From: Candidatus Heimdallarchaeota archaeon
GTDB lineage: Archaea; Asgardarchaeota; Heimdallarchaeia; Heimdallarchaeales; Heimdallarchaeaceae
Direction of reading: 5' to 3'
Length of the DNA stretch: 64,000 nucleotides
NCBI GenBank assembly: GCA_030603365.1
Contig: JAUVXV010000010.1
Coordinates: forward strand, 1 to 64,000
In this document: positions 1-64,000 of the stretch, one piece after another
Position numbering within the stretch: the stretch's first letter is position 1
Layout of the letters: every line of letters begins with the position of its first letter
Made by a program: the position numbers and the translations under genes
Notes under the pieces: model-generated
Told to the model about the DNA's origin: nothing
What the model saw: the letters and a program-made list of their open reading frames with translations, nothing else
The model's database searches: none

Positions 1-127
1 ATTCTTCAGTAGATTCTTCAGTAGATTCTTCAGTAGATTCTTCAGTAGATTCTTCAGTAGATTCTTCAGTAGATTCTTCAGTAGATTCTTCAGTAGATTC
101 TTCAGTAGATTCTTCAGTAGATTCTTC
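1..127. repeat. 12-bp tandem repeat (ATTCTTCAGTAG)x10 plus a partial copy; encodes (STEE)n on the minus strand
   Basis: Directly visible perfect repeats; may continue beyond the window edge. Confidence 0.97.
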
Positions 128-727
128 CTCTACTTTTTCTTGCTTTTCGTCTTCAGACTTTGAGAGAAGTTCTTCAAGTTGTTGTTTATCTTCAACAGAT
201 AACGAAGACATGGCTTCTTGACTCTTTTTCATAATTTCTCCTATAATGAGTGTATAGAGAAAAGGGAGGAGAGCGCTAGAATTTGAAAAGGCTTCAAAAT
301 GATCTTGAGCTCTTTGTCGTGCTAATGCCAAATTTTCTGAAGTCATTGTTCCCTCTCCTAAACCAGGAGAATCACTATCAACAAGATAATATTTTTCCCC
401 ATTATAGGCTAAAGGATAAGCTGCACAGTGAATTGGCATAGTAGAATAGACATTGCATATCTTATTATTGTGATCATAAAGAGGACAACCTGAGGGACTA
501 GGATCATTTTCAGTTACAGGTTTCTTTAGTTTTAGTTTTACATAAACTGGAGGTGTTTCTTCTAAATGTATGAAAGGCATAGCATATTGTAGTGTACCAT
601 CATTTATCCAACGTTGCAAATCTTCCAAATAGATTGGTATATCTTCCCATTTCTCACAACATTGTCCACATTTAGTACAGTTATGAATATATTTTTTTTG
701 TTCCTTTGAAGGTTCAGAATCACTCAT
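1..727 (-). CDS. YkgJ-family (Fe-S/Zn cysteine cluster) protein with C-terminal STEE repeats; runs off the window start
   Basis: Not in the ORF track. Manual translation from ATG at 727 gives MSDSEPSKEQKKYIHNCTKCGQCCEKWEDIPIYLEDLQRW...CPLYDHNNKICNVYSTMPIHCAAYPL, i.e. CxxCGxCC and CP..C.....P..C..YP motifs. Confidence 0.8.
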   Translation of the reverse strand, partial: MSDSEPSKEQKKYIHNCTKCGQCCEKWEDIPIYLEDLQRWINDGTLQYAMPFIHLEETPPVYVKLKLKKPVTENDPSPSGCPLYDHNNKICNVYSTMPIHCAAYPLAYNGEKYYLVDSDSPGLGEGTMTSENLALARQRAQDHFEAFSNSSALLPFLYTLIIGEIMKKSQEAMSSLSVEDKQQLEELLSKSEDEKQEKVEEESTEESTEESTEESTEESTEESTEESTEESTEESTEESTEE

Positions 728-802
728 GTTATCACTTACTAGAGGAGATAGAATTTTTACAAAAAATAAATCTTGTTCTATAGGTATCAATAAAAAAAGA
801 GA

Positions 803-1444
803 CTATTCCCCATAAATTTCTCGTTTTATAGTCTCAAAAATACCATCAATGTTCTCATACATTTGCTCAGATTCATCGATTGCAGATATAGCTTCCCAAT
901 AGTGCCCACTACTTGGATATCTTTCTTTAAGATGGCTCCAAGCTGTTTGATAATGTTCCTTGATAAGTTGATCAGCTTTTCCTTTACTATAATCCAGAAG
1001 ATCCAATTTATTTACCACTAAAAAGAAAATTGCTTTTACTTTTCTAGCTTTTCTCTCAGCTCTGACAACATCATCATCCAAAGTCATTAGATAATAATTA
1101 GACACTTGGGTTAGAGCATCGATTTGGACTTTTGAATCCTGTGTAGGATCAATTAGAAAAATTATACCGTTTGTGTTATAGTCAGCCAAAGCTTTTTTCC
1201 AATATGGCCATAAGCTCATATCTCCAGGACAATCTATTGCTCTAGCTCTATAGCTACGATATTTTTCCAAACTTAGAGCTGATTTATAGGATTGGCTCCT
1301 TAAACGGATTGTTTTTTGGTGGACTTCAATACTTGTTGTAGGGCTTATATCCTCAATACTTTCACCCTTTAAACGCCTTATAAGGGTCGATTTCCCGGCT
1401 CCTGTATTCCCGAGAATTGTCACACTCAAATCTCTTGTTAACAT
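803..1444 (-). CDS. Small GTPase (Ras/Arf/Rab-like superfamily)
   Basis: G1 GNTGAGKS, G2 PT, G3 DCPG, G4 NKLD, G5 ISA. Confidence 0.9.
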   Translation of the reverse strand: MLTRDLSVTILGNTGAGKSTLIRRLKGESIEDISPTTSIEVHQKTIRLRSQSYKSALSLEKYRSYRARAIDCPGDMSLWPYWKKALADYNTNGIIFLIDPTQDSKVQIDALTQVSNYYLMTLDDDVVRAERKARKVKAIFFLVVNKLDLLDYSKGKADQLIKEHYQTAWSHLKERYPSSGHYWEAISAIDESEQMYENIDGIFETIKREIYGE

Positions 1445-1674
1445 TTACAACATTTAATTTGTCTTTTTCAAACTATTTCAACTTTTCTTAAACTGTAATG
1501 TATTAAAAAAATGAAAACAGGAACGTACACAAATTACGCACATTATAAATATATACTCTAAGACTGAAATGATATTATTAACATTAGTTTAATTATATAA
1601 CTCTATACGCAAATAAAACTTTATATAATTAGTTGATACGCGTCGCACAGCGCTAAATATAGTGGTTCATATAT

Positions 1675-1998
1675 ATGAATATTTCACTAGAAAGGAGAAG
1701 GAAAAAACCGGAATGGCCGGCTTTCATTGATATTAGCGAATATAAAATTAAAGCACACCATTGTCACATAATCAAAGAAAGATGTAAGGAATGTGAATGG
1801 TGCATCATATATTGTCCTGAACAGATTTTAGAAAAATCAGATGAGATTAATGCTAAGGGATACCATCCTCCAAGACTGATTAAAGGGAAAACATTTGATG
1901 ATTGTGCTGAATGTCATTTTTGTGAATTGATATGTCCAGAATTCGCTATATTTGTAGAGGTTCTGGAGGAAGAAGAAGGAAGTGAAAATAATGAGTAA
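1675..1998 (+). CDS. korD: 2-oxoacid:ferredoxin oxidoreductase delta subunit (2x[4Fe-4S] ferredoxin)
   Basis: CKECEWCIIYCP and CAECHFCELICP motifs; N.KGYHP motif; first gene of the operon. Confidence 0.85.
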   Translation: MNISLERRRKKPEWPAFIDISEYKIKAHHCHIIKERCKECEWCIIYCPEQILEKSDEINAKGYHPPRLIKGKTFDDCAECHFCELICPEFAIFVEVLEEEEGSENNE

Positions 1999-3151
1999 TC
2001 AAGATTCAGAAATACCAGTTGTGTTAACAGGACAACACTACACCACAGGTAATCATGCAGCTGCAGAAGGTTCCATAGCAGCTGGATGTAGATTCTTTGG
2101 AGGATATCCAATAACCCCTAGCTCAGAGATCGCAGAACATATGGCACTAAGATTGCCAAAAATAAATGGAAATTTCTTACAATTTGAAGATGAAATAGCT
2201 TCAATTGCAGGAGTTTTAGGAGCATCATGGGGAGGAGTCAAAAGCATGACAGCAACATCCGGACCAGGATATTCGCTAATGGTGGAAAACATAGGTCTAG
2301 GTTTGATGACAGAGACACCATGTGTAATTATAAATGTACAAAGAGGTGGACCATCAACAGGATTGCCCACATTAATTGGACAACAAGACATTATGCAAGC
2401 AAGATGGGGATCACATGGAGATTATGAAATTATAGCACTTTCACCAAGTAATGTTCAGGAATGTTTTGATCTAGCTCTCGAAGCTTTCAATTTTTCAGAA
2501 CAATACAGATTACCTGTAACACTCTTGATGGATGAAGTAATAGGTCATATGAGTGAGAAACTTATCGTACCACCAAAGGAAGAACTTACGATAATTTCCA
2601 GAAAAAAACCAACAGACCCTCCTGATAAACATCTACCTTACAAAGCAGATGATAGCCTGGTACCCCCAATGGCTACTGCAGGTGAGGGATATAGGGTAAT
2701 GGTTACAGGGTTAACTCATGATGAAAGAGGTTATCCAGATTTATCACCAGAAGCTCAAGATAAAGCTGTTAGAAGGATTAATGATAAGATTAGACTTAAC
2801 AAAGACAAGATAATCAAATTAGAAGAATATATGTTGGATGATGCTAAAACAGCTTTAGTGTCTTTTGGAACAAGTGCAAGAGCTGCAAAAGGTGCAGTAA
2901 ACAGAGCAAGAAAGAAAGGAATCAAAGTTGGGTTACTAAGATTAATCACTTTATGGCCTTTTCCAGATGAAAAAATAGACCAACTAGCAGATCAAGTTGA
3001 TAAAATCATCATCCCCGAAATAAACTATGGACAAGTAACTAGAGAAGTAGAGAGAGCAGTTCACGGAAAAACTGAGGTTAAAGGAGATTTCAGACTTGGA
3101 GGAGCAATACACACTCCACAAGAAATCCTTAAAGAAATTGAGAGGAATTAA
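1982..3151 (+). CDS. korA: 2-oxoacid (2-oxoglutarate-type):ferredoxin oxidoreductase alpha subunit
   Basis: GYPITPSSE, EDEIAS, TATSGPG and QRGGPSTGLPT motifs. The true start may be ATG 1991. Confidence 0.92.
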   Translation: MKIMSNQDSEIPVVLTGQHYTTGNHAAAEGSIAAGCRFFGGYPITPSSEIAEHMALRLPKINGNFLQFEDEIASIAGVLGASWGGVKSMTATSGPGYSLMVENIGLGLMTETPCVIINVQRGGPSTGLPTLIGQQDIMQARWGSHGDYEIIALSPSNVQECFDLALEAFNFSEQYRLPVTLLMDEVIGHMSEKLIVPPKEELTIISRKKPTDPPDKHLPYKADDSLVPPMATAGEGYRVMVTGLTHDERGYPDLSPEAQDKAVRRINDKIRLNKDKIIKLEEYMLDDAKTALVSFGTSARAAKGAVNRARKKGIKVGLLRLITLWPFPDEKIDQLADQVDKIIIPEINYGQVTREVERAVHGKTEVKGDFRLGGAIHTPQEILKEIERN

Positions 3152-3153
3152 AA

Positions 3154-4020
3154 ATGTCAGAAGAAGAATTTCAATTAATTGAAGCAGATGCCCATCCCTT
3201 GGATGGCTATCTAAGAGAAGGAAGAATACCACATATATTCTGTCCTGCTTGTAGTTTAGGTTCTGTAACCAATATTCTAATTGAAGCTATAAAAGAAGCA
3301 GAATTTGACAGGAAAAAAATATCTGTTGTTTCAGGGATAGGATGTACAGGTAGAATAGCTGGGTATCTCAATTTTGATAGTTTCCATACAACCCATGGAA
3401 GAGCAATACCTTTTGCAATCGGATTAAGTGTAACAGATCCAGAACGTAAAGTTATAGTGATATCTGGAGATGGGGATCTCTTTGCAATTGGAGGGAACCA
3501 TTTCATTCACGCTGCTAGAAGAAATGCAGATATAACAGTAATTTGTGTTAATAATTTTAATTATGGTATGACAGGGGGTCAAGCTGGTCCTACAACTTAT
3601 GTAGGCCAATATCAAACAACCGCACCTTATGGTGCTGTTGAAGAACCATTCAACCTTCCTGATTTAGCTGCATCTTGTGGCGCAGTCTATGTTGCTAGAT
3701 GGTCAGCACTAGATGTTAGAAGAATGAAAGATTCATTCACAGAAGCTTTATTGAAAAAGGGTTTTACATTCGTTGAAGTTTTAGGTAGTTGTCCCACAAC
3801 ATTTGGTCGTAGAAATCAATTAGCTGAAGGGAAAAAAATCCTAGAATATTTCAAAGAAAAAAGCGAAATTCAACATGGAGCTGATACAAAAACTGTCAGA
3901 ATCGATAAAGACAGTCAAATCATTGTAGGTAAATTCGTTGATATCAAAGATAAAAAAACCCTCACAGATCATTTAATGGCAATTCAACGAATGAGTAAAG
4001 CTACTGGAAAAAAAGGGTGA
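3154..4020 (+). CDS. korB: 2-oxoacid:ferredoxin oxidoreductase beta subunit (TPP-binding)
   Basis: SGIGC, HGRA and GDGD...NN..YGMTGGQ motifs. Confidence 0.92.
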   Translation: MSEEEFQLIEADAHPLDGYLREGRIPHIFCPACSLGSVTNILIEAIKEAEFDRKKISVVSGIGCTGRIAGYLNFDSFHTTHGRAIPFAIGLSVTDPERKVIVISGDGDLFAIGGNHFIHAARRNADITVICVNNFNYGMTGGQAGPTTYVGQYQTTAPYGAVEEPFNLPDLAASCGAVYVARWSALDVRRMKDSFTEALLKKGFTFVEVLGSCPTTFGRRNQLAEGKKILEYFKEKSEIQHGADTKTVRIDKDSQIIVGKFVDIKDKKTLTDHLMAIQRMSKATGKKG

Positions 4021-4026
4021 TATAAA

Positions 4027-4572
4027 ATGGGTAGAGTAGAAGTACGATTTGCAGGATTTGGAGGTCAAGGAATAGGATTAATGGGAAGATTGGTAGGGGA
4101 AGCTGTTGCTCTCTACGAGGGTAAGAATTCTGTAATGACACAAAGTTATGGTCCAGAAAGCAGAGGAGGAGCAAGCAGTGCTGATGTAGTTATAGATACT
4201 GAAGACATTGACTTTCCAAAAGCAACTGACCTTGATTATTTCGTAGTAATGTCTGAAGAAGCTTATTCAAAATATATCCCCAGATTGAAGAAAGGTGGTA
4301 TACTCTTTGTTGAAGAGGGGTTAGTGACTCTTGATGAACAAGCTGATAAAGCAAAGAAAATATTTAAAATACCAGCCACAAAAATAGCAGAATCATTAGG
4401 CAGTCGTCTTTATGCCAATATAGCAATGCTTGGATTTCTGTGTGCTAATACTAAGGAAATTGTTTCGGAAGAAGCATTACTAAAAGTGATGAAAACGAAG
4501 ATTAAAGCTAGATTCGTGGAAAAGAATTTAATTGCATTTCAAAAAGGAAAGGAACATCAACAAGAAGGATGA
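4027..4572 (+). CDS. korC: 2-oxoacid:ferredoxin oxidoreductase gamma subunit
   Basis: GFGGQG and SYGPESRGG motifs. Confidence 0.9.
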   Translation: MGRVEVRFAGFGGQGIGLMGRLVGEAVALYEGKNSVMTQSYGPESRGGASSADVVIDTEDIDFPKATDLDYFVVMSEEAYSKYIPRLKKGGILFVEEGLVTLDEQADKAKKIFKIPATKIAESLGSRLYANIAMLGFLCANTKEIVSEEALLKVMKTKIKARFVEKNLIAFQKGKEHQQEG

Positions 4573-4573
4573 A

Positions 4574-5017
4574 ATGATGATACAGGAACAAAAAGGAGAG
4601 TTTGAACCAAACATCATAGGTTTTCTGTGTAACTGGTGTAGTTACGCAGGTGCTGATCTCGCTGGAACAAGTAGAATACAATATCCACCAAATATCAGAA
4701 TCATAAAAGTAATGTGCTCAGGTAGAGTCAATCCAATGTTTGTTGTAAATGCACTACAGCAAGGAGCAGATGGAGTTTTAATAGGTGGATGTCATCCTGG
4801 AGATTGTCACTACCAATCTGGAAATTACTTAGCAAGACGAAGAATGGCGGTATTGAAAGTATTGCTAGAGCAGCTAGGTATTGAACCAGATAGAGTAAAA
4901 ATGACATGGGTTTCAGCTGCAGAAGGGAAAAAATTTGCACAAGTTATAGAAGAGGTTACTCGCGATATTAAAAAGCTAGGTCCTATGAAAAAGATAAGGA
5001 GAGATAACGAATGGTAG
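4574..5017 (+). CDS. mvhD: MvhD/FlxD-type [2Fe-2S] hydrogenase-associated subunit
   Basis: FLCNWCSYAGAD, VMCSGRV, GCHPGDCHY and WVSAAEG motifs. ATG 4574 is preferred over TTG 4532. Confidence 0.9.
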   Translation: MMIQEQKGEFEPNIIGFLCNWCSYAGADLAGTSRIQYPPNIRIIKVMCSGRVNPMFVVNALQQGADGVLIGGCHPGDCHYQSGNYLARRRMAVLKVLLEQLGIEPDRVKMTWVSAAEGKKFAQVIEEVTRDIKKLGPMKKIRRDNEW

Positions 5018-5997
5018 ATCAAAAACAACTTATCAAAACTGCAAAGGAAATAGTATCTCGAGAAGATGTGAAATATATTGTAGGATATAAACAAGGAACT
5101 TACGGTTTTGTAACAAGTCCTGCATTCGCATATACTCCTGAAGATGTTGAAAGTTTCATTTACAATCCATTATGTAAGAAGAATCTAGCAGTTTATCCTA
5201 TTTTAGAAGAAAAACTACCGTTAAAAAGAGGAGAGGAAGAGGACAAGAGAAAAATAGGTCTTGTTGTAAAGGGATGTGATTCTCGAGCTCTGGTACAGAT
5301 AATCCAAGAGAAGGGATTGGTAAGAGAAGACCTTGTTATAATTGGTATTCCTTGCAAAGGTGTTATAGATCTAAAGAAAATTGAAAAAAGATTCCCAAAT
5401 CAGACTGAAGTGGTTGATGTTGAAGAGAATGATAACAGCGAGTATATCATAAAAATAGGTGATACTGTTCACACAATACCTAAAGAAGAATTATTATCAG
5501 AAGTTTGCAAAAGCTGTGAATTTCCAAATCCTCCACTATATGATTTCCTTATGGGAGAGGAAGTCGAAGTAAGAGAAAAAGAAGTATATAGTGGTCTAAG
5601 GGGTCTCGATGAAACTCCTATAGAAGAAAGATGGGCATATTGGGAAAAACATTTTCAAAATTGTATTCGCTGTTATGCTTGTAGAGAAGCATGTCCATTA
5701 TGCTATTGTAAAACATGTATGGCAGATATGCTTGATCCACAATGGATTAGACGTTCAGTGAATCTCTCCGAAAATACCGCATGGAATATAATGAGAGCTT
5801 TTCACCTTGCAGGACGCTGCATAAGTTGTGGAGAATGTGAGAGTGTATGTCCTGCAAATATTCCTTTGATGGAATTGAACAAAAAGCTTGAGAAAGACGT
5901 CAAAGAGATGTTCAAGTACACAGCCGGATTAGACACAGAAGAAAAAACACTATTTGGGACATTTAACCCTGATGATCCCAATGAGTTCATAATGTAG
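5011..5997 (+). CDS. FlxC-like 4Fe-4S protein (FrhB/FdhB-related)
   Basis: KGCDSR, CIRCYACREACPLCYC and HLAGRCISCGECESVCP motifs; position in an Flx-Hdr cluster. Confidence 0.75.
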   Translation: MVDQKQLIKTAKEIVSREDVKYIVGYKQGTYGFVTSPAFAYTPEDVESFIYNPLCKKNLAVYPILEEKLPLKRGEEEDKRKIGLVVKGCDSRALVQIIQEKGLVREDLVIIGIPCKGVIDLKKIEKRFPNQTEVVDVEENDNSEYIIKIGDTVHTIPKEELLSEVCKSCEFPNPPLYDFLMGEEVEVREKEVYSGLRGLDETPIEERWAYWEKHFQNCIRCYACREACPLCYCKTCMADMLDPQWIRRSVNLSENTAWNIMRAFHLAGRCISCGECESVCPANIPLMELNKKLEKDVKEMFKYTAGLDTEEKTLFGTFNPDDPNEFIM

Positions 5998-6005
5998 GTG
6001 AGAAA

Positions 6006-7031
6006 ATGGAAAATTTAGTTATACAAACTGAAAAATTATCTGAATGGGTAAATGAAATAATTAAGAAAAACAAAGTTTTTGCACCTGTAAAAGAAACTGA
6101 TTTTTCAAATTTCAAGATAGTTAATGATTACTCTGAGATTGATTTATCCTTCTTGCTCCCAATGGTTCCTGCTAAAAAAATATTATTCAAACAAACTGAA
6201 ACTCTGTTTTTATTTACTCCTGGATCAAAAGGAGAAGTTAAATCAAAAGAAATCAGTGATGAAAAGCTTGTAATTTTCTCCATTCGTTCTTGTGATGCTA
6301 AAACATTCTCAATACTTGACCCTGTGTTTCTAGGTGATTATGTAGATCCATTCTACAAAAAAAGAAGAGAAAACAGTATTCTCATTGGTTTGAGCTGTAA
6401 TAAACCTAATGTCAATTGTTTCTGCACATCTTTTGGAGATAGTCCTGCTTCTAGAGATTATGTAGATATTCTATTGACTGACCTAGACGGTAAATATTTA
6501 GTTGAAATTGTTACTGAAAGAGGGAAGAAGTTTATTGATGATTATAAAAAATTCTTCGCTTCTGCTTCAAAAGAAGATTTAGAAAGCAAAGAAAAAGTCG
6601 AAAAATTGGCTATAGAGGGAATCACCCGTAAAATGAAACTTGAGGGAGTTTCTGAGAAATTAGGTAAGATGTTTGAGCATCCTATCTGGTATGAAAATGC
6701 TATGAAGTGTATAGGATGTGGAACATGTACTTTCGTATGTCCAACATGTCACTGCTTTGATATGCAAGATGAAAGCACTTTGAGAGAAGGAGCTAGAATA
6801 AGAGTGTGGGATTCATGCATGTACCCCGAGTATACTCATCATGCTTCTGGACATAATCCACGACCTGCTAGAATGAATAGGGTACGAAACCGAATTTATC
6901 ACAAGTTCAGCTATTATCCAACTAATGAAAATATTGTAGGTTGCACAGGCTGTGGAAGATGCATAGATTATTGCTCTGTTAATATAGATATTATAGATAT
7001 AATAAATGAAGTGGGGGAGGCAAAACTATGA
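6006..7031 (+). CDS. FlxB / AsrA / sulfhydrogenase-beta-like 4Fe-4S protein
   Basis: RSCD, CFC, CIGCGTCTFVCPTCHCF, WDSC, HKF and CTGCGRC..YC motifs. Confidence 0.8.
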   Translation: MENLVIQTEKLSEWVNEIIKKNKVFAPVKETDFSNFKIVNDYSEIDLSFLLPMVPAKKILFKQTETLFLFTPGSKGEVKSKEISDEKLVIFSIRSCDAKTFSILDPVFLGDYVDPFYKKRRENSILIGLSCNKPNVNCFCTSFGDSPASRDYVDILLTDLDGKYLVEIVTERGKKFIDDYKKFFASASKEDLESKEKVEKLAIEGITRKMKLEGVSEKLGKMFEHPIWYENAMKCIGCGTCTFVCPTCHCFDMQDESTLREGARIRVWDSCMYPEYTHHASGHNPRPARMNRVRNRIYHKFSYYPTNENIVGCTGCGRCIDYCSVNIDIIDIINEVGEAKL

Positions 7032-7894
7032 CAAAAAGTAGTGATAGCAAAATTAGTATTCAGAATCCCTACGAACCTTGGTTAGCAGAAGTAGAAAAAA
7101 TAACCAAAGAAGTTGGAGGAGCTCGTGCAATAAAAACATACAAACTAGTTCTTCAAGATGAGGATGCTAAGAAGAATTTCAATTTCATTCCTGGACAATG
7201 TGTAATGATAAGCATATTTGGTAAAGGAGAGAGCATGTTTGCAATCTCCTCTTCGTCTACACAAAAAGATTACATTGAAGTTAGTGTAATGAAACATGGT
7301 AAAACAACAACAGCACTTCATGAAATTGAAGAAGGAGACATAGTTGGATTAAGAGGTCCATATGGCAATAATTTTGATGTTAAAGGATGGGAAGGAAAGA
7401 ATATCGTTTTGATTGGAGGAGGAATAGGACAAGCTCCTTTACGATCTGTTTTGAATTACATTTTAGACAATAGAGAGAAATATGGTACTTTAGATGTAGT
7501 ATATGGCGCTAGAACATCTAAAGATATCTGTTTCAAAGAAGAATTTACAGAATTAGAGAAGAGAGATGATGTAAGTGTCCATCTTTCTATTGATGTTGAA
7601 GAAGAAGGATGGGAAAAATATGTGGGATTTGTCCCTAATAATCTGATGGAAGTAAAACCATCTAGTGAAAATGCAATAGCTATAACATGCGGACCACCGA
7701 TAATGATTGAATATGTAATTCAGAATCTGTTAAAACTTGGTTTCAATGAAAAACAGATTTTTACAACATTGGAGATGCGGATGAAATGCGGTATTGGTAT
7801 TTGTGGAAGATGTAATATAGGTAATCTTTACGTCTGTAAGGATGGACCTGTTTTTTCATATGAACAACTAAAAGGACTTCAAGGAGATATGTAA
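7028..7894 (+). CDS. FlxA / AsrB-like FAD- and NAD(P)-binding [2Fe-2S] subunit
   Basis: PGQ, RGPYGN, GGGIG.AP, CGPP.M and MKCGIGICGRC...CKDGPVF motifs. Confidence 0.85.
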   Translation: MTKSSDSKISIQNPYEPWLAEVEKITKEVGGARAIKTYKLVLQDEDAKKNFNFIPGQCVMISIFGKGESMFAISSSSTQKDYIEVSVMKHGKTTTALHEIEEGDIVGLRGPYGNNFDVKGWEGKNIVLIGGGIGQAPLRSVLNYILDNREKYGTLDVVYGARTSKDICFKEEFTELEKRDDVSVHLSIDVEEEGWEKYVGFVPNNLMEVKPSSENAIAITCGPPIMIEYVIQNLLKLGFNEKQIFTTLEMRMKCGIGICGRCNIGNLYVCKDGPVFSYEQLKGLQGDM

Positions 7895-7907
7895 GGAAAG
7901 TGAAAAA

Positions 7908-9875
7908 ATGAAAATTGGAGTATATATTTGTGAGTGTGGAAGTAATATAGCAGGCACAGTTGATACAGAGAAAGTAGCTCAAAGTGCTGAGCCACTACCC
8001 AAAGTTGCTGTGAGTAGAGTGTATAGGTATGCATGCTCAGAACCAGGTCAAAATCTGATTACTCAAGATATAGAAGAACTTGGTTTAGATAGAGTTATTG
8101 TTGCTGCATGCTCTCCCAGTATGCACGAACCAACATTTAGAGCATTACTAAGGGAAAAAGGTTTGAATCCTTATTTGTTAGAAATGGTAAATATCAGAGA
8201 ACAATGCTCATGGGTACATTCAGATAAAGATCAAGCAACAGATAAAGCAATTTCTCTTCTAACAAGTGCAATACTACGAAATACACTTATGAAACCATTA
8301 ACACCAAAGAAAGTTGGTGTAATTAATAAAGCTCTAGTAATTGGGGGGGGAATAGCAGGGATTCAATCAGCTTTAGATCTAGCTGAAGTAGGTTATCAAA
8401 CATATCTAGTTGAAAAAACACCAAGTATTGGAGGTAAAATGGCTCAATTAGATAAAACTTTTCCAACACTTGATTGCTCAGCGTGTATTTTAAGTCCTAA
8501 AATGGTAGATGTAGGTCGTCACCCAAACATCACTTTATTAGCAAACAGTGAAGTCATTGAAGTGGATGGTTATGTTGGTAATTTCAATGTTAAGATAAGG
8601 AAGAAAGCAACCTATGTAGATCCAGTTAAATGTACTCTCTGTGATGAATGTGTTCCAGTGTGTCCAGTAATTGTTCATGATGAGTATAATGCAGACCTTT
8701 CACCACGAAGAGCAATTTATATACCATTTCCACAAGCGGTTCCTGCAACTTATATCATTGATGAAGAAGCTTGCTTAGGAATTGATCCACTTATTTGTGC
8801 AAAATGCAGAGATGTATGTGGCCCCGATGCAATAGACTTCGATATGAAACCGGAGATTATAGAAGAGGAATTTGGAGCAATTATTGTTGCTACAGGTTAT
8901 GAACCATATCCAATCGAAAATATTGGTGAGTATGGTTATGGTACAATTCATAATGTTATTTCAGGATTAGAATTTGAACGCATCATTTCTGCTAGTGGTC
9001 CAACAGATGGAGTTGTAAGAAGACCTTCTGATGGTAAAGTACCTAAGACTGTAGTATTTATTCACTGTGCCGGATCTAGAGATCCTGCTAAACATCTTCC
9101 TTATTGTTCAAAAGTTTGTTGCATGTATTCTACAAAACACGCTTTACAATACAGACATCTTGTTCATGATGGAACAGCAGTTAATTTCTATATCGACATC
9201 CGTACAGCTGGTAAAGATTTTGAAGAGTTCTATCAAAGAGCAGCTGAGGAAGACGGTGTCATCTATATCAAAGGTAAAGTTTCTGAGTTAATAGAGGACG
9301 GTGACCAAGTCTTAGTTAGAGGTGTAAATACTCTTACTTCTGAAACTGTTGAGATGCATGCAGATCTAGTTGTACTAGCTACTGGACTTATTCCAAGTGA
9401 AGGAACAAGACAGATTGCTAAGATGCTAAAGTTACCTGTAGATAGTACGGGGTTCATTAGAGAAGCACATCCAAAACTTAAACCAGTTGATACAGTAATT
9501 TCTGGAGTGTTTTTAGCTGGAACAGCATCTGGTCCAAAAGACATTCCTGAAACAGTATCACATGCAAGTGGTGCAGCATCTAGAGCTAGCACTATTTTAG
9601 CTCAAAAAGAATTAGAGATTGAAGCTACAATTGCAAATGTTAACGAGATATTATGTCGTGGATGTGGAATGTGTGTTGATAGCTGTCCTTATAGTGCTAT
9701 TGAGTTGGTAGCGAAGAATAGTTTTGGTCACACCATCAAAGTTGCAAGTGTAAATGAAGCACTTTGTAAAGGGTGTGGAACCTGTTCAGCAACATGTTTG
9801 AATGGAGCAATAAATCATCTTGGTTATACAGACAGTCAAATTCTCGCTCAAATTCAAGCCTTAGGAGGAAAATAG
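7908..9875 (+). CDS. hdrA: Heterodisulfide reductase subunit A (electron-bifurcating flavoprotein)
   Basis: YICECG, NIREQCSWVH, GGGIAG, KTFPTLDCSACI and YCSKVCCMY motifs; C-terminal ferredoxin motifs. Confidence 0.95.
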   Translation: MKIGVYICECGSNIAGTVDTEKVAQSAEPLPKVAVSRVYRYACSEPGQNLITQDIEELGLDRVIVAACSPSMHEPTFRALLREKGLNPYLLEMVNIREQCSWVHSDKDQATDKAISLLTSAILRNTLMKPLTPKKVGVINKALVIGGGIAGIQSALDLAEVGYQTYLVEKTPSIGGKMAQLDKTFPTLDCSACILSPKMVDVGRHPNITLLANSEVIEVDGYVGNFNVKIRKKATYVDPVKCTLCDECVPVCPVIVHDEYNADLSPRRAIYIPFPQAVPATYIIDEEACLGIDPLICAKCRDVCGPDAIDFDMKPEIIEEEFGAIIVATGYEPYPIENIGEYGYGTIHNVISGLEFERIISASGPTDGVVRRPSDGKVPKTVVFIHCAGSRDPAKHLPYCSKVCCMYSTKHALQYRHLVHDGTAVNFYIDIRTAGKDFEEFYQRAAEEDGVIYIKGKVSELIEDGDQVLVRGVNTLTSETVEMHADLVVLATGLIPSEGTRQIAKMLKLPVDSTGFIREAHPKLKPVDTVISGVFLAGTASGPKDIPETVSHASGAASRASTILAQKELEIEATIANVNEILCRGCGMCVDSCPYSAIELVAKNSFGHTIKVASVNEALCKGCGTCSATCLNGAINHLGYTDSQILAQIQALGGK

Positions 9876-9890
9876 AGGAGATAGAAGCTA

Positions 9891-10301
9891 ATGTCATATG
9901 AATATATCAAATTCGGAAAAGAAGAAAGAGAATTCAGACAGAAGATAGAAGAAATCTCTGGTGAGAATATCTTTAGCTGTTATCAATGTGGCAAATGTTC
10001 TGCAGGTTGTATGTTTAGTGATAAGATGGATAGAACTGTTAATCAACAAATCCTTCGCATTCAACTTGGACAAAAAGAGAAAGTTCTTTCAGCAAACACT
10101 CATTGGGTTTGTGCTAGTTGTTTAACATGCTCTGTTCGCTGTCCTAGAGATATAGATGTAGCTGCAATCATGGAAGCTATTAGAGAATACACCCTTCGCG
10201 AAGAACCTGAAAAGATCAAAATATCAGAGTTACCCAAGAAAGTACTTGAAAAGCTACCAAACATTGCGTTGGTTGCCAATTTTCGCAAAAAAACAGGATG
10301 A
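9891..10301 (+). CDS. hdrC: Heterodisulfide reductase subunit C
   Basis: CYQCGKCSAGC and WVCASCLTCSVRCP motifs. Confidence 0.9.
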   Translation: MSYEYIKFGKEEREFRQKIEEISGENIFSCYQCGKCSAGCMFSDKMDRTVNQQILRIQLGQKEKVLSANTHWVCASCLTCSVRCPRDIDVAAIMEAIREYTLREEPEKIKISELPKKVLEKLPNIALVANFRKKTG

Positions 10302-10309
10302 TGAAGTAA

Positions 10310-11227
10310 ATGGTACAATACTCTTACTTTCCAGGATGTAATCTAAAAACAAATGCTAAAGGGTTTGAAGAAACTGCTATAGCTGTCAGTAAGAAATTGA
10401 ATGTTGAACTAGTTGAAATACCAAATTGGAATTGCTGTGGAACCGTACATACTATGACCTCAGACAATATCATGAAACGTATTGCACCTGTTCGAGTGTT
10501 ATCAAGATCAAAGAAACATATTGAAACACTTGAAGAATCGCCAAATCAAGTAGTTACTCTTTGTTCTATGTGTAATAGTACTCTAAAAATTGTTAGTAAG
10601 GAAGTTAGTGATAATCAAGACACTTTAGATAAAATCAATTATCAATTAGAAGATGATGAATTGACCTACGAAAATGATATAGAAGTAAAACATTTCCTAG
10701 AAATACTTCGAGATTCTGTAGGTTATGAAGGAATTTCCAAAAAAGTTGTAAAGCCACTTAAAGGATTGAAAGTTTCTCCTTACTATGGCTGCATGTTACT
10801 GCATCCAGAAGAGGCTAAGATTGATGATGAAGAAATGCCAGATGTATTGGAGAGCTTAGTTGAAAGTCTAGGTGCTGAACTAGTAATGTCTCCTTTATTC
10901 AAATATTGTTGTGGTTCTTATCACATTGTGGATCAAGAAAATATTGTTTCTTCTCAAGTTGAAAAAATTGTAGAAGCAGCAACAAGAAGAGGAGCAAATG
11001 CACTAGTAGTTGCATGTCCATTATGCTCATATAACATTGATCAACAACAGAAAGCTATGGCGAAGGAATCAGCAGGTTTCAAACCTATTCCAATTTTTTA
11101 CTTTACACAACTCATGGCTTTAGCAATGGGAGAACCTGTTAAAATCAATCATTTTAAAGAACATTTCATAAATCCTGAACCTCTCCTCAAGGAATTAGGA
11201 TTAATTGGGAGGAAAAAAACAAAATAG
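10310..11227 (+). CDS. hdrB: Heterodisulfide reductase subunit B
   Basis: Two CCG domains: FPGC...WNCCG...CSMC and YYGC...CCG...ACPLC; YFTQL motif. Confidence 0.92.
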   Translation: MVQYSYFPGCNLKTNAKGFEETAIAVSKKLNVELVEIPNWNCCGTVHTMTSDNIMKRIAPVRVLSRSKKHIETLEESPNQVVTLCSMCNSTLKIVSKEVSDNQDTLDKINYQLEDDELTYENDIEVKHFLEILRDSVGYEGISKKVVKPLKGLKVSPYYGCMLLHPEEAKIDDEEMPDVLESLVESLGAELVMSPLFKYCCGSYHIVDQENIVSSQVEKIVEAATRRGANALVVACPLCSYNIDQQQKAMAKESAGFKPIPIFYFTQLMALAMGEPVKINHFKEHFINPEPLLKELGLIGRKKTK

Positions 11228-11239
11228 AGGGTTAGAAAA

Positions 11240-11956
11240 ATGTCAAAGACAGAAACAAAAAAAGAGAATGCACTACCTACAGTAAAGATATACATCATGG
11301 GTTCAGCTCATGAAGTACCAGAATCCCTAACAATAATGAAGGCAATGGAGTATGCTGGTTTTAAAATTAAAAGAGGAGCTGGGTGTAGAGCAGGATTTTG
11401 TGGAGCATGTGGTACAGTTTATCGAAAAGCAGGGGACTATAGATTATACGCTGCTTTAGCATGTCAGACACAAGTCGAAGATGGTATGGTATTAACTCAA
11501 TTACCATTTATACCTGCTCCAAAAGGAATTTATGATATTGATACACTTCAACCTACAGAAAGTTCAATTTTGAGATATTATCCTGAGGTAGCAAGATGCT
11601 TGAGCTGTAACGCTTGTTCAAAGGTATGTCCTCAAGACATCCAGGTTATGGACTTTGTTCAATATAGTCTTCAAGGTCAGATTGATAAAGCTGCAGAAGT
11701 GTCTTTTGATTGTGTTCAATGTGGTTTATGTGCGATTAGATGTCCTGCAGAAATTCCACAATATCATGTTGGTATGCTTGCTAGAAGACTACATGGGAAA
11801 TACAACACAAGCACTCCAGAAACACTTTTGGAAAGAGTTGAAGAAATTGAAAACGGCACCTTTGAGCAGGGTTTTGAAGAACTGCTGTCTCTCTCTAAGG
11901 ATGGTTTAAAGAAACGATATACTGAACGAGATTTCGTTGATCAGAAAAAGGCGTGA
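11240..11956 (+). CDS. Soluble fumarate reductase/succinate dehydrogenase Fe-S subunit (TfrB/FrdB-like, no CCG domain)
   Basis: [2Fe-2S] motif GCRAGFCGAC...LAC plus two CxxCxxCxxxCP motifs; adjacent to the flavoprotein. Confidence 0.8.
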   Translation: MSKTETKKENALPTVKIYIMGSAHEVPESLTIMKAMEYAGFKIKRGAGCRAGFCGACGTVYRKAGDYRLYAALACQTQVEDGMVLTQLPFIPAPKGIYDIDTLQPTESSILRYYPEVARCLSCNACSKVCPQDIQVMDFVQYSLQGQIDKAAEVSFDCVQCGLCAIRCPAEIPQYHVGMLARRLHGKYNTSTPETLLERVEEIENGTFEQGFEELLSLSKDGLKKRYTERDFVDQKKA

Positions 11957-13626
11957 TAAAAATGAAGATGATAAAAGGTTATCCTGAAGATATGCGAAAA
12001 AGCATTGATAAAGTTAATAAAACAAGAAACAAGCGTATCGACCAAATTATAGAAGATTTATCTCTAGAAGAACGAAAAGAGGTTCTTGACAATTTTCACC
12101 CAGATTACAATCCAAAATATAAACGAGATATTTCTTGGGGAGTTAATAAAGGTGATAATGTACCCAATGAAGTTGCAGATGTTATTGAAAGCTATCCGAT
12201 GGTAAATCCAGATGATATAGATTTAAACCAAATCGATTATGATGTTAATATATTAATCATTGGTGCAGGAGGTGCTGGTACCTCTGCAGCATTATGGGCC
12301 AACTACTCTGGAGTACCAAAAGAGGAAATTCTACTAGTGACAAAACTCAGACTTGGAGATTGCAATACAGTCATGGCACAAGGTGGTATTCAAGCAGCTG
12401 ATCGTCCTGTAGATAGTCCATTAATTCATTATATGGATGCAATAGGAGGGGGACACTTTGAAAACAAACCTAAGCTGGTCAAAGCCTTAGTTAGTGATGG
12501 TCCGAAAATTATCAAATGGCATAAGGACCTTGGAGTAATGTATGATTGTACTGAAGATGGTAGTTTTATTGAGAATCCTGGAGGTGGTACATCAAGAAAT
12601 AGAATGCATTGTTCTAAGGATTACACTGGACTGGAGATGTTTAGAACATTAAAAGATGAGATAATAAATAAGGAAGTTCCATATCTAGAATTTTCTCCCG
12701 CTGTTGAGCTTATTACTGATGAAACTGGAGGAATAGCAGGAGCTGTTCTATATAACATCGAAACAAAACAATACTTTGTTGTTAGAGCTAAAACAACCAT
12801 CTTAAGCACTGGTGGTTTTGGAAGACTTCATGTAGCAGGTTTTCCAACATCTAATCACTATGGTGCAACTATGGATGGTGTAGTTATGGCTTATCGTGCA
12901 GGTGCTAAATTACGAGATTTAGATGCTACACAATTCCATCCAACTGGTGCAGCATTTCCAGAGCAAATTGTAGGACTACTGATTACTGAAAAAACTCGAA
13001 GTTTAGGAGGTCAAGTTCTTGGACGAAATGGAGAACAGATTTGCTATCCATTAGAACCTAGAGATGTTGAAGCTTCATCTATAATCAAATGTTGTGCAGC
13101 TACTGACAATTACATTGAAACTCCAACCCAAATGAGAGGAGTCTGGCTAGATAGTCCTTTAATTGAGGAAATTAAAGGAAAAGGAACTATCCTAAAGAAT
13201 CTTAGTGCTATGTATCGAATGATGAATAGGTTTGATATTGATATAACTGAAGATCCAATTCTTGTTTATCCTACCTTACATTACCAAAATGGTGGTGTAG
13301 AGCTTGATGAGAATTGTTACACATCTCTTAAGGGACTTTTAGCAGCAGGAGAAATTTCTGGAGGAGTTCATGGAAAGAATCGTCTTATGGGTAATTCTCT
13401 TCTAGAAATCAATGTATTCGGGAGAAGAGCAGGCATCACCGCTGCTAATGAATACAAGAAAAAGAGTACTGCTGGAAAGCTTACACTCGCTCATGTTCAT
13501 AAATCAATTAAATCTCTCGATGCTCTAAATCTAAAGGATAAAAGATATTCCCCCACTATTTTACCAGAATACAGAAGTGATAATGTTAGAGACAGATTAG
13601 TTCAACTCTACGAAACATCACTTTAA
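11953..13626 (+). CDS. Soluble fumarate reductase/succinate dehydrogenase flavoprotein (TfrA/FrdA-like)
   Basis: GAGGAG, AQGG, QFHPTG, E..R, HYQNGG and GVHGKNRLMGNSL motifs. Confidence 0.88.
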   Translation: MIKMKMIKGYPEDMRKSIDKVNKTRNKRIDQIIEDLSLEERKEVLDNFHPDYNPKYKRDISWGVNKGDNVPNEVADVIESYPMVNPDDIDLNQIDYDVNILIIGAGGAGTSAALWANYSGVPKEEILLVTKLRLGDCNTVMAQGGIQAADRPVDSPLIHYMDAIGGGHFENKPKLVKALVSDGPKIIKWHKDLGVMYDCTEDGSFIENPGGGTSRNRMHCSKDYTGLEMFRTLKDEIINKEVPYLEFSPAVELITDETGGIAGAVLYNIETKQYFVVRAKTTILSTGGFGRLHVAGFPTSNHYGATMDGVVMAYRAGAKLRDLDATQFHPTGAAFPEQIVGLLITEKTRSLGGQVLGRNGEQICYPLEPRDVEASSIIKCCAATDNYIETPTQMRGVWLDSPLIEEIKGKGTILKNLSAMYRMMNRFDIDITEDPILVYPTLHYQNGGVELDENCYTSLKGLLAAGEISGGVHGKNRLMGNSLLEINVFGRRAGITAANEYKKKSTAGKLTLAHVHKSIKSLDALNLKDKRYSPTILPEYRSDNVRDRLVQLYETSL

Positions 13627-13629
13627 AAC

Positions 13630-13677
13630 CCTTTTTTTTCTTTTCTTTCCCTCTATTTTTCGATTGTTTCCTTTTTG
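13630..13677 (+). terminator. Oligo-T archaeal terminator after the redox operon
   Basis: CTTTTTTTTCTTTTCTTT immediately after the stop codon. Confidence 0.55.
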
Positions 13678-13734
13678 ATTGTAAACATTTAAAACAGTCT
13701 TTACAGTATACTTCGGTAGTAGACCTAAGCATCG

Positions 13735-16700
13735 ATGCGAAGGGGGAGTAAAATGAAGAGAACAGGGATAAGAATTTCGTTTGTGTTAATCTTGGTTATT
13801 TTGACATTTTCATCAATAATCATAGTACCAGCACTACAAGATGATAGTTATAGTGGGGAACCAACCGAATCATTAGATGAAGAAACTAACTTTCCTAGTG
13901 AGAAAGAAGAAGATACTGATACAAAATTAGTTGAAGAAGCCAAATCTGATAATTATATTGAAGATGAATTTTTCGAAAAGTATGGATCGAGTAGTGGAGA
14001 TAAGAATATAGATTTTTCAACAAGTTTAAACATGAAATTGGCTTCGACACCTGAATCATTGTGGTCTAGTACAGATGTGCAACTGATTGTATCTTTTGAC
14101 AAAAGAAGTAGATTACTAGATGAGAAATTAACTATATTTCAACCAGAAATTCTAGATATTATGCCGCTGGCTATAGTTAATACAAATCTAGCAAAATTAG
14201 AACAGATTTACAGCATAAAAGGAGTGAAGGGAGTATACCTAAATGAGAATTATCAAATTGCAGAAGGTTGGAATCCAGAAGAAATTAATGATGACGCGGA
14301 ATTTCATACATATCCTTCCGAAGCTCTAATTGGAGCTAGAGAACTTTTAGATATGGGAATAGATGGAACTGGGATAAAAATAGCAATACTAGATACTGGA
14401 ATTGACAAATATCATCCTGATCTTGATGACATGGATAATAACCCTTATACCAATGACCCAAAAGTCATCTTAGAAAAATCCTTTATTGATTACGATGGAG
14501 ACGGAAACGCTGATACTGATACTTCAGATGGATATGGTCATGGAACTCACTGCGCTGGTATTGCAGCGGGGAATGGCATTCTTAAAGGAGTTGCTCCTAA
14601 TGCTTGGCTAATCAATGGCAGAATTGGGGATGATCGGGGATATCTTGAATTATCATGGTTGTTGAAAGCTATTGATTGGGCAGTAATAAGTGGAGCAGAT
14701 ATAATTTCCATGTCTTTGGGTTGGGGAATATATAATGTTATGCCACTATTAAATGAAGCAGCTGATTATGCTTGGGAAAGAGGTGTAATATTAACAGTTT
14801 CAGCAGGAAACAGCGGACCAGAATCTAGAACTACTGCGAGTCCAGGTATGGCTTCAAGATCAATAACTGTTGGAGCTTCAACAAGAGACAATACCATTAC
14901 TAGTTGGTCTAGTCGAGGGCCTTCAATAAATGGAATGATAGATCCTGATGTAGTAGCACCAGGCTCTAGTATACTTTCTACATATCCAGGGAATAGATAC
15001 TATGTAGCATCTGGAACATCAATGTCTGCACCAGCTGTAGCTGGAGTGGCTGCCTTACTTTTATCTTCCAATCCAGATGAGGATATTGGATTAGTCAGAA
15101 GTGCTATTATCAGTACCGCTACAGATTTGGGTTATCATGTTTTCACACAAGGAACAGGTTTAGTTAATGCAAAAGCAGCTTATGAATATTTACAGAATCC
15201 TAGTGTATATGCCTTTCCGGGTTTCTCTGAAACTTCTACTCTCGTACTTAGTCCCGGAGAGGAAATGGAGTACCAGTTTGATATTTATCTTGATGATTTT
15301 TATTCTTCGCTTAGTATCGTACCTGCTTCTGAACTAGTTCCCTATTTAACCACAGAAATCATTGATCCAGTTACTCAAGGTTGGGTTAGGGCAAAGATTT
15401 CTATTACAATGCCCATTGAATCCTTGAATAGCTCTTTGGAAATTAAGGACGGTTCAACTGTTTTATTTCAAGTTCCTTTATGCTTAGAGTTGGGTGTTCA
15501 ACAAAATGATGCAGGTTCAGGTACAGATGCGGGAGAATTGCTAACAGGGGCGGTTCCAGTAGCAATTGGAGACCACTTTTCAGGTCGAGTCCATCGAGAT
15601 GGTTGTGACTTTTATTCATTCCCAGTTGTCAAAGGACAAGGATATGGAATAAATTTGACACAAATAACAGATGAACTAGTTTTCACTTTACATGATGAAA
15701 ATGGTACAATGATGGATTATGAGTATGCTTGGGAATATAACATAGGAACAATTTTTAGTTTCGAAGCAATTAGTACAGGGGATTATTTTATCAATGCACT
15801 AAATATCTATAATGATCAACATGTAAATTACACTCTAGTTGCTTATACTACAGAACTGACACAAGATCCTATAGATATTATCTATTTAACGGGGAATTAT
15901 GATGATTATGCCATTGATGATGACGACAATGGTTTGTATGAAGAATTAGCTATTACAGTTGAGGTTTATGTAAATACACCAGGAGAGTATGAGTTTTATT
16001 ATCGTTTTCACCAAAAAAGATTTGATTACAACTTTCCAAAGTATTACTTGGGGAGTGATTTCATGATGCAATCACTTACTGAAGGATTTCATGAAATTGT
16101 TCTCACAATAGATGGTAAAACCCTTGAAGCTTCTGATTATAATGGTAATTACATCTTAGGATACTTTTCCATAGGTGATCTCTCAACTTATAGAACAATA
16201 TTAGCTGAGTATAATCTTTACACAACTTCAATTTATCGTAGTAACTGGTTTGAACAAATGGATAATAGGATGCTGTATTATTTCTTTGATGATGTGAATA
16301 TAGATAATTCTGGTGGTCCCGAATTATTGGAGATAAACGCTGTTTTTGTTTTTACTGAAGTTGGGACTCACCCAATCACAATGAGACTAATTGATTCGTC
16401 TCAGAATTACATTGTTGGTGGTGATCAAATTGAATTAGAGGTGCCAGAAGCAGGTGTTTATACTGTAAGTTTCACTTTTAGCCCACAAAATTTAGGCATA
16501 ATAAAAGACATAGTTTTAGCGAGTTTCAGTGGGAGCTGCTTTGAGGCTCAAATATTTGTTTACGAAAAAATCTCAAAAAATAAACTATTGGGATATGATC
16601 CACTAGTTTCATATTCAGTTTTAGATACAGCTACAGATACTGATAGTAATGGTAAATATGATTCTATTGAATTCACATTTATAGTGAACTCAAAAATTAG

Positions 16701-18591
16701 CGGGGATCTATCAGTTTATATGAGTACTGTGGTTAGTTTAGTGAATGAAACATCCATTCCTTCAAGTATGTATCATAGTCAATATGTCAATAAAGGCATG
16801 ACAGTTTTCAAAATTTCGTGGGAAGCTACGAGATTAAGACATCTACAAATCTTAGCTCCATTACTTTTTGCTGATGTTAGTTTGTACTTCAATAATGACG
16901 ATTATTATCTTGACTTAGCTGGTTACTACGTAACAAGAGCTTATAATTACATGGAATTTGAATATCCAAATGCTAGATTTACAGGATTCTTGGGATACGA
17001 AAAATTCTTCACAAATGATACAGGAGGTTATGAATTTACATTTGAAGTAACAGCAACAAAAACTGTTGATATTAAAATAAGAACAACAGTATCTGATTAT
17101 GATTCTGAGGACTATTTCTATGAATACATATACACCTATGCAACGGTTGTTGAAGGAAAAAACAACGTGACTGTTGTTCTAGATTATACAGCATTCGCGG
17201 AGGACAAATACACAGGAGATCTAATTATTTCTACTGTATACCTGTATAGATTTGATAATCAACTTCTTGATAGTTTGTATGATGTTGCTGTGATAGAGGA
17301 TACAAATTATCTAGATTTTATCAATTATTTTGATACTAATTTTATTGGTTTCCAGACAGAATTTGTAGATAATAATACGGATGGATTATATGAAGGAGTA
17401 TATCTTCATTTTACCGTTAATGTATCTAAAATTGGAACATATGATTATACTTTCTACACATATGATTTTCTAAGTTACTATTCTGATTATGGTGAAGTAA
17501 ACTTCAATTCGACTGGTATTTACAATATAACTTTCTTCTTTTCCGCAGAGCTTATAGTGAGAGAACTGGAAAGACCCATCCTTGATGGTAATTTATATCT
17601 AGAAAAAGTTACGGAGACATATTTATGGCAAGATTGGCAATATTTTGCGATTGACCTTAATAGAACAAACTTTGCATATGATCTTCCCTTTGAAGTATTA
17701 TCAGTGGAAGAAGATTTTGCTTATGATGTGAATGATGATGGGTTGTTTGATGGTATATCCTTTACAATAAAAGTGAACAATACAGTAGCAGGGTATCCCC
17801 AGCTCAGGCTTTATCTTAAAATCTACTCAGCAGAGATTTACATTCTTGATTCTCTGACTCTAGATACAATGGATGTGTATTATCCTGCAGGAATTCAGAA
17901 TATTACATTTACAATTCAATCATCTTATTTGAAATATATCTCTATTAGTATAGACGCCTTTGGAATAGAACCTATATTCGAAATCAAAATCGTTAATGCA
18001 ATCGCCGATGACAATGTAGGTGATTTTTTTGCTCTCAAAAGTATTCTTAATTTTAACAACACATACAATTTAGATGAGTTTGATATGAGACCTGCTATTC
18101 AAATCAATGAGGTCATAACAGAACTTGAAGAACCCTCTGTTGGAATTTATTCACAGACCATTCTTATCACAATAGTTCTTCAAATACATAGACTAATGGA
18201 TTTTGAGATAGAAATGAGTCTTCGTCTTCTAGAGGAAGGAGCATCTTCTTTCAATCCTACCCATTATGTGTCATTATTCTTTTATCCTACCGAAGAAGGA
18301 GAGTTTAATTACACTATTGTAGTTGATATTGAATCAATATTTGTTGGTAGAATTCCAGAGAGTATTGGATTAAGAGTATCATCTCTATATATTAATGACA
18401 TGGCAAGAAATAGAATTGATAAGTATTATGAGGACTATTATATTTACTATAATACAAACTTTGCACCAGTAACAACTGAGCCAACACCCACACCAACAAC
18501 AACTAAATCGGTTAATTCTATTGCTCCACTAATAGTTGGTTTTGCAGTACTAGCAGCGTTAATCATTAGAAAAAGAAAAAGAAGAAACTAA
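13735..18591 (+). CDS. Large secreted, membrane-anchored subtilisin-like (S8) serine protease
   Basis: Signal peptide; catalytic triad motifs LDTG, HGTHCAG, SGTSMS; oxyanion AGN; repeated DxxxNG/DG-Y/F modules; Thr/Pro linker, TM helix and basic tail. Confidence 0.92.
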   Translation: MRRGSKMKRTGIRISFVLILVILTFSSIIIVPALQDDSYSGEPTESLDEETNFPSEKEEDTDTKLVEEAKSDNYIEDEFFEKYGSSSGDKNIDFSTSLNMKLASTPESLWSSTDVQLIVSFDKRSRLLDEKLTIFQPEILDIMPLAIVNTNLAKLEQIYSIKGVKGVYLNENYQIAEGWNPEEINDDAEFHTYPSEALIGARELLDMGIDGTGIKIAILDTGIDKYHPDLDDMDNNPYTNDPKVILEKSFIDYDGDGNADTDTSDGYGHGTHCAGIAAGNGILKGVAPNAWLINGRIGDDRGYLELSWLLKAIDWAVISGADIISMSLGWGIYNVMPLLNEAADYAWERGVILTVSAGNSGPESRTTASPGMASRSITVGASTRDNTITSWSSRGPSINGMIDPDVVAPGSSILSTYPGNRYYVASGTSMSAPAVAGVAALLLSSNPDEDIGLVRSAIISTATDLGYHVFTQGTGLVNAKAAYEYLQNPSVYAFPGFSETSTLVLSPGEEMEYQFDIYLDDFYSSLSIVPASELVPYLTTEIIDPVTQGWVRAKISITMPIESLNSSLEIKDGSTVLFQVPLCLELGVQQNDAGSGTDAGELLTGAVPVAIGDHFSGRVHRDGCDFYSFPVVKGQGYGINLTQITDELVFTLHDENGTMMDYEYAWEYNIGTIFSFEAISTGDYFINALNIYNDQHVNYTLVAYTTELTQDPIDIIYLTGNYDDYAIDDDDNGLYEELAITVEVYVNTPGEYEFYYRFHQKRFDYNFPKYYLGSDFMMQSLTEGFHEIVLTIDGKTLEASDYNGNYILGYFSIGDLSTYRTILAEYNLYTTSIYRSNWFEQMDNRMLYYFFDDVNIDNSGGPELLEINAVFVFTEVGTHPITMRLIDSSQNYIVGGDQIELEVPEAGVYTVSFTFSPQNLGIIKDIVLASFSGSCFEAQIFVYEKISKNKLLGYDPLVSYSVLDTATDTDSNGKYDSIEFTFIVNSKISGDLSVYMSTVVSLVNETSIPSSMYHSQYVNKGMTVFKISWEATRLRHLQILAPLLFADVSLYFNNDDYYLDLAGYYVTRAYNYMEFEYPNARFTGFLGYEKFFTNDTGGYEFTFEVTATKTVDIKIRTTVSDYDSEDYFYEYIYTYATVVEGKNNVTVVLDYTAFAEDKYTGDLIISTVYLYRFDNQLLDSLYDVAVIEDTNYLDFINYFDTNFIGFQTEFVDNNTDGLYEGVYLHFTVNVSKIGTYDYTFYTYDFLSYYSDYGEVNFNSTGIYNITFFFSAELIVRELERPILDGNLYLEKVTETYLWQDWQYFAIDLNRTNFAYDLPFEVLSVEEDFAYDVNDDGLFDGISFTIKVNNTVAGYPQLRLYLKIYSAEIYILDSLTLDTMDVYYPAGIQNITFTIQSSYLKYISISIDAFGIEPIFEIKIVNAIADDNVGDFFALKSILNFNNTYNLDEFDMRPAIQINEVITELEEPSVGIYSQTILITIVLQIHRLMDFEIEMSLRLLEEGASSFNPTHYVSLFFYPTEEGEFNYTIVVDIESIFVGRIPESIGLRVSSLYINDMARNRIDKYYEDYYIYYNTNFAPVTTEPTPTPTTTKSVNSIAPLIVGFAVLAALIIRKRKRRN

Positions 18592-18632
18592 TTTTTTCTT
18601 CTTCCTCCATATTTTTATACATTGTCTTTAGT

Positions 18633-19205
18633 TTGAAGATGATGAATAACACTCTCATCTTCTTACGTCATGGTTCAACATTAATGAACCCAGAAACTCC
18701 TGCTGCTAGTTGGATACTCTCTGAGGAAGGAAAGAAAGAGGTTGTAGAGCTGGTTCAGACAGGAGTATTTGATGATATCAACATCATCATTTCATCTGAT
18801 GAACAAAAAGCGATTCAAACGGCAAAACCTCTTGCAGATAGACTACATAAAAAAGTTATTCTTGAAAAGAATTTTCGAGAATTGGAAAGAGGAACAGCAT
18901 CAATTAAAGAAAAACAAGATTACAATAGAGTAGTTATGAGAATTTTTGAAGACAAAGAATATTCTTATCAAACTTGGGAAACTGCTATTAATACCCTTAA
19001 GAGATTCAATAAAGGATTAGAAAAGATAGAGAGAAATTATTCAGATTCAAAAATCCTTGTAATTAGTCATAGAATAATTTTATCACTATACTTCGCAGAA
19101 TTGTTGAGAACTCCAGATACAGAAATTTTCAATAGATGGAAATTGTTGAGATTCTGTGCATGGGGAATTGTAAGAAAAAAGAAAATTCTGAAAGACATCA
19201 TCTAG
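18633..19205 (+). CDS. Histidine phosphatase (phosphoglycerate mutase-like) family protein
   Basis: LRHG, SS...A.QTA, RE and ISH motifs. Confidence 0.82.
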   Translation: MKMMNNTLIFLRHGSTLMNPETPAASWILSEEGKKEVVELVQTGVFDDINIIISSDEQKAIQTAKPLADRLHKKVILEKNFRELERGTASIKEKQDYNRVVMRIFEDKEYSYQTWETAINTLKRFNKGLEKIERNYSDSKILVISHRIILSLYFAELLRTPDTEIFNRWKLLRFCAWGIVRKKKILKDII

Positions 19206-19333
19206 AAGCGTTTTAGTACTAACTATTTTTCTAAAAAGGAAAAAATTATCATGAATCCTACAAAGGGTGATTCTTGATAAAGATCTATATAGATTTATTA
19301 CTATGACATGAATTTCGTACAAATTCTTTAGAA

Positions 19334-19478
19334 GTGTCTAGGACACATCATGGGGACGCCACATCCCCTCCTACACCGCCCACATCCTCTTAAAAGATGC
19401 TTACGGTTCGCTTTTTAAGGTTCGTTGGATGTAGCCTCGAGGATCACCATGAAGTTGGTGCATAGCTACAATCCTTCA
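19334..19478 (-). ncRNA. Candidate structured non-coding RNA (family unassigned; strand tentative)
   Basis: GC-rich patch in an AT-rich intergenic region with several hairpins; TTTAAATA box about 20-25 nt upstream on the minus strand. Confidence 0.35.
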
Positions 19479-19546
19479 ATATATAATCTACACTGGTTTA
19501 TTTAAACACCAAAAAATGTACAAAAAACCTCTTATATCATGCAGAT

Positions 19547-19753
19547 ATGAACGATTGGTCAATATTCCTAGCAATTTTCGCTGGTTTCTTAGTATTGGTT
19601 TTGATTGGTTATTGGATTTATTATAAAAACCATAATGTGAATAGAGAAAAACAACCAAGTCAATCTCCAGATGAGCTAGATAATGCTGATGAAGTAACCA
19701 AAAAAGAAATACTAAGACAAAGAGTTAGAACCTTTATAACTAGATATTTCTAA
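19547..19753 (+). CDS. Small single-pass membrane protein
   Basis: N-terminal hydrophobic helix followed by a charged tail. Confidence 0.6.
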   Translation: MNDWSIFLAIFAGFLVLVLIGYWIYYKNHNVNREKQPSQSPDELDNADEVTKKEILRQRVRTFITRYF

Positions 19754-19810
19754 CTCTTTCGCTTTTAAATTTCAAAAAATGTTTAAATATATTAATAGTA
19801 GACTCACTTC

Positions 19811-20269
19811 ATGAAATATGGATTAGCGGATATATTAAAAGATGCTTTAGATGCCCATGATGTTCATCATAATCCCAAAAAAATCCTAGATGACATTTCT
19901 CCAGATATTGCAAATATTAAACCTGGTTTTTCTATTTATTCAATCAATTGCATTATGTTTCACTTAAACTACTGGCAAGATGTATACATAGATATGTTAA
20001 CCAACAAGGAAGTAGGATATGATGGAGATCCTTCTGTTATATCTTGGCCAAATGAAGAGGAAAGAGGAAAATTAAAATTCCAACAATTGCTTGAGAGATT
20101 TTACAAGGGATTAGAGAAAATGAAAGAATTAATTGATAAGGTCGATTATCACGAAACGGTCCCTTCTTGGGGAGATGCATCTAAACTCAAGCTTATCATA
20201 ATTGTTTTTCAACACAATTCATATCATCTATCTCAGATTTATACAATCAAAAAACATCTCATGAAGTGA
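19811..20269 (+). CDS. DinB/YfiT-like protein
   Basis: SI..I.FHL.YWQ and HNSYHL.QI motifs. Confidence 0.8.
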   Translation: MKYGLADILKDALDAHDVHHNPKKILDDISPDIANIKPGFSIYSINCIMFHLNYWQDVYIDMLTNKEVGYDGDPSVISWPNEEERGKLKFQQLLERFYKGLEKMKELIDKVDYHETVPSWGDASKLKLIIIVFQHNSYHLSQIYTIKKHLMK

Positions 20270-20272
20270 AGA

Positions 20273-20539
20273 TTGATGAAGGGTACAATAACAGGAAAAT
20301 TGGTTATAGAAATAAAAGGGAAGGGTTCTCGTTCGGAAGGACCTGTGTACTGGATTATTCCTTCGGATGAATATAAAGATAGATGGGAGCAAATAATTGT
20401 CAGGAAAGAGGGTCTTTTGTGGCAAGAGGATCCTAATTTACATGGGTTTGTTGATCAAGAAGTAGAAATTTATGGAGATATAATAGAAACCCGAACATCA
20501 ATAACGATGGATTATATAGAAGTTAAAGAAAAAAACTAA
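20273..20539 (+). CDS. Hypothetical protein (small, beta-rich)
   Basis: Coding-like ORF with a GSRSEG motif. Confidence 0.6.
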   Translation: MMKGTITGKLVIEIKGKGSRSEGPVYWIIPSDEYKDRWEQIIVRKEGLLWQEDPNLHGFVDQEVEIYGDIIETRTSITMDYIEVKEKN

Positions 20540-20603
20540 AAATAACAGGTTAAATGGACTTGTTCATTTTTTCTAGTAATAACCTACCTATTCATTTTTT
20601 CAT

Positions 20604-21455
20604 GTGGTTAACTATATAGATGTCCCTTGTAACGTAGTAAAGATGAGTAACTTAAGCTATAATGGGGTTAAGCTTATAGCTAGAGATGTAAAAAACCTTC
20701 AAGAATTAGAGAATGTTATAGGGGAAAAGATACCAGAAGTAAAGAGTGCTAGCATGTATAACTCGGGTTTCTCCAATAAAGAAGGTGTAGTTACTAAAAT
20801 AAGTTTACGTCAGAAGAAACTTAGGTATTTACCCGATAGTGTTTGTAATTTTACTGATTTGCAGGGATTATTTCTTAGAGACAACCTTCTAAAGGATCTA
20901 CCTAGTAGTATTAGAAATCTACATAGTTTAGAAGTGTTAGATGTTTTCAATAATCAAATTGAATCTCTTCCAGATAGTTTTGGAGAACTTAAGAAAGTAA
21001 GAAGTGTGGATCTATCTGTAAATCAAATTCATTATCTTCCAGAAAGCATTGGAAAACTAAAGGCGCTTTACAAATTTGGCCTTTACAACATTCAATTGAA
21101 AGCACTTCCCGAGAGTATTGGAGACATGATAAGCTTACAATCCCTTGGTGTATGGAAGAATCATTTAGAAGAACTTCCCGAATCTATAGGTAAGCTTAGT
21201 AATCTAGAAAAATTGTGGTTACAAGATAACAAACTTACAATATTACCTGATAGTATTGGGCAATTATCAAATCTAGTCGAATTGCAGATTTTCAACAATC
21301 CGATTAAAAAACTGCCAAACAACTTATCAAAATTACTAAAACTCCAGAAATTAGGTATTAATAGTAGAGATACAAAGAATCCTTGCAAGTTGAATGAACA
21401 ACTAGAAATATGGGTTGAACAACTTAAAACTAAAGGTTGTAAAGTACACTATTGA
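20604..21455 (+). CDS. Leucine-rich repeat protein
   Basis: About 8 repeats of 23 aa, LxxLxLxxNxLxxLPxSIGxL. The start is probably ATG 20643. Confidence 0.92.
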   Translation: MVNYIDVPCNVVKMSNLSYNGVKLIARDVKNLQELENVIGEKIPEVKSASMYNSGFSNKEGVVTKISLRQKKLRYLPDSVCNFTDLQGLFLRDNLLKDLPSSIRNLHSLEVLDVFNNQIESLPDSFGELKKVRSVDLSVNQIHYLPESIGKLKALYKFGLYNIQLKALPESIGDMISLQSLGVWKNHLEELPESIGKLSNLEKLWLQDNKLTILPDSIGQLSNLVELQIFNNPIKKLPNNLSKLLKLQKLGINSRDTKNPCKLNEQLEIWVEQLKTKGCKVHY

Positions 21456-21518
21456 GCTTTTTAAAGCTGTGAAGAAACTTAATATTCTTAAAGAGATTAC
21501 TCCGATTTAGGTGATGTT

Positions 21519-21911
21519 TTGAGTAATGATCCGCAAACAGAAACTGAAGTAAGAGCATTTTTTGATGAATTTATTGAAGCTTATCCGAAAGATAACATAC
21601 AAAGATATCTTGATCTTTTCCTACAGAATGAGAATCTTGTAATGTTTGGAACAGGAGAAAAATGGTTGGGATGGGAAGATTACAAAGGAGCACCAGCAGA
21701 AGACAAGGTAAGACATGGAAAGATTTCTCTAACATTTGACTGGTTAAAAGTAAACTCTCAAGGACCAGTTGCCTGGATTGCTGCTGAAATTAAAGTGAAT
21801 ATTGAAGTTGAAGGTGAATTGAGAGGTATTCCTGCCAGAATAACTGGTGTTGTAAAGAAAATTGAAAACAAATGGAAAATTGTTCAAGGACACATCTCGG
21901 TATCTGGATAG
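21519..21911 (+). CDS. SnoaL/NTF2-like protein
   Basis: G..AW...R.TGV..K....WKIVQGH.S pattern. Confidence 0.82.
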   Translation: MSNDPQTETEVRAFFDEFIEAYPKDNIQRYLDLFLQNENLVMFGTGEKWLGWEDYKGAPAEDKVRHGKISLTFDWLKVNSQGPVAWIAAEIKVNIEVEGELRGIPARITGVVKKIENKWKIVQGHISVSG

Positions 21912-22059
21912 AAAATTATTCCAAGATTGATCCAGTTCTATTAAATTTGGAAATTGGGGAGATGTAAGGCAAGCACTCCCTTTCAATAAGGTCCACTAAA
22001 CAACAAGCTTATGAGATTTATCAATAGTTTTTTTCCTTTCATTATAATGAAAAAAACTT

Positions 22060-23895
22060 ATGAGGGGTGTAACCTTAACATATACGGTAAAATTGAAAGT
22101 AAAATTATTCTTTTTTCTTTTATTTCTCATTTTTCCTGTAATTCATAGTCAAAATTTAACAAGTGGTATTCAAGCACTTGATTTAGAAAAGGAAGAACAA
22201 ATTATTCTAAACTATAAATCAAGTATAAAGCAAAAAGAATATATTGTCAATTATATCACCCACCCAACTATAGAGATTAAGTCCGACCTTGATTTTGGAA
22301 ATTATAGTTCTACAGGGATAGGTACCCATTATGATCCTTTTATAATTGAGAACTACAATATTACCACAACCAATGATACCGCTATTACTGTTGAAAGTAC
22401 TTCTAGATATTTTGTAATAAGAAACTGCTTACTAAGCGCAAAGATTCATGGTATATACTTGTACAACATCAGTTTTGGAACAAGTTTACTTGAAAACAAT
22501 AACTGTTCATTGAATAATGGTAATGGAATTTGGGGAAAATTCGCACATGGAGCAAAGTTTGTTAACAATACATGCTCAAATAACAGATTTTCGGGGATTC
22601 TTCTAAAAGAATGTAATAATGTAACCTTTAGCGAAAACTACTGTAAATTCAATCCTAGAGGAGGAATCATTTTAGATGATTGTTTGAATTCAGAAGTCGA
22701 AGATAATATAGTTATTAGGAATAGCTTTGTAGCAGGTATAAGACTACACTATTCCAATGGATCCAAAATAGTAAACAATGTTTGTATCAATAACGAGGTG
22801 GCAGGAATACTATGTGGCAGTTCAGATAATTCAATTATTAAAAACAATTACGTTTACAATGACAATGGCTGGGGAGGAATAGGTGTATCTGATTCATTAT
22901 CAGTTGTGATTTTAAATAATACTTCAAGTTCGGATAGAAAAGCTCTTTCAATTACCAGATCACCATACTCAAGTATTATCTCAAATACATTTCTCCTAAC
23001 TGGTATGGACATTGTTGAACCTCAAGATAAAACAAATTATCTTCTTTATACAGTCGAAGATAATACTGTAAATGGTAAGAAACTTGGTTTTTTTACTCAA
23101 ACTAGTAGAATGACCATAGATGAACCCTGTTATGGTCAGCTTATGTTTATTGATTGTCAGAAAATCACAGTAAAAAATCAAAGAAGTGAGGAAGGATTTC
23201 TAGGAATTTCTCTACATAATTGTATTTCAATAAAAATTAAGGATTCACAGATAACCAATAGTGATGCCGACATCAAAACTTGGGGAATTAGGGTTTATGA
23301 TTCTGAAGATATTGAAATAACAAATTGTATTTGTAGTAATGGGAGAGGTATTTATCTTGAGAACACACTGAATTCTTTGATCAAATCTAATCTATGTCAG
23401 GATGGTCCTGTCTATGGTATTAGTTTAGAATATTCTGAAAATTGTGAAATTGTGAATAATACTTGTATTTACAACAATTTTGGTGGAATTGAAATTAAAT
23501 GGTCAAAATACTGCGAGATAACCTACAATCGCATAGAACAAAATGGTTTTACTGAATTTGATGATTTTGGTTTAGAACTCTCTGGTTCTAATAACACATT
23601 ACATCACAACATATTTATCGCCAATGATTTCAATGGAACAGTTAATGCAATTGATGAGGGTTCTGCTAATATATGGTTTGATGAGAAATCTCTAGAGGGG
23701 AATTTCTGGGACACGTGGTCTGGAGATGGAGTATACAATATTTCTGGATCAGCGAATTCAATAGACCCCTATCCGCTCTCAGAAATTCCTGTTTATACTG
23801 AATCAGATTATTTTGCACTATATTTCTCCATTATTCTTATAGTTCCAATAATCACTTTCGCTATAATCAAATTAGTCTCAAAGAGGAAAAATTAA
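22060..23895 (+). CDS. NosD/right-handed beta-helix surface protein with C-terminal TM anchor
   Basis: G.GT..DPFIIEN, repeated N.C..N..GI.L and GNFW...Y.I.G....D.YPL motifs; TM helix plus KRKN tail. Confidence 0.85.
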   Translation: MRGVTLTYTVKLKVKLFFFLLFLIFPVIHSQNLTSGIQALDLEKEEQIILNYKSSIKQKEYIVNYITHPTIEIKSDLDFGNYSSTGIGTHYDPFIIENYNITTTNDTAITVESTSRYFVIRNCLLSAKIHGIYLYNISFGTSLLENNNCSLNNGNGIWGKFAHGAKFVNNTCSNNRFSGILLKECNNVTFSENYCKFNPRGGIILDDCLNSEVEDNIVIRNSFVAGIRLHYSNGSKIVNNVCINNEVAGILCGSSDNSIIKNNYVYNDNGWGGIGVSDSLSVVILNNTSSSDRKALSITRSPYSSIISNTFLLTGMDIVEPQDKTNYLLYTVEDNTVNGKKLGFFTQTSRMTIDEPCYGQLMFIDCQKITVKNQRSEEGFLGISLHNCISIKIKDSQITNSDADIKTWGIRVYDSEDIEITNCICSNGRGIYLENTLNSLIKSNLCQDGPVYGISLEYSENCEIVNNTCIYNNFGGIEIKWSKYCEITYNRIEQNGFTEFDDFGLELSGSNNTLHHNIFIANDFNGTVNAIDEGSANIWFDEKSLEGNFWDTWSGDGVYNISGSANSIDPYPLSEIPVYTESDYFALYFSIILIVPIITFAIIKLVSKRKN

Positions 23896-23970
23896 ACAGC
23901 GAGGTTATTTTCTCTTGACTATGAAAAAGCGATTTACTTATACTGAAAAAATTTTTCAATGCGTGTATGA

Positions 23971-24930
23971 ATGTTAACAATGATGAGAGAGAAACAAAAG
24001 CAAGATATCGAAATGTTTCTAGAGAAAGCTCAGGAGTTCTACTATAATGGAAATTTAAAGAAATCTATTGATCTGTTAGAAAAAGGAGAACCAATTGTCC
24101 ACAGTGAAGGATTTGAAGATTATCTCAAAATACAGTTTTATTTATTATACTGTGAGGTTCTTGTAGTAGCGATTTTCATGGAAAATAGTAGTTTCGAAAA
24201 AGCTATAGAAAAACTGCAATTTTGTGAGAAGCTAATACAAAACGGGAAATCGATAGAAAGCGCTAGAGCAAAATTGCAATATGCAATAGCTTGGGATTAT
24301 AAAGCAGCTTCAACTTCTGAAGAAAAAGAAGAGAATCTAAATAAAGCGGTTGAATATATTAAAGAAGCGATTGAAATACTAGAAATAGTTAAGAGTCCTA
24401 AGTATTTAAGTATGGCATATTTCTACTGTGGTTTGTTTTTTGAGAGAAGAAATCAACTTGAAGAAGCAAGTAAATGGTATAACAATTCATACCATCTAGC
24501 CAAGAATACGAATAACCCAATAGAGATGTCTTTTTCAAGCAGACATTTAGGTTTCTTAGAAATGAGGAATGAAGAACTAGAAAATGCGAAAAGATATTTA
24601 GTAGAGTCTTTGAAACTTAGGGAAGATTCAGGATTTCAAATCGGAATTCCTTTCTCAATACTCAGTCTTGGTGACGTACATGTTCGAATGAAAGATTATC
24701 AGAAGGCAATGGAATTCTATAAAACGGGGTATGAAGCCGCACTAAAGATCGGAATCAAAATTGCACAGGCTATGGGAGCAATTTCTATAGGTAGAACGTT
24801 CATAAGATTAAAACAGGCTGATGATGCAGTACCATATTTAGAGAAAGGAATCGAATTAGCTACACAAATGAAAAATACAGGTTTATTATCTTTAGCAAAA
24901 GAAACCCTAGAAACAAGAAGTGTTGAATAA
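23971..24930 (+). CDS. Tetratricopeptide repeat protein
   Basis: Repeated LG......A..Y...AL helical pattern. Confidence 0.8.
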   Translation: MLTMMREKQKQDIEMFLEKAQEFYYNGNLKKSIDLLEKGEPIVHSEGFEDYLKIQFYLLYCEVLVVAIFMENSSFEKAIEKLQFCEKLIQNGKSIESARAKLQYAIAWDYKAASTSEEKEENLNKAVEYIKEAIEILEIVKSPKYLSMAYFYCGLFFERRNQLEEASKWYNNSYHLAKNTNNPIEMSFSSRHLGFLEMRNEELENAKRYLVESLKLREDSGFQIGIPFSILSLGDVHVRMKDYQKAMEFYKTGYEAALKIGIKIAQAMGAISIGRTFIRLKQADDAVPYLEKGIELATQMKNTGLLSLAKETLETRSVE

Positions 24931-25003
24931 TCTATAGCATTATAGAAATTAGTCTTTAATATTATTAAGCTCTTTTTCAACTCTTCTAATCATTCTGCGA
25001 AGA

Positions 25004-26137
25004 TTATAGAGGGGAGGATGAAAGGGGATACATGTCCACTGAACCTGCATCACCATCTATTATGTAATTTCCTACCCCTAGGTAGTCTGACCAAAAATTG
25101 CCTAGAAGATTTACTGCATCATACCAGGTATTTGTATTTTCTATCCACCCATCATAAGCTTGAGATATTCCTCCTAAATAATTATCAATAAAAGCATTCA
25201 GATAAACTACATTGAGATAACATTCTATTGGTAACAGCAAACCATATTCCTCACAGTCCTGAAAGAGATTGAATTTGAATACTGAAAAAGAGGTGTGATA
25301 GACCAGTGCACCAAGATGTACGTGATCAATAGTATTGTTACAAATAGTTAGATTCAAACAATCCCAAAGTCTGAAACCTCTTCCTTCAAACTCATACAAT
25401 GGCGCATTATTTTGAAGAGTGTTGTTGAAAATATAACCATAACTTGTATTGTCCAAGTTTATGAGGTCGTTATCACATAATTGAATAAGATTATTGGAAA
25501 TAGTGTAGTTCGAAACCTCATGAAATTGTATGCCAAAAATAGTTTTAGAGATGAAACTATCAATACAGGTGATCAGTGATGAGTGAGTAACCTCAATTCC
25601 AGTATTGAATGATTGAATATTGTTTTCTATAAGAGTGCAGTTCTCTGAGGATGTAATCAAAATAGCATCTAATCCTGCTGAAGTTATGACATTTTCCTTG
25701 ATCAGAATGTTTTGTGAATCTGTTATTTTTATTCCTTCATAAGGTCCTACTTCCGGCCAAGAACCTTCTGTAATCTCGTTGTTGATTATTTTCGCATAAT
25801 CACTTCTTATATCATTTAATACTATACCAATATGGAATTCCGATATAGAACAATTACTAATTACAAAGTTCTTTGTAACATTCTGAACTATTATACCAAT
25901 ATACTTGCCATTAAAATCATAGTCAGCAATTAGATATGGATCTTCGATTGATCCTGAACCACTAAAATCATAATTCAAGAAGTCGTCATCAGAATAAATT
26001 TCAATACCATATTCTATCGTTCCAAAAAGTGAGAGGAACATATTCCAAAGGAAATAACCTACTACTGAAACTATTATCACCGTTACAATAATAATAGAAA
26101 TAACAATTACCATTCTCTTACTCCCTATTGGAGACAT
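25004..26137 (-). CDS. NosD/right-handed beta-helix protein with N-terminal membrane anchor
   Basis: GSGSIEDPYLI and GNFWSDY...DMYPL motifs; paralog of 22060 and 31570. Confidence 0.82.
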   Translation of the reverse strand: MSPIGSKRMVIVISIIIVTVIIVSVVGYFLWNMFLSLFGTIEYGIEIYSDDDFLNYDFSGSGSIEDPYLIADYDFNGKYIGIIVQNVTKNFVISNCSISEFHIGIVLNDIRSDYAKIINNEITEGSWPEVGPYEGIKITDSQNILIKENVITSAGLDAILITSSENCTLIENNIQSFNTGIEVTHSSLITCIDSFISKTIFGIQFHEVSNYTISNNLIQLCDNDLINLDNTSYGYIFNNTLQNNAPLYEFEGRGFRLWDCLNLTICNNTIDHVHLGALVYHTSFSVFKFNLFQDCEEYGLLLPIECYLNVVYLNAFIDNYLGGISQAYDGWIENTNTWYDAVNLLGNFWSDYLGVGNYIIDGDAGSVDMYPLSSSPL

Positions 26138-26235
26138 AACAAAGCACCATCTAGTGTTATAGGCGTTGCTCTATTTAAACAGTTTCAATTTCTACACTAG
26201 AGACAAAAAGCAAGGTTATCTGATTGGAAAGAGCT

Positions 26236-26769
26236 TTATTTACTCTCATTATCATGTAAAATTTTTTCTTCTACTTCTATTTCTTCTTTCTTTTTATTAG
26301 TAGTGATAAAGAAATAATATAACGCTAAGAAACAAGTAATCGTTGTTAAAGAAATGTAAATAGGGTTTCGATTTTTTAACACACTGAGCTTTAAATGAAA
26401 AGACACTGCAAAGCCAGCATCTGTTAATTCCAATGAGTTAATCTCTCCAGCATATATCAAATAGTCTGAAGGACCAGTCAGTGTTTCAGTGAAATTTGAA
26501 TTTATAGTTACTGTAACTCTTCCTTCCAAATCAGGAATATACAATGAAGACATATTAGATATAGAGATTTTGAATATTTTATGTCGAGTAGTATTGAAAA
26601 CAGCTTCAGTATATGTTATTCCTGCTAATATCTGAACTTCTTCGTCACCTTCTACTAGAAGAATCTCATCTGGGAAATAATATTTGAAAGAAATACTAAC
26701 TAAAGCTAAAGCTAGTATTGATGTAACGAGCAAATAAAACGCAATAGATTCGTGTTTTTTAGATGCCAT
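26236..26769 (-). CDS. Hypothetical membrane protein (2 TM)
   Basis: N- and C-terminal hydrophobic helices. Confidence 0.6.
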   Translation of the reverse strand: MASKKHESIAFYLLVTSILALALVSISFKYYFPDEILLVEGDEEVQILAGITYTEAVFNTTRHKIFKISISNMSSLYIPDLEGRVTVTINSNFTETLTGPSDYLIYAGEINSLELTDAGFAVSFHLKLSVLKNRNPIYISLTTITCFLALYYFFITTNKKKEEIEVEEKILHDNESK

Positions 26770-26844
26770 CTCTTTACCTCGTTGTGATAGTGTAGAATAT
26801 AAAACTTAAAAATATATTTGTTCAAAGATTAGATAGATTAGAAA

Positions 26845-27678
26845 ATGCTTATCGATTCCTTTGAAGCTAAAAGAATTTTAGAAGCCTTTGATGCAGGAAG
26901 AGATTCAATTTTAGCCTTCTTTGATTTACGTTTTACACAAGAGGAAGTAAGATTCAGACAAGGGAAGATTGTAATAGGGGACATCAGGTACAACCCAGAG
27001 GTATTAAGAAAGATTGCTAAAAATCCTGCTGTCTTTTTAGTGGAAGAAACACCAAGAATAGTAGCGTTCTTTGATCAAGGCTATTATAAGTTAGAACCAA
27101 TAGAAAATACTGCGCCTACCATAGAGATAGATGGTATTAGGATGCATAGAACCAAACATCTTACCCCTTTAGAAGATGCTAGGAATAAAATAAAGATAGT
27201 AGGGATTTCTGAAAATGAGGAAGTTCTAGATATTTGTACAGGGCTAGGATATACCGCCATAGAAGCTCATAGAAAAAAAGCTGTAGTTACTACTATCGAA
27301 AAAGACCCTAATGTTCTGGAGATAGCAGAATACAATCCATATTCAAGAGATCTGTTTAAGTGTGTTGAGAAGGAAGAGATAAGGCTTATTGTTGAAGATG
27401 CTACTGTTGCAATAAAATCATTTGAAGCTGATTCATTCGATGTGGTTCTTCATGACCCCCCAAGATTTGCTCTGGCTGGAGAGCTTTACTCTGAGAGTTT
27501 TTATAGAGAGTTGTATAGAGTTCTTAGAGATGGAGGAAGGATATTACATTACGTAGGTAAACCTGGATCAAAATATAGAGGTAAAGATTTCATAAGTGGA
27601 ATTCAACGAAGGTTAAACGATAGTGGTTTTCGAACTAAGAGAACAGAAGATAATGAGAGTGTTCTCGCATATAAGTGA
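26845..27678 (+). CDS. Class I SAM-dependent methyltransferase (predicted archaeal type)
   Basis: PTIEIDGIRMH, LDICTGLGYTA, HDPPRF..AGELYS and HYVG motifs. Confidence 0.85.
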   Translation: MLIDSFEAKRILEAFDAGRDSILAFFDLRFTQEEVRFRQGKIVIGDIRYNPEVLRKIAKNPAVFLVEETPRIVAFFDQGYYKLEPIENTAPTIEIDGIRMHRTKHLTPLEDARNKIKIVGISENEEVLDICTGLGYTAIEAHRKKAVVTTIEKDPNVLEIAEYNPYSRDLFKCVEKEEIRLIVEDATVAIKSFEADSFDVVLHDPPRFALAGELYSESFYRELYRVLRDGGRILHYVGKPGSKYRGKDFISGIQRRLNDSGFRTKRTEDNESVLAYK

Positions 27679-28370
27679 AGCAATGCAATTTATTAAGTAG
27701 TTTTTTTAAGCGTGTATTAATGCAAAAGGAACTGTATCTAACAGAAGATAATCAGCATCAAAAGATTACTTCATGGATGAAAGAATGCAAGTTAATGAGA
27801 AAGTATGTTGCATATGAATTAGATTCGTCTAAAGCAGCATTATTAGTTCTAGACATGCAAAACTTCTTTCTAGATGAAAATAATCATGCGTTTATTCCTA
27901 CAGCTAAGAATATTATCCCCAATATTCAGAAACTAATCAAATATTTCGATAAGAAAAGTAGACCCATTATTTTTACTCAACATATTGATACTGAAGGACC
28001 CAAGGAGATGATGACAAAATGGTGGAGAGATTCCATAGTTGCTGGAAGTGAAGATTCAAATATTATCCCCCAGCTTTTCACAAATCTTGGAGAAATGGTC
28101 ACTAAAAGTAGATATAGTGCATTTGAAAAAACTGATTTAGAATCAAAATTAAGAGAAAAAGGCGTTGAACAGCTTATTATTACTGGAATAATGTCTCATT
28201 TATGTTGTGAGACAACAGCTAGAGATGCTTTTATGAAAGATTTTGAAGTATTCTTTGTTGCAGATGCCAACGCCACATACACCGAAGAACTACATATAGG
28301 AACATTAAAAGCAATATCTCACGGATTTGGTACTTGTATCCCAACTGAGGGAATTGTAAATGACAGATGA
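27675..28370 (+). CDS. Isochorismatase-family cysteine hydrolase
   Basis: LDMQNFF, K.RYSAF and G...HLCCETTARDAF motifs. The start is likely ATG 27720. Confidence 0.88.
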   Translation: MKQCNLLSSFFKRVLMQKELYLTEDNQHQKITSWMKECKLMRKYVAYELDSSKAALLVLDMQNFFLDENNHAFIPTAKNIIPNIQKLIKYFDKKSRPIIFTQHIDTEGPKEMMTKWWRDSIVAGSEDSNIIPQLFTNLGEMVTKSRYSAFEKTDLESKLREKGVEQLIITGIMSHLCCETTARDAFMKDFEVFFVADANATYTEELHIGTLKAISHGFGTCIPTEGIVNDR

Positions 28371-29289
28371 AATCTATACTGATGTAGCAATAGTGGGAGG
28401 AGGTCCTGCGTGTTGTACAGCTGCAATACAGCTGGTTAGAAATGGTATAGAAATCAAATTAATTTCTGATGATATAGGAGGAAAAATCAGGAATGCTAAT
28501 TTAATTGAAAATCTACTTGGATTTCCTAAAGGAATCAGTGGAGAAGACTATGTGAGAATTCTCAAAAATCAGTATACTGAATTCAAGATTCCTATGATCA
28601 AAGGTATTGCTGAAGAGATTAAGACATTCAGAGAGAGATTCATAATAAGAACTGCTAAGAAAAAAATTGTTTGTAATCACACAATTGTTGGAACAGGGTC
28701 TATACCAATAAGAATGGGAATAGCGAATGAAGAAGAAGCATTCAAAAAGAAAAACCTCTATTATGAAAACTACAATGCTCGTAAGAATGTTAAAGGGAAA
28801 AGTGTGCTCATTATTGGAAGTGGAGATATTGCTTATGACTATGCAATGAATCTTAAAGAAACAGCTAATCACATTTCTATTGTACAAAGAACAAAAAGGA
28901 CTAAGAGTATACCTATTTTACAGGAAAGAGTTTCAAGACAAACGAACATCAGTGTACTCACAAACATTGTTCCAGAAAAAATCAAATTTGAACATAAAAA
29001 AATAATCTTAACAGGAAGAAGAGATGACAAAATCATTCCTTTAATGGCAGATACAATTTTAGTAGCAATTGGCAGAGAACCTAATATAGGCATGTTGTCA
29101 CCAGAATTATTAGCAGCATATGAAAAAGAAGAAGATATACCAAATATCTACTACATTGGAGATGTAAAAAAGGGAAACTACAGACAAGTATCTATAGCTA
29201 TGGGAGATGGGATGAACGCAGCGATGGAAATAGTAAAAAAGACAACTGCAGAGGAAGGTAACTACGGAATCAGAAGAGAGATATGGTAA
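28360..29289 (+). CDS. FAD/NAD(P)-dependent oxidoreductase, thioredoxin-reductase-like but lacking the redox CxxC
   Basis: VGGGPA, IEN..GFP.GISG, IIGSGD.A and GDV...RQ..IA.GDG motifs; overlaps the upstream gene; C-terminus YGIRREIW. Confidence 0.85.
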   Translation: MTDEIYTDVAIVGGGPACCTAAIQLVRNGIEIKLISDDIGGKIRNANLIENLLGFPKGISGEDYVRILKNQYTEFKIPMIKGIAEEIKTFRERFIIRTAKKKIVCNHTIVGTGSIPIRMGIANEEEAFKKKNLYYENYNARKNVKGKSVLIIGSGDIAYDYAMNLKETANHISIVQRTKRTKSIPILQERVSRQTNISVLTNIVPEKIKFEHKKIILTGRRDDKIIPLMADTILVAIGREPNIGMLSPELLAAYEKEEDIPNIYYIGDVKKGNYRQVSIAMGDGMNAAMEIVKKTTAEEGNYGIRREIW

Positions 29290-29390
29290 CTAAGAGTTAA
29301 CTAAATCATTCAGTTTTAAGTCTTGTACTTAATTTTTTTGTAAATAACCTCTTTTGATATGAAGATAAAAAAAAGGAAGAGGAGATAACA

Positions 29391-29683
29391 TATGGAATTA
29401 CTAGGGAAGTATGAGTTAGTTTCTCCTTCAGAACCCAAAGATTCTCAATTAGATCCTTTCGGGACTCCTCCTAAACTGGCGTGGCTTCGGGTTGGCATTG
29501 TATCATTTTTGATAGATGAAAAAAGGTTTTCATACAATCATTACCAGCCTCTGGAACAGTAAACTGTTCAAAGGATTCATCTCCTAATAAAGGGCACTCA
29601 TTATCGAATCAGTCAAATCAAAGAGACGACAGATTCTCGACCTCGCACATCGAATTTAGCAAAACGATGTATTCTATACAGAA
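29391..29683 (-). ncRNA. Putative TnpB omegaRNA: structured scaffold (~29683-29414) plus guide (~29413-29391)
   Basis: Lies directly 3' of tnpB. Hairpins at 29647-29670, 29554-29569, 29516-29533 and 29501-29514, the last two enclosed by ATTGTA/TACAAT. Contains a GAAGCCACGCC..TTTAGG motif reminiscent of TnpB right ends, followed by a T8 tract (29367-29374, minus strand). Confidence 0.65.
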
Positions 29684-31210
29684 TCACTTAAGCCATTGAC
29701 CTAAGGGCAGAAAGCATATGTAATGTCGTAGCGGATGGTAGTCTTCAGTTAGTGTGTCTTTTATGTAGTTAAACTTTGGTTTCAATACATATCGAATCAA
29801 CCTCTTCCCAATATTCTTCGCTCCGTTCAGATCTGCGTCTAGTTCGTAGTTGCATTGGTTGCACTTGAACTGTCCTTGTCCTGTACGGGTAGTGTTCATC
29901 GAATTACACCTAGAACATCTTCTAGAGGTCCAACTCTCATTAACAGCTACCACTCGGTAGGATTCAAATCCATGCTTAGCTAGTTGATGTTTCAACCTAG
30001 TGATAAAGTTGCGATAGCACCATTTATGCACTTTTTTTCGCAAAGATTTGTTTCCACTACCTCGACGGTGACGATTCTGTAGATCTTTAGGATAGCCAAC
30101 AGATATAAACAGATTATAGTGTTTCTTCAACTGAAGGATGAAACCAACCAATTGGTTAACTGCATACCCCAATTCTTGTTCAGTAATAGAACGTCGTCGT
30201 CTTCGTAGACGGAAGAGTGTACTATTTAGCTGTTTAGTGTGTTGTCCATTGTTGAGACTATTGTTCAACTTCCTCTGAGTATCTTTGATCTGTCTACTAA
30301 GTTGCCATATTTTCGACTGCCTCTCCTTATCAACGATAAAACGTATTTCATCCATGATTACTCGACCAGTAGAGTTAAGCAATACTGCAACAGCTGTTTT
30401 CTTGATTCCCAAGTCTATTCCTAACACTGCAGGTGTAAGAGTAGATTGATAGCTGGGAACAGAATACTGGAGGGTAAAATTTGCCCACCACTTTCGCTCT
30501 CTGGATTTATAAACTAGTTCTAATATTTTGATATTATCTAGTTCCAGCTTCTTCTCGTGATAAGGTGAAAAAGCTAATGGTAGTCGAAGTTTTTGATGGT
30601 TTCTTTTACCAGATCGTCTAGTATCAAGAGAATCCCTTAATTCTATCCAAAGATGAGCTTCAGCATTTTTAGGTTTATGATATACCTGAAATGTACCTCT
30701 GCTTCCTGTTCCTTTGAAAAAAGTTCGGGGGGTTTTGTTCTTGAAACATGGTTTACCCAGTTCTTTCTTAGAATTGTCTTTTAGTGCTTTCCAGCTTTCG
30801 TAAGTCCAGATAGCTTTGTTTCTGCATTCTTGAAATTCATCTACTGAGCAACGAGGATAACGTTTCTTCAAGTCGTGAGGAACGGATGTTCGTAACTTGT
30901 ATTGCGTATTCTTTGAAGTAGTTAAAGTTAATTCATCCAAGAGGGAAGTATCAACTTTACCGTTCTTTCGCAGAATTCTATCCTCATTGTGGAAGATGAT
31001 GCGCAGGTAGTGTCGAATGATTCTGGTATCTCTTGCGGTTATTCGCTTCAACCTTTCACACTCTCGAACAGACATCAGTTCCGTCTTGATTCTAAGAGAA
31101 ACAGTCTCATAGAATGTAACTAATGGTGCTTGAGGAGTGTTTTTGACTTTTCCATGTGTCTTGTTTGCAGTTTGTAGTTTTTCCTGTTTATTTGTTTCTT
31201 CATTTTTCAT
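29684..31210 (-). CDS. tnpB: TnpB-family RNA-guided endonuclease (508 aa) with rearranged, Fanzor-like RuvC-II
   Basis: RuvC-I GIDLG; Gly at the canonical RuvC-II site (ISVGYP); alternative Glu in VNESWTSRRC; Zn finger CSRC..CNQC; RuvC-III DADLNGAKNI. Confidence 0.9.
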   Translation of the reverse strand: MKNEETNKQEKLQTANKTHGKVKNTPQAPLVTFYETVSLRIKTELMSVRECERLKRITARDTRIIRHYLRIIFHNEDRILRKNGKVDTSLLDELTLTTSKNTQYKLRTSVPHDLKKRYPRCSVDEFQECRNKAIWTYESWKALKDNSKKELGKPCFKNKTPRTFFKGTGSRGTFQVYHKPKNAEAHLWIELRDSLDTRRSGKRNHQKLRLPLAFSPYHEKKLELDNIKILELVYKSRERKWWANFTLQYSVPSYQSTLTPAVLGIDLGIKKTAVAVLLNSTGRVIMDEIRFIVDKERQSKIWQLSRQIKDTQRKLNNSLNNGQHTKQLNSTLFRLRRRRRSITEQELGYAVNQLVGFILQLKKHYNLFISVGYPKDLQNRHRRGSGNKSLRKKVHKWCYRNFITRLKHQLAKHGFESYRVVAVNESWTSRRCSRCNSMNTTRTGQGQFKCNQCNYELDADLNGAKNIGKRLIRYVLKPKFNYIKDTLTEDYHPLRHYICFLPLGQWLK

Positions 31211-31272
31211 GGGTTCAACTCCTTAAAAAAGTTAGAAATTTCTAAACGATGAACCTCGTTCAAATTGTCGAA

Positions 31273-31498
31273 ATCATTGGTTCGTCTTCCAGTCTCTTGC
31301 AAAACTAATAGAGGAACCAATGATAGTACTACGTGTATAATTGCATCAGGAACTCGAATAAGATTACAGAAGAACTACTAAACCTCTTTTCTTCACTCCT
31401 TTTTCCTTTTAGTGATAAGTGAGATATTAGCTGTCCACGGGGGGTGGAGCTGCAGTATTTCTCACTCATCTACGTACAAACCAAAGTTGACTATAAAA
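31273..31498 (-). promoter_or_regulatory. TATA-like box and long structured 5' leader (or left-end hairpins) of tnpB
   Basis: TTTTATA (31498-31492, minus). Hairpin AGTGAGA..TCCAC/GTGGA..TCTCACT at 31418-31466. 11-bp inverted repeat at 31273-31283/31314-31324. Confidence 0.45.
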
Positions 31499-31569
31499 AC
31501 ACCAAAGAAATTAAATTAAGATATTCTAGTTCAAATTAGGAGAAAGATTTAACAAGAATATAAAGAACT

Positions 31570-33264
31570 TTGATTGGTTTAACAATGCGAAAGAAGATAA
31601 GGGGGGTTCTGATAATTGTTCTTTTCTGCATAACAATAAATTTTCAGGAAAACAGTCATACAATTGCAAATAACAATGAAATCAATCATAGAGATTTAAC
31701 ATTGGAGTATTCTGTTCATGATCCTATAAGAATAACCAATGATCAGAATTTTACGGATTATGGCTTTTCAGGAAATGGAACAGAAGAAAGTCCATTCATT
31801 ATCGAGAATTTTAATATAACAACAACTAGTAGAATAGGAATTTATATTTACAATACAACAAAGCATTTTGTTGTTCGAAACTGTTATGTTGATGCAGAGG
31901 AGCACGGGATAGCCATCTTTTCAGTAGATGATGGTACAGCAACTGCTACAAATAATATTTGCATTAATAATTATTACTACGGCATCGCTATAAATTCTGC
32001 TCGAGGTTCTACAATTTTCAACAACACTTGTAACTATAATGATAATGGTATTTACACCGGTGATAGTGCGTATTCGAACATTCTTAATAATACTTGTAAC
32101 TATAATGATGTGGGGATACTGTGGCCTTCTTTTTATTCAATTGTAGCTAATAATACATGTAATAATAATGATGTTGGTATTTCGTTGTCTCAATCTACAG
32201 GTTCAATTGTCACTCACAATGAATGTTCAAATAATTATGATGACGGTATCAGTGGTTCTGCCTTTTTCAATCTCACGATTAACTACAACACTTGTAACAA
32301 CAATGGTTTTGATGGTATAGGTCTAGGTGGTCTTAGTAGTCATTATTCTGTAATCAACAATACTTGCAATAATAATGGCATGTATGGTATCTGGATTAAT
32401 AATGAAGGTAGTCATAAGGTTATTAACAATACTTGCAGTAATAATGCGTATGAGGGTATAATTCTCTCTGCTTGGGATCCTTCAGGTGGTTCTTTTATTG
32501 CAAACAACACCTTAACTAATTGTGGATTAACAATAAGTGAGAATTACGTTGATGCCTATCTCTCACATACAGTAGAGAATAACTGGGTAAATGGCAAAAA
32601 ACTAGGATTTTTCACTAACCTTGACTCTGAAATAATAAGTGATTCAATATATGGACAATTAATTTTAGTTAATTGTACTTTGACAACCATAAGTCATCAA
32701 ATACTTAATGCAGCTACAAAAGGGTTATTTCTCTACTCCTGTTCTTCTGTTACACTTCTAAACAATACGTGCGCTTACAACAGTCTATATAGTATTAAAA
32801 GTGAATTATGTACTAGTTTAATTATTATCAACAATACATGTAACAATAACCTTCATGGTATTTACCTTGAAGATACTGATTCTTGTCTCATAACTTACAA
32901 CTTTCTTAAAGAGAATGAGAATTATGGTGTAAATTTGAGAACTCGAACAATAGCCAAATCTGAAAATAATCTTGTTCATCATAATATTTTCTTAGACAAT
33001 AATTTGTTGGGAACATCTCAAGCTAGTGATAGTGGAACCAACAATTTGTGGTATGATTCTGTTACACAAGAAGGCAATGAATGGTCGGACTGGTCTGGAG
33101 CTGGATCTTACTCGATTGATGGTTCTGCTAATTCCGTTGATTTATATCCTCTTGGAGGACCTGTTGTAGCTGAATTTACTCAGAGCATTTTACTAGTTTT
33201 CCTATTATCTATATTCTCATTATTCCTTGTAAGAGTATTATCAAAGAAAATAAGAAAGAAATGA
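31570..33264 (+). CDS. NosD/beta-helix surface protein with C-terminal VAEF + TM + basic tail
   Basis: Repeated NNTCNNN..GI units; shares VNGKKLGFF and YGQL with the 22060 paralog. Confidence 0.85.
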   Translation: MIGLTMRKKIRGVLIIVLFCITINFQENSHTIANNNEINHRDLTLEYSVHDPIRITNDQNFTDYGFSGNGTEESPFIIENFNITTTSRIGIYIYNTTKHFVVRNCYVDAEEHGIAIFSVDDGTATATNNICINNYYYGIAINSARGSTIFNNTCNYNDNGIYTGDSAYSNILNNTCNYNDVGILWPSFYSIVANNTCNNNDVGISLSQSTGSIVTHNECSNNYDDGISGSAFFNLTINYNTCNNNGFDGIGLGGLSSHYSVINNTCNNNGMYGIWINNEGSHKVINNTCSNNAYEGIILSAWDPSGGSFIANNTLTNCGLTISENYVDAYLSHTVENNWVNGKKLGFFTNLDSEIISDSIYGQLILVNCTLTTISHQILNAATKGLFLYSCSSVTLLNNTCAYNSLYSIKSELCTSLIIINNTCNNNLHGIYLEDTDSCLITYNFLKENENYGVNLRTRTIAKSENNLVHHNIFLDNNLLGTSQASDSGTNNLWYDSVTQEGNEWSDWSGAGSYSIDGSANSVDLYPLGGPVVAEFTQSILLVFLLSIFSLFLVRVLSKKIRKK

Positions 33265-33381
33265 TTTAGAATTATTGTTTCAACTTAGACCGTTTCTTCT
33301 TTTCCATAAAATCCCCATAGAATGAGTTAGACTATATGTTTATATTGCGTTTGAAAATGAAATGGAAATGAGGTACATCAT

Positions 33382-33924
33382 ATGAACTTTATCTCTCAAG
33401 TCGAAGAAATTCTACAACAAATGGAACACATGGGGTCTTCTACACAGATACGCGTTCCACATGGAATAATGTCCTATGCAAGTACATATCAAAACCAGCT
33501 TACTTTTCTCAATAATAATACTCTCAAAAAGAATCTATCTTATCTTTTAATGCTAAATGATTTTCTTACTTGGGCAGTAAGAAGATTTTCACTTGTACCA
33601 GGTATAAAAGATATGTTATTCAAGAATATAATAGCAAATTATGGGTTTGCTGTTGAAGCAATTAACAAAAATCTAGCAAAGAAAATAACAAACAACAAGG
33701 ACATTGGTTTTGATTCCTCTTCTTCTGTTCTGAATGAAAATAACATAATTACGAAATCGATGAAAAAGGAAATTAGATGGTTATACGATATTAGAAATAA
33801 ACAACATTATGATACGCTTCCCAAAGTTGAATTTGAACATTATACATATAGGGATTGTAAGAAAGCACAAAGGATTTTTAGTCAATATATTCGTCAAATA
33901 GGCCAAAAATATGAGGGTGAATAA
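33382..33924 (+). CDS. Hypothetical helical protein, possible HEPN/Abi-like
   Basis: L.DIRNKQH (RNxxH) near the C-terminus and an E-containing helix upstream. Confidence 0.5.
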   Translation: MNFISQVEEILQQMEHMGSSTQIRVPHGIMSYASTYQNQLTFLNNNTLKKNLSYLLMLNDFLTWAVRRFSLVPGIKDMLFKNIIANYGFAVEAINKNLAKKITNNKDIGFDSSSSVLNENNIITKSMKKEIRWLYDIRNKQHYDTLPKVEFEHYTYRDCKKAQRIFSQYIRQIGQKYEGE

Positions 33925-34029
33925 TCAACAATATAGACAAAGAAGATTTTCTCGCTGAATACAGGAAAGATAAGAAAAAGGGTGATAGAAGGGTTTTTAA
34001 TCCTTCAGTCATGGCATAATTCCTGGGTC

Positions 34030-34833
34030 TTATGTTGTATAAGATTCTATGAATAAAGTTTCAAATTCTGAAAAATCCATAGTATCAATATCTAGAAACA
34101 CTTCTAAAATGCCATTATCTAGAAGTAGAACCATATCTGCAATAAGTAATTCACTATCTTCAACATATTGAGAATTCAAGTAGATATATTCCCCAATTTT
34201 GAAATTACTCTCAGGAGAAAGTTCTATTAACTTCTTACTAATGATTCCATTTGAATGAACTAAGATATTTCTAATCTCGTAGAAAATATCAATTTTCTGA
34301 AGTATTGGCGGATCTACTTCTAAATTTATATTAATTTTTTCTTTCACTCGATTGAATATTCTTGAGTAATCACCATACAGCATATCTCGAATATATTTAG
34401 AAGTTACTTCCGTGAGAATATCCTGTTTATCATTCTCGTCAGACGTCATAGAATTCTCCAAACGCTCTTTCAAAATCTCAGGTTTCTTTTCCAACCATAT
34501 TTTGAAGATGTTGTATAGATAGCTTTCAAGGATTGTATTTAAATGAACTATCATATTCTTAATTCTGAGACCATTGTATCCTGTGGACAACCATAGTTCT
34601 AAAGCTCCTGACCTGGTTTGTAATTTAGCATCAGAAGTGTACCTCTTTCCGAAAGGATTTGGCTCTGAACTACCGAATTTGGAGAGAATTACATCTATCA
34701 ACTCATCTTGAGAGTATTCAACAGACATGATGTTCAAAGTCATGATGTCAAACAAGGTTTGAGAAGCGTATGTGCTTATTTTCCTATCTCTGTTTTTCTC
34801 AATAAAATCCCTATTTTTGTACTGGTTAAACAT
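34030..34833 (-). CDS. HEPN-domain protein (putative RNase)
   Basis: ILESYL helix plus EIRNILVHSNG (Rx4H). Confidence 0.7.
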   Translation of the reverse strand: MFNQYKNRDFIEKNRDRKISTYASQTLFDIMTLNIMSVEYSQDELIDVILSKFGSSEPNPFGKRYTSDAKLQTRSGALELWLSTGYNGLRIKNMIVHLNTILESYLYNIFKIWLEKKPEILKERLENSMTSDENDKQDILTEVTSKYIRDMLYGDYSRIFNRVKEKININLEVDPPILQKIDIFYEIRNILVHSNGIISKKLIELSPESNFKIGEYIYLNSQYVEDSELLIADMVLLLDNGILEVFLDIDTMDFSEFETLFIESYTT

Positions 34834-34921
34834 AAAATCACATATTGAATTGTGTTTAGTATCTAAATTGTATGTGAGTATAATAATTTTTCATCGAAAT
34901 AAAGATGAAAACTAACTTGAC

Positions 34922-35146
34922 TCAAAGGAAATCTTCCAAATCTGATTGCTTCTTGGGACGCATGAAATCCTTCAGTTCCTTTTCTTTAAGTTCAATAAAC
35001 CATTGTTTGATGAGTTTAGAATCAGGATGAACAACAGACTTAGGAACCCAGATAGGACGGTCAGAGAGAGTATCCACAAAAGCAAGAAAAGCTTTCTCAG
35101 TCTCAAGATCAATCTTACCAAGCTTATAAGTAGAATAATCACTCAT
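34922..35146 (-). CDS. Small hypothetical protein (PIWxPKSVV family, copy 1)
   Basis: ETEKAFL..PIWVPKSVV..IKQWFI; paralog at 35564. Confidence 0.7.
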   Translation of the reverse strand: MSDYSTYKLGKIDLETEKAFLAFVDTLSDRPIWVPKSVVHPDSKLIKQWFIELKEKELKDFMRPKKQSDLEDFL

Positions 35147-35563
35147 CTTGAGAATTCTAAGAGAAATTAATATAAAAATGATTAAGAGAGATTTGAGTGT
35201 TTGTTCTTCTCATGAAAGCAATTGGAGTAATAGTGCAAGCAAATCAAAGCCTAGTTGTTCAAGAACAACATATACAACTGAGAAACTAAATACACTTATT
35301 GGTATTATAATTTTAATATTTATTTTCATTTTGAGTCTATTTTCACAAACAGCCTTTTAAGCCTTTCTAATCTCATTTTTTGTTATTTCACTTATTTTCC
35401 AAAATATAGAAAATATAGATGATTTTATATTCTATATAGAGACAAATATATCGCGAAATTTCAATTGTATATAGTATATTTCTTTGTATATTTTAAAAGG
35501 AGATATCAAAAGAGTAATTTCCATTAATCTCTCGTTTTATAGAGTTTGTTGGATAAATCTTTT

Positions 35564-35782
35564 TTACTTTCTTTTCCAATTTCTCTTGCCTTCCTTAATC
35601 TGTCTGATAAACCAGTGTTTAATTCTCCAATGTTTATCAACAACAGATTTAGGAAACCAGATGGGTTCATCAGTAAGGTCGTAAATAGTAGCATAGAAAG
35701 AGTTGGCAGATTCACCAAGAAGGTAATCAATAGAATAATCAGAAAAAGAAGAATCTTTAGGAGGAGAATCTTCTAAAACCAT
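35564..35782 (-). CDS. Small hypothetical protein (PIWxPKSVV family, copy 2)
   Basis: Within ORF 35564..35878; likely start ATG 35782 (MVLEDSPP); PIWFPKSVV..IKHWFI. Confidence 0.65.
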   Translation of the reverse strand: MVLEDSPPKDSSFSDYSIDYLLGESANSFYATIYDLTDEPIWFPKSVVDKHWRIKHWFIRQIKEGKRNWKRK

Positions 35783-35841
35783 AAACGCTTTCAGGCAAAG
35801 AAAAGGAAGAAAGTATAAAAAGACCAAGAAAAACCAAGTAT

Positions 35842-36693
35842 TTGGTAAACATGGAAATTGATACGACAGAAGAACCATTTCTCAAATATAGAGTAAAGAA
35901 ATCCACAAGAATAGATTATGCTGATACATTGGAAATTATATTAGAGAGTGATTTTACTGAAGAAGAGAAGTTTTTCTTTGTGAGATTCAACGATGTTGAT
36001 AGAAAGGTTAAGAAATTTCACAACAATGTTTGGGGATTAAAAGCTACTAGACTTTGGATAAAGGGTAAAGAAGTATATCTTGAGGAGTCAGGTAGACATG
36101 GAATCACTGAGACAATATTTTGTTCATATAAAGAGGATTGTGAAGGGATATGTAAACATAATATGGGATTAGCTAGAACTTGGGAAGTTTCTAGAGATGA
36201 TCCATTCTATGACGAGAAAATAGCTGAAACAGATAGTATACAAGGTATATTAAAAAGGATAGAAAAAGTAAAGGAGGATATAAAACCTGATGAAAGTGAG
36301 GACTATATACTTCGTGAAATGGAAAATTTGTCTATAGTTGAATTGAGATTGGAAGAAAAGAAATATATGATGAACAAAACCGTTTTCAGAAAATATCTTG
36401 AGAAGAAACTGGGATTTGAGTTCGAATATTGTCCAATAATCTCAAAAGATGATACACTTCGAATTATAGAAGGCTTTCCAGAAGAATTCTTGCTATCAGA
36501 GGAAATGATAAGATATCTTACTAGAGATAGATTTGAAACAGGGATGACTGTTTCCAGTTTAGAAAGAACAGAAGGGGAAGAGATAGAGAAAGAGGAATGG
36601 GAGTATGAAAAGAAGCAGGCGGAATTGATAGGAGATGAAGTAGAGAAAAGATTCAGGAAAGTCCTATCAGAGTTTTTCAATAGGAGAGAATAA
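35842..36693 (+). CDS. Hypothetical protein, possible SWIM-like Zn site
   Basis: CSYKEDCEGICKH motif; acidic and charged. The start is probably ATG 35851. Confidence 0.6.
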   Translation: MVNMEIDTTEEPFLKYRVKKSTRIDYADTLEIILESDFTEEEKFFFVRFNDVDRKVKKFHNNVWGLKATRLWIKGKEVYLEESGRHGITETIFCSYKEDCEGICKHNMGLARTWEVSRDDPFYDEKIAETDSIQGILKRIEKVKEDIKPDESEDYILREMENLSIVELRLEEKKYMMNKTVFRKYLEKKLGFEFEYCPIISKDDTLRIIEGFPEEFLLSEEMIRYLTRDRFETGMTVSSLERTEGEEIEKEEWEYEKKQAELIGDEVEKRFRKVLSEFFNRRE

Positions 36694-36914
36694 AAATCAC
36701 GCTTTATTGTTTAATGTGTGATTATTTCTTCTTCTATCATTTTCTCCCGATTAACTGCCCCACAATTCTTGCAAATCTGTTCTCATCTGGTTTCATCAAG
36801 AACCAAGTTTCGTTCTCCACAAACCGAACAATCAAATTCATCCATATTGATAGAATAGAGTTTAGCTTCCAGTTCTTCCTGTTCTGTAAGAGATTTAACG
36901 CATCTGGATATGCT

Positions 36915-38105
36915 CTACTCACTCTTATCGGTTCTAGTAATTTCTATATTGAATACATAATCCCCATAATAAACATCGAGTAACTCACAACCTTTGAGTT
37001 CCAATGTATGTATGTCGTTTATTATACGAGAAGGGTATTCCCAGAATTCCATAACAATGAGAAAAACGCTTTTGCAACGCTTACATTCGTGTGTTCCATT
37101 GAATGTATGCTGTTCTTCAATTCCTAGTGATTGCTCTTCACCAGAATCGGTTTGTTCCCAATTGAGATGAAATTCTTGTGTTTTTCCACAATTACAACAT
37201 TCTACAGTTGTTACAGGTTTAATCTTATAGATATCATCTTCAAACTCTCGATTATAGAAAAATCTCTTGTCAATACTTCTAAAAAAATCCATTAAATTAA
37301 CAAAAAAAGTTTCATCTTCTAACCATATATCTAATTCGTTCTTTGAGGATATCTTTTCAAGAAGTTTTTCTTGTTTTTCTTTCCATTCATCAACAAAATC
37401 TTCGAAGTTATTGTATGAAGCTTTTTTGAGAAACTTCATAATTGATTGATTAGGTTGTATGTTTATTGCAGTATACCAATTTTGAATAAATTTTGTGATT
37501 AAATTCTCTAGAATGTTTAAATTCTGGTCTTTTATTGATTTTTTATCTGGTTTCAAATGCAAATAATGTTTGTCAATTATTTCTTTAAACTCATACCAAA
37601 CATCTCCATTTCTCTCAATTTTATTAGTTAGAACTATTTGTAGATTATTTTTTTCTGTTATAACTAATTCCATGTTCTCGTGAATGTATGTCCAATATAT
37701 TGTTGGTGAGGATATAGGATCTTTTCCTACTTCTGAAGAATAATCGACAAAAAAGAAGAAAAATGGTTTACGAGATGCGCTCCATGTTTCAATATAGGTT
37801 TCTTCTATTGGAAAAAGAATTTTACCATCTGATTTTTTATATTCCTCTGTCGTAGATGATTTTATTTGACCAGAAAAATCATATTTAGTAGAATTCGCTA
37901 CTGAATCGAAATATATGTAGTTTCTATATTTGTTTACGCCTTTCTCCTCTGGCATGTGACCGATAATGTCAGTTCCTGTATCAATAAATGGATACTTCTC
38001 TATAAATATACAATGAGGAGAAATTAACTGACATGACAAATGTTTGTATGAAACTTCCTCTTGTATTTTTGTATATAGCATAATTTTACTCAGTGATTTT
38101 CCCAT
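36915..38105 (-). CDS. DUF4365-like PD-(D/E)xK nuclease fused to a C-terminal Zn ribbon
   Basis: DTGTDIIG...QIKSS (D-G-D...QxK); CNC..CKRC and WEYP motifs. Confidence 0.65.
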   Translation of the reverse strand: MGKSLSKIMLYTKIQEEVSYKHLSCQLISPHCIFIEKYPFIDTGTDIIGHMPEEKGVNKYRNYIYFDSVANSTKYDFSGQIKSSTTEEYKKSDGKILFPIEETYIETWSASRKPFFFFFVDYSSEVGKDPISSPTIYWTYIHENMELVITEKNNLQIVLTNKIERNGDVWYEFKEIIDKHYLHLKPDKKSIKDQNLNILENLITKFIQNWYTAINIQPNQSIMKFLKKASYNNFEDFVDEWKEKQEKLLEKISSKNELDIWLEDETFFVNLMDFFRSIDKRFFYNREFEDDIYKIKPVTTVECCNCGKTQEFHLNWEQTDSGEEQSLGIEEQHTFNGTHECKRCKSVFLIVMEFWEYPSRIINDIHTLELKGCELLDVYYGDYVFNIEITRTDKSE

Positions 38106-38192
38106 TTTGAATCACTTGTATTAACTAAATAAATAGTTAAAAACTCCACAGATTTTTGTGTTCTCCGTTCTCTCCCTAAGAAGAATTACTAC

Positions 38193-40601
38193 TCACGTTA
38201 TTTCCATTTTCAGTAACTGATTAGCTAATTCCCGTTGCGCACAGAGGACGACTTTTTCTTCATTATGAAGTGTTCTTTCCTTCAGTACTTCTTTCAATAA
38301 ATCTTCTAGAGAAGATGATTTTTCCCCAAGTATTGCTTGTTCTATCTCATGTCTGGAGTATCTCTTAATCAGTAGAGAACAAGCATTTCTTGCATTTTTT
38401 CTTATTATTGAGCATTCTTTCTCGTTTTTACTCAACGAACAATAGGTTATACAGACATCATCAGGTTTGAACTTGTGATTAAGAAACGAACTGTTTTGTT
38501 CCTTTGGTTTTTGCCTTTCAGCATTTGTTTTTTTCTCTTTTTGGTAGTTCTTTTTTGAAGTCTGGTTCGACTGAGTAAGTTTGTCGTGAAGAGTTGTTCT
38601 CATTTCTATAAAACTACTAAACAAGAGAGGATAGAGTGAAGAAGAGTATTTTCTTTTAAGAAACAATAGATAGGTCTGATAATCCAAGGGTTTGCAGTTG
38701 AATTCCTTTGTAATTATCTCCAAAGCCTTATTTTCTCCATCTTTCCAGATAAAACAATGACGAATAGGTAGTTGTTGGAGTCGTTCATAATGAAACTCAT
38801 GTAAGTTGAGAGCTTTAGCTAGTTTCTCTGTTTCTTGACCTGAACGAAAAACAATCTTTGTAGAAGAATTAGCATGAACAATATTACTTACATTATGCCA
38901 CATTTGGGTACAGAAGATATGACCAATACCTAAGCTTCTACCTAGCAGAATGTTATTTTCAGCTGTGATCAAAGAAGCCGAACTCTGTGTTCGATAAATT
39001 TTTGGGATAATATTAATCGCTTCTTCTAAAACTAGAACGTAACGAAGCTTATTGGTGAGATCTTTTGCGGCAGCAAACCTATAGAAGAGTTTCAGAATCA
39101 AGTTACAGACAAGATAAATGTCTGAAGGTCTTGCTGCTCTTCGCTGGAATTGGCTGAGATCTAGGATAATAGTCTTCCCTTGATCCATTACATCAAAATT
39201 CAACGTTGTTTGAGACACTCCTAAGATTTCAAAATTACTAGGGTTAAAAATGAAATTCAGTCTATTTAACACAGCATCTAGCGTGTTCTGGATAGTAGTA
39301 ACTCGTTTATTTTTCTTAGCCAAAGTAATAAGGTGCTCTGCAAAAACCTCTAATGTCCTCTTTTCTTCTTTGTGAGTGAGAAAAAGAGCTGTTTCAAAAA
39401 GGTTCTTCATAGATGGACTAAAATTCTGATCAGTAGAAGCAATCATTTCTTCAATAACTAGAAGTGTTCCTCTAACGTCATCCTCATCTTCGGTGTCAAA
39501 GAGATTAACGCAAAGAGGATGTGGACTACCGATAGTAAAGATTTCCACATTGGGTTCTGTAGCAAAAGTCATTGCATATTCTCCTTTAATATCAAAAACC
39601 AAACTTGGCACATTACTATGGATAAGGCTTTGGAGAATACCGCTGACAAATCTTGTCTTCCCTCTCCCTATCATTCCATAGATTTCAACGTTGTAGAGCA
39701 GTTCACCTATACTGATAGAGATTTCATCATCAAGTAATTCATTTATGTATTCGTATCCAAGAAGGATAGATTCTCCTTGCTTGAACACTGTTCTTGGTTT
39801 AGATAGAACAGCTGTAGTTATCTCTTTATAATCTAAAGGAATGTGGAAATACTTTGGTACATCATCAAGTAAAACTATTTCATACTCTTGAACTGAAGAT
39901 GTATTCTGCTTCTTTGACATATTTGTTGCGTTCAAGAATTTCCTGATTGAGAAGTTATCATCAGATAAAGCTGAGAATCTAACGTAAAATTCACCATTAA
40001 TATGTTTCAAGTTTTGAACACTAATCATTAAACTAACATCAGGACAACGTTCAAGAGCTATAGTCTTGTACATCATGTCCATTACATCTATCTCTGTATC
40101 GACCAAAGCAGAGTAATCTAGAGGTATTCTCTTTTTCTTCTTTCTTAGAAAACGAAGAAGAAGTTTAGATTGTTTAGAATTAAGGATATTGAAGTGGCCT
40201 TCATAGTTTGTAGAAAGAGCGTTGGTAACAAGTAGTAATTCTTTTTCTAATTTTTGTAAAATCCTCTTCTTGGAGAAGCCTTGTTTAGAAAGAAGGATGT
40301 AAAGACTCGTTCTCGACTGATATTTGGAGATTACTATCTGGATTTTTTCAACATTCAAAGCAACTAAAGTACTAAAACTGGTATGAATTCCTTCTACTTC
40401 TTCTGAATTGAGTTTAATATTGCAATTAATATGTTTGATAAGTAAAACTACCTTACATCTGTAAAATGGTAGAAGGATTTTTCTCTGTAAAAAAAACTCA
40501 TTGTTTCTGGTTCTGATATAAGGAAACGAAAGAACAAGCAAAAGAATGACAAAAATAGAACTGAACAAGAAAGTTAACAATACTATATCCATAGCTATCA
40601 C
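38193..40601 (-). CDS. HerA/FtsK/VirB4-like P-loop ATPase with N-terminal TM helix
   Basis: Walker A GMIGRGKT, FDIKGEY, Walker B VLEEA and GRSLG...TQ motifs. Confidence 0.85.
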   Translation of the reverse strand: MIAMDIVLLTFLFSSIFVILLLVLSFPYIRTRNNEFFLQRKILLPFYRCKVVLLIKHINCNIKLNSEEVEGIHTSFSTLVALNVEKIQIVISKYQSRTSLYILLSKQGFSKKRILQKLEKELLLVTNALSTNYEGHFNILNSKQSKLLLRFLRKKKKRIPLDYSALVDTEIDVMDMMYKTIALERCPDVSLMISVQNLKHINGEFYVRFSALSDDNFSIRKFLNATNMSKKQNTSSVQEYEIVLLDDVPKYFHIPLDYKEITTAVLSKPRTVFKQGESILLGYEYINELLDDEISISIGELLYNVEIYGMIGRGKTRFVSGILQSLIHSNVPSLVFDIKGEYAMTFATEPNVEIFTIGSPHPLCVNLFDTEDEDDVRGTLLVIEEMIASTDQNFSPSMKNLFETALFLTHKEEKRTLEVFAEHLITLAKKNKRVTTIQNTLDAVLNRLNFIFNPSNFEILGVSQTTLNFDVMDQGKTIILDLSQFQRRAARPSDIYLVCNLILKLFYRFAAAKDLTNKLRYVLVLEEAINIIPKIYRTQSSASLITAENNILLGRSLGIGHIFCTQMWHNVSNIVHANSSTKIVFRSGQETEKLAKALNLHEFHYERLQQLPIRHCFIWKDGENKALEIITKEFNCKPLDYQTYLLFLKRKYSSSLYPLLFSSFIEMRTTLHDKLTQSNQTSKKNYQKEKKTNAERQKPKEQNSSFLNHKFKPDDVCITYCSLSKNEKECSIIRKNARNACSLLIKRYSRHEIEQAILGEKSSSLEDLLKEVLKERTLHNEEKVVLCAQRELANQLLKMEIT

Positions 40602-40695
40602 TCGTGCTTTATATAAAGTTTAAACTCACAGAATAAACAAAAAAACCATATAAAAACACATCAAAGTATTAGCAAAAACCTCAGAAATAGACAAA

Positions 40696-41697
40696 TCATT
40701 TTCCATATCTAAATTGTGTAATTTCCTCAATAATGGCCAAATACTTAATACATGATTGACTAATTTCCATAAACAGAAATGCTAAGTGTATATCTTTTAA
40801 AACAGTATTCAAGATATTCGTAAATGCTTTCTTCATCTCCGAACTTGGCTCTGTCCTTTTTTTCTTATCTTTATTATCAGAGAAATCAAATTTCACAATA
40901 GAATCGATTATGTAATCTTTTTTCTCCTTTGCTTTTTTGTATTGTTTTCGAAATTTACTTCTTAGTTTTTCCAATTTTGGCAAAGGATTCGCATGTGCTA
41001 TAGAGTTTCGTGTTTCTAAAAATAGGTCAAAGGCAGCTTTATCATTTATGCCTTTATAATCAAAGTAAAAACCATCTATTTGTTCAGGTAACTTATCACC
41101 CATCACTTTAAGTAGGAATTTTGTTTTGTCTTTTATTCCACCTTTTTTGGGATATCCATCTAGCTTCTCTCTTTCTTCAAGAGGAATCTTCTTCTTGAGA
41201 AGTTTCTCAAAGTATTCATCAAGATAAACATCAATATAGGCATATAAAGCAAGAATATAATATGCAGAACAACGTTGAACAATTTTCAACTCTTGCATTC
41301 CTTTTTTGGATAATACATCTTCATTCTTCTTATCTTCTGCTGAACCAAATACAGGGAAAATATGTGGTCTCAGAGTCAAGATTGCTTCAGTAATCTCATG
41401 ATTTTCTTTTTCAGTATCATTTTTAAGAAACATCTCAGTCCCCTCATCTATCAGCTTGTTGTAATAGGGCTCAAGTTTTGGTCTCTTGTTTACTATTGAT
41501 ACAAGTAGTATGATTGCTTCTGTAAAAATCGTAAGATCAGCACATTTGCTTTCAAGTTTCTTTCCAAATTTAGATTCTAGTACTTTATCCAAAAGCGTGA
41601 AACCAAAGTATTTTGATTTGTTAGTTAACTCCTCTGTTTCAATAAGCGCTAATTTCTGACTGATAATACAATGAACATCGTCTTGTGATAAGTCCAT
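40696..41697 (-). CDS. HEPN-domain protein (putative RNase)
   Basis: LYAYIDVYL helix plus ETRNSIAH (Rx4H). Confidence 0.6.
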   Translation of the reverse strand: MDLSQDDVHCIISQKLALIETEELTNKSKYFGFTLLDKVLESKFGKKLESKCADLTIFTEAIILLVSIVNKRPKLEPYYNKLIDEGTEMFLKNDTEKENHEITEAILTLRPHIFPVFGSAEDKKNEDVLSKKGMQELKIVQRCSAYYILALYAYIDVYLDEYFEKLLKKKIPLEEREKLDGYPKKGGIKDKTKFLLKVMGDKLPEQIDGFYFDYKGINDKAAFDLFLETRNSIAHANPLPKLEKLRSKFRKQYKKAKEKKDYIIDSIVKFDFSDNKDKKKRTEPSSEMKKAFTNILNTVLKDIHLAFLFMEISQSCIKYLAIIEEITQFRYGK

Positions 41698-41797
41698 ATG
41701 ATAGAAGGCACTTAAAGAGATATAATTGTGTCTATATCAAGGTAAATTAGCACTTATTTGGAGTTCATACTTGAATATGAAAACTGAATTTGCTAGT

Positions 41798-42499
41798 TCA
41801 TTTATTGATAAACATTATTTCCTCATTTGAATACCGTTTCTCTAGCCTATTTCTATATTCCCTAAACAAGTCTCTTGTTTCTAATTGGCAGATTACGATA
41901 ATAATTCGTCCATAAAGCTCAATATTTCTGTCCACTTGACCACTTAACCTATCAAAATCTTCTCGTTTAGGATTCTTCTTAAGTTCAATTGGGATAGAGT
42001 CATTAACTAAGATGTCTACTTGTGTTGGTCCTGCTTCATCTTTAACATTGAATCCATACTTAAGTTCTAATAATGATCTTAGTTCTGTTTGATATCCTTC
42101 TTCTGTTTTATACCTACGAGCAGGTATCCACTTTTGAATTATTATCTCTAAAGGTATTGTTTCTTCTTCGATTACTTCTTGCTCTTTCTCAACGAGTTTC
42201 TCCTCTGTTTTTTCTAATTCTTTTAGAGTTTGCTTTATATTTAGTTTTAAATCATCTACTATTCTATTCCAGAGTGTGTCTTTTGAACCAGAAATAGGTA
42301 AATCAAGCTCCCAACACAAATCAGACAGATGATGCTTGTAAAAATATGCTGTTAAATCATCAAGCTCGAAGTCCTTACAGGAAAGGATACGAAGGATAAT
42401 ATCCTCTTTCTTACCAGATTTATCTAAACCTAAATTTTTTGCTAAATCTTGTACTTCTTCTTTGTAGAGATGTTTCTTCATAAAATCAAAGACATTCAT
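41798..42499 (-). CDS. Tandem SAP-like DNA-binding repeats fused to a PD-(D/E)xK nuclease
   Basis: Two K..L..L...LxL..SG.K..L..RI repeats; E..YQ.EL...VDILV...IPIELK...GQ. Confidence 0.72.
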   Translation of the reverse strand: MNVFDFMKKHLYKEEVQDLAKNLGLDKSGKKEDIILRILSCKDFELDDLTAYFYKHHLSDLCWELDLPISGSKDTLWNRIVDDLKLNIKQTLKELEKTEEKLVEKEQEVIEEETIPLEIIIQKWIPARRYKTEEGYQTELRSLLELKYGFNVKDEAGPTQVDILVNDSIPIELKKNPKREDFDRLSGQVDRNIELYGRIIIVICQLETRDLFREYRNRLEKRYSNEEIMFINK

Positions 42500-42616
42500 A
42501 GTAAACCAAGAATATCTTAAGAAAGCAAAGTATTAGTATTTTTCGACAGAATTTAGAGGGGATATTGACTGAGTTTTATCAACATGCTTTAAGAACTCAA
42601 ATGTAGTATTATCGGA

Positions 42617-44206
42617 TTGAAGAGTCTGTTTCTCATGTCTGAAAAAAAGCCTAAATCTAAATCTATTTCAGATTTTCCTGAACTAGTTAAGGAATGGCAT
42701 CCTACAAAAAACGGGGATTTGAAACCTGAGAGCGTTTCTTTTGGTTCTAAAGAAGACATATGGTGGAAATGTCTAGAAGGACCAGATCATGAGTGGTTAA
42801 CTAAACCCAATTATAGAACTGGCGGAAAAAAAATAACAGGATGTCCTTTTTGTGCAGGAAAAAAAGTTTCTGTGACTAACTCTTTGGCTATTAATTTTCC
42901 AGAAATAGCTAAAGAGTGGCATCCAACAAAAAACTTAGGGAAAACCCCAGATGAAGTTCTAATGAAATCAAGTAAAGAAATTTGGTGGCAATGTAGAGTT
43001 AACTCTAAGCATAATTGGGTAGCAAAAGTAAATGACAGAACTGGAGTGAATAAATCAGGATGTCCTTATTGTTCTGGAAGATTGGTTTTGGAAGAAGATT
43101 CTTTAGCTGAATTATATCCAGAAATTATCAAAGAATGGCATCCAACAAAAAATACAAATCTAAATCCAAATGAATTATCCCCAGGTTCAAAGAAAAAGGC
43201 TTATTGGATATGCGATAAAGGACCAGATCATATTTGGAAGGCAGTGATAGACAGCAGAATAAGAGGGAATAGGAAATGCCCCTATTGTGCAAATAAAAAG
43301 GTGTCAGTGACGAATTCATTAGCCACTAAATTTCCAGAAATAGCCAAGGAATGGCATCCTACTATGAATAGAGATCTAACACCAAATAAAGTTGTACCAG
43401 GATCTGATAAATTAATCTGGTGGCAATGTTCTCAAAACTCTGAACATATTTGGGACACCAAAATTCATGAAAGAACTGGATCTAAAAAAACAGGATGTCC
43501 GATATGCTCACATAGAAGATTATCTCCTTATAACTCTCTGAGAACACTCTATCCAGAAATAGCTAAAGAGTGGCATCCAACAAAAAATTCTGGACTAACT
43601 TCAGAGATGGTGATAGGAGGTTCTCACAGAGAGGTATGGTGGAAATGCTCAAAAAATTCTGATCATACATGGATAGCTAAGATAAATAATCGGGTTCATA
43701 ACAAAAGTGGATGTCCATTTTGTAACTTATCTGGTGGTTTGGAAATAATAGGATATTTATGGGAAAGAATATGTCACAGAATTGCCAGATACTTATTGGA
43801 AGGGAAGAAATGGAAATGGCAACCGAAAATTGATACTCCAGAAATAGATGAAAGAAATTGGATATTTCCTGAGATACTTATAGAAAATCTTGATGGAACT
43901 TTAGAAATTATAGAAATAAAAAAATCGCCCTCGGCAATAACAAACAAAGACACATCCATTTATCCACTATATGCGGCTGAAGTAAAATTTTGGTGTCTAT
44001 CTGTTGAATTTTCTGATAATTCGGACTTAGCTGAGAGTTTTGAATTTATCTCAAGCAACGAGTTAGTTCAGCAATTAAAAAACAAGATTAATGAGGAAAA
44101 TAAGAAGGGGATTTATAGGATAATTAAAGATATTGAAAGACTTAAAGATGGAAAATTTTCATCTCAACAAAAACTTCTTACAGATTTTATTTCTATAGAT
44201 GATTAA
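42617..44206 (+). CDS. Zinc-ribbon (DUF4379-like) five-repeat protein with a probable C-terminal PD-(D/E)xK-like domain
   Basis: Five EWHPTxN...WW.C....H.W......R....GCP.C units; C-terminal FPEI...IIEIKKS. The start is likely ATG 42635. Confidence 0.8.
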   Translation: MKSLFLMSEKKPKSKSISDFPELVKEWHPTKNGDLKPESVSFGSKEDIWWKCLEGPDHEWLTKPNYRTGGKKITGCPFCAGKKVSVTNSLAINFPEIAKEWHPTKNLGKTPDEVLMKSSKEIWWQCRVNSKHNWVAKVNDRTGVNKSGCPYCSGRLVLEEDSLAELYPEIIKEWHPTKNTNLNPNELSPGSKKKAYWICDKGPDHIWKAVIDSRIRGNRKCPYCANKKVSVTNSLATKFPEIAKEWHPTMNRDLTPNKVVPGSDKLIWWQCSQNSEHIWDTKIHERTGSKKTGCPICSHRRLSPYNSLRTLYPEIAKEWHPTKNSGLTSEMVIGGSHREVWWKCSKNSDHTWIAKINNRVHNKSGCPFCNLSGGLEIIGYLWERICHRIARYLLEGKKWKWQPKIDTPEIDERNWIFPEILIENLDGTLEIIEIKKSPSAITNKDTSIYPLYAAEVKFWCLSVEFSDNSDLAESFEFISSNELVQQLKNKINEENKKGIYRIIKDIERLKDGKFSSQQKLLTDFISIDD

Positions 44207-44332
44207 TATTTGGAAGTTTACTCATTTAGTAGTCAGAAAAAGCTAAAAAAGAACTAAAAATGAAGGAGTTCGAATTAAATTCTAGATTTAAGCAGTCTCT
44301 GATAAACACAAATAATACTAACTTTCATAACA

Positions 44333-44340
44333 TTTTTAAG
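44333..44340 (+). promoter_or_regulatory. TATA-like box supplied by the island end for the radical SAM gene
   Basis: TTTTTAAG lies ~26 nt upstream of ATG 44367, the spacing expected for a leaderless archaeal transcript. Confidence 0.45.
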
Positions 44341-44366
44341 AAGACAATGATTTCTTGAAATGACTG

Positions 44367-45311
44367 ATGATGAAGATCTTGGGGAAGTATGGTAAAGACG
44401 ATTTAGCTATACTTTATATCGCGAAACATGATGGCAAAATAGTAGAATTTGTCGAAAGTTTACAACCCCCTATTCCCCGAGAGAAAAAGTGGGTTCTGAT
44501 AATATCTACAATGTATGGATGCCCAGTAGGATGTCTAATGTGTGATGCAGGAGAATACTATCATGGGAATGTCTCCGCAGATGGGATGCTAAAGGAAATT
44601 GATTTTATGATTAAAAACCGCTTTCCTGATGGTAAAATTCCTATAAACAAATTCAAAATCCAATTTGCCCGTATGGGAGAACCAACCCTTAATGAACATG
44701 TTCTAGAGGTTATTAAAACCCTACCTGAGAGATATGAAGCAGCAGGTTTGATGCCTTGTATTAGTACAGTAGCTCCTAATGGTTGTGAAAAGTTTCTAGA
44801 TGAACTAATAAAGATTAAAGATGAGCTCTTTTCAGATGGTAATTTTCAGATACAGTTCTCCATCCATTCAACTGATGATAATGAAAGACACAAGTGGATG
44901 ACTAAGAATATTTGGTCTTTAAAGAAAATTGCGGAATTCGGAAACAGGTGGTTTAAAGAGGGAGATAGGAAAGTGACGCTCAATTTTGCAGTAGCAGAGG
45001 ATTCCAAAATAGATCCAAAAGTAGTTAAAGAACTTTTTAACCCAAAAAAATACTGGATCAAATTAACTCCTATTAACCCAACCAATAAAGCTGTTAATAA
45101 TAAGATTCAAAGTGGAATTACTGAAGACAACACTGAATACTTTCCACTAGTACAAGAATTTCGTAATCTGGGATTTGATGCAGCTATTAGTATTGGTGAA
45201 TGGGAGGAAAATGATATTGGAACTAATTGTGGTCAATTTGCAACACAATACAAAGATGGCAAGGTTGGAATCAAGGATAGCTATACTACCACAAATTACA
45301 CTATGGATTAG
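44367..45311 (+). CDS. Radical SAM enzyme, RlmN/Cfr-like
   Basis: CPVGCLMC (CxxxCxxC), RMGEP, QFSIHS and C-terminal CGQ motifs. Confidence 0.85.
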   Translation: MMKILGKYGKDDLAILYIAKHDGKIVEFVESLQPPIPREKKWVLIISTMYGCPVGCLMCDAGEYYHGNVSADGMLKEIDFMIKNRFPDGKIPINKFKIQFARMGEPTLNEHVLEVIKTLPERYEAAGLMPCISTVAPNGCEKFLDELIKIKDELFSDGNFQIQFSIHSTDDNERHKWMTKNIWSLKKIAEFGNRWFKEGDRKVTLNFAVAEDSKIDPKVVKELFNPKKYWIKLTPINPTNKAVNNKIQSGITEDNTEYFPLVQEFRNLGFDAAISIGEWEENDIGTNCGQFATQYKDGKVGIKDSYTTTNYTMD

Positions 45312-45371
45312 TTAAAGACGATTTTCTTAAAATCCAAAATAAGTTTTTTTAAAAAAGAAAAATTGTAAGGA

Positions 45372-47459
45372 TCATTCCTTAACTAATCCCATTTTATCTA
45401 AGACATTTGCATAGATGAAGGCAGTTTCTTTCAGATATTCATATCTTCCAGATGCTCCATGATGTCCTGCGCCCATATTGGTTTTCAATAGAAGTTCGTT
45501 TCCATCAGTTTTTAGAACTCTTAATTTTGCAACGAATTTTGCAGGTTCCCAAAATGCTACTCTAGGATCATTCAATCCTGTTGTTACTAGCATGTGCGGA
45601 TAATCTATTGCTTGAACATTATCATAAGGTGAATAGGACAACATATACTCGAAATTCTCTTTATCTTTAGGGTCACCCCATTCTTTCCACTCTTGTGCAG
45701 TCAATGGGATGCTAGCATCTAGCATTGTATTGATAACATCCACAAATGGCACTCTCGCAACAACATAACGAAACAGATTGGGTTCTATTGTAACAGCTGC
45801 GCCAACAAGTAAACCGCCAGCACTTCCCCCAGCTATCGTCAGTTTGTCTTTTGTGGTCATATTTTCTTCTATTAAGTACTTTGCACTGTCTATAAAATCA
45901 TAGAATGTATTTTTCTTTTTCAGAAGTTTTCCATCTTCATACCATGGTCTCCCAAGTTCTCCCCCTCCTCTAATATGTGCTATAACATAAATGATACCTC
46001 TATCTGTTAAACTCAAAATAGATGATGAGAAGTATGGATCCATGTTAACCCCATAAGAACCATATCCGTAGAGATATGTTGGAGCTGGAGTACTGATGTC
46101 TTTACGATGGACAATAGAAATTGGAACTTTTGCACCATCTCTAGCTGTGATGAATCTTCTTTCAGTTACATATTCTTCCTTTTTATAGTTCTTTACTTCC
46201 TCTTGCTTCTTTAGCTCTAATTCCTTTGTCGAAACATCATAGTCATAAGTTGACATAGGAGTAATAAGGGAAGTATAACCAAGTCTTACAAAATCACTTG
46301 AATATTCATGGTTAGGTCCAGACCAAACTCCATAAACAGATTCTGGTAATTCAATTGTGTGGTTTCTTTCATCTCCCTTTTCATAGAAAATATCTACTTT
46401 TGGTAAACCTTCTTCTCGTTTATAGATAACTAGAAAATTCTCAAAAGCTTCTGTCCATTGAAGTCGTACATCTCCATCATGTGGCAAAATTTCTTCCCAG
46501 TTATCGTTAGCAATATTTTCAATGGGTGTTCGTAATAGTTTGAAATTTATTGAATCATCTGAATTAGTGACAATATAGAAATACCCATCTTTGTGTGTAA
46601 TGAAATATTCATGTACCTCTTCCCTAGGATAAAAAATTTCAAATTCACCTAGGGGTCTATTTAAATCTATGAAATGTATTTCAGAACTTAAAGTAGATTC
46701 CGAATTCATAAAGAGAAATTTGTGATCCTTACTTTTCCAAACTGATACTCTTCGCTCTATATCTTTTTCTTCGAAGATTATTGTATCTCGCTCAGATGGG
46801 TTACCTATGATGTGTCTCTTTAGCATATATGGTCTTTGAGCTTCATCTCTTATGTTGTAAAAAATAACAGTATCATCAGCCCATTCAAAGTTCCAACCAA
46901 TATTTTCAATTCCAGGTGCATAGGTTTCCCCAGTTTCCAAATCTTTTATTTGCATTATGAATTTCTCGTACCCTGTATTATCTATTGAATAAGCTAAGAG
47001 ATTTTGGTTAGGGCTTATCTTGAAAGTTCGAAGTTTGTAATACTCGTAATCTTTTGCCAATTCGTTTATGTCAAGGAGGATTTCTTCTTCAGCATCTAGA
47101 CTTAAGTGTTTTCGACAATAGATTTTGTATTCCTTACCTTTCACATCTCTGTTGTAGTAAAAGTAGTCCTTGTATTTGTAAGGAACGCTTTCATCATCTT
47201 CTTTAATTCGATTTTTCATCTCAATAAAGAGTTCATCAGTGAAAGCATCAAGATGTTTTGTTTTTACTTTAGTATGATCATTTTCAGCTGTTAAATAATC
47301 AATAACCTCTTGATTTTCCTTAAACCGTAACCAAAAGTAGTCATCCTTTAACTCATGACCATGAATTTCAGTAATTTTTGGCTCTTTTTTGGCTATAGGA
47401 GGTTTACTTTGTTCACTCATATTTCTAGAACTATGAAAGTTACTTAAAAGAATTGTCAA
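45372..47459 (-). CDS. ptrB: Oligopeptidase B (S9A prolyl oligopeptidase family)
   Basis: D.Y.WLR, YGYGSYG, HIRGGGELG, GGSAGG, DPRV and GH motifs. The start is likely ATG 47420. Confidence 0.92.
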   Translation of the reverse strand: MTILLSNFHSSRNMSEQSKPPIAKKEPKITEIHGHELKDDYFWLRFKENQEVIDYLTAENDHTKVKTKHLDAFTDELFIEMKNRIKEDDESVPYKYKDYFYYNRDVKGKEYKIYCRKHLSLDAEEEILLDINELAKDYEYYKLRTFKISPNQNLLAYSIDNTGYEKFIMQIKDLETGETYAPGIENIGWNFEWADDTVIFYNIRDEAQRPYMLKRHIIGNPSERDTIIFEEKDIERRVSVWKSKDHKFLFMNSESTLSSEIHFIDLNRPLGEFEIFYPREEVHEYFITHKDGYFYIVTNSDDSINFKLLRTPIENIANDNWEEILPHDGDVRLQWTEAFENFLVIYKREEGLPKVDIFYEKGDERNHTIELPESVYGVWSGPNHEYSSDFVRLGYTSLITPMSTYDYDVSTKELELKKQEEVKNYKKEEYVTERRFITARDGAKVPISIVHRKDISTPAPTYLYGYGSYGVNMDPYFSSSILSLTDRGIIYVIAHIRGGGELGRPWYEDGKLLKKKNTFYDFIDSAKYLIEENMTTKDKLTIAGGSAGGLLVGAAVTIEPNLFRYVVARVPFVDVINTMLDASIPLTAQEWKEWGDPKDKENFEYMLSYSPYDNVQAIDYPHMLVTTGLNDPRVAFWEPAKFVAKLRVLKTDGNELLLKTNMGAGHHGASGRYEYLKETAFIYANVLDKMGLVKE

Positions 47460-47530
47460 GAATTAAAAAAAGAGAGTTCTGAGATATTAGTAAAAGGTTT
47501 TACTTTTTTTTCTTGGAAAAGTTAAAAAAA

Positions 47531-47737
47531 TCAATGTGGATGCAACTTCATATTTCCTTCTTTATCGATAATTGCACCAGCATGTCTTAACGCCCAACAA
47601 GAAATAACCACTCCCACAGGCAAACTTGCGGGATGTCGAGCTGCGAATTCCATATGAACATCTAACACTGAAGGTCCTTCACCTAAACTAATGGCACCAA
47701 TTTCTAACTTATTCAAGATTTCAATAAGATTTTTCAA
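47531..47737 (-). pseudogene. Displaced duplicate 3' end of the fumarate hydratase alpha-subunit gene
   Basis: About 62 aa nearly identical to the C-terminus of 48505..49392 (ILNKLEIGA..GEGPSVLDVHMEFAARHPASLPVGVVISCWALRH..LHPH), with many synonymous nucleotide differences. Confidence 0.88.
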
Positions 47738-47743
47738 GTAAAA

Positions 47744-48412
47744 TTATTTCTTCATTCTCAAGATATTATTTCTCTTTCTATTGTAGAAGTAAGAGATTAC
47801 AAATAAAATTGGAAGAAGAACTGAAAATAAAGGAATAGCCTTGAGTTTAAAGGGATTTTCATTGAAAGAGATTTCAGAACCATTATCAGAAATTTCTAGA
47901 GATATTCTTGCTGGAGCTATTATCTCCTCATAGATACTAGCTTTCCATTCACCAATAGTAATTTCATACAGTCCTTTTGGAAGCTCTGTTATAGTAGGAT
48001 CATATATAAAAAATTGAGCAGATGCCCACGAAATAGTTTGACCAGGAGGAAAAGTTAAGGAGACACAGGCCAGAGTACAAATTTCACCTCCATTTTTAGT
48101 CTCTAAACTTTTATTCTGCAAATTGCATTTGACTGAAGAATCCCATAAACATCCATCACCAAATCCTATAATGATATCAGTTAAGTAGATGTTAGTAATA
48201 GTCAAGTCTATAGAGAACTTAAAATTGACTGAATCTTCAAACTGACCCCAAAGATGCCAAGATAAAGAAGAAGGTGTTAAACTAAGCACATTGGTCATTT
48301 CAGATTCATCAGTATTAGAAATAACAGTTTCAGACAAACTACTGATAACAAGGAAAATAGAAAATAGAGGAATAAATAACTGTCTCTTCTTCATTAGATT
48401 TCTAGTAAACAT
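47744..48412 (-). CDS. Hypothetical secreted/membrane-anchored protein
   Basis: Signal peptide, C-terminal TM helix and basic tail. Confidence 0.7.
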   Translation of the reverse strand: MFTRNLMKKRQLFIPLFSIFLVISSLSETVISNTDESEMTNVLSLTPSSLSWHLWGQFEDSVNFKFSIDLTITNIYLTDIIIGFGDGCLWDSSVKCNLQNKSLETKNGGEICTLACVSLTFPPGQTISWASAQFFIYDPTITELPKGLYEITIGEWKASIYEEIIAPARISLEISDNGSEISFNENPFKLKAIPLFSVLLPILFVISYFYNRKRNNILRMKK

Positions 48413-48504
48413 AGTAGAATAGGAATATTAAGCTTTTGTAGAAAAATAATAAGAGCTTTAGATAATGATTCGGAGTGTGAAATATACTAAAATGAGAAAA
48501 AATG

Positions 48505-49392
48505 TTAGTGGGGATGCAACTCCACATTTCCTTCTTTATCAATAGTTGCTCCAGCATGTCTTAAAGCCCAACATGAAATAACTACTCCAACAGGCAAACT
48601 CGCTGGATGTCGAGCAGCGAATTCCATATGAACATCTAAAACTGATGGTCCTTCACCTAGACCCATTGCTCCTATTTCCAGTTTGTTTAAGATACTCAAA
48701 AGTTCTTTTTCAATTGAAGCAATACTTTCATCTTCATGGTACTTAAATAATGGTCGTAAAAGAGCCTTCTTTGCTAGGTTCATACACATATCTTCTCCTC
48801 CACCAACACCCACACCAACTGTATAAGGAGGACATGCGAGCGGACCAGCAGCAGCAACTGCTTCTACAACAAATTCTTTTACACCTTTGATACCTTTACC
48901 AGGAGGAACCATTTTCATTTTACCCACATTTGATGATCCTCCACCCTTAGGCATGGCAATGATTTCACATTTATCTCCCTCTACTAAATCGAAATAAAAC
49001 CATGGAACATATCCGCGGATACCAACGTTATTATTGGTGTTTCCTTTAAACATATCAACTGCATTAGGTCTTAATGGAACCTTTTCTGTTGCTCTCTTTG
49101 TTGCTTTGATCAGAGCTGTTTTAATCTCTGATTTTAGTGGAAACTTATCTCCTACTTTCACAAAGAAAGAAACAAGCCCAGTATCTTGGCACATAGGTTT
49201 GATTTCACTTTCTGCAATTCGAACATTTTCATTAATTGCATGTAATTGTGATTTACCTAAAGCTCCTTCTGTTGTATTTTCACTTTTTATTAAAACCTCT
49301 TTAACTTCAGTTGGTAGTTCAGTAGCAGCCAATTTTAACAATCCTACAGCTGTATCTTCTATTACTTGTGCTATATCCTTCATTATCATCAC
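48505..49392 (-). CDS. Class I fumarate hydratase (or L-tartrate dehydratase) alpha subunit
   Basis: CQDTG, PLRPN, KGGGS, ACPP, GVGG and HPASLPV...CWA.R motifs. Confidence 0.9.
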   Translation of the reverse strand: MMIMKDIAQVIEDTAVGLLKLAATELPTEVKEVLIKSENTTEGALGKSQLHAINENVRIAESEIKPMCQDTGLVSFFVKVGDKFPLKSEIKTALIKATKRATEKVPLRPNAVDMFKGNTNNNVGIRGYVPWFYFDLVEGDKCEIIAMPKGGGSSNVGKMKMVPPGKGIKGVKEFVVEAVAAAGPLACPPYTVGVGVGGGEDMCMNLAKKALLRPLFKYHEDESIASIEKELLSILNKLEIGAMGLGEGPSVLDVHMEFAARHPASLPVGVVISCWALRHAGATIDKEGNVELHPH

Positions 49393-49526
49393 AATTCCTG
49401 TAAAATTTTCTCTTTATTAGCTTCAATATTCTTTTTTGATTCTTCTGTTAAATTTCCACCATGTGTGTCAATTGTTATTGTCAAAGGACCAAATTCTTCT
49501 ACTTCGTAGACCCAGAAACATTCGGT
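49389..49526 (-). pseudogene. Displaced 3' end of the fumarate hydratase beta-subunit gene
   Basis: Not in the ORF track. Manual translation TECFWVYEVEEFGPLTITIDTHGGNLTEESKKNIEANKEKILQEL* aligns with the C-terminus of 52479..53075; its stop overlaps the alpha start. Confidence 0.85.
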
Positions 49527-49635
49527 TGAATGCATGTGTTTCACAGAAATAATTTGATTTAAAATCTTGTGTTATATACTTATACTTATTTTGTAAAATC
49601 AAACGTAGTTATTGGAAGTTTAGGAGATAAATGCA

Positions 49636-52353
49636 TCAAATATCATTCCAATTTGAAACTATATAATCCCAGGTTTCTTCTAAAGCTATCTCAGGTGTGG
49701 AGTCAAGCACTTCCTTCCATATTTGAAATTGAATGTCTTCTACCAATTTATTAAATAAATTATTTTGTATAGGTAGGATAAATGTCCTATTAATCTCTTT
49801 TCTAATAGTCCACTTATCAACACCATATTTTGTTCCAAAACCTAAAAGAACTTCTCTCCAATCTCCATTACCTGTATAGTCAAATTGAACTTGTTTGTCA
49901 ACAACACGAATTCTAAACCCATTTCGAGGTTCAATAGAACTAGGTAAAAAAAACGACCAGTCATCTATTGTTTGGATATATTCTAGTATCCATGAAAAAA
50001 GAGTTGCCCAGACTTCTTTAAATTCAAATACTATTGCAAAAAGAAGTTTGATGTTAAAATCTCCTTCAGAATTTCTAAAATTATAGTTTGTTTTTAGAAA
50101 ATTTACTGGTTCTACAGGAATACCGGACTGAATAAGTCGTTTCTTCCAAGCATCAACTATCTGATTAGAGCTACTGAATTCAACTCCTCTTACATTGATT
50201 TTAAAAGGAAATTGTAAAAGCATTTTACTTAAAGATTCATTAGTTTTAAAAAATTGATTCAAATTCAATTTAACGCCAAACCAAGGTAATCTACCATTAA
50301 ACCCTACAACTTCAACTGGGGATATTGTTTTTCGATCAAAGAAAATTATAGGTTTAATTAATTTTGATTTATGATTTAGATTAAATCCATCTGGTACTTT
50401 ATAAGGTGGTTCTAAATCTCTTAATATTTTTTGTATCCAATTTGGATTATTTAAATAATGTTGCCAAATTTCTTTTTCACATTCAACATTTACACTATCA
50501 CTAACTAAGAGATCTCCAAAGAATTTAGCTTTCAATTTACTCCAACCACTAAAGAAATCAGATCCTTCTGTTATGCGATTTCTTTTGAAAATTTTTTCAA
50601 GTGAATAAGAACATTCCCAATGTTGATGAAATTTATAGGGTACTACACATTTGCTTTCGAAATTTTTGTCTAGTTTTTTAAATGTTTTTTGACCGAAATT
50701 ATTTAGGGTTTCTAGACAATGAAACATCGTCCCACAATTAAAAACTGAAAATTCTTCAATAATTTTCCTTTGGCTAAGAATCATAATTTCATAGTAGATA
50801 GTTCTTTGCATTTCATTAATCTTTTTAACTATTTCAAGTTCAGACATACCATCATGAATCAAACAAGGAGAGAGTTTATCCAGAGCTCCTTTCAAAATTG
50901 AATTCAGCATTGAATAGGTTGGGTATTTATCAGATGATTTTTTACCAGATTTTATCATGTCTTGAAGATTTGTATTAAAACAATCTAGAGATAATCTTAT
51001 TGTTCCATCTTTCGTTTTTACAAAGATTGGCAAAAATACATCTCGATGTATTTTGATTGATATAAATCTATTATTGTTATAACTTGTTCTAGTTTTTACT
51101 TTAAGTTCTATTTCTTGAACAGCTTCATCTGCAACGGTGAAATATCCGTTTTTTGTTACTAATTTATGTGCATTACCATGTTGAATTAAGGAAATTAATT
51201 GGTTTTGCTTTATAGCTCCCTTCAATATTCTATTAATTGTAATTTGAGAAAGCCCTGAATCTATCAGAACATTTCGTAAATTTCCTGATTTAATTTTTTT
51301 ATTAAAGTTGAAACCCACACCAGAAGTTGTGAATAAATATTTCTTTCTTAAAGCATCCACCAAATCATTTGCTTTCTTGAAACCAATCTTTAAATGGATA
51401 AGTTCCACATGTTTTGCTTTCAAAAATGAATCAATATCATCAAATATTTGTGTAGTAAATTTGATATTCTTACTTGTTCTAATATAGTCAAAAAAACCCC
51501 CCAAATCCTCCCCTACTTTCATTTCAACAATCTTAAGATCATACTTTGCAGATTTTCCTTTTCCAATTACTCCTAAAATAATGTCATCGAACCCATTGGA
51601 ACTGGAAAACTTACCTTTTAATCCTCTAATTAATATTTTATCTAGTTTTAATGAAACCCCATTGATATTCCAAAACCGCCGCATTTCATCTTTTTCGAAA
51701 TTTAATTTAATTTGAGCTTTTAGAAAACTCTCAGCTGTATGAGTACTTGTAATTCCTTTAACACCATATTTAGTCAATAGTACTCTTACATATGAATCAG
51801 ATTCTGAAGGTTCAAGAGGTGTCGAAAATTGTTTCAGATCTAGAGAATCAGAGGTTCTTTGATACTTTTGACAATTTCCATTTTTTGAATCATTATAATC
51901 CTTCAAAAAATGAATTCCAAGCTCATTTACATTTCTTTCTCCATATTGATTTAAAGGACCAAAAACCTTGTTGAGGTTTTCAGAATCATTAATGAGAGAA
52001 TTTACCCAATTATCGTAATTACTTTCTGGTTTTCCATGTAGATCGTTTATATCATTCCTAAGACGATTTGAATATTCAATACTCTCATTTAGGTGTGAAA
52101 TTAGAATCTTCTTAAACTGATTTTCGTTCTCCGTCAGATTATTTTGTATAACAAATCTACTCCTTACAAAATTTGAATTATCTTGTTTCATAGTTTCCAT
52201 ACTGAAATCCAAACTATCTTTATTTTGAGCAATTAACTTTGTTATTTGTTTTTTTATTTGCTTAATTGTTTTTAATTCATCTTCTATTTTCTTAAACAAA
52301 TTATCAGATTCTAGCTGTTTGTGAGCTTTGTTTTCATTTATTCTTGTATTCAT
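49636..52353 (-). CDS. Large hypothetical protein (905 aa) with N-terminal coiled coil and a possible PD-(D/E)xK nuclease motif
   Basis: Very AT-rich, K/N/I/F-rich; GFDDII...KIVEMK motif. Confidence 0.6.
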   Translation of the reverse strand: MNTRINENKAHKQLESDNLFKKIEDELKTIKQIKKQITKLIAQNKDSLDFSMETMKQDNSNFVRSRFVIQNNLTENENQFKKILISHLNESIEYSNRLRNDINDLHGKPESNYDNWVNSLINDSENLNKVFGPLNQYGERNVNELGIHFLKDYNDSKNGNCQKYQRTSDSLDLKQFSTPLEPSESDSYVRVLLTKYGVKGITSTHTAESFLKAQIKLNFEKDEMRRFWNINGVSLKLDKILIRGLKGKFSSSNGFDDIILGVIGKGKSAKYDLKIVEMKVGEDLGGFFDYIRTSKNIKFTTQIFDDIDSFLKAKHVELIHLKIGFKKANDLVDALRKKYLFTTSGVGFNFNKKIKSGNLRNVLIDSGLSQITINRILKGAIKQNQLISLIQHGNAHKLVTKNGYFTVADEAVQEIELKVKTRTSYNNNRFISIKIHRDVFLPIFVKTKDGTIRLSLDCFNTNLQDMIKSGKKSSDKYPTYSMLNSILKGALDKLSPCLIHDGMSELEIVKKINEMQRTIYYEIMILSQRKIIEEFSVFNCGTMFHCLETLNNFGQKTFKKLDKNFESKCVVPYKFHQHWECSYSLEKIFKRNRITEGSDFFSGWSKLKAKFFGDLLVSDSVNVECEKEIWQHYLNNPNWIQKILRDLEPPYKVPDGFNLNHKSKLIKPIIFFDRKTISPVEVVGFNGRLPWFGVKLNLNQFFKTNESLSKMLLQFPFKINVRGVEFSSSNQIVDAWKKRLIQSGIPVEPVNFLKTNYNFRNSEGDFNIKLLFAIVFEFKEVWATLFSWILEYIQTIDDWSFFLPSSIEPRNGFRIRVVDKQVQFDYTGNGDWREVLLGFGTKYGVDKWTIRKEINRTFILPIQNNLFNKLVEDIQFQIWKEVLDSTPEIALEETWDYIVSNWNDI

Positions 52354-52478
52354 GATGATAACTTCATATTATAATGCTAAAAATGATTTAAAAACTCATG
52401 AAAAAACATATAACTAAGTAAAAGTGGAAAAAGGGGTTAAGATTTAGAAATCTTAGTGAAAAAACCAAAATTATTTTT

Positions 52479-53075
52479 TTACAAGTTTTGTATAATTTTA
52501 TTTTTGTTCTCTTCTATCTTCTTTTTGCTTTTTTCAGTCATATTACCACCATGGGTATCAATTGTTATAGTTAAAGGACCAAAGTTTTCTACATCGAAGA
52601 GCCAAAGCGATTCGGGCATTCCCAACTCCTCAAACCAAAAAACGTCCTTGACTTTCTTTATTCTATTTGCTGCGAGTAGTGCAGCACCTCCTGTAAAGTA
52701 ACCATAAATGCATGTTTCCTCTTGGCATGCTTTTGTAGTTCTTTCTCCCATACCACCTTTACCTATGATGATACCTGGCTGGAAAACTCTAATGAATTCA
52801 TCTTGGAAAATTTCCATTCTTGCTGAAGTTGTTGGTCCTGCTGCAACAACAATCCATTCACCTTCTTCATTCTTCTTCATGACTGGACCGCAGTGGAAAA
52901 GACCAATCCCTTTGAAATCTACGGGAGGTTTTTCTCCTTTTTTATGCAGTTCCAATGCTTTTAGATGAGCCTCATCCCGAGCAGTTACAACCGTCCCTGT
53001 GAGATACACAATATCCCCAATAGATATTTTCTTCAAATCTTCTGGGGGAATTGGAGTAGTCAAATGATATTCCAT
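52479..53075 (-). CDS. Class I fumarate hydratase (or tartrate dehydratase) beta subunit
   Basis: TARDEAH, HCGP, GPTTSARM, IGKGGM and LGMPE motifs. Confidence 0.9.
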   Translation of the reverse strand: MEYHLTTPIPPEDLKKISIGDIVYLTGTVVTARDEAHLKALELHKKGEKPPVDFKGIGLFHCGPVMKKNEEGEWIVVAAGPTTSARMEIFQDEFIRVFQPGIIIGKGGMGERTTKACQEETCIYGYFTGGAALLAANRIKKVKDVFWFEELGMPESLWLFDVENFGPLTITIDTHGGNMTEKSKKKIEENKNKIIQNL

Positions 53076-53200
53076 GAGTTTCGAGCTAACATAAATTATT
53101 TAATCTTTCGAAGGGGACTTATCGAATAGCTGAATAAACTAGTGCTAGTCAAAATTTTAAATAAGCGATAAAGATATACTATAAGATAAAGTGAGATTCA

Positions 53201-53971
53201 ATGACAACCATTTCTGACTTATTAGAAGAAGTTGCTCAGCTAGTTGTTGACGCTAATTCTATAGTTATCTTTACTGGTGCTGGAATAAGTACTCCAAGTG
53301 GCATTCCTGATTTTCGCTCTCCAGGAGGATTATGGGAAAAATATGACCCATTTGAGGTTTCATCAATGAGAGCGTTCAAGAAAGAGCCAGAAAAGGTTTG
53401 GGAATTTTTCAGAGATTTATATCAACAATTTGAGGATCCTCAGCCAAATCCTGCACATTTTGCAGTTACAGACATTCAAAAATTAAAGGGGAGTGATCAT
53501 GTTCATATTGTCACACAGAATATTGATGGACTTCACACAAAATCAGGAGCGAAAAATGTTTTTGAAATTCATGGAAATGCTGAAAAAATGCATTGCTACA
53601 AATGTGCTTTTGAGGAAGATTTGGATGTAGAAAAGCATCTTAATACTCACCCATACCCCAAATGTCCAAATTGTGAAAAACCACTCAAACCAAAAGTTGT
53701 GCTATTTGAAGAATTGTTAGATAATAATTTATTCCAAAGAGCATTAAGATTAGCAGTGAAGAGTGATTTAGCTATAGGTGTAGGCACAAGTCTAGGTGTT
53801 TTTCCTGCAGCAGATATTCTTTTGAGACCTCCTCCAAAAACAAAGAAAGTAATTTTTAATCTCACACCAACCTACTATGATCATTTAATACATTATAGAG
53901 TCAGAGGAGATATTGTAGATACTCTACCTGAATTGGTTAAAGAAGTTAAGAAAAAAATGAGTGACGAATAA
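53201..53971 (+). CDS. cobB: NAD-dependent protein deacylase (Sir2 family)
   Basis: TGAGIS..SGIPDFR, TQNIDGLH, HG, CxxC..CxxC and GTSL.V.PA motifs. Confidence 0.92.
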   Translation: MTTISDLLEEVAQLVVDANSIVIFTGAGISTPSGIPDFRSPGGLWEKYDPFEVSSMRAFKKEPEKVWEFFRDLYQQFEDPQPNPAHFAVTDIQKLKGSDHVHIVTQNIDGLHTKSGAKNVFEIHGNAEKMHCYKCAFEEDLDVEKHLNTHPYPKCPNCEKPLKPKVVLFEELLDNNLFQRALRLAVKSDLAIGVGTSLGVFPAADILLRPPPKTKKVIFNLTPTYYDHLIHYRVRGDIVDTLPELVKEVKKKMSDE

Positions 53972-54054
53972 ATAGCAGTTTTTGAAGAAGATTACTACTT
54001 CCAGAAAGTTTAAAGTATTAAGTCCGTTAATTAATAGACATAAGGTAGATTTGA

Positions 54055-55059
54055 ATGTCATTTGATAAAGATCCTGAAGAATTCAAGAAAGAAGTACAAG
54101 AAGAAAGTACTTTTCAAAAAGAACTGCTTGATGCTGTAGAAGACCAAGCAGAGGAAATTGAGGAAGAAGAGGTCCGCTACAAACAGGAAGCCGTTAGGGA
54201 AGAAAAACCAAAGAAAAAGGAAATAGAAACTAGACCTACTCCAGCTCCTGTTGCAAAACCAGTAGATGAGAAGAAAAAGAAAAAGGAACCAAGAGTAGTA
54301 TATACTCATATAGATGTTGATCTATGGAGAACTAAATTACATAAAGAAGAATGGGGAATCAGAAAAGATGCTCAAAGAGCTCAGAAAGATAGACAGTGGA
54401 CAAGAGATATGGATCAACTTGGAACTGTAAAGATTGATGGAGAAGACTACGGGCTTCTAGCTATACGAGAGAAATCTTGGAAAGAAAAAGATCCTCTTGA
54501 AAGAAGATTTGTCATGAAAATGTTCTCTCCAAGTGGTTATTGGAGAGCTAGTATTGAAAGATTACAGGGAGAAAGTTTTGCTAATTCACTAGCAACAAAG
54601 GAACCTTCACCAGCTTATGTTTGTATTTTTAAACACACTCGAAATCTATTCCGAATTCGAAGATTAGCTCATTTCCCACGTTTCCAAGGTCAAATATTTG
54701 GTTTCAGTTATTTGGATGAAACTGATGTTTTTCATTCCTTTGTTATTGATGATAAACGATTACGTTTAGGTTCTGACTGGGTTGTAAAAGATATACATAA
54801 TAAAGTCATAGCTAAAATAAATGGTAAATTCATGAACATCGGTGGTAGATTCAAAATTGATATCTTCAACCAAAAATTGGCTAAAGACAAGACTTTCTTT
54901 AACACTCTAATCTTATTCAGTACTACACTTAGGTTCTATAGAGACATAAAGAAAAACATAAAGAAGGCACTTAAAGAGCTTAAAACTTCTGATGCAGAGG
55001 TTAAACTTGACGATAGTGAAACAAATCTTTACCTCAACCCTAGAAAGCTATCAATATAG
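54055..55059 (+). CDS. Hypothetical protein; acidic low-complexity N-terminus, possible LURP-one/tubby-like C-terminal domain
   Basis: W.VKD....IAKI.GK......F.I.I followed by a hydrophobic helix (weak). Confidence 0.5.
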   Translation: MSFDKDPEEFKKEVQEESTFQKELLDAVEDQAEEIEEEEVRYKQEAVREEKPKKKEIETRPTPAPVAKPVDEKKKKKEPRVVYTHIDVDLWRTKLHKEEWGIRKDAQRAQKDRQWTRDMDQLGTVKIDGEDYGLLAIREKSWKEKDPLERRFVMKMFSPSGYWRASIERLQGESFANSLATKEPSPAYVCIFKHTRNLFRIRRLAHFPRFQGQIFGFSYLDETDVFHSFVIDDKRLRLGSDWVVKDIHNKVIAKINGKFMNIGGRFKIDIFNQKLAKDKTFFNTLILFSTTLRFYRDIKKNIKKALKELKTSDAEVKLDDSETNLYLNPRKLSI

Positions 55060-55103
55060 CTTTACTAGTTTCTCTTTATTTTTTCTTATTTCTCTAATAA
55101 ACA

Positions 55104-56552
55104 GTGTTTTTATACCTAAATAACATATTTTCTAAAGAAGGAAGGCTCATGTCTATTGAAGTCAATATTCGTTTTAAATTAGCTTTTGATCTTATTCTTG
55201 AAGCTAGTGGAAGGATTGAAGACAAGGAATTGTTAAAATTTCTAAAAGAGAATCCAAAAAAGGAAAATGAATATCGTGCTTCTCCTCATAATTATCAGCT
55301 GATTCAGCGAATAATGAAAACTAAAAAATATATTGTTAATTCTTTTATTCTGGAGGATACAGATTTATCCGAAAATTATCTCAAGAGAATAGGAGTCAAA
55401 TTAGCATTAAGAGATTATCAGATAAAAGCTTTGGATGAATTTACAGATAATGATGGAATGGGCATAGTAATTCTTCCAACGGCAGCAGGTAAAACAATAA
55501 TAGGTTTGAAAGCGATCGAACGCTTAAAACAGAAAACAGTGATAGTTGTTCCTACAAAGAATCTTCTCTATCAATGGGTAGAACATTTAACAAAATATAC
55601 ATCTCTTACAAGAGATTTGATTGGACAACTTGGTGATCAAGTTCGAGATATAAAAGAGATAACAGTTACAACCTATGATAGTGCAAGATTGAACATCAAT
55701 GAATTGAGAAAACACTTTAATTTTATAATATTCGATGAAGCACATCATGCAGGAGCCAAGGAGACTCTTAAGGTATTAGAAGGTCTACCCTCAGCTTATA
55801 GACTGGGCTTAACAGCTACTCCAGATAGGTCAGATAAAGCTGAAGAAATTTTATTCGAACTAATTGGTAAACCCATAAAGGTAGCTAGAGTCACAGATCT
55901 AGCAGAAAATGGATATATTGCAAAATATCAGCATAAAGCCATCAAAGTTCAATTGGATCAGGACGAGAGAGAATTATATAATGATTATATGAAAACATAC
56001 AGAGGATATCTAAAAAGTAGGAACATTCAGATTCGTACGCCTGAAGATTATGAAAAATATTTAATTTTTCGAGTTAATCAAGATTTTAAGGCTAAGGAAG
56101 CTTTAGATTCTCACAGAAAAGCAAGAACTCTGGTTTTCTCATCCAAAGCAAAACTAAGAAAAGTTGAAGATTTATTAATCCAACATAAAAACGACCAGAT
56201 AATCATTTTTTCTGAGTTTAACGATATGGTTTATGATATTAGTAGAAGGCATTTGATTCCTGCAATTACTCATGAAACTAAAAGCAATGAACGCGAGGAT
56301 ATTCTGCAGAGGTTCAACCAAGGAGAATATTCCAAAATAGTTACAGGAAGAGTTCTAGACGAAGGGTGGGATTGTGGTAACGTTAATGTTGGTATAATTG
56401 TTAGCGGTACTGGGCAAGCAAGACAATTCATCCAAAGACTAGGAAGAATTTTACGACCTAAAGAAGGCGAGGCTCTACTCTATGAATTAATTACTCCTGA
56501 GTCTTTAGAAACTGGTACTGCTAGAAGAAGGAAAGATAGTGATGTGATTTAA
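55104..56552 (+). CDS. xpb: XPB/Rad25-like superfamily II helicase
   Basis: LRDYQ, LPTAAGKT, DEAHH, LGLTATP, LDEG.D and QRLGRILR motifs; coupled to the DUF790 gene. The start is likely ATG 55149. Confidence 0.85.
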   Translation: MFLYLNNIFSKEGRLMSIEVNIRFKLAFDLILEASGRIEDKELLKFLKENPKKENEYRASPHNYQLIQRIMKTKKYIVNSFILEDTDLSENYLKRIGVKLALRDYQIKALDEFTDNDGMGIVILPTAAGKTIIGLKAIERLKQKTVIVVPTKNLLYQWVEHLTKYTSLTRDLIGQLGDQVRDIKEITVTTYDSARLNINELRKHFNFIIFDEAHHAGAKETLKVLEGLPSAYRLGLTATPDRSDKAEEILFELIGKPIKVARVTDLAENGYIAKYQHKAIKVQLDQDERELYNDYMKTYRGYLKSRNIQIRTPEDYEKYLIFRVNQDFKAKEALDSHRKARTLVFSSKAKLRKVEDLLIQHKNDQIIIFSEFNDMVYDISRRHLIPAITHETKSNEREDILQRFNQGEYSKIVTGRVLDEGWDCGNVNVGIIVSGTGQARQFIQRLGRILRPKEGEALLYELITPESLETGTARRRKDSDVI

Positions 56553-58264
56553 TGAGAATAGCATTAGCAGAATTTGAATTTGACATCAAAGGTTCAGGAA
56601 ATAAAGCTACCTTTCACCCTCTATTTCTCAATCCTACAGAAAAAAACAAAGTACAGGCATTTATTCAGTTCCTCAATAATAGTCTGGGGTCTAAAAAAGC
56701 AGACATTAATTTTGAGATTCTAGATGATTTATTTACATCATATAAAATTATTAGATCTCTACAAGTTTCATCTTTGAGATTCTTTTCATTAAATTCACAA
56801 ACCTTTAGTGATATTCTGCAAGAGGGTAAGTCTTCAACTAAAGGTTCAAGCGATATCATTTCGTTCATATCTGAAAAAACCTCTTCAAATTTAGATATTC
56901 TAAGAATGGAGGTTGTTCAGTTTAGAAATAAAATCTTTGATTACTTGAATAAGAACAATAAGGGGTTTGTTAGTTTATCTGAGAGAGAAGAACATGTCAC
57001 TAAACTAGAAAGTGAATTTGGTTTACCTGCTAAATCACTTGATACATTGATGTATATTGATCTTGATTCAGAGAAAGTTTTAACCAAAAGTGATGAGGTT
57101 GACCCTGTTCAACTTATTCGGTTCTATAATTATGATATTGTTGATACTACTCTGTCTTTCTCAATCGATTTACAAATGAGGTTAAAGAGTCTTCCCGGTT
57201 ATTTAGCGAAGAAACTTGTTTATTTTTCAAAGAAAAATTATGTTTTTAGTGATATCGTTTTAGAAGAGGAAGGTTACAGAATTACAATTGAACCGCCATT
57301 GGAAATGTTTAGAGAGAAAGGTGGGTGGGGGAGGAATATTGCAAACGTCGCAACCTACATCCTGAGAGTTTTATTACGAGAAGAAATCCCATTTCAACTT
57401 AATGCAATAGTCGAACCCAGAAACAGAAAATCTCTGTTTAAATTGGATTCTCAGGAACTACCAATTTTACCATCTTTTAGAACAGAGGAAGAGGATATGG
57501 TTTTCAGACCCGCGATAGATTCAAAGGTAGAAGATCAATTCTTAAAATCCTGGAGAAATTACCATGGATGGAAAGCGATACCTGAACCAGAAGCAATTAT
57601 TGTAGGTAAGAAAATGTATGTTCCAGACTTCCTTCTTGAAAGAGGAGATAAAACCATCTTTTTGGAAATTGTCGGATTTTATACATCAAAATATATTCAA
57701 AAGAAAAAGAATCAAATGTCTGAATTAGATAAATTGGGAGTGTCTATTATCTATCTTATTGATGAGAACCTACAAACTCATTTTGCAAATCTTCGGAATA
57801 ATAAAATACTCTATTATTCAGGAACTAAAATTCCAAACCAGGATCTTATTAGATTGCTTGATAAGGATTATTCTGATTTTGAGGAAAGATTACCGAAATT
57901 CCAAGAAACATTGATTCGAGTATGTAAGAATATAGCAGAAAATGGATCTCTTTTAACATTACAAGAATTGAATGGTGAATTACAAACTTATTCTGATAGT
58001 GAAACTGAGAGACTCATGGCATCCGAAAATGTTATTGATATTTTACAAAATCATCAAGTTGTTATGCTTCCAAGTTTTGGTCTAGTAAGTGATGTAATAG
58101 TACAAAAAGTGAAGGATTACATGATTAAAACAAAGAAAATATCCTTGTCCTCGCTAAAAGAAGTATATCCTAAATACAAGGATGCATTAATTGCTATATG
58201 TCAACACATAGGTTGCTCTGTTAAATGGAAATCGATAGATAAAGTAGAGATATCTATGAAATAA
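56552..58264 (+). CDS. bax1: DUF790/Bax1-family endonuclease
   Basis: LIRFYN, DSKVE..F, W....EPE and PDF.....FLEIVGF motifs; overlaps the xpb stop. Confidence 0.78.
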   Translation: MRIALAEFEFDIKGSGNKATFHPLFLNPTEKNKVQAFIQFLNNSLGSKKADINFEILDDLFTSYKIIRSLQVSSLRFFSLNSQTFSDILQEGKSSTKGSSDIISFISEKTSSNLDILRMEVVQFRNKIFDYLNKNNKGFVSLSEREEHVTKLESEFGLPAKSLDTLMYIDLDSEKVLTKSDEVDPVQLIRFYNYDIVDTTLSFSIDLQMRLKSLPGYLAKKLVYFSKKNYVFSDIVLEEEGYRITIEPPLEMFREKGGWGRNIANVATYILRVLLREEIPFQLNAIVEPRNRKSLFKLDSQELPILPSFRTEEEDMVFRPAIDSKVEDQFLKSWRNYHGWKAIPEPEAIIVGKKMYVPDFLLERGDKTIFLEIVGFYTSKYIQKKKNQMSELDKLGVSIIYLIDENLQTHFANLRNNKILYYSGTKIPNQDLIRLLDKDYSDFEERLPKFQETLIRVCKNIAENGSLLTLQELNGELQTYSDSETERLMASENVIDILQNHQVVMLPSFGLVSDVIVQKVKDYMIKTKKISLSSLKEVYPKYKDALIAICQHIGCSVKWKSIDKVEISMK

Positions 58265-58318
58265 GTAGATAATTGTTGCGACGAAACATTCTTTTAAGAT
58301 ATATTATATTGTTATGCA

Positions 58319-59080
58319 ATGTCAAAGAAGATTGCAATCATCGGAGGCTCAGGAGTTTATGATTTATTTGAAGGTGCTGAAACCATTATGGTCAAAACAC
58401 CGTATGGTAAGGTTGAGAATGCGAGTAGAATTAAAATATCGGAAAAAGAAATTTTCTTTCTACCAAGACATGGTCCTGATCATTCAATGCCACCACACTT
58501 GATAAATTATAGAGCAAACATTTATGCTTTACACTCACTAGAAGTAGAAGAAATTTACGCTACAAATGCTGTAGGGTCAATCCACACAAAAATCCATCCA
58601 GGAGATTTCGTTGTACCAGACCAGTTGATTGATATGACTAAAAACAGACCTTTGACATTCTTTGATGGTGAAACTGAGATTGTTTTTAAAGATGGTACAT
58701 CAAAAAGAGGAGTTGTACATCTAGATTACACAGAACCCTATACCCCAAAATTAAGAATGAGGTATTTATCTCTGGCTAAGGTATCTTCTAGAAAAGTACA
58801 TGATAAGGGAGTTCTTGTGTGCACAGAAGGTCCTAGATTTGAGACACCAGCTGAAATCAAAATGTTTCAATCTTTTGGAGGAACTTTGGTAGGAATGACT
58901 TCAGTTCCTGAAGCTATACTGGCGCGAGAAGTACAGATTGCATATGCAACTCTTTGTTTAGTAACAAATTATGGTGCAGGGATGCAAGAAGAAGTTACTC
59001 ATGCAGAAGTAATTGAGATTTTTAATAAGAAGATTCAAGTTGTAAAATCAATTATGCAGAAGATAATTGAAGAGAAATAA
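58319..59080 (+). CDS. mtnP: Methylthioadenosine/purine nucleoside phosphorylase (MTAP family)
   Basis: IIGGSG, TPYG, RHG..H..PPH.INYRAN, EGPRFET.AE, VGMT and VTN motifs. Confidence 0.9.
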   Translation: MSKKIAIIGGSGVYDLFEGAETIMVKTPYGKVENASRIKISEKEIFFLPRHGPDHSMPPHLINYRANIYALHSLEVEEIYATNAVGSIHTKIHPGDFVVPDQLIDMTKNRPLTFFDGETEIVFKDGTSKRGVVHLDYTEPYTPKLRMRYLSLAKVSSRKVHDKGVLVCTEGPRFETPAEIKMFQSFGGTLVGMTSVPEAILAREVQIAYATLCLVTNYGAGMQEEVTHAEVIEIFNKKIQVVKSIMQKIIEEK

Positions 59081-59251
59081 TTATTCACTATCCAGCACAA
59101 ACAATAATACTTTGAGTACAATCCCTAAAATGCAGAAGAATGACGTTAAAACATTAAATTTAATGACCTTTATAAAACTTGGTCTTGAAAAGCTTTATAA
59201 ATAGAAGTAGTTTAAAGTCCTTCAACGTTTATAAAGGCGTGATGGTATAAT

Positions 59252-59830
59252 ATGACACCAAAAATTGATTATGGTATAATAATTCAGAATGTTGTAGCCA
59301 GTATTAATCTTTTTACAACCATTGATCTTGTTACAGCATATCAAACACTTATTGATGAAGATGATTTATTCGTCAGTTATAATCCAGAAACTTTCCCAGG
59401 TCTTATTTTAAAAATTAAGAAACCAAAGATTTCCAGTCTAGTTTTCAGTTCTGGAAAACTTGTTCTCACTGGTGCTAAATCTACTAGTATGGTTCATGAG
59501 GGTGTTCTAGAAATGATCAAAATCCTCAAAACTGTAGGAACAAAAATAACTGAAGAACCAGAAATCATTGTACAAAACATTGTAGCATCTGGTCATTTCA
59601 ATCATCGAACAATTAACTTGGAATTAGCAGCTTTATGGTTAGAACATTCCATGTACGAGCCAGAACAATTCCCAGGTTTAATCTACAGACTTGCTGAACC
59701 AAAAACTGTTCTTCTCTTATTCCAATCAGGAAACCTAGTTTGTACTGGAGCAAAAACTGAGGTACAAGTCCGTCAAGCTGTTGAAAATACTTACAACACT
59801 TTAGATGAAATCAATGCTTTTGATTTCTAA
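59252..59830 (+). CDS. tbp: TATA-box-binding protein
   Basis: Two repeats of NxVAS...YxPExFPGL...FxSGxLVxTGAK. Confidence 0.97.
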   Translation: MTPKIDYGIIIQNVVASINLFTTIDLVTAYQTLIDEDDLFVSYNPETFPGLILKIKKPKISSLVFSSGKLVLTGAKSTSMVHEGVLEMIKILKTVGTKITEEPEIIVQNIVASGHFNHRTINLELAALWLEHSMYEPEQFPGLIYRLAEPKTVLLLFQSGNLVCTGAKTEVQVRQAVENTYNTLDEINAFDF

Positions 59831-59923
59831 CTTCATTCCCTCCTCTTTTTATTTTGTTTTTTATCTAGTTTAAAACTCATTGTTCATCTAAAAATTTTTA
59901 ATGAAACTAAGAAATTCTGTATT

Positions 59924-60979
59924 ATGCAATCCTATCAAGAAGAAATTATTTCTCTTTTTAAGGAATTATTAGAAATACCCTCTCCTTCTGGTCAAGAAGG
60001 TAAGATGGGAGATTTTATTTTTGAGAAGTTAGAATCTTGGGAATTCAATCCTAAGAAAGATCACTCAGGCAATATATTTGTAAAAATCACTGGAGACAGC
60101 TCAGATGTTTCATGCTGTTTAGCTTCTCATATAGATGAAATTGGGTTGATGGTTACTAAAATCAATGATGATGGCACACTTAACGTTGAACGTGTAGGTG
60201 GTTGTCTTCCTTGGAAATTTGGTGAGAGACCTGTTGAAATCTTTGGGAAAGACAAAATAATCAAAGGTTTAACATCTATGGGTTCTGGTCATGGTGGTAG
60301 AAAAGGTGATACACAGATAAAATGGGAAGAGGTAAAAGTAATTACAGGTTACTCTTCTGAGAAACTAAATAGTTTTGGAATTTTAGCTGGTACAAGGATT
60401 CTCCCTCTTCGTTCTGATTGTGGTCCCCATGTTCTAGGTGATGAATCAGATCCACTATTAGCAGCTTGGACATTTGATGATCGTATGGGAGTAGTTACAC
60501 TCTTAAGACTTCTAAAAACTATTAAGGAGGAAAGAATTCAACCCAAGATGGATATATTCATTGCTTTTACTGTCCAAGAAGAAACCAGTTGTTTCGGTGC
60601 CCGTTCCCTTGCACAAAAACTCAAACCTACTTACTTCATAGCTGTTGATGGATGTCCTACAGCTTCCCATTCACCATTAGAAATGGATGAACGTCCTGGA
60701 ATATGGTTAAAAGATCGCAGACAATTTTATAGTGAAGAACTAATAGAAGGTTTAACTAAAGCCGCAACTACAGTTGGAGTTGAGCTTCAACGTGCAATTT
60801 TCACGGGTGCAGCTAGTGATGCAAGTTCTGTTGGTATGACTGGTTTTTCTGATCAACTTGCTACAATTGGTCATGTTCGTAAAAATAGTCATGGTTATGA
60901 AGTAGCATCTTTAGAAGCTTTTGAGAACCTTTTCAAAACTCTTAAAGAATTCATTTCTACTTGGGTTGATAGTAAATAG
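59924..60979 (+). CDS. M42-family aminopeptidase
   Basis: SPSG.E, HIDEIG, FDDR.G, QEE and VD...H motifs. Confidence 0.85.
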   Translation: MQSYQEEIISLFKELLEIPSPSGQEGKMGDFIFEKLESWEFNPKKDHSGNIFVKITGDSSDVSCCLASHIDEIGLMVTKINDDGTLNVERVGGCLPWKFGERPVEIFGKDKIIKGLTSMGSGHGGRKGDTQIKWEEVKVITGYSSEKLNSFGILAGTRILPLRSDCGPHVLGDESDPLLAAWTFDDRMGVVTLLRLLKTIKEERIQPKMDIFIAFTVQEETSCFGARSLAQKLKPTYFIAVDGCPTASHSPLEMDERPGIWLKDRRQFYSEELIEGLTKAATTVGVELQRAIFTGAASDASSVGMTGFSDQLATIGHVRKNSHGYEVASLEAFENLFKTLKEFISTWVDSK

Positions 60980-61011
60980 AATTTGTAGAAACTATTCTTT
61001 CTACTTTCTGT

Positions 61012-62208
61012 CTATTTTATTTTTGCAAGAGCTTGGTCCATATCCTCTATTAAATCATCGATGTTTTCCAATCCGATTGACATCCGAATCATTGTATCTG
61101 GTATTCCTAGAGCTATTCTCTCATCTTGTGTGAGTTGTTGATGTGTAGTGAAAGCAGGATGTGTTGCTAATGTTTTTGTTGTTCCCAGATGTCCTGTATG
61201 GATAATCAAATCAAAGGCATCTATTACATTTTTAGCATCTGTCAGTTCTCCTTTGGTTACGAATGACATTAACGCACTATAGCCCTTCAACTGCTTCTTT
61301 GCCAGTTCATGTTGAGGATGACTTTTCAATCCTGGATAAAGAACAGATTCTACTTTGGAGTGATTTTCAAGAAATTCAGCCATCGCTTGGGCATTCTCAC
61401 AATGTTTGCTCATTCTAAGACTTAACGTTTCCATGCCTAATAATAACAGCCAACTATTGAATGGGCTAATAGAAGGACCTATGTTTCGATAGTCTTTTTC
61501 TCTCATATTATCAATAAACTCAGCACTTCCAGCAACTACACCCGAGATACAAGATGCGTTTCCGCTTAAATATTTTGTAGCAGAATGAACTATAATGTCT
61601 GCACCCAAGGCAACAGGTTGTTGAAGAGCTGGGGAAGCAACTGTATTATCTACTACTAAAGGCAAATCATGTTCATGAGCTAGTTTTGCTAATGCGGGAA
61701 TATCACCTACAAACAAGTTTGGATTGGAAGGAGATTCAACATACAGAAATTTTGTTTTGTTATTAATTCCTTCAGACCAAACCTCAATATCTGATGAGTC
61801 TGTTACAAAAAATGGTTCAAACCCCATTTTTGGAAAAGTTTCAGTGAACAGTTTGTTTGTTCCACCATAGATTTTATTTGATGTTACAAATCCTTCTCCT
61901 TTTTCCATAAGATGAAGACAAGCCATGAATATTGCTGACATTCCAGATCCGGTTGCAAGTGCTTTTTCTGTTAATTCTACAGCTGCTAATCTTTCTTCAA
62001 ACATTTGATTTGTAGGATTGTCCATACGACCATACATGAAACCCTCTATTTCATATCGGAATAGTTTTGCTGCATATTCAGCACTTTCATACGGATAGGC
62101 TACACTCTGATAAATTGGAGGAGTAATCGTTTTTGTTTCTAGAACATCATGTCCTGTGTGAATACAATGTGTATCAAAACCATATTCTTTATCAGGTTTT
62201 TTAGGCAT
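61012..62208 (-). CDS. PLP-dependent Cys/Met metabolism enzyme (methionine gamma-lyase / O-acylhomoserine sulfhydrylase)
   Basis: YGR..NPT, SGMSAI, ESPSNP, DNT, HSATKY and R.SIGLE motifs. Confidence 0.9.
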   Translation of the reverse strand: MPKKPDKEYGFDTHCIHTGHDVLETKTITPPIYQSVAYPYESAEYAAKLFRYEIEGFMYGRMDNPTNQMFEERLAAVELTEKALATGSGMSAIFMACLHLMEKGEGFVTSNKIYGGTNKLFTETFPKMGFEPFFVTDSSDIEVWSEGINNKTKFLYVESPSNPNLFVGDIPALAKLAHEHDLPLVVDNTVASPALQQPVALGADIIVHSATKYLSGNASCISGVVAGSAEFIDNMREKDYRNIGPSISPFNSWLLLLGMETLSLRMSKHCENAQAMAEFLENHSKVESVLYPGLKSHPQHELAKKQLKGYSALMSFVTKGELTDAKNVIDAFDLIIHTGHLGTTKTLATHPAFTTHQQLTQDERIALGIPDTMIRMSIGLENIDDLIEDMDQALAKIK

Positions 62209-62345
62209 GGTTAGATTTTTCTTTTATGAAGTTAAAATCTTTTTCCTAGATTTAACAAAACTCGAAACTCCATCTAAGTGGATAAACCACATCAATATGA
62301 ACTTGCTTTAAATTACCTAAAAAGAGAAAGAAAACAACTCTCTTC

Positions 62346-63626
62346 TTGAATGCAATCGTATATAAAGAAGAGACTACAAATATTCTCATAAGAATGAGCA
62401 GAATAAAGGGAACAATTGATTTTATTAAGCGATTTTATTTAGAAATAGTAGCAACAATGTTTTTTGTAGCGGCTTCCATAATTTTATGGTTCTATATTGA
62501 TTTCTGGGATTTCATAATAGCAGAAGCTATCATAGTTATTGTTATGGTAATAATCATATTACTTTTGAGGAAAATTGTTGGAAGAATACGCGATAGAGAT
62601 TCAAAATCTGTTGATAGAGCAGATTACTCAGAGTTGACAGCAGAGACAATACATTCAAAATTAGTAAGAAGGGGAGATATTGGGACTATACTACCAGGAT
62701 TTGCTGGACCTTATGGGGGAAGTAGTCCAAGACCTATGATTAGTATGCATGAAATAGAATATGGGGGTCAAACTGATGGTAAAACACTTTTTGGTCAAGT
62801 AAATATTCCCAGAAATGAAATAAAATTAGAGAAATTAAAGAAAATACTGATTAAAGAACAAAAACAATCTCCTTCCTCAGAAGCTAGGAAGCAGGTTGAA
62901 CAGTTACGTATATATGAAACTAGAATATTTGATATAGGAGGATTAAATATCAAAATATTCAACGATGATTGGGGATTGAGCTATTCATTCATTTTTGATA
63001 AAAATAGCCACCACGGAATATTCTTAGGAGCTACATTGGAGAGAAACCAAGATGGAAAAATAGTCATTGAAGGAATTCTAAAGAAATCACAACCATTTTC
63101 TTTATCCATTCATAAAATAGATGATGAAAAGGAGAAATACTCAACAATTATCAATTCCTCTCTTGAGTGGGAGAGTATTCATCAGCAAGCAGATGTTCAG
63201 AAAATGCTTAATGAGATATTTCCATCTATGGAACATCTGATGTTTGATGAGAAATATTTTACTGCAATCTTCAAAAATCTCAATGATTTACAGTTTATTA
63301 TTGAATTAATAGGGAGGATATATCGTGAATTGTTGAAACATGAATTTGGAAAAGTAGATGTTGATGACATTAAATGTTACAAATGTGGAACAATATTAGC
63401 TCCAACCGATAAAGAGTGTTCAAAATGTGGTTCACAAAGACCAACATGCAAAGTATGCTTGCTTGATCTCTATCCTTCTGAAAAGCAAGAAGTTGTTCAA
63501 ACACCCTGCTGTGGAATATACGCTCATAAACTACACATGATTATGTGGTTAGAAAGAACTCAAAAGTGTCCAAATTGTAAAAAAAGACAACTAAAATGGT
63601 TAGATCAACTTAAAGAATCGTTCTAA
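62346..63626 (+). CDS. Membrane protein (2 TM) with C-terminal Zn ribbon and RING-finger-like domain
   Basis: CYKC..CSKC, then CKVC...PCC...H..H...WL.....CPNC. The start is likely ATG 62394. Confidence 0.75.
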   Translation: MNAIVYKEETTNILIRMSRIKGTIDFIKRFYLEIVATMFFVAASIILWFYIDFWDFIIAEAIIVIVMVIIILLLRKIVGRIRDRDSKSVDRADYSELTAETIHSKLVRRGDIGTILPGFAGPYGGSSPRPMISMHEIEYGGQTDGKTLFGQVNIPRNEIKLEKLKKILIKEQKQSPSSEARKQVEQLRIYETRIFDIGGLNIKIFNDDWGLSYSFIFDKNSHHGIFLGATLERNQDGKIVIEGILKKSQPFSLSIHKIDDEKEKYSTIINSSLEWESIHQQADVQKMLNEIFPSMEHLMFDEKYFTAIFKNLNDLQFIIELIGRIYRELLKHEFGKVDVDDIKCYKCGTILAPTDKECSKCGSQRPTCKVCLLDLYPSEKQEVVQTPCCGIYAHKLHMIMWLERTQKCPNCKKRQLKWLDQLKESF

Positions 63627-63691
63627 CACCCCATAATTCTGTTTTTGAGAGAAACTTTTTAGGACAGAGTTTTTTAAAGATTACGAGAAGT

Positions 63692-64000
63692 ATGTCTTTA
63701 GAAGAAGTTTATCAAGAAATAGAGCATAATAAAGATGCATCGATAAATCTTTTATGTGATTTGCTGAAAATTCCAAGTATAGCTGCGAAGAAAACTGGAG
63801 GACCAGAAGCGATAGAATTTTTGTCAAAAGTTTTTGAAGAAGCAGGATTTAGTTATTTCCTAGCTGAAACAGCAGGTAATCCTGTTTTTTGTGCAGAGAT
63901 GAATGTAGGAGCTAGGAAAACTTTACTGTTCTATGATCATTATGATGTTCAACCAGAAGATCCTGTAGATCTATGGGATTCACCTCCATTTGAACCAACA
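63692..64000 (+). CDS. M20-family peptidase/deacylase (partial, runs off the window end)
   Basis: Manual translation MSLEEVYQEI...LLKIPSIA...GNPV...TLLFYDHYDVQPEDP..LWDSPPFEP. Confidence 0.88.
   Translation, partial: MSLEEVYQEIEHNKDASINLLCDLLKIPSIAAKKTGGPEAIEFLSKVFEEAGFSYFLAETAGNPVFCAEMNVGARKTLLFYDHYDVQPEDPVDLWDSPPFEPT

Follow-up and report, generated by a model that had tools for sequence, protein, structure and literature searches.

A TnpB-anchored gene island in Heimdallarchaeota whose guide matches the vacant junction of the two genes that it separates

Here we describe a 15-kb gene island that separates two host genes in a Candidatus Heimdallarchaeota archaeon, and that carries a TnpB whose guide is an exact copy of the intact junction of these genes in island-free relatives. 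The stretch analysed (the window) comprises 64 kb, positions 1-64,000 of the forward strand of contig JAUVXV010000010.1 (GCA_030603365.1), from a metagenome-assembled genome (MAG) that is 89% complete with 3.4% contamination. The region is probably an island anchored by a TnpB/omegaRNA module and placed in a former 26-nt overlap between an oxidoreductase gene (ox) and a radical-SAM gene. We favour, with moderate confidence, its interpretation as an island that homes or is retained through its RNA guide and that contains its own rescue copies. This is the best reading of the layout, of guides that equal the empty site in two lineages, of working gene ends that mismatch the guide, of the intact TnpB and the conserved omegaRNA, and of a parallel arrangement at a tRNA gene. 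No published description of this architecture was found in the literature. The features of the region are as follows.

28360-29289, plus strand: ox, encoding a thioredoxin-reductase-like flavoprotein, intact, 309 aa (open reading frame; Pfam Pyr_redox_2, 7.6e-29)
29263-29289, plus strand: L, working end of ox and copy of the junction, seven mismatches to the guide
29290-29347, no strand: T-rich spacer that follows ox, with a homologous counterpart in a second island (G013)
29348-29390, plus strand: decayed, purine-rich remnant of an ox 3' tail, colinear with the guide (against the G013 remnant, p ~0.0005)
29367-29374, minus strand: T8 run, candidate archaeal terminator of the omegaRNA transcript, 37-44 nt past the scaffold end
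29391-29410, minus strand: omegaRNA guide (within the 23-mer G, 29391-29413), 20-nt pristine copy of the ox/radical-SAM overlap, adjoining the invariant CTCAT of the scaffold on its 3' side and equal to the junction of the closest island-free relative (L029)
29411-29700, minus strand: omegaRNA scaffold and right end of the insertion sequence, conserved in 11 copies
29684-31210, minus strand: tnpB, intact, 508 aa (Pfam Cas12f1-like_TNB, 2.4e-15)
31211-31515, minus strand: 5' region and left end of the insertion sequence, boundary degenerate (homology with seven other copies)
31516-44366, no strand: cargo, ~12.9 kb, outside the insertion sequence (open reading frame and domain searches)
44367-45311, plus strand: radical-SAM gene, weakly RlmN/Cfr-like, intact, 314 aa (open reading frame and domain searches)
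44369-44395, plus strand: R, working start of the radical-SAM gene and copy of the junction, guide positions 1-7 matched beside the motif

Several features typical of IS200/IS605-type elements are present, namely a split RuvC with a zinc ribbon, a structured omegaRNA with a sharp guide boundary, and a guide equal to the empty site. The TnpB protein has PDB matches to Cas12f/TnpB and scores 99.3 bits against NCBIfam guided_TnpB (cut-off 100). The RuvC-I and RuvC-III aspartates and the zinc ribbon are retained in the window and in all nine full-length copies from the genus. The RuvC-II glutamate position is occupied by a glycine within an SVGYPK motif, again conserved in 9/9, and this would fit the rearranged 'RIIr' RuvC-II class of TnpB, which has been judged active (Altae-Tran et al. 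2023, PMC10691335). RNAalifold predicts 63 pairs in the omegaRNA, 17 of them with compensatory changes, and pairs the 3' ACUCAU with an upstream AUGAGU; an Rfam search with the omegaRNA matched no family. A C/T-rich tract ending in T6-T9 lies 19-78 nt past the scaffold in 11/11 copies, making the T8 run of the window a candidate terminator.

The initial annotation had placed the guide at 29391-29413 and taken TTAC as the target-adjacent motif. All 11 copies of the omegaRNA reach the invariant ...TAACTCAT and diverge beyond it, so that 29411-29413 are bases of the element and the guide runs on the minus strand from 29410 down to 29391. Since the element ends in CAT, the protospacer-adjacent bases are ...TTTACCAT and TTAC must be abandoned. 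The sequences found beside targets or left ends (ACCAT, ACCAA, CCCAT or TCAT, GTCAT, GGCAC) point to a loosely defined, (A/C)CAT-like motif. At the other end, homology with the seven other copies begins at ...AAATTTC, which is preceded by GTCAT or GGCAC elsewhere and by ATCTTAATTT in the window. The motif does not lie directly 5' of the left end here; beyond the left end come 12.9 kb of cargo, and after these R. It is the whole island, not the insertion sequence, that separates motif from guide, and the insertion sequence does not abut the radical-SAM gene. The insertion sequence proper spans only ~2.1 kb, with a degenerate left end, and 13 kb of cargo lie outside it.

Decisive support for G as the ancestral junction comes, at the level of sequence, from relatives outside the window. 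The ox stop and the radical-SAM start overlap by 26 nt in at least 17 genomes of the same genus, as the proposed origin of G requires. In the closest island-free relative (L029, = G012:C160) the junction is identical to G at 23/23 positions, which neither L nor R is, and is followed by GTAA; it encodes ...NYGITREVW and a stop in one frame and MELLGKYGKE in the other. This overlap and this identity together decide in favour of the claim that G preserves the ancestral overlapping junction. Orthologues in relatives are 75-80% identical for ox, which also has a match under the cut-off to NCBIfam TRX_reduct, and 69-94% identical for the radical-SAM protein. The junction is dual-coding and slow to evolve in wild-type lineages.

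The three 23-mers L, G and R are all present at the coordinates first given for them, with GTAA directly after L and R and AGTTAG after G, and direct reading of G yields MELLGKY in one frame and YGITREV with a following stop in the other. Recomputed identities are 16/23 for G-L and for G-R, and 10/23 for L-R, to which GTAA can be added. The bare 16/23 matches prove nothing, as besides L and R a further six 23-mers of the window reach at least 16/23 against G, eight in all, and ~2.5 are expected in first-order Markov (dinucleotide-based) simulated sequences, so that the matches are not beyond chance. With GTAA appended, L, R and one further site in the window reach at least 20/27, against 0.055 expected. 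The mismatches of L fall at guide positions 2, 3, 6, 9, 10, 12 and 18, six of them within the first 12, and convert the former radical-SAM ATG to ACG. Those of R fall at positions 8, 10, 11, 13, 14, 16 and 20, three within the first 12; in the corrected register its match beside the motif is only 7 nt. Both L and R retain the adjacent ...TTTACCAT, and R retains the 7-nt match beside it. Insertions that lack a TnpB can likewise be flanked by duplicated gene tails in this window; the duplication that gave L and the remnant therefore needs no drive.

A homologous TnpB/omegaRNA region, 71% identical in nucleotide sequence to that of the window, is found in another Heimdallarchaeota MAG (G013). As had been predicted, its TnpB keeps a guide to the same junction while the cargo differs, with one 74-aa open reading frame in common. 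At 19/19 positions the guide of G013 is the same as the junction found in that MAG's own clade (L010-L012). The working gene ends again mismatch the guide in sequence, by four positions each compared with seven each in the window: at guide positions 3, 6, 8 and 9 in the equivalent of L, all synonymous in ox, and at 10, 11, 13 and 14 in that of R. The spacers of window and G013 align with a local score of 56, a value reached by 0/3000 shuffles (mean 26), and blastn finds 75% identity over 149 nt; judged by spacer (p < 1/3000) and remnant (p ~0.0005), the two islands share descent. The L tail AGAGAGATATGGTAA is common to the window, G013 and G016, the last of which is without the insertion sequence and has synonymous drift at the same codons. 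The initial suggestion that both flanks had been recoded needs correction as to L, which was not independently recoded in the window, because its tail and the following spacer are shared by descent among three genomes. These two islands of common origin are the only ones known at the ox/radical-SAM junction. Their interior is shared by descent in two lineages and the closest relatives of each are island-free, which requires either transfer or long-standing polymorphism. The flanks of the G013 island are mosaic relative to island-free G012:C146, with 84-100% identity in 100-nt windows and no clean tract of co-conversion.

At a tRNA-Asp gene (G012:C115), a third copy of the TnpB family forms the boundary of an island of 6 kb that is without an integrase. 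Its guide is the displaced 5' part of the tRNA, matching wild-type tRNA-Asp at 19/20 positions, and the working tRNA-Asp has an insertion of ~30 nt exactly at the boundary of motif and target, a D-loop insertion that may be spliced out. By its sequence, this island follows the same logic at an unrelated target.

The main alternative, which we consider possible but doubtful, is that the arrangement is a functionless fossil: a TnpB insertion sequence once landed next to the junction or in a copy of it that was already orphaned, the genes were restored by ordinary duplications of tails and heads, which are common in this genome, cargo built up in the neutral gap, and TnpB is now inactive. The flank of an IS200/IS605-type element equals the empty site by definition, cargo-flanking tail duplications occur nearby without TnpB, the left end is degenerate, and the activity of TnpB is a prediction from sequence. 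A slow, dual-coding junction would also lead one to expect part of the identity between guide and relatives. However, an orphan junction is free of coding constraint, and yet it shows no change in 19-23 nt in two lineages. In G013 the ox tail beside the guide is longer than the window remnant (~266 nt, matching ox residues 224-294 at 1e-18) and has decayed to 65-70% nucleotide identity, with two stops and indels, while the adjoining guide is unchanged. Moreover, despite the shared descent of the islands, the two guides differ at 5/19 positions, each equal to the local wild-type junction. TnpB and omegaRNA are intact in both islands, and the layout recurs at a tRNA gene.

It is improbable that an integrative element such as a virus or plasmid entered by site-specific recombination at the junction and has since lost its integrase, leaving L and R as decayed attachment sites and TnpB as a later passenger. 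Short direct repeats that restore gene ends do typify integrase-driven islands, and a tRNA gene, as at the second locus, is a classic integration site. The cargo of the window encodes a NosD-like beta-helix protein, a HerA-like ATPase (802 aa), a SAP-domain protein, a protein with five DUF4379 zinc fingers and several unknowns, besides a RiboL-PSP HEPN-like and a DUF4365-like protein with Pfam matches below the cut-off; HerA/FtsK-like ATPase, SAP and HEPN genes are cargo as in archaeal mobile elements. Against this, no tyrosine or serine recombinase domain was found in any cargo open reading frame of the window, G013 or G012. The would-be attachment repeats L and R are far from identical, the two junction islands differ in cargo, and a third, pristine copy lying exactly at the omegaRNA 3' end at three loci is left unexplained. 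Y1 (HUH) TnpA was likewise not found in 25 genus genomes (72-92% complete) in a search with PF01797, which covers the Y1 type only and was positive in 6/14 reference genomes used as a control. This bears out the initial description of the island as free of integrase and, for the Y1 type, of transposase, and leaves classical transposition or integration unsupported. Chance resemblance or misassembly is very improbable, for although the window has many 16/23 matches to G and the genome is an incomplete MAG with some contamination, the relatives' junction is exactly G, the same left-hand layout lies within a 79.9-kb contig of an independent MAG, and GC content is even over the whole island.

According to the homing or retention model that we prefer, TnpB-omegaRNA would recognise and cut chromosomes or incoming DNA with an undisturbed junction beside ...ACCAT. 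Homologous recombination with an island-bearing copy would repair the cut empty allele and thereby install the 15 kb there (homing), and copies from which the island had been lost would be eliminated by the same cutting (retention). The mismatches of L and R would spare the chromosome that bears the island, an immunity assumed from the seed rules known for other TnpBs, and the cargo would be a passenger of homing. Both host genes are left intact, as originally reported, with whole reading frames, so that the insertion would be cheap for the host. Cleavage, its motif, the immunity of L and R and recombinational spread are steps that we infer from sequence; those predictions of the initial annotation that sequence can check were all borne out, and its interpretation as a whole is partly supported.

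The TnpBs of IS200/IS605 elements (ISDra2, Geobacillus IS605) make an RNA-guided cut at the vacated or empty site, after which the element is re-installed by recombination (Karvelis 2021, PMC8612924; Meers 2023 preprint, PMC10055086), and a TnpB plasmid gene drive has been described (bioRxiv 10.1101/2025.02.20.638934). As in those elements, a structured RNA comes after tnpB and passes at its 3' end into a variable guide, and the guide corresponds to the element-free site; the empty allele would be expected to be cut and the element to be copied in through homologous recombination. Unlike in them, no TnpA was found for the window system or elsewhere in its genus, its RuvC-II is of the rearranged glycine type, its guide is an orphan fossil outside both working genes, mismatched duplicates rebuild the two genes that were interrupted, and the left end is parted from the motif-side gene by ~13 kb of unrelated cargo. 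IStrons are IS605/IS607 TnpB elements fused to a group I intron (Zedaveinyte et al., 10.1101/2023.11.20.567912); they too spare the interrupted gene, persist without TnpA and direct a guide toward the uninterrupted gene, but they restore the gene at the RNA level by splicing, whereas the island does so at the DNA level with spare copies of gene ends. Free-standing homing endonuclease genes are known for 'intronless homing' with marker co-conversion in phages and for HEG islands (review PMC13565253). The island would resemble these in setting a nuclease against the allele without it, in the immunity of the resident through sequence differences and in dragging neighbours along by gene conversion; recognition there is by protein, whereas here it would be by a guide RNA; the island lies in an archaeal chromosome, brings kilobases of cargo and would have a two-gene overlap as its target.

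Some integrative elements bring along a new end for the gene that they enter, be it a tRNA gene or a protein gene. Like these, the island supplies the displaced piece, keeps the target gene functional and has short direct repeats at its flanks, but it lacks an integrase, its repeats are non-identical and a third copy serves as nuclease guide. Synthetic 'home-and-rescue' or 'cleave-and-rescue' drives combine, in one cassette, a nuclease and guide against the wild-type allele with a recoded, immune rescue copy. The island likewise appears to bring together nuclease, wild-type-directed guide and mismatched rescue copies; it differs in being natural, prokaryotic and TnpB-based, in rescuing two genes at once, and in that its action is a prediction from sequence.

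We tentatively suggest that Heimdallarchaeota may harbour a family of islands, devoid of transposase and integrase, that move or hold their place by RNA-guided cutting of the vacant site. In such islands a TnpB with a 'fossil' guide would be the sole mobility gene, defence-like cargo would lie between motif and nuclease, and cleavage-immune spare copies would stand in for displaced gene pieces, whether the ends of protein genes or the 5' part of a tRNA. The duplicated target copies of 20-26 nt next to the motif might even be traces of TnpB cuts that were mended with captured DNA. The layout, as read from sequence, is that of a natural element that cuts the empty allele, copies itself in and keeps the genes working, and if this is true it would be a natural home-and-rescue gene drive that can ferry cargo.

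The reading offered in the initial annotation was that a junction-like 23-mer, G, lying where the omegaRNA guide of a minus-strand TnpB should be, preserves the ancestral overlap of two genes that now flank an island, an oxidoreductase (ox) gene ending in a related 23-mer, L, and a radical-SAM gene beginning with another, R. Direct reading places all three sequences at the positions assigned to them (G, 29391-29413; L, 29263-29285; R, 44369-44391), with GTAA after both L and R and AGTTAG after G, and the two frames read in G, YGITREV-stop and MELLGKY, were likewise verified. Identity is 16/23 between G and L, 16/23 between G and R and 10/23 between L and R. Elsewhere in the window, six sites share at least 16/23 positions with G where about 2.5 are expected, and on nucleotides alone the resemblance of L and R to G is unremarkable. 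When GTAA is counted, L, R and one unrelated site in the window reach at least 20/27, against 0.055 expected. The genes concerned are as follows.

28360-29289: ox, thioredoxin-reductase-like flavoprotein
29684-31210, minus strand: TnpB, 508 aa
34922-35146 and 35564-35878, minus strand: cargo, two paralogous small ORFs with the motif PIW(V/F)PKSVV
38193-40601: cargo, HerA-like ATPase, 802 aa
between TnpB and the radical-SAM gene: cargo, NosD-like protein
between TnpB and the radical-SAM gene: cargo, SAP-domain protein
between TnpB and the radical-SAM gene: cargo, five-fold DUF4379 zinc-finger protein
between TnpB and the radical-SAM gene: cargo, several unknowns
cargo: RiboL-PSP HEPN-like protein (Pfam match under the cut-off)
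cargo: DUF4365-like protein (Pfam match under the cut-off)
44367-45311: radical-SAM enzyme, weakly RlmN/Cfr-like

The cargo separating TnpB from the radical-SAM gene amounts to about 12.9 kb. Domain searches of this cargo gave no recombinase, in keeping with the proposal of an island without an integrase; PADLOC returned weak HerA matches and nothing else from it, and an Rfam search of the window gave no family matches. The window opens a 144-kb contig in a MAG of 3.65 Mb.

At the level of sequence, the decisive test of this reading is the junction in relatives. The radical-SAM gene is present in 18 of 24 same-genus genomes, and at 17 or more loci the ox stop lies 25 nt past the radical-SAM start, so that the genes overlap, as foreseen for island-free relatives, by 26 nt. 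The nearest island-free locus (L029, G012:C160; radical-SAM protein 94% and ox protein 80% identical) matches G at 23/23 positions and continues with GTAA, exactly as expected of the empty site. One further locus is of a different kind: in G016 (L065, contig C66) the ox gene has an L-type tail, 26/27 identical to that of the window, and is separated from the radical-SAM start by a spacer of 62-64 nt that is weakly related to the island spacer. There is neither insertion sequence nor cargo here, the two genes do not overlap, the radical-SAM start shows synonymous drift and the neighbouring GTAA has become GTAG. This locus may be a precursor or may derive from a deletion; in drive terms it would be a resistant allele.

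Many copies of the studied TnpB element occur in the genus, and comparison of them revises two details. In an alignment of eleven element 3' regions, similarity runs as far as an invariant TAACTCAT and is lost straight after it, which assigns 29411-29413 to the element and the guide to 29410 down to 29391; the guide first placed at 29391-29413 is thus shorter by those three bases. The proposed TTAC motif has to be abandoned, as the empty-site bases adjoining the protospacer read ...TTTACCAT. At a further site (G013:C80) the wild-type target is preceded by ...TTTACCAA, whereas the element ends in CAT, confirming the corrected register and motif. Flanks of targets or left ends read ACCAT, ACCAA, CCCAT or TCAT, GTCAT and GGCAC, and the motif is accordingly defined only loosely. 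Left-end homology begins near 31515, so that the insertion sequence measures about 2.1 kb and the cargo lies outside it; the left-end boundary in the window lacks the GTCAT present in other copies. The fold of the omegaRNA scaffold is conserved, with 63 predicted pairs of which 17 are compensatory, and an AUGAGU lying upstream is the predicted pairing partner of the terminal ACUCAU.

In all 11 omegaRNA copies a C/T-rich tract ending in T6-T9 lies 19-78 nt past the scaffold end (29365-29384 in the window, with a T8 run at 29374-29367), and at three sites this tract comes from the native target. A role as omegaRNA terminator is possible, as is an influence on which insertions survive. We rejected the idea that the tract marks the true right end, with the guide internal: it is native target DNA at the junction and at the tRNA site described below, and at G000:C14 it is part of the left end of a different TnpB family, within which the studied element lies. 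G013:C80 stays odd with respect to this dropped idea.

A second junction island is found in the genome G013, inside a 79.9-kb contig (C63), in the order intact ox gene with an L-type tail, spacer, ox pseudogene tail (266 nt, residues 224-294, two stops), guide, omegaRNA and TnpB (536 aa). Its guide matches the junction variant of its own clade (L010-L012) at 19/19 positions and its cargo is different, bearing out the expectation that homologous TnpBs would keep junction guides while cargo varies. Four differences from the clade junction, each of them synonymous in ox, separate the working ox end from it (guide positions 3, 6, 8 and 9); the radical-SAM start, which lies on contig C117 and has no ox gene before it, departs from it at positions 10, 11, 13 and 14. 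The mismatches to the window guide fall at positions 2, 3, 6, 9, 10, 12 and 18 in L and at 8, 10, 11, 13, 14, 16 and 20 in R. YaaC-like, transglutaminase-like and HEPN proteins are encoded beside the G013 radical-SAM gene; the only cargo common to both islands is one 74-aa ORF of the PIW(V/F)PKSVV type (L064, about 1992-2201; 70% aa identity). A search of genome contigs for the scaffold-end plus junction pattern found G013 only. Ten metagenome contigs with this pattern were discarded as chance matches in GC-rich coding DNA, and none had ox, radical-SAM or TnpB homology. One DNA sequencing run, a cold seep metagenome, contains 9% of the sampled words, and among the runs listed no RNA run contains them.

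The two junction islands have one origin, because they are homologous in the spacers after L (score 56 against a shuffle mean of 26, reached by 0 of 3000 shuffles), in the remnant tails before the guides (p about 0.0005) and in the TnpB regions (71% nt identity). Five of 19 positions nonetheless distinguish the two guides, either of which is identical to the junction in its own nearest island-free relatives. The main rival explanation, that the arrangement is a functionless fossil, we regard as possible but rather improbable. The G013 remnant has decayed to 65-70% identity with any ox gene; the guide attached to it is without change. The drift at the G016 locus appears to show the outcome at a junction free of guide-type constraint, and from the two islands of this one lineage we infer that the guide is under purifying selection. 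Each of the two island-bearing lineages has island-free close relatives (G013 and the island-free G012:C146 share 95% nt identity in both ox and radical-SAM), which implies either inter-lineage transfer or long-lived polymorphism. Co-conversion tracts were not found, the flanks of G013 being mosaic relative to the island-free genome.

A copy of the same TnpB family also bounds an insertion of about 6 kb in G012:C115 (L127, 30900-37300), which is absent in G018, G008, G013 and G024. At the empty site (L106, 1363-1468) there is a tRNA-Asp(GUC) gene with an intron (Rfam tRNA, 38 bits), and the guide is the displaced 5' part of this tRNA, 19/20 to wild type and lying beside ...CCCCCAT. The island allele retains a full-length tRNA (31.4 bits) with about 30 extra D-loop bases, a candidate spliced mini-intron, exactly at the boundary of motif and target. 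Its cargo encodes a HEPN AbiV-like protein, small membrane proteins and a metallophosphoesterase, and no integrase was found in it. On the TnpB strand both loci share one layout: gene, motif, putative immune target copy, cargo, TnpB, omegaRNA, pristine target copy and original flank. The junction island needs L as an extra rescue because its target also contains the end of a second gene. At G013:C80 (L121, 7384-10883, near locus position 1500) the scaffold end is followed by a 19-nt guide, a 28-nt T-rich tract and a second 19-nt copy with one mismatch, the latter forming the real end of an opposite-strand gene (...KFWGF* versus wild-type ...KFWGW*). The target is thus duplicated in tandem on its guide side; the left boundary of that island is on another contig, 117 nt from the wild-type motif.

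The window TnpB keeps RuvC-I (GIDLG), RuvC-III (DADLNGA) and the CxxC...CxxC ribbon. At RuvC-II a Gly takes the place of the Glu, within an SVGYPK motif kept in 9 of 9 full-length genus copies. Altae-Tran et al. (2023; PMC10691335) report large and partly archaea-specific TnpB clades with the same Glu-to-Gly change, and in their structural models another Glu seems to make up for the missing catalytic one. The window TnpB is presumed to be active. Y1 transposase (Pfam Y1_Tnp, PF01797) gave no matches in 25 genus genomes, while a control search was positive in 6 of 14 control genomes. With neither a Y1 transposase nor an integrase found, an RNA-guided cut followed by recombination is the only mechanism whose parts are present; such a cut of the empty junction, and the recombination after it, would move the island.

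Two TnpB families are multicopy in the genus, with seven matches of the studied one in G013. Members of the second (436 and 448 aa, IGYNP at RuvC-II; G000:C15:16400-18352 and 28000-29979) have a conserved promoter-like repeat, ...GAAAGTAAGATATTACGGGGGCTTTTATAGG, at the left end, and at G000:C14 the studied element has a solo fragment of this family (84319-84445) as neighbour, beside which it is nested. Directly upstream of the left end in four copies of the studied element (G000:C14:86675-86920; L069, L068 and L063) lies the 3' end of a HerA-like gene, a relative of the window's 802-aa cargo gene with the C-terminus ...EIEQAILG...RELxNxL, which hints at an older or recurrent TnpB-HerA association.

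A long-segment tandem triplication as the source of the three copies is unsupported: neither the decayed radical-SAM 5' stub after L nor the decayed ox tail before R stands out from shuffled sequence (p 0.4-1.0). Inserted genes at fumA and fumB in the window are likewise flanked by gene-tail duplications, where there is no TnpB, so the duplication of L and the remnant may reflect a general insertion mode of this genome. Two pairs of direct repeats, at 47524-47734/48498-48708 (82% identical) and 49391-49525/52481-52615 (76% identical), flank inserted genes here.

Taken together, the initial interpretation is supported in each of its sequence-level predictions, with register and motif corrected and the mechanism proposed. 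We lean, by a modest degree of confidence, to an island that carries rescue copies and homes, or is retained, by RNA-guided cutting as the best explanation. Few prokaryotic genes are as abundant as TnpB, which is known for holding a small insertion sequence in place. The favoured reading works on the principle of TnpB 'restorative homing' (Karvelis 2021; Meers 2023; a plasmid gene-drive preprint; review PMC13565253). In the passages returned by a full-text literature search, no description was found of a fossil guide detached from both working genes, of DNA-level rescue copies in such islands, of kilobase cargo outside the TnpB insertion sequence or of such elements without TnpA.

If the favoured reading is true, an RNA-guided cut can carry and fix whole archaeal gene islands without a transposase or integrase, and the host pays little, since the genes split by the element are also repaired by it. 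It would offer an explanation for short insertions or synonymous recoding at particular gene or tRNA sites, and would supply natural triplets of guide, target and immune target from which motif and mismatch rules could be derived for an uncharacterised TnpB clade with a rearranged RuvC. It would also be a natural counterpart of engineered rescue-type gene drives, and a further way, not previously recognised, for islands to form and spread horizontally in the archaeal lineage nearest eukaryotes.

Follow-up and report, generated by a model that had tools for sequence, protein, structure and literature searches.

[quoted passage not shown] The locus raised two questions: whether this rearranged active site ties an Asgard archaeal protein to the Fanzors of eukaryotes, and what role a TnpB with no adjacent transposase might have where it lies. 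A first, sequence-only reading had called the site Fanzor-type and the enzyme probably active. The analysis below assigns the protein to a broad prokaryotic class of rearranged TnpBs and places its gene at the end of a genomic island of ~15 kb, beside a predicted guide that matches the gene start interrupted by the island.

The TnpB gene and its flanking regions

The gene occupies 29684..31210 on the minus strand and is an open reading frame of 508 aa (P0001). Its product matched Pfam family PF07282 (Cas12f1-like TNB domain) with an E value of 2.4e-15 and 56.8 bits, against a cut-off of 26.3, and scored 99.3 bits with the NCBIfam guided_TnpB model, slightly below the cut-off of 100. Together with the family-model match, the WED/REC regions and a split RuvC domain with a zinc finger place the 508-aa ORF in the TnpB superfamily. 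On the minus strand, the RuvC-I aspartate is D266 (codon 30413-30415), the glycine at the canonical RuvC-II position is G372 in the motif FISVGYP (codon 30095-30097), the alternative glutamate (Ealt) is E425 in VNESWTS (codon 29936-29938), the CxxC..CxxC zinc finger spans 29852-29917 (C432, C435, C450, and C453), and the RuvC-III aspartate is D460 (codon 29831-29833). Every named homolog belonged to Heimdall-, Thor-, or Prometh-archaeota, which supports the Asgard host that had been thought likely. Judged from its sequence, the gene at 29684-31210 is an intact TnpB gene of a Heimdall-group Asgard archaeon, accompanied by a predicted guide-RNA gene.

The same genome encodes one intact paralog, on contig 14, which is 64% identical and in which both motifs are also present. 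Decayed pieces of this TnpB family were found at C15:84560-84847 and C1:486804-486998; one of the two is interrupted by a pair of in-frame stops. Two intact copies at 64% identity, together with two fragments, give no sign of recent transposition. No Y1 TnpA and no Cas1 were present in the genome, which is 89% complete, and no CRISPR-like array was found near tnpB, in agreement with the earlier observation that the gene has no adjacent TnpA or array. The locus thus has neither the adjacent array nor the cas genes of a type V effector, and it has neither the adjacent TnpA nor the multi-copy derivatives with shared ends of an IS200/IS605 or IS607 element, the single intact paralog being diverged. 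The genome encodes five serine recombinases, none of which is linked to this tnpB. Three of the five, on contigs 14 and 16 (L087-L089), are encoded ~1.8 kb away from other TnpB-like genes, which are open frames of 644-678 aa, in an IS607-like arrangement. Across the genome, the TnpB zinc-ribbon domain was matched 18 times, and some of these matches belong to a multi-copy family with frames of ~425 aa.

A conserved 5' leader (31211..31515, minus strand), followed by a GGAG ribosome-binding site, precedes the ORF. It contains a TATA-like box (31491-31503, minus strand) and two conserved hairpins (about 31413-31470 and 31273-31324, minus strand), one with a 19-bp stem. Its fold has 41 predicted pairs, with compensatory changes in 7. 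In relatives, the leader starts directly past the stop codon of a gene encoding a HerA-like ATPase. In these relatives, the T-C-A-T conserved at the 5' border was considered as a TAM-like target but turned out to be the last codons and stop codon of the HerA-like gene.

Downstream of tnpB, a predicted omegaRNA scaffold (29411..29708, minus strand) starts in the last tnpB codons and ends in an invariant AACTCAT at 29411. Across 13 related loci, DNA conservation ran ~273 nt beyond the tnpB stop codon and stopped abruptly after this heptamer, and the sequences past 29411 were unrelated among the 13 loci. The consensus fold of the scaffold comprised 68 pairs, with 96% of cells paired and compensatory changes in 20 pairs. 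Shuffled controls gave 7.9 +/- 2.0 compensatory pairs, and controls slid by one to three columns gave at most 9. An invariant six-base stem joins 29595-29601 to the 3' end of the scaffold, directly ahead of the variable flank. An Rfam search of both tnpB flanks returned no family match. The conservation and covariation of this ~300-nt 3' region are as expected of a TnpB omegaRNA scaffold with its guide outside, and we predict that function for it.

The rearranged RuvC site and its distribution

AsCas12f was aligned with a profile of 41 Asgard homologs (33-79% identity), which included Heimdall, Thor, and Loki relatives. G372 fell opposite the canonical RuvC-II glutamate, so the glycine that had been read from FISVGYP is backed by an alignment and not by inspection alone. 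E425, previously picked out as a glutamate ahead of a TS-x-x-C zinc finger, aligned with the proline of D-P-x-Y-T-S, which in canonical enzymes lies just ahead of the zinc finger. [quoted passage not shown] Values of dN/dS between tnpB orthologs (0.19-0.22) indicated purifying selection. The alternative glutamate is spaced as E425-x6-C432, and all spacings lie inside the published Ealt ranges (pattern of PMC10711439). The RuvC-I motif reads DLG (D266-L-G), and nearly all homologs have D-L/F/I-G at this position.

An AlphaFold2 model built on the 41-homolog alignment had a mean pLDDT of 84.4 and a pTM of 0.74. In the model, G372 lies inside strand 366-373 (beta-4), and E425 comes immediately after strand 420-424 (beta-5). 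As modeled, this topology is the beta-4 to beta-5 shift of rearranged TnpBs (PMC10691335), and the catalytic triad most likely consists of D266 (beta-1), E425 (after beta-5), and D460, with glycine at the beta-4 position. The N-terminal tail, which is rich in lysine and glutamate, was predicted to be disordered (pLDDT 42-57). A Foldseek search with the model ranked Cas12f and TnpB first (probability 1.00, target-normalized TM 0.63-0.66), and the mimivirus Fanzor2 (ApmFanzor2) appeared at rank 16.

Active sites of this kind have been described in several studies. In all Fanzors and in a prokaryotic 'TnpB2' set, the canonical glutamate is replaced by glycine or proline, and an alternative glutamate lies ~45 residues downstream (Jiang et al. 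2023, PMC10530073). The same authors found that the E467A substitution abolishes cleavage by ApmFanzor and that the archaeal TvTnpB of Thermoplasma volcanium, which has a rearranged site, cuts DNA in a TAM-dependent manner. The alternative glutamate was defined as lying six residues ahead of the zinc finger by Yoon et al. (2023, PMC10711439), and branches with a rearranged RuvC-II (RIIr), some nearly exclusive to archaea, were catalogued by Altae-Tran et al. (2023, PMC10691335). By its motif pattern, which fits exactly, the rearrangement studied here is that of the Ealt, 'TnpB2', or RIIr class. It shares with this class, which has archaeal hosts, the glycine at the canonical glutamate position, the glutamate six residues before the zinc finger, two intact aspartates, a D-hydrophobic-G RuvC-I motif, and a predicted 3' omegaRNA. 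Unlike most members of the class, which have 400-450 aa, it has 508 aa, the difference coming from the N-terminal tail and from REC insertions; the protein is indeed longer than a typical TnpB, as had been remarked. It also differs in having no adjoining Y1 or serine TnpA and in its location at one end of an island of several genes. The invariant triad, purifying selection, and conserved omegaRNA are the grounds on which we infer catalysis: the TnpB is likely an active nuclease, in keeping with the earlier proposal.

The fold (target-normalized TM 0.54-0.66) and the zinc finger are shared with the TnpB of ISDra2 (IS200/IS605) and with Cas12f, as are a 3' guide RNA with its guide outside the conserved scaffold and a proposed homing role. 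The present locus differs from canonical IS200/IS605 TnpB and Cas12f in the position of the catalytic glutamate and in having no Y1 TnpA and no CRISPR array.

Two database searches yielded 268 homologs, with a recognizable zinc finger in 212, and Ealt was present in 195 of these 212. Forms with the canonical glutamate occurred solely among the weakest matches, at E values above about 1e-14. On an 88-protein FastTree, which was unrooted, quickly built, and inclusive of both trait columns, the Ealt/canonical state changed once. The count and the single state change indicate that, within the sampled neighborhood, the relocated glutamate is a trait inherited within a broad prokaryotic class. They also make it very unlikely that the rearrangement arose independently within Asgard TnpBs, a convergence that the sequence-only reading had put forward. 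Alteration of RuvC-II in two major clades and eight large branches does imply several origins across the superfamily (PMC10691335), but the canonical forms near this protein are confined to its most distant matches.

A special tie of this clade to Fanzors was likewise not supported by the sequence comparisons. Several features could suggest one: the relocated glutamate common to Fanzors and this TnpB, the disordered Lys/Glu-rich tail, and the Asgard archaeon as host. Fanzor1 and Fanzor2 (SpuFz1, PDB 8GKH; ApmFz2, 9B0L) also share its TnpB fold and nearly its triad spacing, which is D-159-E-35-D here versus D324-143-E467-34-D501 in the Fanzor2 cryo-EM structure. However, Fanzors and cyanobacterial pro-Fanzors are defined by Ealt together with DPG in RuvC-I, a combination described as exceedingly rare (Yoon et al., PMC10711439), whereas the motif here is DLG. 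DPG and Ealt occurred together in 1 of the 212 homologs, and that one was distant (E about 4e-14). Fanzors are found in eukaryotes and giant viruses, and pro-Fanzors in a cyanobacterial IS607 context; the present gene has a prokaryotic host, Asgard relatives, no adjacent serine recombinase, and no eukaryotic transposon context. Its named homologs are all archaeal, and its atlas neighbors belong to Thorarchaeota, Chloroflexota, and Thermoplasmatota. Cas12f and TnpB are the best matches in both structure and sequence, with Fanzor1 and Fanzor2 no nearer than Cas12f by either measure, and published trees place the origin of Fanzors in other TnpB clades (PMC10711439, PMC10530073). We consider it extremely unlikely that the protein represents a progenitor of Fanzors, or an enzyme specifically akin to them, with a bearing on a vertical origin of eukaryotic Fanzors. 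The 'Fanzor-type' description therefore stands in part. The G / E-x6-CxxC arrangement is real, but it defines a large prokaryotic class, and RuvC-I has DLG, not DPG. Since the DPG hallmark is absent, Fanzor origins become no more testable through this TnpB, and the bearing on those origins suggested earlier is lost.

The ~15-kb island and its insertion site

Far from being an isolated copy, the tnpB gene closes one end of a ~15-kb island (about 29411-44391) as its terminal module, and the tnpB scaffold forms the right border of the island. An oxidoreductase gene (28360-29289) directly adjoins a radical-SAM gene in 10 of 11 same-genus relatives; within the window, about 15 kb separate the oxidoreductase gene from the radical-SAM gene (44367 onward). 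The guide-position flank (29391..29410, minus strand), directly 3' of the scaffold, is the antisense of the first seven ancestral codons of the radical-SAM gene (plus strand 29392-29413). When 29392-29413 was joined to the sequence from 44392 onward, the composite aligned with the uninterrupted gene start of an island-free relative (L097). Because the guide-position DNA and the sequence after 44391 both match this start, the island must have split the radical-SAM gene in codon 8. The far end of the island (44367-44391) supplies a replacement start for the gene, with the start codon at 44367, and presumably also brings its promoter.

A 10-nt direct repeat, CATACTTCCC, is present at both borders on the minus strand. 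Its right copy (29404..29413) comprises the last 3 nt of the scaffold and the first 7 nt of the host flank, and its left copy (44382..44391) lies inside the radical-SAM 5' end supplied by the island. Within the available sequence, no border direct repeats of this sort were found in five related islands. No integrase or transposase was recognized among the island genes. A 'guide-escaping' recoding of the oxidoreductase 3' end, also considered, was ruled out, as the island-free L097 has the same gene end and spacer.

The island cargo includes a HerA/FtsK-like ATPase gene, HEPN-like genes, and PD-(D/E)xK-like (nuclease-like) genes. The ATPase gene (38193..40601, minus strand) was recognized by Pfam DUF87 (4.8e-12) and by PADLOC HerA models and lies upstream of tnpB on the same strand. 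ATPases of this type, of ~800-950 aa, are recurrent partners of this TnpB clade in that position and orientation. Homologs stand immediately upstream of TnpB in three relatives (L013, L014, and L017); in L007/L095 the homolog is truncated, and in the closest relative, L091, it lies 9.6 kb upstream. A 63-aa ATPase remnant is found upstream of the tnpB paralog on contig 14, and several ATPase-TnpB pairs that have diverged occur together in the genome of one relative. The presence of multiple, diverged ATPase copies inside single genomes suggests a family of ATPase-plus-TnpB islands (L013, L014, L017, and L091-L095).

Two paralogous small proteins encoded on the minus strand of the island (34922-35146 and 35564-35878) share the motif P-I-W-x-P-K-S-V-V and have homologs in related islands. 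One relative (G017, locus L108) carries a different insertion at the same radical-SAM site, and this insertion also encodes P-I-W-x-P-K-S-V-V homologs. Elsewhere in the window, the start of the contig (1-127) is a perfect 12-nt tandem repeat of 10.6 copies.

Possible roles of the TnpB at the island border

We assign a probability of about 0.82 to the reading that an intact Ealt TnpB, with a ~300-nt omegaRNA and a guide to the split gene start, forms the right terminus of the island and serves in its retention. The omegaRNA would be transcribed from the ~300 nt between the end of the ORF and 29411, and ~20 nt of flanking DNA beyond 29411 would act as the guide. The TnpB RNP, presumably with use of a TAM, would cut island-free copies of the target site, and cleavage would cause the island to be retained or copied in through recombination. 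A homing role is the most likely one by analogy with IS200/IS605 TnpBs, for which homing has been shown. One feature of the sequence appears to count against active homing: CAT is found just 5' of the guide match in both the scaffold end and the target, and an active RNP would need some means of avoiding self-cleavage. The 10-nt border repeat would fit equally well with integration by a site-specific recombinase acting in trans.

A TnpB that has lost its nuclease activity or been repurposed, whether as a TldR-like RNA-guided binder or repressor or as a toxin or defense component of the island, seems highly improbable at this locus. Such a function would suit a gene that has no transposase and shares its island with HEPN-like, PD-(D/E)xK-like, and HerA-like genes, and a guide matching the 5' end of a host gene could be used by a repressor too. 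The guide, however, matches the ancestral start that the island interrupted, and no gene begins with that sequence any longer. Whereas TldRs have lost catalytic residues or have a truncated RuvC, the triad and zinc finger here show no variation among relatives from the Heimdall, Thor, and Loki groups. In two closed Heimdallarchaeum genomes, moreover, the same family occurs in multiple copies and is clearly mobile.

These two genomes harbor a sister clade of TnpB-only units, each ~1.9 kb long, with at least 10 copies in one genome and at least 7 in the other (L028-L036, L049, L056-L058, L067-L068, L073, L077-L078, and L084). The units have sharp borders, with CATG at the left end and TCATG at the right end, and their flanks differ.

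Two groups of Asgard TnpBs have been linked to a Cas1 homolog (Cas1H-Asgard-1/2; Altae-Tran et al., PMC10691335). Thorarchaeota relatives of the present protein are 33-36% identical to it and share its Ealt triad. Their conserved 3' region is closed, ~400 nt downstream, by the GTTCACTCA motif published for the Cas1-linked groups, which resembles the AACTCAT found here. This resemblance suggests that the two sequences mark homologous right ends. The exact form of GTTCACTCA was not found near this tnpB, and no Cas1 gene neighbors it. Thor-type loci also carry a divergently transcribed conserved protein of >900 aa, which was not found in the genome studied here. In the loci L037-L076 (e.g., L040:1-2724 and 4693-4701), this protein contains a PD-(D/E)xK-like D...ExK motif, and the TnpB ORF reads through the scaffold. 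The >900-aa protein had no Pfam or PDB match, and its identification as aCas1 was accordingly not supported.

The finding at the active site itself adds little, since relocated-Glu TnpBs, archaeal ones included, had already been catalogued in 2023, when their activity was demonstrated as well. The suggestion that the protein is a candidate compact editor holds in an ordinary sense, given its 508 aa and ~300-nt scaffold. More useful is the omegaRNA/TnpB pair, which is sharply bounded, comes from an Asgard archaeon, and could be tested for nuclease activity. The surroundings of the TnpB are more interesting than its active site: with ten empty-site relatives and a guide that corresponds to the interrupted target, this is an unusually well-resolved case of a TnpB that forms the margin of a large cargo island.

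A broader proposal, which we offer tentatively and regard as possible but doubtful, is that TnpB-omegaRNA is the homing and retention module for a family of HerA-encoding cargo islands that lack a recombinase and occur in Heimdall-group archaea. The RNP would cut island-free alleles, and repair of the cut alleles from an occupied copy would allow the island to spread or persist. If true, this would extend TnpB-driven homing from insertion sequences of ~2 kb to multi-gene islands of 15 kb. The island described here bears on how TnpB elements that lack a transposase move or persist.
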